From: Chiloscyllium plagiosum
Lineage: Eukaryota
Reading direction: 5' to 3'
DNA length: 43,355 bases
NCBI RefSeq assembly: GCF_004010195.1
Contig: NC_057718.1
Location: 82,601,848-82,645,202, forward strand
Shown here: positions 1 through 43,355 of the stretch, piece after piece
Numbering within the stretch: the first letter of the stretch is position 1
How the letters are laid out: the number at the start of each line of letters is the position of its first letter
Position numbers and translations under genes: made by a program
The notes under the pieces: model-generated
Told to the model about the DNA's origin: nothing
Seen by the model: the letters and a program-made list of their open reading frames with translations, nothing else
Database searches by the model: none

Positions 1-119
1 AGGTTCTTGTCAGCTCAAACTTTTGTGAGATGACCATCTTCCCATTCCACACCCTCCATAACCTTCATCTGGTTCAGAAAACCCATGATCTAACACTCAC
101 CACATCCTGTTAATCCAAA

Positions 120-228
120 TGTCTGATACTGCAACAAATTTTGCATCTTAAATCCTGAGGGGGCATATTTCTGTAGTGAGAGAACCAGAGTTAATGTTCA
201 AGTCTGTGATCTTTCAGCAGAATTGAGA
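120..228 (-). mobile_element. Highly diverged PLE-terminus half copy
   Basis: Minus strand ttctgctgaaagatcacagacttgaacattaactctggttctctc resembles 28125-28175. Confidence 0.5.
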
Positions 229-299
229 ATAGTTAAATCCAGAATAATGAAGGCATAAATTGAAGTTTTTGAACAACGGATGAGCTAAAGCAGTTGTGA

Positions 300-600
300 A
301 GTTTGGCAGTGTTATGGAGATGGGATCGGCCATCATAGTGAGGCTGGAAGCTTATATTTGACTCAAATGTGATTTGATCTGAGAATGTTGCCAGGGAGAG
401 GAATGGAGTTGGTAGCTGGGGAGCAAAGATTGAATGGGGTAGTGGAGGGTTAATGACAACAATGGCCTCACAATTGCCAATATTTAGTTGGAGGAATTTT
501 CTACTTATCCGATGCTGGATGTTGGGTAATCTGGCAACGGTGGAGCAGTCAAGAGAGGAACATGGTGGTGTTGGTTGAAATGCAAAAACAAAACAACACC
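300..600 (-). mobile_element. L2-clade LINE RT fragment
   Basis: SLDCSTVARL..IQ..ISRKFLQLNIGNCEAIV resembles the L2 WMxxNFLQLNxxKTE motif. Confidence 0.65.
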
Positions 601-960
601 TGATTGTCATGGGCATGGATTCCCAAAACAAAGAGAGAGGCATCAGTGCAAATGTGGCTTCTAGAGACTGGCTTGGTTATCTTTGACATCGTCAATCCTG
701 CATTTAGTGATGTTATGGGTGCTTTTAATCAAAAGTATTTTCAACAAATTAATGAAACAGAAGGAGAAATGGGTTCTTGATCATCATGAATCATTTAATG
801 AAAACTCCTGTCTCATATCAAATTTCTTTTTGATGTTTTCTCCCTGATGAGATTGCTGTCATATCAGGGACAGATTGATTGGACTGCACGATTCATCACA
901 CATTCCTGGTCAGACTTATTCTCACCTATTAAATAAATCTATTTATGTATCTCTTTTTAG

Positions 961-1053
961 GAAGAGGCAGAGAACCAATTAAGATTGGTCCACACACAGA
1001 CCAAAGAAATGCTTCAGGGGCTCTTCCCAGAGGTGTCAGTATCCTCACAACAG
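961..1053 (+). CDS. RRBP1: RRBP1 coding exon A (first in window; gene begins upstream), EEAENQLRLVHTQTKEMLQGLFPEVSVSSQQ
   Basis: ctctttttag acceptor, cag|gtaaga donor, 93 nt, phase 0. Resembles mammalian RRBP1 EESEKQLCLIEAQTMEALLALLPELSVLAQQ (recalled). Confidence 0.9.
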
Positions 1054-1487
1054 GTAAGAGATGATTATTTGTTGTCTAAATGATCTCAATTTTAGTGGGC
1101 CAGCAACTGTGTTTTTAATTGAAAAGATGGAATTCTAAATTGTACTGTCAGCAACAATACTGTACATTTCCCATCATGCTTGACACCAGATTGAAGATGC
1201 GAGGTCCAATCTGTGCTCAGTTGGCTGAACTGAGGGGAAAAGACTCTACAGGTCCTCCTTTTGATTGCTATCCAGTGACCCCTGCTGGAACATCCATGTA
1301 TGTGCAGACTTCCAGTGAATCCAGCTCAGCCTCAGCTGTCAAACTGTCTGAACTCTGTTAAGACAAATGATCATGCAAGTGATGTCAGAGCTTTATAGAT
1401 CAGGCTGAGCCATAGCCAGGCAGCAGTGCCTCAGTTGAAAGCCTTGTTGGGTCATATAGTAAAGGTGAAGTCACCATAGTCCTAGAG

Positions 1488-1673
1488 ACAGTGAGGACCG
1501 CAGATGCTGGAGATCAGAGTCGAGAGCGTGGTGCTGGAAAAGCACAGCAGGTCAGGCAGCATCCGAGAAGCAGGAGACGGGCTTATACTCCTGATGAAAG
1601 GCTTATGCCTGAAATCTCGATTCTCCTCGGATGCTGCCTGACCTGCTGTGCGTTTCCAGCACCACAGTCCCAA
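1488..1673. mobile_element. Palindromic PLE-terminus mini-element with decayed hammerhead
   Basis: 40-bp inverted arms 1528-1567/1626-1665 (1 mismatch). CTGATGA-A-AGGC ttat GCCT-GAAA at 1591-1614. 13-bp TSD CATAGTCC(T/G)AGAG at 1475-1487 and 1674-1686. Confidence 0.85.
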
Positions 1674-2406
1674 CATAGTCCGAGAGTCCCACAGTGCTGT
1701 TCCCTTATAAGAGATGATTGTGGTGCATTTAACCTGAGGGTCACCGCACCTCAGGGAAGTGGCGTGGTAGGACCTTCAGCTGGCCCAGGAATTGGGGGCA
1801 CCATTGAACCCACACAATTGACATCAGTCACTGGCCAACTGAGCAACTGACCCCCATGCAGTGATACATCAGCAACGGCAGCGCCGTCAGGAGAGGTGGA
1901 ACAAGTGAATGTTCAGTCCGCTTTTAGTCCTAGTTCTAAATAGCAGGAATGTAATTTTTAACTAAGGCCTTTTTTTTATGAAAGCAAATGCATTTAATCA
2001 TTAAAACTTTGTAATTTTCATTTAAACCATGAATTTAAACACTAAATTAAAATTACCCTATGTTTGCAGTTTAGTGACACATATCAGCTAAATGAATGTA
2101 ATGAATATGCAAAAAGAATGAAAATAAAACCTACATTTTACGTGAGATGTTGTGCTGGGAATGCCGAGCTTGAAGAGGTGGTGGAGGCAGATTTAATAGT
2201 AACTTTCAGGAGTGAATTGGATGAATAATTGGAAAGGAAACATTTACAAACCCAGTCGGAAAGAGTAAGTCAGGTGGAACTGATTGGATAGCCTTTTCAG
2301 CATAATCTGGATGGGCTGAATAGTCATCTCCTTTGTAGGTTTGTAAGTTAAAGCAGTTGCTTTTAGTGCAACACCGTTCTGTACTAACGAATATGTTATG
2401 TTTCAG

Positions 2407-2481
2407 CTTTATAGTGATTGGTTACAGGAGTTCAAGCAGAAGACGTTGGAGTTCCTGAACCAGCCAAATAAAGACCCCTCC
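2407..2481 (+). CDS. RRBP1: RRBP1 exon B, LYSDWLQEFKQKTLEFLNQPNKDPS
   Basis: tttcag acceptor, tcc|gtgagt donor, 75 nt. Matches the NYTEWLQDLKEK segment of RRBP1. Confidence 0.9.
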
Positions 2482-3314
2482 GTGAGTACTGCTGGCAGAA
2501 AGAAGCAAATGTCAGAGTGAAGTATCTGGCTTTTTAACTGTAAAACCTCTCCCCTCTGTTCCTTTTTCACACTGGCATACAGTTGGCTTTTGTTACAGAG
2601 ACGCAGGGTAATTCTTCATGAGTAGTTAGCATTGTCAGACTATTCAATTACGTAAGACATCACAGTTGTACCCACCTCCTGTCCTGACCTCTTGATGATT
2701 ACAGATACTTGCCAGTGAGAAATGCTGAACAATTATCAGGTGATTTCTAACTCAAGCCGTGTCCAGTTCTCTCTCCTCCTGTGTGTCCCATTCTCCCCGG
2801 CCATTCCCTGGACTTGCACATTTCACATCTGCTTGCTCCCCTTGCCTGCCAGGAGAGCTCAAACTCACATGAGTGGACGAAGAATGAAAAAGAGCAGGGA
2901 AAAAAACACACAGCTTGCCATCTCCCTGTCCACCACAGAATAGTTTGACATCACCCACTTGAGCAACCCTTGGCTGATGAAACCAGCGTGCCCTCGCCTT
3001 TGGAAGCTCAGTCTCTCCCAGGGTTCTGCCAACTCATCCTGGCCTCGACTGCCTGTTCTTCTTGTCACGTGCTGCTCATGTCCAGCACACCACCTTGAAC
3101 TCTGCAGTCACAGTTCCACTTTAACCTGTCCGTTCTCTTTTCCAATTGGAACTTAATGCTCATCTCCGCTCGCTTATGCTTGCTGTTGTGAGTGTTTTGT
3201 TTTGGTGTGTGGTACCTTCTAGATTACTGCACAGTTGTGAACCCACACACCTTTTAGAGACAACGTTGATCAGGAATCTTCTTTTTTTTATTTCAAAAAT
3301 ATACTTTATTCATA

Positions 3315-3814
3315 NNNNNNNNNNNNNNNNNNNNNNNNNNNNNNNNNNNNNNNNNNNNNNNNNNNNNNNNNNNNNNNNNNNNNNNNNNNNNNNNNNNNNN
3401 NNNNNNNNNNNNNNNNNNNNNNNNNNNNNNNNNNNNNNNNNNNNNNNNNNNNNNNNNNNNNNNNNNNNNNNNNNNNNNNNNNNNNNNNNNNNNNNNNNNN
3501 NNNNNNNNNNNNNNNNNNNNNNNNNNNNNNNNNNNNNNNNNNNNNNNNNNNNNNNNNNNNNNNNNNNNNNNNNNNNNNNNNNNNNNNNNNNNNNNNNNNN
3601 NNNNNNNNNNNNNNNNNNNNNNNNNNNNNNNNNNNNNNNNNNNNNNNNNNNNNNNNNNNNNNNNNNNNNNNNNNNNNNNNNNNNNNNNNNNNNNNNNNNN
3701 NNNNNNNNNNNNNNNNNNNNNNNNNNNNNNNNNNNNNNNNNNNNNNNNNNNNNNNNNNNNNNNNNNNNNNNNNNNNNNNNNNNNNNNNNNNNNNNNNNNN
3801 NNNNNNNNNNNNNN
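3315..3814. other. Assembly gap (500 N)
   Basis: Run of N. Confidence 1.
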
Positions 3815-4109
3815 TTTGTATTTCTGCCCTCTGCCATTCTAAAAGATCACGGATGATCTGTTTGAGTTTTGAATTCCACATTCTCATCTATTCCCGTTAA
3901 CCTTTGATTCCACTGCCTGCTAAGAGTCTATTCACCTTCAATGGGAGATGGAGCTGTGTTAATCTTCACATAAAACACTCCCCCCCCCCGCACTCACTTA
4001 AACACAGAAAATGGGAACATTCTACTCCATGCAAATTAATCTACCACCCTAGTGATGACCTTTTCTTTGTGTTCTGTGCTTTCATGTGGCTATTGAGGTA
4101 TAGGGTTGG

Positions 4110-4191
4110 GTCAAAGAGTGTGGCACTGGAAAAGCACAGTTGGTCAGGCAGCATCTGAGGAGCAGGAGCGTCAATGTTTCAGGCATAAGCC
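4110..4191 (-). mobile_element. Half copy of the PLE-terminus mini-element
   Basis: ctggaaaagcacagttggtcaggcagcatctgaggagcaggag...gtttcaggcataagcc matches the arm of the 1488-1673 element. Confidence 0.75.
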
Positions 4192-4399
4192 TGTAGGGCG
4201 ATACTTAAGCCTGTAGGGCTGGGTGTTGGGTTACTAGATGAGTTAACTTTCCTAACTTACACATCGGTGTAAACTGCAGCTTGCTCATGTTTGAATACAC
4301 ACCGTCCCTACAACCATTGTGTACATCATATTCCAATGTCTGTTGTCTACAGTTGCTACAATGATTTCCCTCTTACCCCCTGATGTATTATGATACTTA

Positions 4400-4700
4400 G
4401 CTGTGACTCCTTATTAACATCCCTGTCTTTCGGTCAGAAGTTGGGAGTTCAAATCCCACACTGACAGTGTGATTATGAATCCAGGATGCCTGGGGAATAT
4501 ACTGATTTTTGGGTAAAGCACTACACTGAAGTTCTGTCTTCTGTATGTGGCGATATTTGGAGAAGACCAAGGAAGGCATTTTGGCTTTCAATATTTGTTC
4601 CACGTCATTAAAAAAAAATGATAATCTGGCTGTCGTGCAAATGCTGTTACGGGATCTTGGGTATGAAAATTGGCTGCTGCATTGCCTACATCACAACCAT
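4400..4700 (+). mobile_element. DeuSINE, degenerate
   Basis: gagttcaaatccca B box, then ...aatctggctg...aaattggctgctgcattgcctacatcacaac Deu-like 3' part. Confidence 0.6.
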
Positions 4701-4912
4701 GGGACTAGTTTCATTTGGAATTATGTTTGGCATGGATTGGTTGGACCAAAGGATCTATTTCTATACTGTATGTCTCTGTGTCTTCACTTTAAAGGATTCC
4801 ATTAGCTGTGCAGCACCTTTGGAACCCTGAGGCAATTGAATGTAAGTCCTTCCTTTCCATTGCCAACAGAAATGTTTATGATGATTCATTTCTTCTGTTC
4901 CAATTATTTCAG

Positions 4913-5002
4913 GATCTAGCACTTAAGTTAAAAGAAGCCGAAGAAGCCCAAAGCACTTTACAAGCAGATTGTGACCAATACAGAACAGTTCTTGCTGAGA
5001 CA
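4913..5002 (+). CDS. RRBP1: RRBP1 exon C, DLALKLKEAEEAQSTLQADCDQYRTVLAET
   Basis: tatttcag acceptor, aca|gtgagt donor, 90 nt. Near-identical to DLASKLREAEETQSTLQAECDQYRSILAET. Confidence 0.96.
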
Positions 5003-5123
5003 GTGAGTTCATTCAAACTCTTCTCTCCTATGTGACCTGTTGCTAATATGTGAACAGAGTCGACCACTGTGCCAGAGCTGAATATTTCAGTGTGTGTGCT
5101 TTCTCCTTTGCTCAATTTCACAG

Positions 5124-5216
5124 GAGGGAATGCTGAAAGACCTACAGAAAAGCGTGGAAGAGGAGGAGCACGTGTGGAAAGGGAAGTTAGCAGAGTCTGA
5201 GGCACAAGCTCAGAAG
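5124..5216 (+). CDS. RRBP1: RRBP1 exon D, EGMLKDLQKSVEEEEHVWKGKLAESEAQAQK
   Basis: ttcacag acceptor, aag|gtgagg donor, 93 nt, after a 121-nt intron. Matches EGMLRDLQKSVEEEEQVW. Confidence 0.96.
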
Positions 5217-5384
5217 GTGAGGTCATGTTTACTCGGTGTGAGGCTTTTCCATTCTGTTCCCTTGTGAAACAAACGGATTTTGGAAGATTATTCTCATTAA
5301 ACAAGGAGACCCCATTTACACTGAGACTGAAAGGAAAATTATGCCTATTCATTCCAATTAACCTGGTTGTGTTGCTCTGATCGG

Positions 5385-6258
5385 TATCTGTCCTCCTTGG
5401 CCCAACTTATCCATGCCACCCAGATTTCACAATTAATCTAGACCCATTTACCTGCAATTGGTCCATAGCCCTCCATACCTATCCCATCCATATATTGGTC
5501 ATAGAGTCATAGAGTCATAGAGATGTACAGCATGGAAACAGACACTTCAGTCCAACCCGTCCATGCCGACCATATATCCCAATCCAATCTAGTCCCATCT
5601 GCCAACACCCGGCCCATATCCCTCCAAACCCTTCCTATTCATATACCCATCCAAATGCCTCTTAAATTATGCAATTGTACCAGCCTCCACCACTTCCTCT
5701 GGCAGCTCAATCCAAACACTTATTACCCTCTGCGTGAAAAAGTTGCCCCTTAGATCTCTCTTATATCTTTCCCCTCTCACCCTAAACCTATGCCCTCTAG
5801 TTCTGGACTCCCCGACCCCAGGGAAAAGACTTTGCCTATTTACCCTATCCATGCCCCTCATAATTTTNNNNNNNNNNNNNNNNNNNNNNNNNNNNNNNNN
5901 NNNNNNNNNNNNNNNNNNNNNNNNNNNNNNNNNNNNNNNNNNNNNNNNNNNNNNNNNNNNNNNNNNNNNNNNNNNNNNNNNNNNNNNNNNNNNNNNNNNN
6001 NNNNNNNNNNNNNNNTCCTGCTAAGATTTCTTTCCCAAAATGCAGCACCTCACATTTATTTGAATTAAACTCCATCTGCCACTTCTCAGCCCATTGGCCC
6101 ATCTGGTCCAGATCCTGTTGTATTCTGAGGTAACCCTCTTCACTGTCCACTACACCTCCAATTTTTGTGTCATCTGTGGTCTAAATGTTTCTAAAATGAC
6201 AGAATTATACCCAGCTCCACAACGACCTCTGGTAACCCGTTCCAGAGACTCAGCACTT
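5385..6258 (-). mobile_element. CR1 LINE 3' end with a younger CR1 (5501-6176) nested inside
   Basis: (CATAGAGT)n tail at ~5500-5522; RGHRFRVRG...FFTQRV...W and WQMEFNSNKCEVLHFG peptides; TGGTC duplicated at 5496-5500 and 6177-6181. Confidence 0.9.
5868..6015. other. Assembly gap (148 N) inside a CR1 copy
   Basis: Run of N. Confidence 1.
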
Positions 6259-6559
6259 GTTGCCGCTGTAAAATGCTTTGGAACATCCTGAGGTGGTGAA
6301 AGGCGCCATACAAATGTAAATCTTGCTGTCATTTCCTTAAGGATAAAATCAAATCTAGCAGTTTTGGTCAATATACTGAAAAGGAATTGGGGACCTGTCC
6401 TAGAATTGTTGTAGTTCAGAGGAAGCATTTTCATTTTTTTCACCCCTCCCCCATCATCTTTGGCTAAGCACCCATCCTTCAACCTAAAGGAAATGATGGC
6501 GACCTGAACGTAGAGCCATAAGTTGGTGTTCCTTTTATAACCAGTGAATAGGGAATAAG

Positions 6560-7715
6560 CAAGGAATGATGAGATTCCATGTGAGTACCACAAATTCCAC
6601 ATGGCTTTACAAAAAGGGAATTTATTATGGATGCAACCAGTAGTGTATTTAAACAGGTTGGTAATACTTGAATTTCCAAAAGGTGCCACATTAAAGGTTA
6701 TTACACAAGATAAGGGCTCATGGATTTGTTCAGGGTGGTTGGGGAATTGATTAACAGGCAGGAAGCAAAGTGTAGGGATAAATGGGACATTCACCTTTTG
6801 ATTGTTGTAAGTGCCACCAAATTGATTTCTAAATCTTGACGATGTAGAATCTATAGTAATGATTTAGAGGAAGGGGCAGAGAATAAGGTGTCTCAGTCTT
6901 CTGATGATACAAAGCTGGGCAGGAATATAAGCTTCAGGAGGACAGAAACAGGCTGCGAGGGTATACTTGGGTTGTAAATATGCACCAAGGTATTTATTCA
7001 GTTAGATAGTAAGAATAGAAAAGCAGTATATGTTTTAGAAGACATGAAACCTGCAAATGTTGATGTTAAGAAAGACTCTGATGTACTCTCAGAAGGAGCA
7101 CTGAACGTTGGCAAACAATTAGGAAGGCAAATGGAAAGTTGGCTGGTTTTGCGCGGGGATTGGAATACAATCTTGTTGCAGTTGTATAGAGCGTTGGTGA
7201 CACTGCACCTGGAGTAGACCATGATGCTTTGGTCTCCATATTTAAGGAAGGTTGCACTTGTGTGGAGGTGATATAGTGAAGATTCAATAGATTGGTTCTT
7301 GGGATGAGAGAGTTGCCCTAGAGTGAGAGGTTGAGTAGATTAAGTTTGTACTCTCTGAAGTTTAGAGGAAAGAGACCATAGAAGATTTCTGAAGAGGCTG
7401 GATTGGATAGACACTGTGAAATTGTTCACATGGCTGACATCTAGGAAATAGTGTTACATTTTCAGGATAACAGGTGAATTATTTAAGACTAACACAAAGA
7501 ACAATCTGTTCACTCAGAGTTATGAATTTTTGGAACTTTCTGACCCAGAGTATTTTGAATGCTCCATTGTTAAGTGTAGTTAAGGCAGAGCTAGTTATTT
7601 GGTGTCTCAGGGAATCTGGGGACAGGGTGTGATGTGACGGAAGATCAGCCCTGATCATTATGAATGGCTGAGTGGGCTCAGTGGATTGTGCAGTCTGCTC
7701 CTGTTTCTATCACTT
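6560..7715 (+). mobile_element. Old CR1 ORF2 (RT to 3' end) fragment
   Basis: Decayed F.KVPH, DDTKLG and LYRALV..HLE motifs; CR1-type 3' end. Confidence 0.8.
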
Positions 7716-8542
7716 GTGTTGTAATTTAAAGAGTTAAGTTTTAAGGACTGACTAAGAGTTGGGGTAGGGTAGAGATGTGAAGATTTTTGAGGAGGTAAGC
7801 CCAGAACATAGTGCCCAGGGGCAAAGTTGCTAGTGGTGTAACAAAGGAATCAGGTTGTAATTGATAAGAAAAATGCAGAGACCTCAGAGAGTACTACAGA
7901 GGAGGAGGTTGCAGAGAAGGAGAGAGGTAAGGCTGTGGAGGAATTTGAAAATGAGGAGGAGAATCCTCATTAAAAAATTTATGTTTGGGATTTGTTTCTT
8001 TTAGGACAGAACTGTAAGAACAGGCCAGCAATCCTTTCCTAAGAGAAAAGAAAATCAGGCAGTCATTTAACAGAAGTCTTTAATCTTTGATGGAATTGAA
8101 TAGGGTAGATGTAGATATTTCCTGTTGAGAGTTTACAGTTTGAAAATATGGAGCTACTCAGAAATGCAGCAGAAAGTTCCTTTTAAACAGAGTGAGTGAA
8201 TATGGCACATGAAGTGGTTGGTGCCAGTTATATAAATATATTTAAGGGCAAACTAGAAGTGTGTGAAGAAGAAAGGAATGGAAGAATATGTTCTTAGCTA
8301 AGAAGAATATTATTAGCTAAAGTAAATGAGAGAATTCTTGTATTAAGCATAAACACCAAATTCGATATTTGGGATAAATGGTGTTTTCTTGTCCTTTAAT
8401 ATGTTTAAAAGTACGATACCTTCAGACCATGATGATGATCCCATGGGAATTTCTCCACATTGACAAAAGCCAATGAATGTCTTGTTCAACAGTGGAGTAG
8501 AGATCAGTGACGGTCCGAGGCAGAGGTCAGACCAACAACTCC

Positions 8543-8762
8543 CAAAATACTGCAGATGCTGGAAATCAAAAACAAGCAGAAAGTGGGGGGAACCGCAGGT
8601 CAAGTAGGATCTGTGGATACAGAAACAGAATTAACATTTCAGATTGATGGCCTCTCATTGGAATGCTTTCAATGAAAAGTCATGAACCTGAAATGTGAAC
8701 CCTTTCTTTCTGCGCAGAATCTGGCTGACATACTGAGTATTTTCTTAGTGTTTTCTATTTTT
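8543..8762. mobile_element. Old palindromic PLE-terminus mini-element
   Basis: aaatactgcagatgctggaaatc...atctgtggatacagaaacagaattaacatttca mirrored by tgaaatgtgaaccctttctttctgcgcaga...; heavily diverged. Confidence 0.65.
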
Positions 8763-9050
8763 AATACAGGAAATAGCATCTCTAGCTTTTGTGCAAATAA
8801 ACGGTCCTAATCTCTCGTAAGTGGTGTAGGGCTATAGTTTGTACGATTTAAATAAATCGAAGCACATTGCATGCAGTCTTGTTTGTTTTTCATTAATAAT
8901 GCTGTACAGTGTGGAATACAGCTGTATCATAGCACTACATCATTATACAGGTCCTTATATATAATAGGGATATTGTACTTGCATGAATGCACTTGGTAGA
9001 ATCAGTGGGGTCTTCGTGGTGACAGCTAATTGGTATTTCTGTTTTTACAG

Positions 9051-9122
9051 GCACAGCTACAAGTAAAAATGTTAGAGGACATGCTGGAGAAAATGAAGCT
9101 CGAATCCCAAAACTCAGAACAG
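9051..9122 (+). CDS. RRBP1: RRBP1 exon E, AQLQVKMLEDMLEKMKLESQNSEQ
   Basis: gtttttacag acceptor, cag|gtactt donor, 72 nt, in frame, coiled-coil composition. Confidence 0.88.
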
Positions 9123-9663
9123 GTACTTTTTCCCAGTTACTGCATGAGAATGGCTGCAAACCATTCAACCATGTGATCCTGCTCAGCCTTCAATTAAATC
9201 ATGAATGATCTGTATCTGAACTCAAGTCCACCACTGCTCCATGTCCTGCGATGTCCTCACCAAATAACAGCCTTTCAAGCTGGTCTTGATAGCTGCAGTT
9301 GTGTGCTCCCAGAATCCAGTGCCTTTTGGAGGAATCATTTCAAATTTCCACTACCATTTATGCTTCCTAATTTCCGATTACATCCTTAGTTTGCGATACC
9401 TTCACTAAAAATTCTTTCTATTTAACACAGTCAGTGACTCCTCCAGCCTTGAAGATCTTGCCTCCTTATCTAGAAACTGGTCCATATGCACAAATTGGTA
9501 CCAGATGCCTTATTTAAGGACTCATTCAACCCTTTGGCCAGGCTTGATCACATCCTTTCCGATGTCAACACTCCTGTTTCAACAGGGTCACTCCATCAGT
9601 TGTGATAGGTAAGAAACTTAATTGAACAATTCCGCTATCATCAAATCTCTGTTTTCTCCCCAG

Positions 9664-9759
9664 ATGAAGGATCGTGTTGCTGAATTGGAGGTCCAGCTCC
9701 AACACCAATTAGAATCTGCAGATGCAGTGTGTCAGAAATACTCAGTAGAAGTAAGAGAG
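9664..9759 (+). CDS. RRBP1: RRBP1 exon F, MKDRVAELEVQLQHQLESADAVCQKYSVEVRE
   Basis: ttctccccag acceptor, gag|gtgagt donor, 96 nt. CQKYSVEV aligns to CQNYAKEV. Confidence 0.9.
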
Positions 9760-11989
9760 GTGAGTGTCCATAATTTCCTCCGGCTTTAATGAATTTGTAA
9801 CATATTTACATACCATGCGTTAACAGGTTCAATAGAAGTAACTCACAGTGGGAACTGTTGGCATGGGGGCCCCCTCAGCTGTGTCTCAGGGACACTCGGC
9901 TTGTACACCAGACTCTTCAGTCTGTGCAATGTTTAGGTCTGCGATGGGCCGAGTGGTAATGAATCTATGAAAATCCTCCCCCAAAAGTTTGTGGATAATC
10001 TGTCTTTGCATATATTCAGGACTGAGACAGGCAGACTTTTGATCTTGGGAATTAAGGGATACGGGGAGCAGCTGAGAAAGTGGAGTTGAAGCTGAAGATC
10101 AGCTGTAATTATGATGTATGGTAGAGCAGCTTTGAGAGGTCATATATTCTACTCCTGCTCCCATTTTCTGTGCTCTTATTCATCCCAGGAACCCTTGGAC
10201 AGCACATGATCAGCAACAGTAGTCCCGTTGCTTCCAATGTTCTACTCTGCAAAGAACATGGCTGTTATGACTGTTATAGGCTACCGATCGCTGAAGTAAA
10301 AAAAATCTTCAGAAAGAAAACAGGACTACAATTACCACAATTCTCAAGTGAAGTGAGAAATACAGCAGACCAATTATATATGTAGGCATCACTTTAGAGC
10401 CAAAAGCCACAACGTGTTTTATATTCTTTCCTCATCCGCCAACCTGTGGTGATTTTTCACCATTTGCAATTTGTGTCACATAGTTCAAGAACCATGTGCT
10501 TTCATTTTAAACCCAGTAAAAACATATTTCAAGCCCAAACTTTGTCACCCAGTTTTCACTGCTATGTCATTGACTTCCATCTCTCTCCTTTGTTGAGATC
10601 AACCACAGGGCTGTAATGTTGGGGCCATCCTAAACAAGCCAAGCATCAGTCTTCTATCCCTCATTGGACAGGAAGTTCCGCCCTCGAGCAATGCCAACCA
10701 ATCTGCTTGCTGGCAAGGAGTTCCCTGAGAAGAAGTTCATGGTGTCAGTGTCCTCTAAGGCTCAGGCCTTTTTGGGCATGGAGGGTTCTGGGTGGGGGTG
10801 AGGCAGGGGGCTTTTGGGTGCTATAAGGCATGGGCTGGAAGTGGGGGTAACTCCCTGGGGAGGGCTGCACCTGTTGTGGACAGGCATCCATAAAAATGCA
10901 ACTGCCTTTCTGTCTACCTTTTTAACAAATTAATTAAGTAGTGGTCTAACATATTATGGCAACCAAGGCAGATCGAGAGGCCAAGGTGGGTGTGTTATAC
11001 ACCTTTTGTACTTTGAGGACTTATATAACAGCACATGGGAATGTGGTAGAGTGGCCACCTGCTTTATTTAACCTGGCCCTCCTGCAAAAAGCATGTCTGT
11101 TGGGGCTTGTAACATCAAGGCCCGAGTTCGACAGTGCCCAACATGACCCTTTCCTGTCCTGACTGCCATCCAAGGGTTTTCAGTCAACTGACTTAGGACA
11201 AAGCAGGAGGGTTTGTGATTTGTCGTTGTACTATTCACTGATTTAATGGACTGTAATGGCAAGGATACACTTCAGAAATCTAGGAATATAGAAGCAGGCA
11301 GAGATTATTTGGCCCTCAAGCCTGCCCTTGCCCTGAATTAAATGATTCATGGTCAATATGTCAATCTCCTGTATCTACTCGTGCTCCATATTCCTGATTT
11401 CCTTAGCCCAACAAACATGTCTTAATGGTCATAAAAATTACAGTTAATCCTGTCAGGCAGCCTTTTGAGGGAGGGATTTCCAGATTCCAGATTTCTCTGT
11501 GTGAAATAGAACTTCTTGACCCCAACCCCATTTTTGATCTTTTTGCAATTTTACTCAGTGGTCCAATTAAAAAATCGATGTATAATTCTCCATAATGGTT
11601 AACAATGGAGACTTTGAATGACTGTTCTAAGATACTATAGGAATGAAATCTCCTCAACACCCTAAACATTCCACACAGTGTTTAGTAAATTCTACATATT
11701 TGTTTTTTCTGAAAGATTCAGTATTCTTGGATAGTGAACAGTTTGAGTCCTGTTGCTACCATTAGGACTTCTAGACAGTTAGTGTGGATAGTCAGTAGTA
11801 CGGCCCTTTAATGCTGTAAGGAACAGTCACACCTCTAGCAGCAGTGAGTGGATTACTATATAGTTGTGTCTGATGATCACTAATTTCTATAAGGTGTGTC
11901 CAGTAATTGTAACCGGTGCAGTTGGACATCAATGGGCAAGCTCTTCTCTGGGATGGGAGTACTTTTAAAATAGAACCAAAAGAAATAAA

Positions 11990-12390
11990 TAGTTGCCTTT
12001 ACACAGTGCCTTTCATGATGTCAGAAGCTCCCAGATAACTTTATAACCAATAAAATATCATTTTGAGTGCAGTTGTTCTTGTTAATGTGCGGAACACAGC
12101 TGCCAGTTTGTGTACAGTGAACTCTCAGAAATGTCACTGTGATAATGATCCAATTACCTGATTTTCTCCGGTTGGTTGAAGGATAGGGTACTGGTGAGAA
12201 CTCTCATGTTTTCCTTTAGAATAGTGTCACCAGATCTTTAATGATCACCTGACAGGATAGAAACGCTTTCTGCATATCGTTTGAAAAATGACACCTTTGA
12301 CAGTGCAACACTCGCTCAGTGCTGCACTGCACTGGACTATCAGACTAGGGTTATGGGTTGCATTTTCCTAGAATGTGAATATGGGGTTTG
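11990..12390 (-). mobile_element. DeuSINE (AmnSINE1/SacSINE1-related)
   Basis: Minus strand shows Deu-domain-like gtgcagcactgagcgagtgttgcactgtcaaaggtgtc...aaagatctggtgacactattc...tatccttcaaccaacc (recalled consensus). Confidence 0.75.
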
Positions 12391-13560
12391 AGGCAGAGGC
12401 CAGGAAAATAGAAGGAATTTGCAACACGTCTGACTCATTTTCCACTTACGGGATGTTTATCTGAGGTGGGCAAGGAAAAAATAGACAGTCTACTTCAAGG
12501 AGCTGAGGAACTAATGAGGGCATTTATGAGACTTACTAGGAGCCATCTCTCGTTCAGGTGATGTAGTAACCATAGTCACATTTTGCTTTAACTGGTTTTA
12601 GAGGTGTTCAGAGAACATCTTCACCTTGAGGTGCCCTGTGGCCCAGTGAACACCTCTCCAGGTTAGACTACTAGCTGTCCACAGCCGTGGATGTACTATC
12701 CAGCCTGCCTCCTATCCCTAATTGATTCATTGATTGCCCCCAGGGGCAATGAGAACTACCATCTAGTTCTATGTCTCTGGACTAGGCTTAAACTCGCAAC
12801 CTTCAGGTTGAGAATTCAGAGTGTTGCTTGCTGACCATCCCGTGGTTATAAAATCTCAGGAATTATGGTGAGCCATATGTGCACAAATCATTTAGGAAGT
12901 GACGTTGTACCAGCCTGGAGTGAACTGCTCTTGAGTGATGCCCATGTAATGCAGGACCAAGTGCAGGTCCCTCGTCAGGAATGGAGTAACAATCAAATTG
13001 CTGACCCAATTCTCAAATTGTACAGCAGCTATTCTGTAAAAATGCTCCCAGCCTTTCTACACTGTTGCACAATGTGAATAAACCTATTCAGATAAATCTT
13101 GTGGAAATATTACCAAGAGTCTCAATTCCATTCCTACCTTCTGTATTTTACAAACATTTGTCTTTACAATATTATAAAGAAAGGCTACAAATTGCCTCAG
13201 TAATGCTTGGATTGAATTTAAACAATAAGTAATGTGATTTTGACCATTTTTAAATAATGTTTTCAATACTAAGTTGTGAGGAGACAATGTAAAAGCAAGC
13301 CTAAATTTGTTAAGTATTCTGATAAGGTGGTGTTTCTGTGTATCATGCGTCCCATTGCTGGATGTTTGGTGATGCTGTCTGACAATGAGGATAGCTAGCC
13401 TCAGGTGGTTTTAGTAGTCCAGCTCAATCTGATGTTGCAGCAAAAAGAGTGGTGTGATGTTTAATGTAACTCTGCTGTTCAGTGAGGCCTGGAAATGGTC
13501 CATTATGTTACTTTGTGATGAATTGAAGCTTGCGATTTGTTCTTTTTCTGTCCTTTGCAG

Positions 13561-13644
13561 TTGAGCGAGCTCCTAAATGATGCACAGAGCCAACTTGAAA
13601 TAGCCAATAAAGAGGTACAGAAACACAGTGAGGAGCTTTCACAG
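13561..13644 (+). CDS. RRBP1: RRBP1 exon G, LSELLNDAQSQLEIANKEVQKHSEELSQ
   Basis: Long pyrimidine tract + tttgcag acceptor, cag|gtaatt donor, 84 nt. Matches LRQLLLESQSQLDAAKSEAQKQSDEL. Confidence 0.92.
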
Positions 13645-13728
13645 GTAATTCTTTTTACAACATCACTTTCACTTAATTAAATCTTCAATCTTACAACATG
13701 CACTTCAAACTCAGCTGAGAGATATTTC

Positions 13729-13925
13729 TAGGCGAAAGTGAGGACTGCAGATGCTGGAGATCAGATACTAGATTAGAGTGGTGCTGGAATAGGTCAGGCA
13801 GCATCTGAGGAGCAGGAAAATCGATGTTTCAAACATAAACATTCCTGATGAAGAGCTTATGCCCAAAATGGTGACTCTCCAGCTCCTTGGATGCTGCCAG
13901 ACCGGCTGTGTTTTTTCAGCACTAC
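13729..13925. mobile_element. Palindromic PLE-terminus mini-element with decayed hammerhead
   Basis: gtgaggactgcagatgctggagatc tail and inverted arms. CTGATGA-A-GAGC ttat GCCC-AAAAT starting at 13845. Confidence 0.82.
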
Positions 13926-14711
13926 GTTTTCTATAGCTATATCCCTGTATTGTATTGACTGTGTTGTGATTCATGTGCATCTTGTGACATAGAGTAGCAT
14001 TTAAACACTCCTTGAAATCATTTATTTGCATCTGGCCAATGTTAGGTAATGAATGTTACTTTTTGAATCATAATGGTGGCTAGATCCCAGTGAACAATCT
14101 TGGTGCTGCATTGTGATTTGCTTTTTGTGTTTTTAATGGGTGTCTGGTTGGCCAGACAATGTCAGTTGGGTGGTATGTGTGGTATGATTGATTAGTCTCT
14201 CATTTTGTTACTCACCAGTCAGAAAAGAAAGAAAAAAAAGAACAGCTGCCAAGAAAAGTTGGCCAAATTTGCAACCGGAATAAGATGGTTGCATAAAATT
14301 ACAACTGTTCTCTTAGAAAGACAATGAATATTTGAAGAAACAGCTGACCAATTATTAATTGATGATGGGTAAACTCTTAAGTGAGTTTCAAGATCATCTG
14401 ATGAGATGATCAGTGATTATGAATTTGATGCTCTGTCCATCTTGAAGCCCAAATCCCATTTCTGGCTTCTCCTTTGGAATTGACCAAGTCTTGTAGAGGT
14501 GTAGTTCAGATTGCTCGCAGCAGTACACTGTCCAATACACAGTTCTTCCTGTGAGAGACTCTGCAGCCTATCCACCCACAAAAATTCTCAATTCCTTTTT
14601 CCTCCCTGAGGTGCTGAAACCACTTAGAGGAACAAACTGACCTCGCACCTTGGACAGCACTGTGTGCTACGCAGTTCCACGTTGCATTGAAATACCAGGC
14701 TCTCAAATGCC

Positions 14712-15745
14712 AAAAACAACGTGTATAATTCCTCTCGTGATCTCAGGATATTCTGAAATGTTTTAGAGCCAATCAAGTACTTAAAAAGTCATAGTTGTAT
14801 TGGAATAAAAATGCATCAAACCAATTTACTTAGAGAAGATAATATTGACCAGATGTTTTTAAAATATTGTTGGTTGATGGATTGTAATGGACGAGGCCAG
14901 ACCTCTCAAAGCATTCTTAAGCAGGCAGCTCAGACCATAACTTTGCAATTTGTTTTGGAAAGTGTACAGTGAGAGTTACCTGGATTAAGTCAGATGGGTT
15001 GACTACTAGATTTTAAAACAGACAAAAATTTACTCACAAAATTCCACAACAAAACACAAAGAACAGAATAAAGAACCCAAACAGAACTCAACCTATCCAA
15101 CTAGACTTAATTAAGCTGTTCCGAATATACACAACAGTCCCAATAAGCAAGCTCCCTTCAAAAACCAGTATAAATGGAACACATGCTTACAGGTTGAAGT
15201 TAAAGGGCAGAAGGAGAGCGAGAGAGAGTTTCCACACAACTCCCTGTTGAATTCCTCACCAGTTCAAGACTGAACTAAACTACTCAGCTAGAGAGCTGAC
15301 TACTCCCCTTTCATTATACACGTCACTTCTAAAACATGGCCACTTTGGCCTGAGGTCTCATCTGTTTACATCTAAACAAAAGGTCTCTCAACATCCTTTT
15401 CATGTCTGTACCAAACCAGACTGATTGGAGCCCGGCCCAGTTTATTGCCCCTCTGAGAAAAATCAAGGACAGAGTCTCCTTGAACCGAGGAACAGCTTTT
15501 AGTAAAAAAAAAAGGGACTAGCTTTGTGACAGGATAGAAGATTTGGAGCTAGTGCAAAGGATCTTTAACATTCACCTGGGAAGACATATAGATTCTGATT
15601 TAACATCCCATCTAAAGATGGAACCTCTGACGGAGAAGCATTCCCTTAGAACTGTGCTGGTAGCTTTTGCCTGGAGTTTGTGTTCAGGTCTTTGGTTGTG
15701 GGGCTTATCGGACTCATGCAAAGATGCGAATCGCTGAACCAGGGC
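14712..15745 (-). mobile_element. DeuSINE split by the solo LTR at 14883-15531
   Basis: Both flanks are colinear with the copy at 11990-12390 (ttggttga(t/a)ggat|ag...gatctttaa...cacctg). Confidence 0.7.
14883..15531. mobile_element. Solo LTR (649 bp)
   Basis: TGTAA...TGTGACA termini, 4-bp TSD GGAT (14879-14882, 15532-15535). Interrupts a DeuSINE. Confidence 0.85.
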
Positions 15746-15815
15746 TGACACCCATTAAGTTATCAGAGAATGTCACTATAATCTGGTGGTAGCCATTGAA
15801 CTAAATTAGCCATTG

Positions 15816-16106
15816 GGGCGGCAAGGTGGCTCAGTGGTTAGCACTGCAGCCTCACAGCGCCAGGGTCCCGGATTTGATTCCTGCCGCAGGAGACTGTGCA
15901 AATTCCACACAGACATTCTCCCTGTGTCTGCGCGGGTTTCCTCCGGGTGCTCCTGTTTCCTCCCACAATCAAACATTGTGCAGGTTAGGTTCATAGTGTT
16001 TGCTGCATTAGTCAGGGATAAATGTAGGAGAATGGGTCTGGGTGGGTTACTCTTCGGAGGGTTGGTGTGGACTTGTCGGGCCGAAGGGCCTGTTTCCATA
16101 CTGATA
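15816..16106 (+). mobile_element. HE1-like tRNA-derived V-SINE
   Basis: A box GGTGGCTCAGTGG, B-box-like GATTTGATTCC, V-domain cattctccctgtgtctgcgcgggtttcctccgggtgctcc, CR1-type tail ggacttgtcgggccgaagggcctgtttcc. Confidence 0.9.
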
Positions 16107-16137
16107 TGAATTTTTTAAAAATGTAAATGGAATCAAA

Positions 16138-16421
16138 GGGGTCCCCTTGTGGTGCAGTAGTAGTGTCCCTAAAAAAAGATCTTAAAGGGGCTGTGTTATG
16201 GAGCAGTGGTATATCTCTACCCCTGAACCAGGAAGCCCACATTTAAGTTCCAACTGCTACAGAGGTGTATGATAGCAACTCTGAACAGGTTGATTAAAAA
16301 CATTTCAGACCCTCTGGTGGCACAATGGTAGTGTCCCTACCCCTGGACTAAGAAGGCCTGGGTTCAAGTCCCACCTGCTCCTGAGGTGTGTTTTACCATC
16401 TCTGAACAGGTTGATTAGAAA
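16138..16421 (+). mobile_element. Tandem cluster of short (~115 bp) tRNA-headed SINE-like units (one truncated, two complete)
   Basis: Repeated tggtgcagtagtagtgtccct / tggcacaatggtagtgtccctacccctg heads, GGTTCAAGTCCC B box, shared end ctctgaacaggttgatta. Confidence 0.7.
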
Positions 16422-17014
16422 GATAGGTTCAATATAAAAAAGTAAATGCACCCAAGCCATGGAGACATCCAAACTTCGCCTGCTTTATACCTAAAAACGT
16501 GGAATCAGGATTTGTGGTGAAGTGATCTTTGGTGGGCGTTGACCACACAGCAGCCCCAGTGATTCCCAAGAGCTGCCTGCCATTCTGTTTGGAATCTGAC
16601 AGGTCCCAGGTGGTGAGGTTCATTAATGATGCCCATTAGGGCTTCATAGCATTCAGCCTCTATTCAAAGTAGGTTTAAAAGCCATCCTAAGGCAGGCAGC
16701 ATCTTGGGGGCTGGAGCATGTGCTCCTTCAACTCAGTGGGTGTTTTCAAAATAGGTCCTTATTGTAAATATGCATTTCTGGAAAACTGAGGGATGTAGCC
16801 AGACTGAGATCAATCTACCATGAACTGGTTGGGCTTAATGTTCTTTTCTTCAATATAAAAGCAATCCTTTTATTTGTTTCTGCTTGTGTTCGATACACCT
16901 TTAAATTTGGTTGAAAAAATCTTAACTTGTTCTCTGGTTTGGGTGGGAAGGTTGGGAGCTCTTTACTTAGTGTACTTCTATGCAATTTAATGAGTTCTAC
17001 TCTCCTCATTCTAG

Positions 17015-17101
17015 GTGAGGCAGCGTCTGTGTACAATGGAGACTCATATGCGTGATGGAGAGTTGGCTGAATCATTGTCTGATCAAGTTGAGCCTGATAA
17101 G
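17015..17101 (+). CDS. RRBP1: RRBP1 exon H, VRQRLCTMETHMRDGELAESLSDQVEPDK
   Basis: cattctag acceptor, aag|gttagg donor, 87 nt. Matches VRQQLSEMKSHVEDGDIA. Confidence 0.9.
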
Positions 17102-17421
17102 GTTAGGGTGGTGAGGCGCTCATGCATGTCTGGAAAAGCACATTGGTCTGTAACATTAATCATTAACACCTTACGCCACTTTAATTTCACTGTATGGAGT
17201 ATGCCCATTCTCTGTGTTAACTATTCCGCAAGGCCTAGGTCTCAATTCATGTCCATTATCTAATATTTCTCTGCACAGCATGACTCCTGCTGGGAATAAC
17301 CATTTTTATCATCCAAACTTTATATATTTGTTCCATCTCCAACTTTTCATCTGTTAGTTGATTGTCCATAATTCAGCATCTGCAGTAAATAACTCGATGC
17401 ACTACTTTATGTTTTGTTTAG

Positions 17422-17496
17422 CTTAAAACCCAGTTGGAAGAAACTGTGATCAGTGAGCAGATACAAAGACAGCAGCTGGCTGAAGAATTTGAAAAG
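17422..17496 (+). CDS. RRBP1: RRBP1 exon I, LKTQLEETVISEQIQRQQLAEEFEK
   Basis: ttttgtttag acceptor, aag|gtacag donor, 75 nt. Matches LKTQLE...EQTQRQKLTAEFEE. Confidence 0.92.
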
Positions 17497-17561
17497 GTAC
17501 AGAATATTTTTAGAACAAAATGCTCTCATTTTTACTTGTTTACTTTTCCAGTGAGGTAAAT

Positions 17562-17892
17562 GGGCATCACGGTGGCTCAGTGGTTAGCACTGCTGCCTCA
17601 CAGCGCCAGGGACCCAGGTTCGATTTCAGCCTCTGGCGACTGTCTGTGTGGAGTTTGTACATTCTCCCCGTGTCTGCGTGGGTTTCCTCCAGGTGCTCTG
17701 GTTTCCTCCCACAGTCCAAAGATGTGTAGGTTAGGCGAATTTGCCCAGCTAAATTGTCCACAGTGTTCAGGGATGTGTTGATTAGGTGCATTAGTCAGAA
17801 TAGATGGTCTAGGTGGTTTGCTCTTCGGAGGATTGGTGTGGACTTGTTGGGCTGAAGAGCTGTTTCACACTGTAGGGATTTTATGAAATGAT
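17562..17892 (+). mobile_element. HE1-like tRNA-derived V-SINE
   Basis: Same head, V-domain and tail; GGTTCGATT B box. Confidence 0.9.
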
Positions 17893-19049
17893 TCCCGGCT
17901 GCCTGGGCAAGACATCTCTGCAATTGATAGGGAGACAGAATGACAAGGGATTGCTTGCTCTGTGACTTTGAGCAGTACTCCTGCCTGGTCAGCAAGATGT
18001 TTGAGGGATCCTTTTGATTCTTCCCTGTTTCTTTCCTTGCTGATGGAGGGTCATCATGGCCATATCTTTACTGGGTCATGAATCTGGAGATCATTGAAGC
18101 TCAGATCCAGCCTAGTGCTTTGATTGCACTCCATTTCTTAAGAAGCAGCCAGGCACTCCCTTGACACAGTGAAATGGCTCCCTGTGAATGCACTGACATA
18201 CTGATCAATTAATCATCGGTTTAGTTACTGGGTGTTGGCATTGGATGAAGTCAACAAATCTTTGCACTTATACAGTGTTTTAACATAGTAAAGCATCTCA
18301 AAATATTTCACAGAAGCTCAATCAGACAAAAAAAGGGGCATTAGGACTTCAAGAAGAATGGTATATAGTGGTAGACTAGTTATCCAGAGATCCAAATTAA
18401 TACTCCAGCTACTATAGGAATTTAAAGTAAACTTAATATAAATCTGGAATTAAAACTTTGATCAGAAAATTACAAGACTGTCTTTAAATCTGTCTGGTTC
18501 ACTAATGTTTTTCAAGGATATCTGCCAACCTTACTTGTTCTGGTCTAGATGTGAATACAGACACACAGTAATGAAGGGTTGACTCTTAGTTCCTCTCTGA
18601 AGTGCCATGCAACTGTACCAAGCTGTACAGAAAGGACAAATAAGAATAAAATTTGGATGAACTACCTAGCATCCACCTAAACACCATTAATGACAAATAC
18701 AGACGATGTCTGATCAACCATGCAATGTCCTTCACATTAATCTTTGGGAATATTTGCCCAAATTGGGAGCACTGCCCAATAGATTAGTCAGGCAATAGCC
18801 TGACAGTCATACTCACCAAATCATACTGTCTGGACCAGGGCATTCAGGACTCTTGTAGCTGTTAAGAAGCCAGCTCATTCTAAGCAGGGGATCAACCTAG
18901 ACTTAATATTTTGAGATCCCCTGATATGGAATGGATGATTTCTTGTGTCATGTAGTTTTTAATGTTCTTCAAAAATCTATCTGTTGCTTTCAGTTGTGTG
19001 TAGATCTTCTCTCAGTGGTTTTTAACTAAAGATGTACACTTTATATTAG

Positions 19050-19148
19050 GCCCAGAGATCTGCACTAAACTTACAGGAAGAGCTGGAAAAGTTGAGAGCA
19101 GCTGGGGATAGTGTCACCCTTGCTGGAGAGGATATCGTTCACCTAAAG
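19050..19148 (+). CDS. RRBP1: RRBP1 exon J, AQRSALNLQEELEKLRAAGDSVTLAGEDIVHLK
   Basis: ttatattag acceptor, aag|gtactc donor, 99 nt. Matches AQTSACRLQEELEKLRTAG. Confidence 0.92.
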
Positions 19149-20157
19149 GTACTCGTGATGCATCTTGTACTTTATGTTCTACATGTGCACTCACAATGTA
19201 TCACATTCTTCCTGCAAAAAGAGTTACCTATCAGTGCCATTTTTGGTACAGTACATACTGAATAAATCATGTAAATGCTGTTCAGTGAGAGGCCATATCG
19301 TGACTTTAAAGCTGTTTAAGTTTCTGGTCATCATGGTCCAATGCTGAATTCTTTTTTCCTCTCCTTTATGGACTTTCTTACCATTTTGCTACTGCTTTTC
19401 TGAAAATCCTAACTCATAGCCTTGAATCCAGAGGCTCTGATTGCCCTCTGTAGCTCGCTCAATTGGCTAACATTGATACCCTGAGGCCCTTTGAGCATGG
19501 GGTGCATCACACGCCATGTCAGACAGAATGCAGTTTTCAGTTGGATTGTCATTGGGAGCCAGAATCCTGATTCACTGTCCCCCTCCCTTCCTGGCTCATT
19601 AATGTCTGTTAAGGATGCAATCCTACTTATTGCACTCAGTCTAAACGATATGTGACTCCGTTTTCAGCTCAGTTTGGTTCATCCTTATCTGTCCCCTGCT
19701 GTGACTTAGTGGTCTGCTCAGTTCTCTCAGTCTATTACGTGCCATGGTTCAAACAGAAAGCCCACCACTTTCTCAAGGTAACAAGCAATGGGCACTTAGT
19801 GAGCTTTACTAGTATTGCTCATACCCTGAGAATGAAAAAATGAAACAAAAACACAGCTATGTTTTACAAACATTTGCTACATTCGGTGGCAGACTGAGCA
19901 AAGCCATTACCGATTAAGCATTTCTAAATTATGGTAAATATAGGTAGCGCATATTTACATATAGATTTTCAGCTTCTGCAGTATTTTATTTTTTCTACTA
20001 AAAATGCAAGATTACAGTTTAGCCTTGAAGCCAATCATCTGTTTAATCTTATCCAATTTGTATTTCCTATCACTGTTCACACCAAACAGTGCCAGACACT
20101 GACCATCTCCACAAGGAAAGGATCTAACCATCACCCCATGACATTCAATGGCATTAT

Positions 20158-21078
20158 TGTTACGACCGTGACAGGAAGAGTGCTCATAAAATCAAACCCC
20201 TGGATCCCATGATACATCACAAATGTGAAAATGACAAATTTAGTTTCTGGAATGGTTAATTTGCCTCACTTTGACCATACCTAAGATGAAAGAAATGTGC
20301 ATCAGGTTTCATCAATGAACAACAAAACAAAACCCTATTTGCAGTATTATAAACAAGCCTATCCTTTACCAAGTAGGAAGATGGATTACCAATGCAAGAT
20401 AAGCAACCTTAAACAATACTCACTCTTATTGTCCAAACATGAACATATTTATTCACAAATAGAATTGAAAGTTTTGCAGAAATATCATGGTTAGCAAAAT
20501 ATAGGCCGAAAAGACCATATCCTGTGGTTTCAGAATCCATACCATAAGGAATAAAATGGAGTGACTTCCTCACTTTCTTTGGTTTTTGGTGATGATGTCA
20601 CACTTTTGTTGAGTGTAGTAACCAATCGTTGTTTAGGAGCCAATCCATTGGAGCTCGGTCTTTTGCTTGAGGTAGAAATGCTTCTTTTCAGGGTCTTTTA
20701 GTGCTGAGTTTCTTCCACTCCCAGAGATGGGTGGGAGGGGTGGGGCACAGGGAAAAAAAGAGAGATCTGGCTTGGCTTGCAGGCTTTCGACAGTCTGAGT
20801 GGAACTGCTCTCAGAAGCTGCTTAAAGCCAAACCGAATGTTGTTGCTGGGTAGCTTTTTTCAACCCAGAGACCCTTAGTGCCATTTAGTCTCATGAAAGT
20901 ATCAAATCTAGCTTCTCCAAAAGGTACATTCTCTTGTGTATTCACTAATTAAACACCACATTGTTTGCTTTTGCTTTCTTTCATAAGAAAATAATGTGTT
21001 TATTCTCTGCAACACAGCTGTGTCCTAATTTCAATTTTTCAGTTTATATTTCAAACAAAAGATATTTAGTCCTCGTAA
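20158..21078. mobile_element. Probable solo LTR (~920 bp)
   Basis: TGTTACGA...TCGTAA inverted termini (terminal CA missing), TTAT/TTAC flanks. Splits the LINE motif acattcaatggcatta|ccatcactgaa, which is contiguous at 36661-36690. Confidence 0.7.
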
Positions 21079-21460
21079 TTACCATCACTGAATCCCATGC
21101 TGTCAATATCTTGGGTTTACCATCAACAAAAGCTGAACTGGCCCAACCATGTAATTACTGTGGCTACAAGGTCAATAAGAGGCTAGGAATCCTGAGGCAA
21201 GTAACTCACCATCTGACACACCAAAGCCTGACTACTATCTGTACTGCACAAGATGAGTGTGTAATGGAATACTCTCCACTTGCCTGGATGTTTGCAGCCC
21301 CAACAAGATTCCAGAAGGTCAACATTCTGCAGGACAAATTAGCCCATTTTGACTGGCACCCCAGACACTGCTTTCAGTATTCACTCTCTCCACCATGGTG
21401 TGTACCATATTCATGATGCAGCAACTCCTCAAGAGTCCTTTGTTAGCACTCCAAGCCCAT

Positions 21461-21900
21461 AAAGATGGCGGCAGGGTAGCATGCTCCAGACAGACTATCC
21501 TCTGCTCCACCCATTCTTTTTCTCTTTGTTTTTCTGTTTTGTTGAGTGTCTTGTTTTAAACCTTTACCTTTGTAAACTTACTCAGAGGGGAATGGAGGAG
21601 GAGGGTACTGGACTGGGGGCCGTCACTGGGGGGAGGGTTCCATACTGGGAGCCGTCGCAGGGAGGAGTGTCATGGGGGAGGAGGCCGAGGCGGGGAGGTG
21701 AGGCTTTTTGTGGCCTTGAGTTTGGAAGCCAGATGTGCTGTGGAGACTTGGCGAGGTGTTGACGCAGACTTGAGTGAACGGACCTTAAATGGGTATTCTC
21801 TTCCTTTTTATTCTTAGGCTGGGTTTTTATTATTCTTTCAATTTTGTACCAAATACTTCAGTATCTGTGCCTAAGTATCTTGTTAGTTCAAGGTATTCAA
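21461..21900 (+). mobile_element. Unclassified non-coding insertion starting AAGATGGCGG
   Basis: Interrupts the host LINE. YY1-type AAGATGGCGG start, T-rich then G-rich body. Confidence 0.5.
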
Positions 21901-22382
21901 GTTATACCTCTGCCATCTAGAGTGATAAAGGCAGTAAATACATGGGAACACCATCACCAGCAAGCTTCCCTGCAAGCCGCACACCATCCTGACTTGGAAA
22001 TGTATTCTTGTTCCTTCGGTTTTATGTGGCCAGAATTCTGGAACTCCATCCCTAAAGGCATCATGCACATGGACGTCATGAACTTCATTGCTTGAAGAAG
22101 ACATCTCACCACCACCTTTCCCCAGGCATTGAGGAGGTTGGCAGTACATTCTTGCCACGCCAATGACACCCACATACCATGAAAGAATATATTTTTAAGA
22201 AGTATCCCCATCATTGCTCTAGGCAGGAACACTACTGCTGTGCCACAAGAACACTGAGATAATTGTGTAGATCTACCAAAGAGCCAGCAGAGCTGTGATA
22301 GGCCAATTGACCTCCCTTTTCCTTCTCATCCTATGACTGTGAAGCATCACCTACAGTTAGCTGAGGAATATACGTGCTGTCA

Positions 22383-22946
22383 GTCATAGAGTCTTAGAAA
22401 TGTACAGCACGGAAACAGACCCTTTGGTCCAACTCGTCCACGCCGACCAGATATCCCAACCCAATCTAGTCCCACCTGCCAGCACCCAGCCCATATGTTG
22501 CCCCTTAGGTCTCTTTTATATCTTTCCACTCTCACCCTAAACCCTTTAGTTCTGGACTCCCCCACCCCAGGGAAAAGACTTTGTCTATTTATCCTAATCC
22601 ATGCCCCTCATGATTTTATAGACCTCTATAAAGTCACCCCTCAGTCTCTGACACTCCAGGGAAAATACCCCCAGCCTAGTCAACCTCTTCCTACAGCTCA
22701 AATCCTCCAACCCTGGCAACATCTTTGTAAATCTTTTCTGGACCCTTTCAAGTTTCACAACATCTTTCCGATAGGAAGGAGACCAGAGTTGCATACAATA
22801 TTCCAACAGTGGCCTAACCAATGTCCTGTACAGCCGCAACATGACCTCCCAACCCCTGTACTCAATACTCTGACCAATAAAGGAAAGCATAACAAGCGTC
22901 GCCTTCACTATCCTATCTACCTGCGACTCCACTTTCAAGGAGCTAT
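22383..22946 (-). mobile_element. CR1 LINE 3' fragment
   Basis: ORF 22594-22938 LYRTLVRPLLEYC.Q.WSP.YRKD..KLERVQKRFT; tail near 22383. Confidence 0.93.
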
Positions 22947-23379
22947 CATAGCAGCTATTGGAGTTGCAATGTGGAGCATATACATGATCTTAAAGTTTAA
23001 AATTTGTACGTGTGCAAGGATTTCTTTGCTTCTGTTTTCTTCCCTGATATCCTGAGTCCATCCACTCGTGTCCAAAGGACGGGTGCCTGAATTCCTCCCA
23101 TATCACAGTTCAGTGAGTGTTAACAGAATGGCTAATACAGCCCAGCCAGTCTTGCTTTTGATTGATGTCTGCATGTGGTTGGGTATTGGGAGCACAGAAG
23201 CAGGAGGAGGCCATGGTGCTTCTCAAGTCTGTTGCACCATCCATATTGTTCATGACTGATAGGTCTCACAGACTTGCAACAGAGATTGAAGCGTTTGGGC
23301 TCCTTGGTTTACCCCATGGACATCTCACCGCTGCCATAAACACATCCAACCATGCCACCCATGTATTAGTCACAAGGTT

Positions 23380-23570
23380 TTGACACCCCCACGAAAGACA
23401 CCTGAGGTCCAGCATGAGAATTTTATGGCACAAACCCAGACGTCCTCCATCATGGTAAACTCAACAACATGGAGATCATCCTGGAAAATTCAGCTTCGAT
23501 GAGTTGGCCATGTCTCCGAGGTGAATGATTGCCCCCAAGCAGATCTTCACTAGGGAGCACTCTCCGAGAA
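23380..23570 (+). mobile_element. RTE-clade LINE fragment
   Basis: HLRS..RI.W, IQLR*VGHVS and PKQIF remnants of the QLRWxGHVxRM...PKQI motif. Confidence 0.65.
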
Positions 23571-23889
23571 AATGACATCAAAGTTGTTGAGTAAAAATGT
23601 TAGGATCTAAAATAGAGTTTTACGAACTTTTACTTTTGCAATTGACTGGCCCACGTGGAGACATGCACCAAAATCTGTTTAGTATATGTTGAGCAACATT
23701 TATGCCAAACATGTAATGTCCCGAGGAGGGTAAGAGGTGGTGTAGCCGCATAAGTTCCTTCAAATGCCAACAGAAAGAACATGAACTGTGAACATCCATG
23801 TTGATCCTGTGTCGTACTGTTCAGTCATGAGAGGACTCACAGAGGACAGTGAAATAATTTACAACTTGGACATTCTGGAACAACGAGGA

Positions 23890-24265
23890 GTGGGTTTAAT
23901 GCATGTCAACCTGCTCATAATCTCAATCTCCTTTTTAAATTCTTTCATAGCTCCTCATTTGTCTAAGTCTCTGCAACCTCTTCCAACTCTACAACCCATA
24001 CTTGATTTTTCTAATCTCTAACTCTCCTCCTATTTTTGCCCCATCATTAGTGGGTATACCTTTGGCTGTCTCATCTCTTACACCCTGGGATTCCATCCCT
24101 AGACATATCATGTTTCTCCTCTGAGACCCTTCTTAAAGCCCATTATTACCTGGATTTTAATCTGCCTCCTTCATTAAAGCATCTGTTTTACCATTCCGTC
24201 CTTCTGAAATCCTTCGGGTAATTTTTAATTTCAGTTGTAAAGATGCTTTAAATACAGATTGTTAT
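23890..24265 (+). mobile_element. L2-clade LINE 3' fragment, degenerate
   Basis: ctctgcaacctcttcc, gtgggtatacctttggctgt and ctgggattccatccct motifs resembling GxRAFS...LWNSLP. Confidence 0.5.
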
Positions 24266-25096
24266 TGATAGATAGTACCATTATGACATTTGTAAGATTA
24301 TATTTTGGAAATATCACTAATTAAAAATAAACAAAGGAGATTATGTGACCTCTTTCATAGTTTACTGAGGGTAAGCTTAAATAATTTGATTGTTAGAGAT
24401 CAGCAGAAGGCTTAAATTGTTCTTCTGCAAAGGTACAAGGTCCTTATTTGAAGGCAAGGACAGCGGTCTCTGAGTTTACGATGAGCAGACTCTTGAGTCT
24501 CCCAAAGTCCCAGAAAGCTATTGAAGGTCGTGGAACGTAAATAAATTTGTTGAAATTTTCTGTTTACTTCTCTGATGAAAGGGAGTTGAGATCAAGGTTA
24601 GTTAATGAGTGTTTTACCTAAACACAAGGCCAATGTATTTCACATGGTCATGGAAAGAGGCAGAGGAAGCATTTGTGAGGTGAAATTGCAGGCTTCTTTG
24701 CAAGTGAATGAACATCACAGTTTCTATGTGGCCAGCCAAGAGAAATGCTGCCTGGATTCTGAACTACCACAGACAAATGCAGGAGGGAGACAGTCTTTAG
24801 TTGAAGAGACACATTCTCAGTCTGGATTCAGAGAAACTCTGCCATGGTTGTAGAAAAATGAATCCACAGAATATGTCTGACTGCTGGAATTCTCCAAAAA
24901 CAGCGGAAGGAGTCTGGAGACAGTCATTTAAAATGGGATACTGGCACCCATGGGAAACGAGGAACAAATGTGAAATGTTTTCCAAAAGGACTTAATTCTG
25001 TGGAGAGTGCAACAGGTGATACATGCAAAATAGGAATGTCACTTTCTGCAGTTTAAATTATCAGTAGCTTGGAAATCAAAAATAGTTCTTAATTAT

Positions 25097-25245
25097 AAAC
25101 AAAAACAGAAATTGCTGGAAAAACTCAGCAGGTCTGGCAGCATCTGTGGAGAGAAATCAGAGATGCTGCCAGACATGCTGAGTTTTTCAATCAATTTCTG
25201 TTTTTGTTTGTGATTTGCAGCACCAGAATTTCTTTCGGTTTTTAT
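25097..25245. mobile_element. Palindromic PLE-terminus mini-element lacking the hammerhead centre
   Basis: 49-bp inverted arms 25097-25145/25161-25209. The arm matches 28177-28225 of the PLE remnant. Confidence 0.82.
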
Positions 25246-25364
25246 AAAGCTTTTAGTTAATAGTTTTTTCTTGATGTAGCATTCTTTCACCAACTAACTG
25301 AAAGTTTTAAGTATTTTATGAGGATTATAACATAGCATTAAAATCATCATGTTTATACTTGCAG

Positions 25365-25508
25365 GAAAGACTTAACAAGGAAAAGAAAATGACCAGGGAC
25401 TTGAGTGAAGCTGCTGCCAAACTCCAGCAGATGCTGAAGGCTACCCAGGAACAACTTAATAAGGAAAAAGAAACTGTTGTGAAGCTACAGGCACAGAGAC
25501 AGGAAAAG
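25365..25508 (+). CDS. RRBP1: RRBP1 exon K, ERLNKEKKMTRDLSEAAAKLQQMLKATQEQLNKEKETVVKLQAQRQEK
   Basis: acttgcag acceptor, aag|gtacat donor, 144 nt. Matches ERLEKEKKLTSDLGRAATRLQELLKTTQEQL. Confidence 0.95.
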
Positions 25509-25757
25509 GTACATTAACACAATGTTTTGTCAAGTTTTATTTTCCCTCTTCAACTGTGTATCTCTCTCCCTTTCTCCTTCTGTGTCCTTTCTATAAGCCA
25601 TGTATCCTATAAAGTTTGAATCTCTGCCTTTCATATTTCTCACCCTCTGTCCTTCCTCTTGTGTGTCCAGACTCTTTTGAAATATGTATGTCAAATAGTA
25701 CTTGCACACGTACCATTTTATTCCCAACACCACCTTGCACCTTACTTCAACTAACTG

Positions 25758-26508
25758 GAGTCATAAAGCTGTACAGCACAGAAACAGATCCTTTGGTCCA
25801 ACTCGTCCATGCCGACCAGATATCCTAAATTAATCTAGACCCATTTACCAGCACTTGGTCCATATCCCTCTAAACCCTTCCTATTCATATACCCATCCAG
25901 ATGCCTTTTAAATGCTGTAATTGTACCAGCCTCCTCCACTTCCTCTGGCAGTTTATTCCATACACGTACCACCCTCTGTGTGAAATGGTTGCCCCTTAGC
26001 TCCCTTTTATATCTTTCCCCTCTCACCTTAAATCTATGCCCTCTAGTTCTGGACTCCCTGACCCCAGGGAAAAAACTTTGTCAATTTACCCTATCCATGC
26101 CCCTCATGATTTTATAAACCTCTATAAGATCACCCCTCAGCCTCCGACGCGCCAGGGAAAACAGCCCCAGCCGTTCAGTCTCTCCCTATAGCTCAAATCA
26201 TCCAACCCTAGCAACATCCTTGTAAATCGTTTCTGAATCCTTTCAAGTTTCACAGCATCCTTCTAACAGGAAGGAGACGAGAATTGCATGCCATATTCCA
26301 AAAGTAGCCTAACAAATGTCCTGTACAGTGGCAACTTGACCTCCCAACTCCAATTCTCAATTGCCTCACCAATAAAGGAAAGCATACCAAACACCTTCTT
26401 CACTATCCTATCCAGGAACTATGAACCTGCTCTCCAAGGTCTCTTTGCTCAGCAACACTCTCTGGGACCTTACCATTAAGTCCTGCTCTGATTTGTTTTT
26501 TCCAAAAT
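25758..26508 (-). mobile_element. CR1 LINE 3' fragment
   Basis: RGNHFTQRVVRVWNKLPEEV...FKRHLD peptide; same 3' tail as other copies. Confidence 0.93.
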
Positions 26509-26514
26509 CCAAAT

Positions 26515-27126
26515 TCCAAAAGGATTGTGTAATCCAAGATGGAGGATGGGAAAAAGTTATTGCTGTAAGAGCTGCTCCTTCTTTGAGGTATTTAAGGTGT
26601 TGGAGGTTACTTCCTCGAATTCCAGGAGCAGCAATTACTGTTTTATCTGCTGTTGCGTTGTTTTGGAATTTTGGGGGAAGAAAGTCAAAGCAACGACATT
26701 TTTAAAATGGAGAAAGACAAGCAAAAGGCAGTGACCACCTGGTTAGTGAGGGAGAGAGAGAGAAAAAAAACCTACACTGCTAACTGACACAGCAGTGAAC
26801 CTGCACAGTTACTGTCTTTACTGTTTGAGTTCATGTATCACTGGACATCGGAGTGTATCCAGGAAACATTCACAAACAGTGAAATTCACAGCTGACTTTG
26901 GAGGAACCTGTGTGGAAGAGTTCATGGCACAGGAACAGATAAGTGCATAGTTTTTACATGTAACCTTGCTGTAAGTCTACAGTAGTGAGTGGAGTGGGTT
27001 GTTTCATGATCATATGTTTTATTGAAATCTGTCTCTTGATTAAATTTTAAAAATAGAATTTTCAAACAAGCTAACTCTGGAATTATATTATACTACTGAT
27101 ATGAAGGGCTATCCTGCGTTCATACA
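26515..27126. mobile_element. Possible partial LTR-like repeat
   Basis: Ends in ...gttcataca, with GA-rich and A-run internal organisation. No TSD or left terminus found. Confidence 0.35.
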
Positions 27127-27379
27127 AAAGCTTTTATTTGGGATGGTCCACCTAAATGATAGGATTTCCATATTACAAAAAGCGATAAAGGTTCTTGGGT
27201 ATTGTTCTAGGTTTGAGTTGCACTGGCTTTTTTGGGCATATCATGACAAGGCATACAAATGAGGTGCTGAGTGGGCCTCATGGCAAATGGCATGGATTGG
27301 TACTAGCTAGCGTGAAACTATTCCTCATTGAGGTTGACTGCCGTCAGCCCTGGAACTGTACCTCAGTGTTTACGGCACC

Positions 27380-28256
27380 TTCCAATGCAGTTGCAGGTGT
27401 AATACCTGCCTGTTTGCCTCCTCCATTCTCACAATCCAGACACAGCTCCCAGGTGAATCAGTGATTTACCTGTACTTCACTCACTCTACTCTATCACTGT
27501 TCCCAGTCTGGTCTTTTCCTATATCGGTAAAAGCAGACTGGGTGACATCGTTGCGGACCAGCTGTGTTCTTTCCACAAAAATGACCCCAAGTTTCCAGTT
27601 GCCTGCCACGTCAACCACCATGTTCCCACTCCAACATTTCTGTCTCAGGCCTGCTACAGTATTCCAACGAGCCTCAGCGCAAGCTCTTAGAGCAACATCT
27701 TATTTTCTATTTGGGGACCCTGCATCCTCAAGGACTTCACATCGAGTTCAATAACTTTACAGCCTGATTCCATCCTTCTATGTCTTTCACCCATCCCATA
27801 CCCGGTCCAATCCTGATACAGTCACCCCATCTCACATACTCCCATTGTCACATTATCTGGTTTGCTTTTAGTATGGGTCACCCATTCTCTCCTACTCTTA
27901 GCTTTAATTATCACTAATCTAACTTTTCTTCTGTCCTGGCCTGCTTTCCATATTGTCCTTGTTTATCTACCCTTTTCATACCCCTCTCTTTCTCTCTCTC
28001 GCGCTCTCTCTCTCTCGCGCTCTCTGTCTGGGTTCCACCTCCACCTATCCACTCACCCCTTCCCTTCACCCTTTTGCCAACTTGGTCTCCTGCGTAAATA
28101 CCACGTTTTCCCAGCTTCTAACAGTTCTGATGAAGAGTCACAGGATTCGAAATGTTAACTCTGCTTTCTTCCCACAGATGCTGCCAGACCTGCAGAGATT
28201 TGCCAGCAATTTCTGTTTTTGTTTTAGGTCTCCAGTTTCTGCAGTTTTATGTCTTA
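27380..28256 (+). mobile_element. Degenerate PLE 3' fragment (Neptune-type Cys linker + GIY-YIG remnant + pyrimidine-rich 3' region + hammerhead-bearing terminus)
   Basis: Frameshifted FQCSCRCNTC, FTCTS, YIG, RLGD and DPKFPVACH motifs. CTGATGA-A-GAGTC acag GATTC-GAAAT at 28127-28153, followed by cacagatgctgccagacctg...tttttgttt. Confidence 0.8.
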
Positions 28257-28268
28257 TTTACCCCAGTA

Positions 28269-29003
28269 CAGAGGAGCATCGATTATCTGAATGAGATGGG
28301 CAGGCAATATTTTGTTTGGATGATTGATTATTCGATTAATTCGTTCAATGCCTCTCCTCTGGGGCTCGGGGTTTTCTGAAGTTTTATTTCCTCGCTCTAC
28401 CTGCCTTGTTCCCTCTCTCTGTCTGAGTTTGTTTCTGAGCAGACACACAGTTGTGTGTAAGGGACCTGCAGCACTGCTGAGACCTCCCGCTCCTCCACCC
28501 ATCAGTTCAATGGGATTGACACAGCGAGCACTTGCTATGCCTGCTCCCCGTTGGGGAGACTCGGCAGCAGCACACCGTGCACACGCCCCTGGCCCCGCCC
28601 CCTTTGGGGGATGAGTTTCAAAATAGCGCGCACACACAAAAATTCTTATTGCTACTTTTTCACAGGTTCAACCTTTCCCACCTGTACAGGACAATATTGA
28701 AGAGATTATATGGGGAAGGGGGGGTTTAGCGTACACCCCAGGGTAGGACTCCAGGGAAAGTGTGGGGGGAGAGGGGGAGGGTAGGAGACAGTTATTTGGA
28801 GATGGTGCCTGGGCTCCCATCGATGTCCAGGACTGTTCTCGGCAGCATTTCAGTAAACCGAGTTCACTTTTAATCACTATAAACAAGACACTATCAATGT
28901 TGGAATCGCATCTTTGATGTAATGTTTCTATCGGGACTTTGAGATCCTCTTCAGATAATCCAAAATTCAGATAATTGATATTTGGATAATCGAGGTTCCT
29001 CTG
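28269..29003. mobile_element. Non-autonomous pogo/Tigger-like (Tc1/mariner) DNA transposon, 735 bp
   Basis: TA|CAGAGGAGCATCGATTATCTGA ... TTGGATAATCGAGGTTCCTCTG|TA imperfect TIRs, TA TSD, repeated subterminal GATAAT motifs. No transposase ORF. Confidence 0.85.
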
Positions 29004-29123
29004 TATTTACTGTTGGGGGTCTGTGAGGCTACGGATATAACAATTAGTTTTGGAATTGTTATAATTGAGCCCGATCTGTTTTAAGTTTTTCTCACCTGTA
29101 TAATGCACTCTGTTCTTTTTTAG

Positions 29124-29177
29124 GAAGAGGAGAGGGCAGTGATGGAGGAAGGTATGAAGGAGGGGACATCTGTCTAA
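29124..29177 (+). CDS. RRBP1: RRBP1 terminal coding exon, EEERAVMEEGMKEGTSV*
   Basis: ttcttttttag acceptor, TAA at 29175-29177. Ends in KEGTSV, the RRBP1 C-terminus as recalled from human. Confidence 0.95.
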   Translation, partial: EEERAVMEEGMKEGTSV

Positions 29178-29735
29178 AGAGCCTACAGTTGCAGTGAACA
29201 CTACTCGAACTTGCCAGATGCCTTACAGATATAATAGTTCTTATGCCATTCCTAAACCATGCGCTCAGTATTGTACTGTAGTTAATTATGAACTGTTAGT
29301 GAGCCAGTCAAAAGTTTGAAAAAGTTCTAGTCACCAATTTTTTAAAAAGCTTTTTTGACTTTTCTTCTCATTTTAAGACATATTACAACCAATGAGCCCT
29401 GACTGTGTCAGTGAGCTGAAATCTAGATGTCCACTTTGTATATGAAACAAAATGACCTGAATGCTCAGTTTACATGAAAAGGGAAGCAAATGTACTGTTT
29501 TGGGGAATGTACATTGAATTGTGCAATTATTATTATTTTTTCTTCAAGAAAAAATGAATAAGCAAGAGGAAAGGAGCAAATGAAGTTTAGGTCTTTCAAT
29601 GATTTTTATTCAGCTGTGAGGCAAACCTTGACCAGTGACATGACCGGGTTGTCAACAGAACAAGTTTTCACAACATTTTTTGTTTTTCTAAAAGTTGTCA
29701 GTACGACAAATAAAACATTGTAACCGCTGTTCACT
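29178..29735 (+). other. RRBP1: RRBP1 3'UTR (3' end approximate)
   Basis: AT-rich stretch with no recognisable repeat between the stop codon and the first canonical AATAAA. Confidence 0.65.
29709..29714 (+). promoter_or_regulatory. Polyadenylation signal AATAAA
   Basis: First canonical hexamer after the stop codon, with U-rich upstream sequence. Confidence 0.7.
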
Positions 29736-31396
29736 GCCCCATGTGATCTTTCCATTGGGAATATCAAGGGATGAGTTGAACACCAAGATTCACTTTCAAA
29801 TTCATGACATGGGGCTTATCCAAATGTCTGCTCTTCCTAAGAATGCTGTCACACCTGTTTGGCTATGGGGTGCACTGGGGGTCTGAATTTAGCCGTGACC
29901 TGGTGTCTGTATTTGTGCACTTTGTCAATAGACAGAGATGAAATGGATACCATGGATTATTACACTGTTCATGACCCCAGCTGTGCATGACCCCTTACTG
30001 TTACCTTGGTTAATTTAAAAAACCTTTCTGACCTTACAGTCTAGTTCTACATCACAAAGTGCATTTATCAAATAATGTAAATAGGAAAACTTTCTCAATA
30101 TTTTGAAGACATAGGAATGAAAATCAGTAGCTGAATTCATAGAATTAATGTTTGCACAGTTCCAGTCTGAATATAAAGGGTTTGGGGACAAAGTAAAGAG
30201 AGAAGTAAGCAAGTGAAAAGAAGGTATGAGGAGAGACCGGCAGCTAACAGCAAAAGGAACACAAAACCCTTCTTTTGGGTTTTAAATAGTTAAAGTGGAT
30301 TTGGAGTTGAAAAGGAACCAAAAAAAGGATTTAACACATGGAGGCAGAGGGAACGACTGAGATTTTAACTTAGTACTTTGCAGTTGTCTTTACCAAAGAA
30401 GAAGATGCTAACAAAATCATCATAGAAGAAGGGTTAGATAATACGCTGGATGAATGAAAATCATAGAGAGAGAAGTTACTTGAAAGGCTGGATATACTGC
30501 AAGTCAATAAGGCAACAGAACCAGATCAGATTTGTCTCAGCTGCAGAGGGAAATCAAGATGAAAATTGACAAGGCAGTGGCCATAATATTCCAATCCTCT
30601 TCAGAGACCAGGATACTGGCAGAGAACTGGATCAATACAAAATGTGCACCTAGTTCAGCGACTCAAAGCAAGTCAGACTAAGTTCAGTGATGAAAAATCT
30701 TCTAGAAATTAAACAGAAGTAACAAGCACGTGGATAAATGCATATTATTTAAGGAAAATCAGAAGATTTGTTCAATGCAAACTGTCGACTATGTGTTTCT
30801 TTTTGATGAGATAACAAGGAGGGCTAAGGGCAATGAAGGTGAGGTGGTGTTCATAAACCTCCAAAATGTGTTTAATAAAGTACCACAAAACAGACCTGTC
30901 AGCAAAATTAAAGCCCATGCAAAGGCAAGGATGGAGTCCATTTTGATTTAATCCCTCCCTACCTTTCCCTTACCCTTAATGGGACTTTGCCTGTAAATTA
31001 ATCAGTTGTAAAACATGGGTGATTTACTGATTAATAGGTGAAAATCATCACAGGCATTTGGTGATGGAAAAAACTGTTGTGTGTGATAGCACGTCTAGAT
31101 CTGAAAAAGAGCAAAGAAAGAAACGGTTAGTGACAATGTGGATACAGTATTGGCTGAGTGACCAGATACAGGATAGTGCTGAATAGGTTTCTTTTCCCTC
31201 AGAGTGGAGGAAGGGTTTTGGTGGATACACAGTGGTTGGGCCCTAGGTCTACTGTTCTTCTTGATTTATGTTAATGGATTAAACTTGGGTTTCAGGGAAA
31301 TAATGCACTTTAAGGATAGCGATGGATTACAGCAGGACTCTAATGGGCTGCTAGAATAGGTGGCTATGTAACAGATGAAATTTGATGCAGGAAGTT

Positions 31397-31730
31397 GGGC
31401 TGGCCTGGTCGTTCAGTGGTTTGCACTGCTGTCTTACAGCACCAGGGACTTGGGTTTGATTCCAGTCTTGGGCAGCTGTCTGTGTGGAGTTTGCACATTC
31501 TCCCCGGGTCTGTGTGGGTTTCTGCCAGATCTCTGGTTTTGTCCAACAGTGATGTGCAGGTTAGGTGGATTGACCATGCTAAATTGTCTGTAGAACAAGG
31601 ACATGTAGGCTAGGTGGATTAGCCATGGGAAATGTGGGGATAGGGGTTGGGTCTGGGTCTGGGTGAGAAGCTCTTTAGAGGATCAGTGTGGACTTGATGG
31701 GCTGAATGACTTCCTCCTGCACCGTACGGA
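31397..31730 (+). mobile_element. HE1-like tRNA-derived V-SINE (older copy, inside a CR1)
   Basis: Diverged head, V-domain tgtctgtgtggagtttgcacattctcccc, tail ggacttgatgggctgaatgacttcct. Confidence 0.85.
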
Positions 31731-31929
31731 CACAATGAAATTGGGAAGTGATAGAAGGAATGTGGAGAGCCAATATGAAATCTAAAGAATTTCTAAACGG
31801 TGCAGAAGCAGGGGGATCTGGATAGTTAGATTCTTTTGAAACACATGAAACCAATAAAATAATTAACAACCATTTGGAATGTGATGCTGTAACCTCCCAA
31901 TGACTAACCACAGAAACTAATGGTACCAT

Positions 31930-32040
31930 ATTAAATTACAATGTCACTCTGGGTGATGATGCAGCATTCCAGCCCCTGCAGCTCCCACTGGTTGTGGAAT
32001 GCCTCGAGTGCTATTAGACACTGTATGCTCCTTCACACAT
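31930..32040 (-). mobile_element. Tx1-like ORF2 C-terminal fragment
   Basis: Minus strand KEHTVS...LEAFHNQWELQGLEC. Confidence 0.55.
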
Positions 32041-32609
32041 GGGGGTGAACATCAAATTGGAAGAGAGATCAGCGGTTGAACCAAACAATCCTAAACCCTT
32101 GGCTGCCTGGACCTGCTAATGGCTAGACACAGGGGCAGCCTCATAACGGGGCTATCTGATCTGCTTGTCTCTCTCTGAACTGGTGGTGAAAGATCAGGAG
32201 CATGGAGATGAAGTGTAACAAAACATTGAGCAGTGCAACTTCACACATCCTATGTAGACATGGGACACAGACTCCACAAGGCTGCAGGGGGTTCTGTAAC
32301 TCGGGACTTGTAAACTGACAGCCTTCTCTGAGTGGAATCGTGGCAAACGATACCCTCCATACCCAAAGGAGAAGGGAGGAGTTGGTCTAGCTCTGTGTGG
32401 TAGATTACTACCATTCCAGGAGGCAGGACTGAATACTGCACCATGTGCTGACAGCCGCTGAGGGTGAAGAAGGTGAAAGTGTGCAAGAATCCCCTCTCTC
32501 TGGAGAGTCGAACTGTACAGAATGGTTTTCTGCAAGACAGCCCCGATTGTGGGGCTGAGGCTCCATCTAGAGGAAATGTACTTGTGAGAACAACAATTAT
32601 AAGGTAACT

Positions 32610-32782
32610 ACTGAATGAGCTGCCCTTTGAAAGGACACTAACAAAAGAGCAAAAACTATTAAAGGAAACTTAAGAAATTAGAATAATGTTCCCAGGGCTG
32701 ATGATGCACTCCAGCCCCTGTGGCTTCCAATGGTCAAAAAAATGCCTTTAAGTGTATCCTTGTATTAGCTCCTTTTCCAGGT
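32610..32782 (-). mobile_element. Tx1-like ORF2 C-terminal fragment with 3'UTR
   Basis: Minus strand LEKE...FFDHWKPQGLECII; homologous to 31930-32040. Confidence 0.55.
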
Positions 32783-32922
32783 TGCTGTCCAGGTGGTACG
32801 TATACACAGGATGTTGAAAACCGCAGGACAGGTTGAGAAAGCGGTTCATGAGGCAGGTGAGATCCTAGGCTTTATAATTAGAAGCATAGCGCAGAAATTC
32901 CCCTCCTTATACATGATGACTA

Positions 32923-34051
32923 ACGTAGAACATAGAACATTACAGCACAGTATAGGCCCTTCAGCACTCCATGTTGCCCCAACCTGTGGAACCAAACTGA
33001 AGCCTATCTATCCTATACTATTCCATTTTCATCCATATGTTTATCCAATGGCCATTTAAATGCCCTTAAAGTTGTTGAGTTGACTACTGATGCAGGCAGG
33101 GAATTCCATGCCCTTACTACTCTGAATAAAGAACTTACCTCTGACATCTGTCCTACATCTATCACCCCTCAGTTTAAAGCTATGTCCCCTCATGCTAATC
33201 ATCACAATTTGAGGAAAAAAGCTCTCACTGTCCACCCTGCTCATCCTCTGATCATCTTGTATGTCTCTACTAAGTCACCACTTAACCTTCTCTCTATCAA
33301 AAACAGCCTCAAGTTCCTCAGCCTTTTCTCATAAGACCTTCCCTCAACACCAAGCAACATCCTGGTAAATCTCCTCTGCACCCTTTCCCAAACTTTTACA
33401 TCCTTCCTATAATGCCGCAACCAGAACTGTATGCAACACTCCAAGTGTGGCCATACCAGAGTTTTGTACAGCTGCAACATGACCTCATGGCTCCAAAACT
33501 CAATCCCTCCATCAATAAAAGCTAACACACCATATACCTTCTTAACGACCCTATCAAACTGGGTGGCAACTTTCAAGGATCTATGCAAACAGACACCAAG
33601 ATCTTTCTGCTCATCCACACTACCAAGAATCTTACCATTAGCCCAGTACTGTATTCCTGTTATTCCTTCCAAAGCGAATCACCTCACATTTTACCACATT
33701 AAACTCCATTTGCCACCTCTCAACCCAGCTCTGCAGCTTAACTATGTCCCTCTGCAACATCCTTCAGCACTATCCACAACTCCACTGACCTTAGTGTCAG
33801 CTGCAAATTTACTAACCCATCCTTCTACGTCCTCATCTAGGTCATTTATAAAAATGACAATAGCAGTGGACCCAAAACAGCGCCTTGCAGTACATCACCA
33901 GTAACTGAACTCCAGGATGAACATTTCCTATCAACCACCACACTCTGTCTTCTTTCAGCTAGCCAATTTCTGATCCAAATCGCTCAATCATCCACAATCC
34001 CATGTCTCCGTATTTTCTGCAAGAGCCTATTGTGAGGAACTTTATCAAATG
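32923..34051 (-). mobile_element. CR1 LINE 3' fragment, (CATAGAA) tail subfamily
   Basis: ORF 33241-33672 DLGV.LHRSLKVA.Q...LYKTLV.PHLE.C.QFW. Confidence 0.93.
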
Positions 34052-34319
34052 TAGGAGAAAGGGCTGAGAGCTTATGAGCTAGAGGCTGAACAATGGAGAC
34101 TGCAACACGTCAGGTGTAGAGTGGGCAGGTGCTGCATTCCTCCCAGCAGGGGCTACTTACACCTCACAGGATAGGAACTTCTGATTTGGTCAGTGGTCAC
34201 GTGACTATGACAGAGGCATTTAAGGGGAGCCACAGGACTGGAGCACCTCTAGGTGTCCAATAGGTTGAAGGTTCTCTCAGCCTGTTCGGATTAGAGCCAG
34301 GGCTGCAGGTTCAAACTGA

Positions 34320-37060
34320 GCCAATTTGATTCCCTCCACGTGACATCAGCAAATGGTTGGCACTGGCAAATGTAAAGGCTATGGGCCTGGACAACGTTCT
34401 GGCAATCGTACTGAAGGCTTGTGTTCCAGAACTTGCTGCTCCCCTGGCCAAGCTCTTCCAGGACAGTTATAAGACTGGGATCTACCCGACAATGTGGAAA
34501 ATTGCCCAGGTATGTTCTGTACATAAAAAGCAGGATAAATCCAAACCAGCCAATTACCACCCCATCACTCTACTCTTGATCATTAGGAAAGTGATGCAAG
34601 GTGTCATCAGCAATGCTCTCACGCAGCACCTGCCCAGCAATAAACTGCTCAATGACACCCAGATTGGGTTCCACCAGGGCCACTCAGCTGCTAACCTCAT
34701 ACAGCCCCAATCATAGACAAAAGAGCTAAATTCCAGAGAGTGAGGTGACAGTGATAGTCTTTAACATCAAAGTTACATTCGGCTAAATATGGCAACATGG
34801 AGAGCGAGCAAAACTGGAATCGTAGAGTTACTGAGATGGACGGCATAGAAAAAGATCCTTCGGTCCAACTTGTCCATGCCAACCAGATATTCTAAATAAA
34901 TCCAGCATTTGGCCCATATCCCTCCAACCCCTTCCTAATCATACAGCCATCTAGATGCCTTTTAAATGTTGTAATTGTACCAGCCTCCACCACTTCCTCT
35001 GGCAGCTCATTCCATACACGCACTATCCTCTGTATTAACATGTTGCCCCTTAGGTCCCTTTTAAGTCTTTCCCCTCTCTCCTTAAACCTGTGCCCTCTCA
35101 TGTTGAACTCTCCCACCCCAGGGAATAGACCTTGTCTATTTATCCTATCCATGCCCCTCATGATTTTATAAATCTCTACACGGTCACCACTCAGCCTCTG
35201 ATGTTCCAGGGAAAACAGCCTCAGCCTGTTCAGCCTCTCCCTATAGTTCAAATCCTCCAACTCTGGCAACATCCTTGTAAATCTTTTCTGAACCCTTTCA
35301 AGTTTCACAACATCCTTCCTGTAGCAAGAAGACCAGAACTGAATACAATATTCCAAAAGTGACTTCCCCAATGTCCTGTACAACTGCAACACAACCCCCA
35401 ACTCCTATACTCATCCCGTTGTACTCTGAGGTAGCCTTCTTCACTATCCAGTACACCTCCAATTTTGGTGTTGTCTGCAAATTTACCAACAGTACTTCCT
35501 TTATTCACATTCAAATCATTTATATAAATGACAAAAAGCAGTGGACCCAGCACCAATCCTTGAGGTGCACCACTGGTCACAGGCCTCGAATCTGAATAAC
35601 AACCCTCCACCATCCTCTGTTTCCTACCTTTGAGCCAATTTTGTATCTGAATGGCTAGTTATTCCCATATTCCATACAATCTAACCTTGCTAACCAGTAT
35701 ACCATGCAGAACTTTGTCACACACCTTACTGAAGTCCATATAGACAACGTCCACCACTCTGCCTTCATCAATCCTCTTTTTCACTTCTTCAAAAACCTCA
35801 AGTTTGTGAGATGCAATTTCCCAAGCACAAAACCATGTTGACTATCCCTAAGCAGTCCTTACCTTTCCAAATACATGTAAATCCTATCCCTCAGGATTCC
35901 CTCCAACAACTTGCCCACCACCAACATCAGGCTCACTGGTCTATAGTTCCCTAGCTTGTCCTTACCACCTTTCCTAAAACAGTGGCACCACGTTTGCCAA
36001 CCTCCAGTCTTCCAGCACCTCACCTGTGACTATCGATGATACAAATATCTCAGCAAGGGGCCCAGCAATCATTTCCCTAGCTTTCTGTAAAGTTCTAGGG
36101 TACACCTGATCAGGTCCAAGGATTTATCCACCTTTATGCATCTTAAGACATCCAACACCACCTCCTCTGTAATATAGTCACTTTTCAAGGTATCATTATT
36201 TATTTACCCAAGATGTCTAGCTTCCACATTCTCCTCAGCAGTAAATACTGATACATTTTGTAACTCACCCATTTCCTGCGGGTTTCACACATATGAATAC
36301 AAGGGAGCAGTCATGCCTAGTAAATAGGAAGATGGCCTTGGTTGTTGGAAGGTAGTCATCTCAGCTTCAGGACATTTCTACAGGAGTTCCTCAGTGTATT
36401 GTCCAAGGCCCAACTATCTTCAATTGTTTCATCAATGATGTTCCTTCATCATAAGGTTAGAGTGGGGATGTTTGCTGATGATTGCATAATATTCAGCACC
36501 ATTCATGGCTCTTCAGATACTGAAGCAGTCCATGCTCAAATGCACCAAAATCAGGATAGTATCCAGGCTTTGGCTGACAAGTGACAAGAAACACAAGTGG
36601 CACCACACAAATGCCAGACTATGACCATCACCAATAAGAGACAAGCTAACTATCACCTTTGACATTCAATGATCTTACCATCACTGAAATCCCCAACTAT
36701 TAATATCCCAGTGGTTACCGTTCACCTGAAACGTAACTAGACTCACCACATAATCACAATGGCTACCGAAGCAGGTCAGAGATTAGGAATACTGCGGTGA
36801 CTAACTCAACTCCTGACTCCCCCAAGCCCCAATCATCTACAAGGGGCAAGTGTGATGGAGTATTCCCCACATTGCCTGAATGGATGCAGTTTCAACAATA
36901 CTCAGGCACTTGATTGACAGTACATCCACCAATGGTTTGCAGGTGGACCGCAGCGGTTCAAGAAGGCAGTTCACCACCACCTTCGCAAGGGCAAATAGGG
37001 GCAGGCAATAAATGCTGGCCAGCTAGTGATGCCCGCATCCCAAGAATGAATTAATACAAA
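34320..37060 (+). mobile_element. Second CR1-superfamily LINE family (RT to 3' end), split by the CR1 at 34823-36288
   Basis: KAMGLDN...PELAAPLAKLFQ...W..A.V..VHKK.DKS.PANY.PI.LL; MFADDC; 3' end aataaatgctggcc...cccaagaatgaa. Confidence 0.85.
34823..36288 (-). mobile_element. CR1 LINE ORF2 RT/3' fragment nested in another LINE
   Basis: VTSGAPQGLVLGPLLFVIYINDL and KFADNTKIGG RT motifs; C-terminal ORF 34892-35401. Confidence 0.94.
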
Positions 37061-37851
37061 ATGGCACCGTGGTAACAAGGAATTATTCAAGTTGGGGTAG
37101 GAAGCAACAAGGAATAAAGCAGTTGTAGGGAATAGTGTAGTGACGAGGATGGGGAAGATCCAATGGTTGAGGTCTGTGAAGATACCAACATCACAGATAG
37201 GACAAGGAAAGGGATTCTAAAGAAATTGAGGATCTGGGAACTGAATCAAAAAGTAGAACCTCAAAGGTTAGAATCTCTTACTAGAGCCACATGCAAGTTA
37301 GCATAGGGTACATAAAATGAGAGAGGTGAACTTGTGACACGAAGACTGGTGAAGGAGAAATAGGTTTTAGTCTGTGGACCACTGAAACCAGCGCTGGGGA
37401 ATGTCAGAGTTCTACCATTGAGACAGTCTATACCTGAACCATGCTGGGGGCAATCTTCTTGTGAACTGTGTAACTGAGGAAGTAGGGAGTTTTAAAGTAA
37501 ATTGTAGAGGCAAGAGATCAAATATGGGAGGAAGTGATTTGTCAAAAAGTAGAGACAAAGTAAGAAAGGGAAATAGTGATACAAGAAATGAGGATCAGAG
37601 AACAGAAGGGAGGGGCAGAGAAAAAAAACTATTAATACACCAACATTCAAGACTACGTGCTACATACACAACAAAAAGACAAAATTAAACCGTCTGTGTC
37701 TGCATATGTGCAGCATTCATAACAAAATAAACAAATAGCACACATTGAAACAAATGAATATAATCCAATAGCCATTATGAAGACTTGGCAGCATGATGAT
37801 AAGTATTGGGGTTTAGGGTGTAGCTTTACTCGCTGAGCTGTAGGTTTATAT

Positions 37852-37891
37852 CCAGACGTTTCATTACCTGGCTAGGTAACATCATCAGTGG
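37852..37891 (-). ncRNA. Minimal type I hammerhead ribozyme, mirror copy
   Basis: Exact reverse complement of 38685-38724. Confidence 0.85.
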
Positions 37892-38272
37892 CGACCTCCA
37901 AGTGAAGCGAAGCTGTTGTCTCCTGCTTTCTATTTATATCTTTCCCCTGGATGGGGTTCCTGGGTTTTGTGGTGATGTCATTTTCTGTTTGTTTTCTCAG
38001 GGGTTGATAGATGGCATCTAGATCTATGTGTTTGTTTATGACGTTGTGGTTGGAGTGCCAAGCCTCTAGGAATTCTCTGGCATGTCTTTGCTTAGCCTGT
38101 CCCAGGATAGATGTATTGTCCCAGTCGAATTGATGGTTTTTTTCATCCGTGTGTAGGTCTACGAGGGAGAGAGGGTCGTGTCTTTTTGTGGCTAGCTGGT
38201 GTTTGTGTATCCTGGTGGCTAACTTTCTTCCTGTTTGTCCTATGTAGTGTTTGTGGCAGTCCTTGCATGGAA

Positions 38273-38587
38273 CCCATGAACAAAACCAACGTCATCTACA
38301 AAATTCCATGCAAGGACTGCCACAAACACTACGTAGGACAAACAGGAAGAAAGTTTGTCACCAGGATACACGAATACCAGCTAGCCACAAAAAGACACGA
38401 CCCTCTCTCCCTCGTAGCCCTACACACGGATGAAAAAAACCACCATTTTGACTGGGACAACACATCTATCCTGGCTCAGGCTAAGCAAAGACATGCCAGA
38501 GAATTCCTAGAGGCCTGGCACTCCAACCACAACACCATAAACAAACACATAGATCTAGATACCATCTATCAACCCCTCAGAAAATGA
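38273..38587 (+). pseudogene. 5'-truncated PLE ORF, GIY-YIG endonuclease domain
   Basis: VIY...CxxC...YVG, conserved R, E and N of the GIY-YIG fold. The mirror arm reads YIG and is open from 38270 to 37872 on the minus strand. Confidence 0.9.
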
Positions 38588-38684
38588 ACAGGAAATGACA
38601 TCATCACAAACCCCAGGAACCCCATCCAGGACAAACATATAAATAGAAAGCAGGAGACAACAGCTTCGCTTCACTTGGAGGTCA

Positions 38685-38724
38685 CCACTGATGATGTTAC
38701 CTAGCCAGGTAATGAAACGTCTGG
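38685..38724 (+). ncRNA. Minimal type I hammerhead ribozyme of the PLE terminus
   Basis: CCA-CTGATGA-T-GTTACCT agcc AGGTAAT-GAAAC-GTC-TGG: catalytic boxes, stem II, palindromic ACGT stem III, stem I CCA/TGG. Confidence 0.85.
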
Positions 38725-40584
38725 ATATCAAACCTACAGCTCAGCGAGCAAACCTACACCCTAAACCTCAACCTGAACTACAAACCTTCACAAACCTTGC
38801 AATAAGTATTGGGTTTTGAATCTTAAGGTGTATCCAGGAAGAATAGGAAACTAAGCAGCACTGTTAATTAAGGAGTTGATAAAATGTTATCAAGGTAGTT
38901 TCTTAGAGCTGCATATTCTAGAAACAACCAGACAGCAGATTATATTAGGCTTGGTATCAGTAATGAGATAGTATTAATTAAATAGCTCAAATTAAGGGTA
39001 CCCAATGCATCAGTAACCTTTAATAATCTTGAATTTTACAAGCAGTTTGAAGGGAGAAGATTAGGTCTGAGATTTGTGTTTTAAACCTAAATAACGTGAG
39101 CATGAAAGCTGATCTAAAAACTAAAGTGAACTGGCATACTAGGCTAGGAGACAGATCAATAGAGACATAGTGGCAGGCATTTAAGGGATATTTCAGAATA
39201 CTCAGAATAAATATGTCCGTGCTATAAAAAGAATTTTTAAAGGGTAGATTCAGCATCCATGGTTAACTAAAGGCAAAACCATAACTATGCAAAGATGAAC
39301 AGCAGGTCAGATAATTGGTCAGAATATGAAGAGCAGCAGAAAATGACTGAAAGATTAATCGGGAGGAAGACATTAGAATATGACTGGACGCTAACTAGGA
39401 ATGTAAAATTAGCAAGGATTTTCACAGGTATTTTAAAAGGAAAATAATTCGTAACTTGAGTGCTGGCCATCTCAGTGAGTGAGAATGGGGAGTTAATGGT
39501 AGATGATATGGAAATGGCAGATGAAATGAATAAATATTTTGCTTCTGTCTTCACTATTGAGGATACCAAAAAAAATTCCAGTAAGGTGTAAATCAGGAGG
39601 TCAAAGAGAGAAAGGAACTTAATGAAGTTATGATCACAAGGAAGTGATATCGTGCAAAGTGATAAAACTGTGGGCTGACAAGTCTGGGGGTTCAGATGGA
39701 ATTTATCCCATGGTCTCAAATGAGATTGCTAATTTTCCAAAATTCCCTAGATGCCATTAGACTGCAAAGTGGCAACTATAACCCCTCTATTCAAGAAGGA
39801 AGGGAGTCAGAAAACAGGATAGTCCTTTCTGTGGTCCTTTCTGTAGGCAGTAAAAAGCTAAACCAGTTATATAGTAGGTTGTTTCAAGTGTGCATCCCTT
39901 AGAGCCTGAGGGAGAGTAATAAGAGCCTAGGGTTAGGAAGAGACTAATGGGAAGCAGGGCATAGTGGATGGAGTTGAGGATGCAGTTGAACAGTTTGGTA
40001 GCTGCACAAATATTATGGTGACGTGAGTTTAGTCAGGTGGATCCAACTGTCATAAATTAGTTGGGAGTGAGGTCTGATGGCTTAGAGAGCAGCATCCTTG
40101 CATCTGATCCAGAAGCTCAGGGATCAACTCTCACTCCAAGACTTGATGACTAAGGAGTAATTGTCAGCCTGTACATCCTGCTTGTATACCACTGGCCATG
40201 CTCCAGGTGCCAGGTCAGGATACATGGGAAAGGTTAGCATCAGGAAGTGTCTCCAGTGGTTACCCCAACCCATCCCCTCCCCCAACACCATCACTGTCAA
40301 TGGTTGATATGAAGGCAATCAACTGGCATTGTGATGATCCCTGTAACACAGGAAACCAAAGGAATGAGAAGTATAAATGGGGAGAGTACTACTTGCTGGA
40401 GCCAACACAGAAGGAAGTAGGGCTGGGAGAGACTGAGGTTGTGTATGGTACGTACTAAACAAGGAAGTGATCAGAAATGGTCTTTGGAATTGAGACAGTG
40501 GGAGCAGCAAGGTCACAAGACGACAAGGCCTGTGAATTTGGATTGGGGACGTTTTTGAAAAGTATTTCGCATGAAGTGCTCATC

Positions 40585-41910
40585 ACCAATGAAGTCAACA
40601 TTTCTTGCCCATCCTTAATTGCCCTTGAAAATGGTAGTGAGCCATCCTTCTACACCACTAAACTCCATGTGGTGTAAGTACACTGTGCTCATAGAAAGGG
40701 AGTTCCAGAATTTTAACCTAGTGACATTGAAGAAACAATGATATAGTTCCAAATCAGAATGCTTTGTGACATCAGTGGTGGTCACATTACCTCGTAATTG
40801 CTGCTCTTGTCCTTTTAAGTGGCAGAAGTCACACATTTGAACGCTGCAGCACATCTTGTCATTGGTGGTGTAAGAGATCATTTAAGTGGTGGTTAGGCTA
40901 TTGATGAGCTGGGGTGCTTTGCCTTGAATGGTGTTGAACCTATTGAACATTGTTGGAGCAGCACTCATCCAGTTAACCACAGCCCTGACTTGTGCATTGT
41001 AGATAGAGGACAGGCTTTGGGAGTTAGGAGGTGACAGGATTCCTCATGTGGCTGCACTATTAATATGACTGGTCCAGTTCAGTTTGGATTAATGGTATTC
41101 TGGATTAGTGGAGCTGGAAGAGCACAGCAGTTCAGGCAGTATCCAAGGAGCTTCGAAATCGACGTTTTGGGCAAAAGCCCTTCATCAGGAAGCTTGGATG
41201 CTGCCTGAACTGCTGTGCTTTTCCAGCACCATTAATCTAGAATCTGGTTTCCAGCATCTGCAGTCATTGTTTTTACCTCGTTGGATTAATGGTAACCCCA
41301 GGAAACTGATCATGGGGATTTCAACCATAGAATATCATTGGAAGATAGTTCGATTCTCTCTTGTTGAAGATCGTCATGCATGTTACTTGTCACTTACCAG
41401 CTCACATCTGAAAATCGCCCGGGTCTTCCTGCACTATGGGCAAAGCCATTTCAGTTTCTGAGGGGTTGTAAATGGTGTTGAACATTGTCAACAAACAACA
41501 AACCTACTTATTTTAAAAGGCAGTCGTTGATGAAATAGCTAAAAATGGGGTTAGGATACAATTCTGAAGAACTCTTACTCATGCCCTTGGATTGGCACAA
41601 ACAGCTTTGTGTTCCTTTGTGCTCCAGACAGTGGAGATTTTTCTCCCAATTTCCACTGATCCCAGTTTCGCTAGGGCTCCTTGATGCTGCACGCAACCAA
41701 ATGCAATCTTAATGCCAAGGGCTGTAACCCTTACCTGACCTTTGGAATTCAACTCTTTTGTCAATGTTTAGACCTGAGGCTGCAACCAATTCGGGAAATG
41801 GTTAGCTCTGGTCAAACCCACAATGAGCGTCATTGAACAGGTTATTGCTGTATAAATGTCCCTGAAGATATCAATAGTGCTATCATCACTTTATTCATGA
41901 TCAGAAGCAG
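40585..41910 (-). mobile_element. Second LINE family, antisense degenerate copy
   Basis: Reverse complement of motifs at 21900-22190 and 36330-37050. Confidence 0.75.
41098..41280. mobile_element. Palindromic PLE-terminus mini-element, hammerhead on minus strand
   Basis: Perfect 14-bp TSD TTGGATTAATGGTA at 41084-41097 and 41281-41294. Minus strand reads CTGATGA-A-GGGC tttt GCCC-AAAAC-GTC. Confidence 0.88.
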
Positions 41911-42389
41911 AAGAAGACAATGAGATACTTAAGAGTCTTGTTAATATGTGCATTGAAAAACTGGTTCAATATCTTTAAGCTTTTAGCCTAACAGCTGCAT
42001 GGTTTCATTTTGTCATGTAAAAGCTCAATGTTGCCTTGTGTACAAAATCTAAAGATGTTTTAGACAAGACATTGAGGCAATGGCATCACTTAATAAGTCA
42101 TTAGTGACCAGAATAATTGGTTTGTAAATTTCTTTTCCAATCTTTCAAACATTAAAGCAGACTATCTTAGTAATTGGTAACTGTTGTATTTGCTTTTTGG
42201 TGGTCTTAGCCCTGTCCCTTGGGATTCAAGGGATTCAAGCAAGGATCCAGGTCTGTGGGCACCAATGGTCTGCTGTAGTCCCAATATATTTTTCATTAAT
42301 TGGGAAACTGTGGGGACAGGGAGGATTTTTAAAAATGTGTTCATGAGACATGGATGTCACAGGCTTGGCTAGTATTTATTACCCAAATT

Positions 42390-42735
42390 ATAGAGTCACA
42401 GAGTCATAGAGCTGTACAGCACAGAAACAGCCCCTTCAGTCCAACTCATCCATGCTGACCCAATATCATAAATTAATCTAGTCCCATTTGCCAGCCTGTG
42501 GCCCATATCCCTCTAAACCCTTCCTATTCAAATACTCATTCAGATACCTTTTAAATGTTGTTATTGTACCAGCCTCCACCACTTCCTCTGGCAGCTCATT
42601 CCATACACGCACTACCCTCTGTGTGAAACAGTTGCCCCTTAGGTTCCTTTTATATCTTTCCCCTCTCACCCTAACCTATACCCTGTGACTCCCCTGCCCC
42701 AGGGAAAAGACCTTGTCTGTTCACCCTATCCATGT
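42390..42735 (-). mobile_element. CR1 LINE 3' end
   Basis: tagagtcacagagtcataga tail; ORF 42478-42669 FTQRVVRVWNELPEEVV. Confidence 0.92.
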
Positions 42736-42954
42736 GTGGGATCGTGTTCAAATAACAATCAAAATCAGTGAGTGATGGAAATAGCCTCTTTATTCAGAAA
42801 ACACAAGTAGCACAAGGTTGAGGCAGCAGTAGAACCCCAAAATACAGTTCTTACATATATTAAAATGCCATTACCGTTGTGTTATATTGTTTTATCCACA
42901 GTACACAAACGTTTGAGGGGCTTCTGTCCTGGGAGACAGGAGATGGGTTAAACA

Positions 42955-43355
42955 TTTTTTTTTATTTCAAAAATATATTTTATTCATAAAATAATTTGTG
43001 GTCTGTACAATTGGTCATGCCATACATATGTAAACATGTACAAACAGAGATCAGAATTTATCATTTTTTCACAGGTCTGTACATTTTTCAATCATATGCC
43101 CATATAATTAGCTGAGGCGTCAGCAGAGCCCAAATTACTGCATGGGCCCCCTGTTCTTCGTTAGGCAGGCAGACTTTACACAGTGGTCTTTCCCCACCGC
43201 GCCTTGGCGGCAGCTGCCCCAAGCTTCAGCGCATCCCTCAACACGTAGTCCTGGACCTTGGAATGTGCCAGTCTGCAGCACTCAGTCGGGGTCAACTCCT
43301 TCAGCTGGAAGATCAACAGCTTTCGGACCGCCCAGAGAGCATCCTTCACCGAGTT
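42955..43355 (-). mobile_element. Tx1/L1-clade LINE 3' end (continues beyond window)
   Basis: Open frame 43355-43176 NSVKDALWAVRKLLIFQ...VQDYVLRDALKLGAAAAKARWGKTTV*, then 3'UTR, AATAAA and an A-tail on the minus strand. Confidence 0.75.

Follow-up and report, generated by a model that had tools for sequence, protein, structure and literature searches.

We analysed a 43,355-nt window of the Chiloscyllium plagiosum genome (NC_057718.1:82,601,848-82,645,202, forward strand), in which a search for host-gene exons identified none. The window carries hairpins that are head-to-head pairs of PLE ends with a tail on one side; the short copies have no ORF. All PLE pieces together make up 7% of the window, and in six of the nine an inverted 5'-truncated copy lies adjacent, head to head. 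The features are given below, with the strand where one was assigned.

120-228, minus strand: possible heavily decayed single arm of family B (Neptune-type end), marginal by nhmmer
1475-1487: left TSD of the 1488 copy, matching 1674-1686 at 12 of 13 positions
1488-1586, minus strand: short arm of family A with an apparent 10-nt deletion and a tail of about 40 nt at 1488-1527; begins in hammerhead stem II, at +13 from C3
1587-1673, plus strand: long, tail-less arm of family A with the hammerhead core at 1591-1614; begins 4 nt 5' of the core
1674-1686: right TSD of the 1488 copy
4112-4191, minus strand: single tail-less arm of family A, beginning at +9 (stem II)
8543-8762: old family B hairpin with the tail at its left end; both arms pass through a decayed hammerhead and join 2-5 nt 5' of it (nhmmer, profile built without these arms: E 2.5e-12 and 1.8e-4)
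13729-13925: old family A hairpin; the short arm, with the tail, is at the left and reaches stem II, and the long arm (13839-13925) begins 6 nt 5' of a decayed core
25091-25245: family B hairpin (the 25097 copy) without a hammerhead, arms beginning at +38 and +46, tail at about 25216-25245
27374-27768, plus strand: decayed coding sequence for a Neptune-type linker and GIY-YIG endonuclease, interrupted by stops and frameshifts (tblastn, phmmer)
28110-28256, plus strand: terminus of the Neptune-type remnant, with a hammerhead at 28127-28152, the conserved end and a tail
37799-37814: left TSD of the long fold-back, matching 38802-38817 at 15 of 16 positions
37815-38272, minus strand: tail-less inverted arm of family C (Penelope/Poseidon-type) with the C-terminal part of GIY-YIG and an intact predicted hammerhead at 37888-37859
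38273-38801, plus strand: direct arm of family C with GIY-YIG at 38276-38584, an intact predicted hammerhead at 38688-38721 and an AC-rich 39-nt tail at 38763-38801
38802-38817: right TSD of the long fold-back
41084-41097: left TSD of the 41098 copy, matching 41281-41294 at 14 of 14 positions
41098-41191, minus strand: long, tail-less arm of family A (second subfamily) with the core at 41188-41165; begins 3-4 nt 5' of the core
41193-41280, plus strand: short arm of the 41098 copy, beginning at +41, with a 38-nt tail at 41243-41280
41281-41294: right TSD of the 41098 copy

A sequence-only reading of this DNA had listed five palindromic copies and two half copies, with inverted arms and a tail on one side. 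All five palindromes turned out to be real. Their self-reverse-complement scores are 156, 110, 84, 168 and 164, and the 95th percentile of 421 sliding 200-nt windows is 54. By self-comparison, the arms are 88% (1519-1674), 90% (25091-25215), 90% (41097-41243), 79% (8631-8699) and 81% (13792-13903) identical. The tail of 30-40 nt indeed occurs at one end only (38 nt in the 41098 copy, 39 nt in family C, about 40 nt in the 1488 copy and about 30 nt in the 25097 copy). Of the half copies, 4112-4191 was recovered with E 1.4e-18 by an nhmmer profile built without it. The one at 120-228 stayed marginal: one profile gave E 0.003 over 169-222, and neither a second profile nor BLAST found it.

The termini of families B and C are attached to a C-terminal GIY-YIG (27374-27768 and 38276-38584, respectively), as is characteristic of EN+ PLEs. 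The family B fragment 27374-27768 matched proteins P0044, P0046 and P0036 in tblastn with E values of 5e-12 to 3e-14. A full HMMER protein search (phmmer) with it gave 30 matches, and a word-indexed protein search matched none of five candidates. Ahead of the endonuclease lies a CX3CxxC linker (27374-27439), which can be aligned to that of P0044 and P0046; a CX2-5CxxC linker distinguishes the Neptune clade. Judged by its sequence, the coding remnant 27374-28256 is Neptune-type. The arm 25097-25162 is 91% identical to 28224-28159 over 66 nt, which confirms the proposed link between the 25.1-kb arm and the terminus of the GIY-YIG remnant. What ties family A to Neptune is solely its resemblance to the end of family B (E 7.6e-8), and the window contains no coding copy of it. 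With Pfam, the best GIY-YIG match of the window's own fragments had E 0.044, under the cut-off. No PLE reverse transcriptase was found in the window copies; the family C relatives P0007, P0012 and P0003 carry RVT_1, which passes the Pfam cut-off in one of four relatives. Pattern matches in metagenome contigs were discarded as chance, since at all 14 loci the likeness is confined to the 21-nt pattern plus a few adjoining letters.

The sixth fold-back (37815-38801), Poseidon-type and absent from the earlier list, has the architecture of the short hairpins with longer arms. Its arms of 428 nt both encode GIY-YIG, and the 39-nt tail is accompanied by a TSD of 11-16 bp, 5 nt of which fit the element as well. 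Its GIY-YIG shows 81% identity with shark proteins; with a 705-aa protein that bears a reverse transcriptase, identity is 68%. None of the seven relatives checked, of 22 found, has the CX2-5CxxC linker, as in the Penelope/Poseidon clade. The arms differ by 5 synonymous and 12 non-synonymous changes; at an expected neutral synonymous fraction of 0.26, this indicates neutral decay. The differences are thus uninformative, and we dropped the idea that the arms came from diverged functional templates.

The two TSDs of 13-14 bp and differing sequence that had been reported for the short copies were found again (1475/1674 and 41084/41281); among random site pairs, at least 12 matches occurred in 6 of 1,940. 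Together with the long fold-back, TSDs of 13, 14 and 11-16 bp flank three of the nine PLE pieces, and their sequences are unrelated. We found no convincing TSD at 8543, 13729, 25097 or 120, and at 4101/4214, where the flanks match at 10 of 11 positions, a TSD is uncertain. Scanning the window for the minimal type I hammerhead motif gave five matches (predicted ribozymes), with cores at 1591-1614 (+), 41188-41165 (-) and 28127-28152 (+) among them. A further, degenerate core lies at about 13845, in the 13729 copy. Read off the sequence, core and cleavage triplet are both intact in none of the five short copies: the 1488 copy has no cleavage triplet, the 13729 and 41098 copies carry AAAA in place of GAAA, and the hammerhead of the 25097 copy is entirely absent.

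Identical central junctions across loci had been named as the sign of a self-propagating element. No two of the six fold-backs in the window have the same centre. Relative to C3, the arms start at -4 and +13 (1488), -6 and about +13 (13729), -4 and +41 (41098), +38 and +46 (25097), and at about -2 to -5 in both arms of the 8543 copy; those of family C start deep in the ORF. Inner ends scatter from -6 to +46 in the short hairpins, and outer ends are the tail or the tail-less terminus. In five of seven short copies, the long arms stop close to the core, within about 2-11 nt on its 5' side. This boundary is sharper than random truncation would give, and it would require a transcription start, a splice site, a block to the reverse transcriptase or a dedicated short RNA. 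In four of the five asymmetric hairpins (1488, 13729, 25097 and 41098), it is the tailed arm that is the shorter one at the centre. Each arm therefore has sequence missing from the other, from which we infer that neither was copied from its partner. This is pointing to two separately primed cDNAs per hairpin, which fits the extension of both strands by an anole PLE in vitro. The 1488 and 13729 centres are alike (long arm from -4 or -6, short arm in stem II), and a common ancestor is conceivable. The two arms of the 13729 copy may belong to different subfamilies, as two RNA templates would leave them. When the A and B arms were folded, the conserved end paired with the tail in three of six; one arm only beat its shuffles (z -2.96), and we make no claim from it.

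We compared public sequencing runs with the 41098 copy to assess how common its centre is. More than 50,000 contigs per DNA run matched the copy. The depth was 40,030 at the centre versus 13.77M at the hammerhead in run X1, and 7,370 versus 4.30M in X7, i.e., 0.2-0.3% in these two DNA runs; this rarity applies to one centre, and a symmetric centre that is common may be counted too low, because near-perfect palindromes interrupt assembled contigs. Raw reads of X21 numbered 23 at the centre versus 613 at the hammerhead, and at that position 17 of the 23 have a different letter. In four runs (674, 723, 398 and 140 records), loose ends on the 5' side of the core reach an agreement of just 0.33-0.42, against 0.64-0.79 for ends running collinearly into stem II. 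The loose-end consensuses show several subfamilies, and, by the loose ends before 41193, most short arms extend past the cut site into stem II. Among the 15 joints listed of 155, no junction dominated and five were of the skip type, each with 0-5 contigs; neither an empty-site joint nor a piece spanning the whole 41098 stretch was among those listed. Some joints recur at a depth of 200-700, roughly 5-60 times the single-locus depth. Ten listed joints on "opposite strands" (41156-41159 to 41193-41199) do not count as junctions: in them, collinear arms of the other subfamily are split over the two arms of the reference. In RNA, 2,449 of 12,955,460 raw records matched, on both strands and with ends that did not pile up, in a poly(A) single-cell library that would miss small RNAs.

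This architecture, which had been put forward as an under-described system, is already in print. As far as the accessible text of these papers goes, EN+ PLE insertions have an inverted pLTR, a 31-bp tail, 8-10-bp TSDs and solo pLTRs (Arkhipova et al. 2013, PMC3846280), or an adjacent inverted 5'-truncated copy plus a 30-40-bp tail (Craig et al. 2021, PMC8557442); the latter states that the origin of the tandem and inverted structures is open. The shark pieces share with them the inverted terminus in head-to-head order, arms of unequal length, a tail of 30-40 nt on one side, a TSD of variable length, a pLTR with a hammerhead and the C-terminal GIY-YIG. Unlike the published insertions, the short shark copies have no ORF body, so that the inverted pLTR lies directly on the pLTR; their density is very high, and the TSDs are 11-16 bp rather than 8-10 bp (PMC3846280). 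According to the text available for the Anolis carolinensis Poseidon element PAc (Frangieh et al. 2024, PMC11167929), both target strands are nicked and extended in vitro, ribozyme cleavage is dispensable, and two internal start sites define the tail. Family C resembles PAc in its ATG at the start of stem II (38694, from which the frame is open), AC-rich tail and two end positions. Its cut site and tail end lie 28 and 108 nt into the frame, compared with 26 and 111-118 in PAc. The Neptune-type families A and B have a terminus different from that of PAc, and complete palindromic insertions are not among the products reconstituted in the accessible part of that work.

Metazoan PLE hammerheads likewise have a type I core without helix III and an extra base ahead of stem II. 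The survey in question, in its accessible text (Cervera and de la Pena 2014, PMC4209133), reports solitary motifs in their thousands along with pairs on opposite strands, separated by 100-700 bp, as here, and interprets single and paired minimal motifs as truncated PLEs; that text neither names sharks nor describes TSD-bounded hairpins. Our literature search, whose coverage excluded most subscription papers and bioRxiv supplements, returned no publication that describes shark PLE hairpins without an ORF.

We propose, with a probability of about 0.65, that a single insertion by a PLE with an endonuclease produced each hairpin, the PLE being Neptune-type for A and B and Poseidon-type for C. A protein with reverse transcriptase and GIY-YIG would nick both target strands 11-16 nt apart, and from each 3' end a cDNA would be primed at either of two internal sites close to where pLTR and ORF meet. 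Which site is used would decide whether the arm carries the 30-40-nt tail. These cDNAs would extend back about 50-130 nt, no further than the immediate 5' side of the hammerhead; if the template were a tandem read-through RNA, the arms could be longer, as in the 428-nt case. Joining of the cDNA ends head to head would then leave a TSD-flanked palindrome with a new centre every time. With the anatomy, the TSDs, the differing centres, the long-armed coding example and the rarity of one centre directly observed, we infer that both strands are primed at a single site, that the cDNA ends are joined and that ordinary PLE transcripts supply the template with their 5' pLTR. Counting against this model are the sharp stop of the long arms near the core, the likeness of the 1488 and 13729 centres and the joints that recur above single-locus depth. 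PLE termini, one-sided tails and unrelated TSDs support the first option of the sequence-only reading, extremely truncated fold-back PLE insertions. Its preferred option, a self-propagating, ribozyme-processed, retrozyme-like family, is not supported, given the six different centres, the rarity of the 41098 centre in four runs and arms that end at the tail with the core kept.

That option, in which the whole hairpin is transcribed, cut by the hammerhead and retrotransposed as a unit, appears improbable. It could draw on the similar 1488 and 13729 centres, on the few joints above single-locus depth and on the descent of animal retrozymes from PLE pLTRs, given in the accessible part of a preprint (bioRxiv 10.64898/2026.07.22.740005). 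As the available texts describe them, non-LTR retrozymes (Cervera and de la Pena 2020, PMC7229834; Li et al. 2026 preprint) also resemble the hairpins in their PLE-related type I hammerhead, non-coding nature, long TSDs and unit size. However, they are head-to-tail tandems with a ribozyme per unit and abundant circular RNAs, whereas the shark hairpins are head-to-head, non-tandem and tail-bounded; none of seven TRF rows involves a hairpin. Since the arms end at the tail and not at the cut site, the hairpins are not retrozymes; the missing intact ribozymes also argue against self-propagation, which is largely refuted for the 41098 centre. Non-autonomous DNA transposons (MITEs) deserve hardly any credence: element size and inverted arms would suit them, but asymmetric ends and unrelated TSDs, neither short nor fixed in length, exclude them, and what forms the arms are PLE termini linked to sequence encoding GIY-YIG. 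The earlier remark that the hairpins look like MITEs and are nevertheless retrotransposed is supported.

A more serious, still doubtful competitor to one-off insertion from PLE transcripts keeps the rebuilding of the hairpin at each insertion and changes the template, which would be a short, dedicated non-coding transcript of solo pLTRs or of earlier stubs. The sharp 5' edge at the hammerhead, the heterogeneous sequence beyond it in four runs, the several subfamilies and the lack of a coding family A copy in the window would agree with this, as would the mobilisation in trans of sequence by pLTRs alone (PMC3846280, accessible text). Yet internal initiation on the 5' pLTR of ordinary PLE mRNA, as PMC11167929 in its available text leads us to expect, would give an equal boundary; moreover, the family B end is joined to a coding remnant, and the RNA records show no pile-up of ends, for what a poly(A) library can tell. 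We hold it similarly tentative that an RNA of about 130 nt, from the 5' edge of the hammerhead to the tail, made a SINE-like, non-autonomous Neptune partner with hundreds of thousands of shark copies and two separately primed cDNAs per site. If so, double target priming by a PLE dimer would be readable directly from the genomic junctions.

A new family of self-copying mini-elements does not hold up, and the hairpins are very abundant PLE end pieces, each apparently rebuilt at its own insertion. Such stubs offer very many minimal TSD-bounded insertions for a statistical test of self-priming against double priming, and the same set allows a test of what sets the 5' boundary at the hammerhead. 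In an Rfam scan of the window, no hammerhead family matched and all seven matches lay below the gathering threshold, microRNA matches among them; PLE-stub hairpins could easily be mislabelled as MITEs or microRNA precursors.

The short hairpins in the window are real and abundant, and they are a minimal form of a known insertion pattern of Penelope-like elements (PLEs). The sequence-only reading had listed five palindromic copies, and all five were found as hairpins, with self-reverse-complement scores of 84–168 against a 95th percentile of 54 for the window background. Of the two half copies it had proposed, the one at 4112-4191 is certain and the one at 120-228 is marginal in a profile search. 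A longer fold-back, family C, was absent from its list. The names of the best-matching proteins suggest a carpet-shark-like host genome. Arm starts are counted from C3 of the core of the hammerhead, the type I ribozyme of the PLE terminal repeat (pLTR):

120-228, marginal half copy, perhaps family B
1488-1673, hairpin, family A; arms start at -4 and +13
4112-4191, half copy, family A; arm starts at +9
8543-8762, hairpin, family B; both arms start at about -2 to -5
13729-13925, hairpin, family A; arms start at -6 and about +13
25097-25245, hairpin, family B; arms start at +38 and +46
27374-28256, coding remnant, family B; decayed GIY-YIG domain with a CX3CxxC linker 5' of it
37815-38801, fold-back, family C
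41098-41280, hairpin, family A; arms start at -4 and +41

Family A includes at least two subfamilies, and profile comparison showed a conserved end common to families A and B. The claimed match of the 25097 arm to the end of the coding remnant is 91% over 66 nt. A CX3CxxC-type linker before the endonuclease is described in PMC8557442 as a mark of the Neptune clade. Protein relatives of the remnant come from skates, rays and the whale shark.

The family C fold-back has arms of 428 nt with 94% identity. Both arms encode the GIY-YIG domain and carry an intact minimal hammerhead in a motif scan; a 39-nt AC-rich tail is present on one side only, and the target site duplication (TSD) is 11–16 bp. 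Together with its TSDs it spans 37799-38817, and no other PLE insertion in the window is as well preserved. Its relatives carry reverse transcriptase (RT), and 0 of the 7 checked have a CX2-5CxxC linker; therefore, family C is of the Penelope/Poseidon type. The ATG lies at the start of stem II, the cut site 28 nt and the tail end 108 nt into the open frame. This layout closely resembles that of PAc, the Poseidon element of Anolis carolinensis, where these points lie at 26 and 111–118 nt (PMC11167929). Thus, the identical architecture exists with arms reaching the ORF.

Both TSDs claimed for short copies hold, at 13 bp (12/13) and 14 bp (14/14), against a null of 6 matches in 1,940 site pairs; none was found at the flanks of the other short copies. 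In each of the three copies with a TSD, the target sequence at the end without the tail is similar to the end of the element (1472-1487/1660-1686; 37810-37819; 41084-41111), with 10/11 at 1488 and 41098 and 5 shared nt in family C. This hints at microhomology or target preference.

All six hairpin centres differ. The cut site is not the arm boundary, because it would lie near +27; on the outside, arms finish with the tail or at the terminus without it. Read from the sequence, none of the five short copies has an intact core with a cleavage triplet. The arms of 13729-13925 share 68% identity over 53 columns, further apart than in the other hairpins, and at their outer ends they look like members of different subfamilies. 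This may reflect two RNA templates, or age alone.

One centre, that of 41098, was compared with four public runs, aligned to 41020-41360 at 80% likeness. There were 54,561 and 50,229 matching contigs in two DNA runs, 6,767 in a third contig run, and 2,449 matches among 12.96 million raw RNA records. The locus itself is present in one DNA run (flanks with 0–1 differences). Depth at the centre was 0.29% (X1) and 0.17% (X7) of hammerhead depth, where contigs break at near-perfect palindromes and summed depth is no copy number. In raw reads, 23 covered the centre vs 613 the hammerhead, and 17 of the 23 carry another letter. The sequence that continues beyond the core on its 5' side varies (agreement 0.33–0.42); arms continuing into stem II agree at 0.64–0.79. 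Among the 15 joints listed of 155, 10 were rejected as junctions, being collinear artefacts, and 5 are skip-type, supported by 0–5 contigs each and reaching a depth of at most about 700, some 5–60 times that of a single locus. Both strands are represented among the RNA reads; if the library is stranded in the usual way, the hammerhead-sense strand outnumbers the other by about 2.5:1 over the core. Read ends did not pile up in this run, whose poly(A) library would not capture RNA that is small or circular.

In both arms the RT start ends point outward and the truncated ends meet at the centre. In 1488, 13729, 25097 and 41098 the arm that carries the tail reaches less far towards the centre than its partner. 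Each arm therefore holds sequence absent from the other, which one cDNA folded back on itself would not be expected to yield. Family C, with its tail on the longer of the two arms, and the symmetric 8543 fit either a fold-back cDNA or two cDNAs. Self-priming on an antisense template is a possible alternative origin of inverted arms, put forward in Arkhipova et al. 2013 (PMC3846280). If two nicked target strands each primed a cDNA, at two start sites, and the cDNAs were then end-joined head to head, all six hairpins would be explained. According to PMC11167929, PAc nicks and extends both strands, is predicted to be a dimer, and does not require ribozyme cleavage; it initiates at two neighbouring internal positions, and these define the tail.

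An ordinary transcript starting in the pLTR would be copied into a run-off cDNA about 100–130 nt long, because initiation is internal, near the ORF 5' end. Such run-off may account for the abundance of stubs and for the boundary immediately 5' of the hammerhead. A dedicated short RNA setting this sharp boundary seems unlikely. A pyrimidine tract with AG immediately 5' of the family B hammerhead (28090-28123) is splice-acceptor-like and could set the 5' boundary of arms; in D. virilis Penelope, the intron ends at helix I (PMC4209133).

Earlier papers describe inverted pLTRs, tail, TSD and solo pLTRs (PMC3846280), an adjacent inverted 5'-truncated copy with a 30–40-bp tail (PMC8557442, PMC8969392), and solitary and opposite-strand minimal hammerheads (PMC4209133). 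Retrozymes are tandem (PMC7229834; a 2026 preprint), whereas the window hairpins are not. Among the papers listed by literature searches, none deals with ORF-less PLE hairpins in sharks; Dfam and Repbase were outside the comparison.

Beyond the 4112 half copy, 12–13 nt are locally duplicated (4186-4224), and a possible 10/11 TSD lies at 4101/4214. At 19963-19987 an isolated stretch of 24 nt matches the family B tail at 92%; in the profile search it is not significant (E 0.25). On the + strand, 961-1051 and about 2409-2518 look like coding exons with splice signals; they flank the 1488 copy, which is therefore intronic. Their peptides recall ribosome-binding protein 1/kinectin, and had no match in the protein atlas and Pfam. 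PLE endonuclease sequence lies within or ends annotated shark and ray proteins (P0002, P0009, P0022, P0029, P0044; MAP3K7, CUEDC2, WBP2-like, neuromedin-U receptor and mucin-2 isoforms), either as exonised copies or as gene-model artefacts. A LINE-type repeat unrelated to the hairpins has multiple copies with RT-like coding remnants (5400-6250, 22380-22950, 25760-26410, 33250-35650, 42390-42740).

Follow-up and report, generated by a model that had tools for sequence, protein, structure and literature searches.

Origin and possible function of a fold-back insertion downstream of RRBP1

The window analyzed here, a stretch of 43,355 nucleotides from Chiloscyllium plagiosum (NC_057718.1), contains two inverted copies of the 3′ end of a Penelope-like element (PLE), each with a hammerhead motif, downstream of a host gene. 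Two questions follow from this arrangement: how the copies came to lie head to head, and whether their hammerheads act on host RNA. A sequence-only reading had proposed one fold-back insertion with complete ribozymes that might cut read-through RNA of the gene. Our analysis points with high confidence to a single, dead-on-arrival Penelope/Poseidon insertion into an old CR1-type LINE remnant, the arms of which later decayed neutrally and the hammerheads of which are passengers that would not cut. The unit and its flanks comprise the following features.

37723..37810, plus strand: decayed CR1-type LINE endonuclease in the left host flank (weak profile match, profile positions 42-65)
37799..37810, plus strand: left copy of the 12-bp target site duplication (TSD); junction microhomology, with the last bases similar to the antisense end of the element (4/5 match)
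37811..38272, minus strand: inverted 5′-truncated PLE copy (left arm), with an endonuclease remnant lacking the first motif, the ORF stop, and a pseudo-LTR (pLTR) with hammerhead
37852..37891, minus strand: minimal type I hammerhead in the left arm, with cleavage predicted after 37855
38266..38278, no strand: head-to-head junction, a 5-bp/3-nt mini-palindrome
38273..38303, plus strand: 31 nt of coding sequence by which the right copy extends further 5′, with the first (GIY-equivalent) endonuclease motif; hairpin loop
38276..38587, plus strand: remnant (103 aa) of a GIY-YIG endonuclease in the right copy, identified by homologs, with both motifs around a CxxC and without reverse transcriptase (RT)
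38304..38766, plus strand: direct 5′-truncated PLE copy (right arm), defined by repeat search and arm alignment
38685..38724, plus strand: minimal type I hammerhead of the right arm, predicted cut after C38721
38767..38801, plus strand: AC-rich tail of 35 nt, on the right only, ending 108-111 nt past the hammerhead ATGs
38802..38813, plus strand: right copy of the 12-bp TSD, a direct repeat abutting the outer end
38814..38971, plus strand: decayed LINE endonuclease in the right host flank, frame unchanged (profile positions 184-212)

Anatomy of the insertion unit

The inverted arms were recovered by repeat search (37845-38272/38304-38731 at 94%, plus 37806-37847/38730-38771) and by self-BLAST (E=0). 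Alignment of 37811-38272 (minus strand) with 38304-38766 (plus strand) covers 463 columns with 28 substitutions and one 1-nt indel, the latter in the left arm relative to the right copy; these 29 differences correspond to an identity of 93.7% and a K2P distance of 0.064. The left copy terminates 73-76 nt past the ATGs of its hammerhead, without a tail, whereas the right copy extends into the tail, with an A+C content of 74%. The positions of the arms, their scattered mismatches, and the one-sided tail thus agree with the sequence-only reading. The 31 nt that it had described as a spacer are, in contrast, coding; they belong to the right copy and share the reading frame of its endonuclease. At the junction, the reading frame of the relatives suggests an overlap of 2 nt (AA, 38271-38272).

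The 12-bp direct repeat abuts both ends of the unit; the chance of finding the 12-mer near the far end is ~6e-5, and the window contains four exact 12-mer pairs at a spacing of 900-1100 nt, i.e., the TSD and three others. The duplication frames the unit as a whole, and none frames a single arm, which supports the single insertion event that had been claimed. In PLE complex insertions, an inverted 5′-truncated copy and a tail of 30-40 bp are typical (Craig et al. 2021, PMC8557442; PMC3846280). With an inverted 5′-truncated copy, a tail of this size at one end, and a TSD around the whole, the unit is an ordinary, clean instance of the published insertion pattern.

Long terminal inverted repeats with a TSD are also typical of fold-back DNA elements; in MITEs and fold-back DNA transposons, symmetric terminal inverted repeats lie flush with the TSD, and the unit is present in many copies. 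The long inverted repeats and the TSD found here would likewise fit a MITE-like or retrozyme-like fold-back element that is non-autonomous and moves as a unit, or two independent insertions, but both are highly unlikely: the ends are asymmetric by the 35-nt PLE tail, the arms consist of PLE coding sequence, the single TSD surrounds the unit with none for either arm, and no second copy with the same center junction occurs in the window. Moreover, non-LTR retrozymes are same-strand tandems of at least two consecutive hammerhead repeats (bioRxiv 10.64898/2026.07.22.740005; PMC7229834), whereas the unit has one motif per strand and no tandem array.

Endonuclease remnant and family assignment

The GIY-YIG identity of the remnant comes from homologs, because its Pfam GIY-YIG score (14.4 bits) lies below the cut-off of 22.6. 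The right copy has kept the conserved R, E, and N, while the His common to most relatives is replaced, and a premature stop is located at 38585-38587. Of the GIY-YIG domain previously assigned to each strand, the endonuclease identity therefore stands by homology, but neither copy is intact and the Pfam match is subthreshold. The closest relatives are carpet-shark Penelope/Poseidon RT/EN proteins with 71-81% identity, which align at their C-terminus and only to 38237-38752 and the mirror arm. A further search for homologs (18 proteins) yielded none above 73% and did not polarize the arm differences. Relatives with an RT domain upstream in the same ORF include P0003 and P0007, which have RVT_1 matches (E values of 3e-6 and 3e-8, respectively), as well as P0013 and P0022, with precomputed PF00078 annotations. 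None of the six relatives checked has the CX2-5CxxC linker between RT and EN, the absence of which sets Penelope/Poseidon apart from Neptune and Nematis (PMC8557442); the linker region itself lies outside the locus. The sequence comparisons support assignment of the family to the EN+ PLEs of the Penelope/Poseidon clade. There is no RT match in the window and no other PLE piece of more than 28 nt outside the unit; with RT absent from the locus and the ORF stopped at 38585, the unit differs from an autonomous full-length PLE.

Host context

Homolog search identified the upstream gene as RRBP1, with 12 exon matches; neither Pfam nor Atlas searches identified its exons. The 3′ end of the gene was located as follows.

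29124-29174, stop codon 29175-29177, first downstream AATAAA 29709-29714, plus strand: last coding exon and 3′ end of RRBP1 (homolog search)

The distance from this AATAAA to the TSD of the unit is 8085 nt, so that the gene, strand, and distance of about 8 kb had been given correctly. The sequence between RRBP1 and the unit contains several more repeat remnants, of CR1 and other types, and the unit itself contains no poly(A) hexamer on either strand. The unit appears to sit inside a decayed CR1-type LINE: the LINE profile gives weak colinear matches on both flanks, with an equal score for all 28 junction offsets. An empty-site test by tblastn with 20 long LINE proteins yielded no spanning match (0/20). 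A sequencing-run search with 28900-38303 gave 24 matches, eight of which shared half or more of the query words, all from one organism and two studies; no RNA data set was among those listed.

Hammerhead motifs and predicted RNA folding

A regular expression placed the hammerhead cores at 38688-38718 (plus strand) and 37888-37858 (minus strand); the whole window holds four matches, two of them outside the unit and without supporting context. The right motif is composed of a 3-bp helix I, CUGAUGA, an unpaired U, a 7-bp helix II with a G-U closing pair, GAAA, and a palindromic ACGU, and the start codons of the following ORF copy (ATGs at 38691 and 38694) fall within it. The conserved core, helices I and II, the unpaired base 9/10.1, and the palindromic 15.2-16.2 of minimal hammerheads are present, but the 10.1-11.1 pair is G-U in both arms instead of the conserved G10.1-C11.1. 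Helix III is missing in both motifs, and the predicted probability of an active-like monomer fold is 0.002. The Infernal-type check did not recover the motifs: Rfam gave no match of any family at gathering in the whole window, and hammerheads were absent from the seven matches at E<=10 within 37600-39000. In metagenome scans, a degenerate hammerhead pattern had no matches, and a peptide pattern gave 123 stretches, none of which was confirmed. Of the two identical and complete 40-nt hammerheads that had been described, identity holds, whereas completeness reduces to the minimal form; the predicted cut after GUC (38721) is correctly placed.

Given the arm-wide rate of differences, identity of the 40-nt motifs between the arms has a probability of 0.075 (Fisher p=0.16); 96% of permutations contain a 40-nt stretch free of differences. 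The identity is within chance and gives no sign of selection. Selection on the hammerhead was rejected as non-significant (identity p 0.08-0.16).

A transcript across the unit is predicted to form a hairpin of ~460 bp (minimum free energies of −845 and −860 kcal/mol for the two strands), as anticipated for transcription from either direction. Specifically, in the folding models the sense hammerhead pairs with its exact antisense counterpart on the arm that is transcribed first (mean probability of 0.9995 on both strands), and it was already zipped into the arm duplex at all seven transcript lengths tried. The duplex is predicted at −77 kcal/mol versus −7 kcal/mol for the active-like hammerhead monomer, in calculations that leave out proteins and tertiary contacts. 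Each strand carries one hammerhead, so there is no same-strand partner in the unit. A minimal hammerhead requires a second same-strand copy; no cleavage was observed for a single motif (PMC4209133). For a related motif from Anolis, cleavage required the protein of the element, and no reads were found to stop at the cut site of that element (PMC11167929). Cleavage of read-through RNA by the shark hammerheads is unlikely, because the folding models pair the hammerhead to the other arm and because it lacks a same-strand partner.

These results bear on a functional reading in which RRBP1 read-through RNA would be cut by the sense hammerhead as a termination aid, or in which the host would have kept the hairpin as a regulatory ADAR/Dicer substrate. 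The gene, strand, and 8.1-kb distance suit it, the hairpin is very stable, both motifs are unchanged, and siRNAs match inverted Penelope regions in flies (PMC3681739). A host function is nonetheless very unlikely, given that the ribozyme is sequestered without helix III or tandem partner (cf. PMC4209133), that no reads stopping at the cut site were found for the Anolis element (PMC11167929), that motif identity is within chance, and that further CR1 and repeat remnants intervene with no poly(A) hexamer in the unit. The proposed cleavage site in RRBP1 read-through RNA is thus not upheld, while a role as ADAR/Dicer substrate as such would be plausible in structure and by analogy with the fly precedent. 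A microRNA precursor was also considered and rejected; the Rfam matches are of the generic long-hairpin type and all remain below gathering (MIR2630, 109 versus 144 bits; MIR7127, 60 versus 100; MIR827, 37 versus 65; mir-745, 21 versus 62).

Divergence and origin of the two arms

For the single dead-on-arrival insertion, we propose the following course, the order of synthesis steps being our reconstruction. The GIY-YIG endonuclease of the element would make a staggered cut, giving rise to the 12-nt duplication; reverse transcription would start at the outer AC-rich site, 108-111 nt into the ORF, and stop after ~530 nt. The mirror arm would stem from that event as well; in the simplest course, the end of the cDNA would fold back across the 31-nt loop and copy itself, with resolution at the inner tail boundary. 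As pseudo-LTR passengers trapped in a long duplex without same-strand partner, the hammerheads would not cut, and any transcript would probably be edited or silenced through small RNAs, like other repeat hairpins, and would play no part for RRBP1. Within this explanation, fold-back copying is somewhat favored, separate priming of the arms is possible though doubtful, and other routes are improbable.

The pattern of arm differences was compared with these routes. Columns at CpG sites differ in 7/24 cases versus 22/439 elsewhere (p=3e-4, a value inflated by defining the sites from the arms themselves), and CpG losses occur on both arms. Ten amino-acid differences in the endonuclease were compared with the relatives: four are derived on the right and three on the left, three are unresolved, and the stop on the right comes in addition. 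The pN/pS values are 0.061/0.085 (p=0.29). Both arms would thus have decayed neutrally since insertion, as judged, like the single-template origin, from one pair of arms. At a published mutation rate of 7e-10 per generation (one species; CI, 1.4-14.1e-10; PMC10587355), 0.032 per arm amounts to ~4.5e7 generations by our arithmetic. Against the proposed course, the arm divergence is large for a slow-mutating lineage.

In dual priming, which we consider rather doubtful, both cut 3′ ends would be extended from two RT start sites on two RNAs, maybe of different subfamilies, and the cDNAs joined head to head via the 2-nt overlap, so that the arms would differ from birth. PMC11167929 describes the Anolis protein as a predicted dimer that cleaves and extends both strands, with two start sites that bound the tail; in the shark unit, the arm ends differ by exactly the 35-nt tail, but the inner start site is deduced from that tail length. 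The amount of divergence in this lineage also speaks for two templates, as does P0009, a relative that has two residues in common with the left arm, at one of which other relatives have the residue of the right arm. Weak support comes from the synonymous excess in the endonuclease core (pS 0.106, pN 0.050, p=0.11), from eight close pairs of arm differences (p=0.09), and from the quiet region around the hammerhead (1 difference in 92 nt, p=0.24 after scanning), none of which is significant. Against it stand the 5′ truncation points of the arms, which lie just 31 nt apart (~4-5% expected if independent), and the finding that each arm has CpG-type losses and damaging changes of its own. Tentatively, and with low confidence, the unit may be viewed as the fossil of one-step dual priming by a dimeric PLE RT with two start sites and two different RNAs, in which the inverted copy and the one-sided tail would be one phenomenon. 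Among the papers listed in the literature searches, none dealt with dual priming as the origin of PLE arms or with fold-back PLEs in sharks.

The same divergence argues against an assembly artefact, i.e., a fold-back chimera or a mis-join of two family copies. Such structures trouble short-read assemblies (PMC8557442), and the window contains N gaps; an artefact is nevertheless extremely improbable, with 29/463 columns differing, an exact 12-bp TSD at both ends, a tail of published size, and a continuous LINE frame. The 6% divergence with its CpG excess, together with the TSD and the tail, indirectly supports an inversion present in the animal and not just in the assembly.

On its own, this locus means little, and its value is that of a test case for PLE integration. 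Its end positions agree with the in vitro start sites of the lizard Poseidon element, and arm-to-arm divergence within one insertion can tell fold-back copying from dual priming, a comparison that requires the family and not this copy. If dual priming were true, subfamily typing of shark arm pairs could test the model, and the architecture would silence its own ribozyme as a side effect. A function for the host close to RRBP1 would be of greater interest, but nothing at the locus points there.

Comparison with known systems

PLE insertions with TSDs of 8-10 bp and junction palindromes were described by Arkhipova et al. 2013 (PMC3846280; see also Schostak et al. 2008, PMC2377424). The shark unit shares with EN+ PLE complex insertions the head-to-head inverted and direct copies, the one-sided tail, the unit-level TSD, the junction palindrome, and a pLTR that takes in the first ORF codons. 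It differs in having neither an internal RT nor a second direct pLTR; each copy is reduced to endonuclease and pLTR, resulting in a near-pure hairpin, and the TSD measures 12 bp versus 8-10 bp in the rotifer examples (PMC3846280).

A parallel in end positions is the Poseidon element PAc from Anolis carolinensis (Frangieh et al. 2024, PMC11167929), compared here through its published description. In both, the ORF starts within the hammerhead, the tail is AC rich, and the target is AT rich; the cut site lies 28 nt after the ATG here versus 26 nt in PAc, and the outer end at +108/+111 compares with an RT start at 111-118. PAc is full-length and active in vitro, whereas the shark copy lacks RT and is decayed.

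With the minimal hammerheads documented in PMC4209133, the shark motifs share the 7-bp helix II, the short helix I, the unpaired base, the palindromic 15.2-16.2, and the absence of helix III, but they have G-U for G10.1-C11.1 and a helix I of 3 bp instead of 4-5 bp. Opposite-strand pairs 100-700 bp apart were already noted there; the spacing here is ~830 bp. Non-LTR retrozymes (PMC7229834; bioRxiv 10.64898/2026.07.22.740005) likewise carry a type I hammerhead of PLE origin and have no coding capacity, but their same-strand tandems permit dimeric cleavage, whereas the opposite-strand motifs of the shark unit are predicted to block each other. Inverted Penelope copies of Drosophila, from which siRNAs have been published (PMC3681739), have long dsRNA-capable arms as in the shark unit; there, the copies are transcribed.

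Structure of the fold-back insertion

The sequence-only reading had described a Penelope-like element (PLE) inserted as two inverted arms within one target-site duplication (TSD). This observation was confirmed with corrections, and its interpretation was partly supported. The unit comprises the following elements:

37799-37810 and 38802-38813, 12-bp TSD copies, an exact direct repeat flush with both outer ends
37811-38272, minus strand, left arm, inverted repeat by alignment to the right arm
38304-38766, plus strand, right arm, inverted repeat by alignment to the left arm

As assembled, the arms, recovered exactly where they had been placed, differ by 28 substitutions and one 1-nt indel in an alignment of 463 columns (93.7% identity, K2P 0.064). 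The TSD encloses the whole unit, as claimed, and a direct repeat of this length has a chance probability of ~6e-5; the extra 35 nt on the right copy only are likewise present, with 74% A+C. The 31 nt between the arms, previously taken for a spacer, are instead 5' coding sequence of the right copy with the first endonuclease motif inside, so the unit consists of a 529-nt direct copy and a 462-nt inverted copy joined at its 5' end. A 5-bp mini-palindrome marks the arm junction (38266-38278). A crude scan of the unit for acceptor-like pyrimidine-rich AG sites gave candidates only, at 38000, 38105, 38247, and 38417 (plus strand) and at 38329 and 38159 (minus strand).

Coding content and family assignment

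Among 76 candidates, 29 were longer relatives of the 103-aa protein of the right arm. The best of these are carpet-shark proteins (71 to 81% identity), several with reverse transcriptase (RT) upstream, which bears out the PLE identity. The CX2-5CxxC linker was absent in all six relatives checked; its absence is the Penelope/Poseidon criterion in PMC8557442 and places the family, as judged by this linker, with Penelope/Poseidon. Of the GIY-YIG domain proposed for each arm, endonuclease remnants were found: the right one has lost a His kept by most relatives and has a premature stop at its end, and the left one is without the first motif. Since the locus contains no RT and both endonucleases are damaged, the insertion copy is non-autonomous; the relatives mark the genome as shark-like. 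No further PLE pieces longer than 28 nt were found elsewhere in the window; a 28-nt match to the PLE endonuclease region at 41450-41476 (minus strand, 89%, E 0.002) is possibly a tiny fragment or due to chance.

Six of the 29 relatives (proteins P0002, P0009, P0025, P0026, P0027, and P0028) are annotated as shark host-gene isoforms with a PLE endonuclease C-terminus, the genes being MAP3K7, CUEDC2, si:ch1073-145m9.1, EYA3-like, ZSWIM7, and WBP2-like. These represent either predicted terminal-exon use of PLE ends or gene-model artefacts.

Hammerhead motifs and predicted folding

Pattern matching located a hammerhead core on each strand:

37888-37858, minus strand, core in the left arm
38688-38718, plus strand, core in the right arm

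The two 40-nt motifs are identical to each other, as reported, and the description "intact" holds only for a minimal motif: they are of the minimal type, without helix III and with a G-U pair at 10.1-11.1, and the hammerhead model search that had been proposed, carried out with Rfam, matched no hammerhead family. Their identity amid arm mismatches, noted before, is no more than chance would give (P 0.075; Fisher's test, p 0.16), some difference-free 40-mer occurring in 96% of permutations of the arm differences.

Transcripts of either strand are predicted to form the suggested long hairpin (-845 or -860 kcal/mol), and the sense hammerhead would then be paired to the opposite arm (mean probability 0.9995). 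In the folding predictions the motif was already paired at all seven transcript lengths tried, because the antisense copy is transcribed first. The motif-antisense duplex is predicted at -77 kcal/mol versus -7 for the active-like monomer, a fold with a predicted probability of 0.002. With this predicted pairing, and since the motif has neither helix III nor a same-strand partner, RRBP1 read-through RNA is unlikely to be cut there as proposed. If transcribed, the hairpin could be a candidate for editing or dicing, like any such repeat.

Genomic surroundings

RRBP1 lies upstream, as stated, with 12 plus-strand coding exons (961-29177) whose matches fall in the C-terminal third of the shark protein (approximately residues 651-1003), and the distance of ~8 kb from the poly(A) signal proved correct:

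29124-29174, plus strand, last RRBP1 coding exon, by match to shark RRBP1
29709, plus strand, first AATAAA after RRBP1, 8085 nt before the TSD

The last RRBP1 intron contains a GC-rich stretch with GC-box-like motifs (28480-28620).

The insertion is nested within a decayed CR1-type LINE endonuclease (flanks 37723-37810 and 38814-38971), whose frame is continuous across the site once one TSD copy is removed. In a profile of 20 LINE proteins, the left flank matches positions 42-65 and the right 184-212, both weakly (2.0 and 7.7 bits) and in a register that is not fixed; ~120 profile positions are apparently missing immediately right of the insertion, and none of the 20 proteins spanned the site in tblastn. 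The window holds at least six CR1-type LINE 3'-end fragments, 67-88% alike, and short palindromic repeats, several 70-78% similar to one another, which we read as a second, older hairpin family:

5501-6176, 22382-22946, 25758-26412, 33245-33874, 34817-35549, and 42390-42734, mostly minus strand, CR1-type LINE 3'-end fragments
1528-1665, 8631-8699, 13734-13925, 25091-25215, and 41097-41265, palindromic repeats of 70-150 bp

Origin of the insertion

The endonuclease would have cut with a 12-nt stagger, cDNA would have started at the outer site and halted after ~530 nt, and the mirror arm would have formed within the same event. We favour fold-back copying for this last step, as about twice as probable as dual priming, in which the arms are primed separately on two RNAs and which we regard as rather improbable. 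The two truncation points lie 31 nt apart, expected in 4-5% of cases if independent, which counts against dual priming and for fold-back copying, as does the mini-palindrome at the junction. Also counted for fold-back copying are the CpG-site columns, which differ in 7 of 24 cases versus 22 of 439 for the remaining columns (a contrast inflated by the site definition) and show losses in each arm, and the 10 amino-acid differences polarised by relatives, four derived on the right, three on the left, and three unassigned. Dual priming would fit the offset of the arm ends by one tail length and several nonsignificant trends, namely, a synonymous excess in the endonuclease core (pS 0.106, pN 0.050, p 0.11; whole ORF p 0.29), slight clustering of arm differences (p 0.09), and only one difference in 92 nt round the hammerhead (p 0.24). 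It would also fit the age otherwise implied by 0.032 per arm, ~4.5e7 generations at 7e-10, a rate with a wide interval from one species (PMC10587355). Dual priming from two RNAs is testable across the family.

Comparison with known PLEs and ribozymes

PMC4209133 defines the minimal hammerhead, notes opposite-strand pairs 100-700 bp apart, and describes no cleavage for single motifs and low cleavage for dimers. Retrozymes are same-strand tandems (bioRxiv 10.64898/2026.07.22.740005; PMC7229834), unlike the unit. In flies, siRNAs are reported to match inverted Penelope regions (PMC3681739). In Anolis Poseidon (PMC11167929), the ribozyme depends on the element's protein, and no RNA reads were found to end at the cut; the ORF starts inside the hammerhead, the cut lies 26 nt downstream, RT initiates 111-118 nt inside the ORF, where the sequence is AC-rich, and the tail is bounded by two start sites. 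In the unit, counted from the second ATG, the predicted cut lies at +28 and the outer end at +108 (+31 and +111 if the first ATG is used); the inner end comes 35 nt before the outer one. An adjacent inverted 5'-truncated copy with a one-sided 30-40-bp tail is typical of PLE insertions (PMC8557442); inverted pseudo-LTRs, 8-10-bp TSDs, a 31-bp tail, and palindromes at junctions are described in PMC3846280, where self-priming is put forward, and copies flanked by inverted repeats are the commonest form in D. virilis (PMC2377424). The unit is a further example of this already known PLE insertion pattern.
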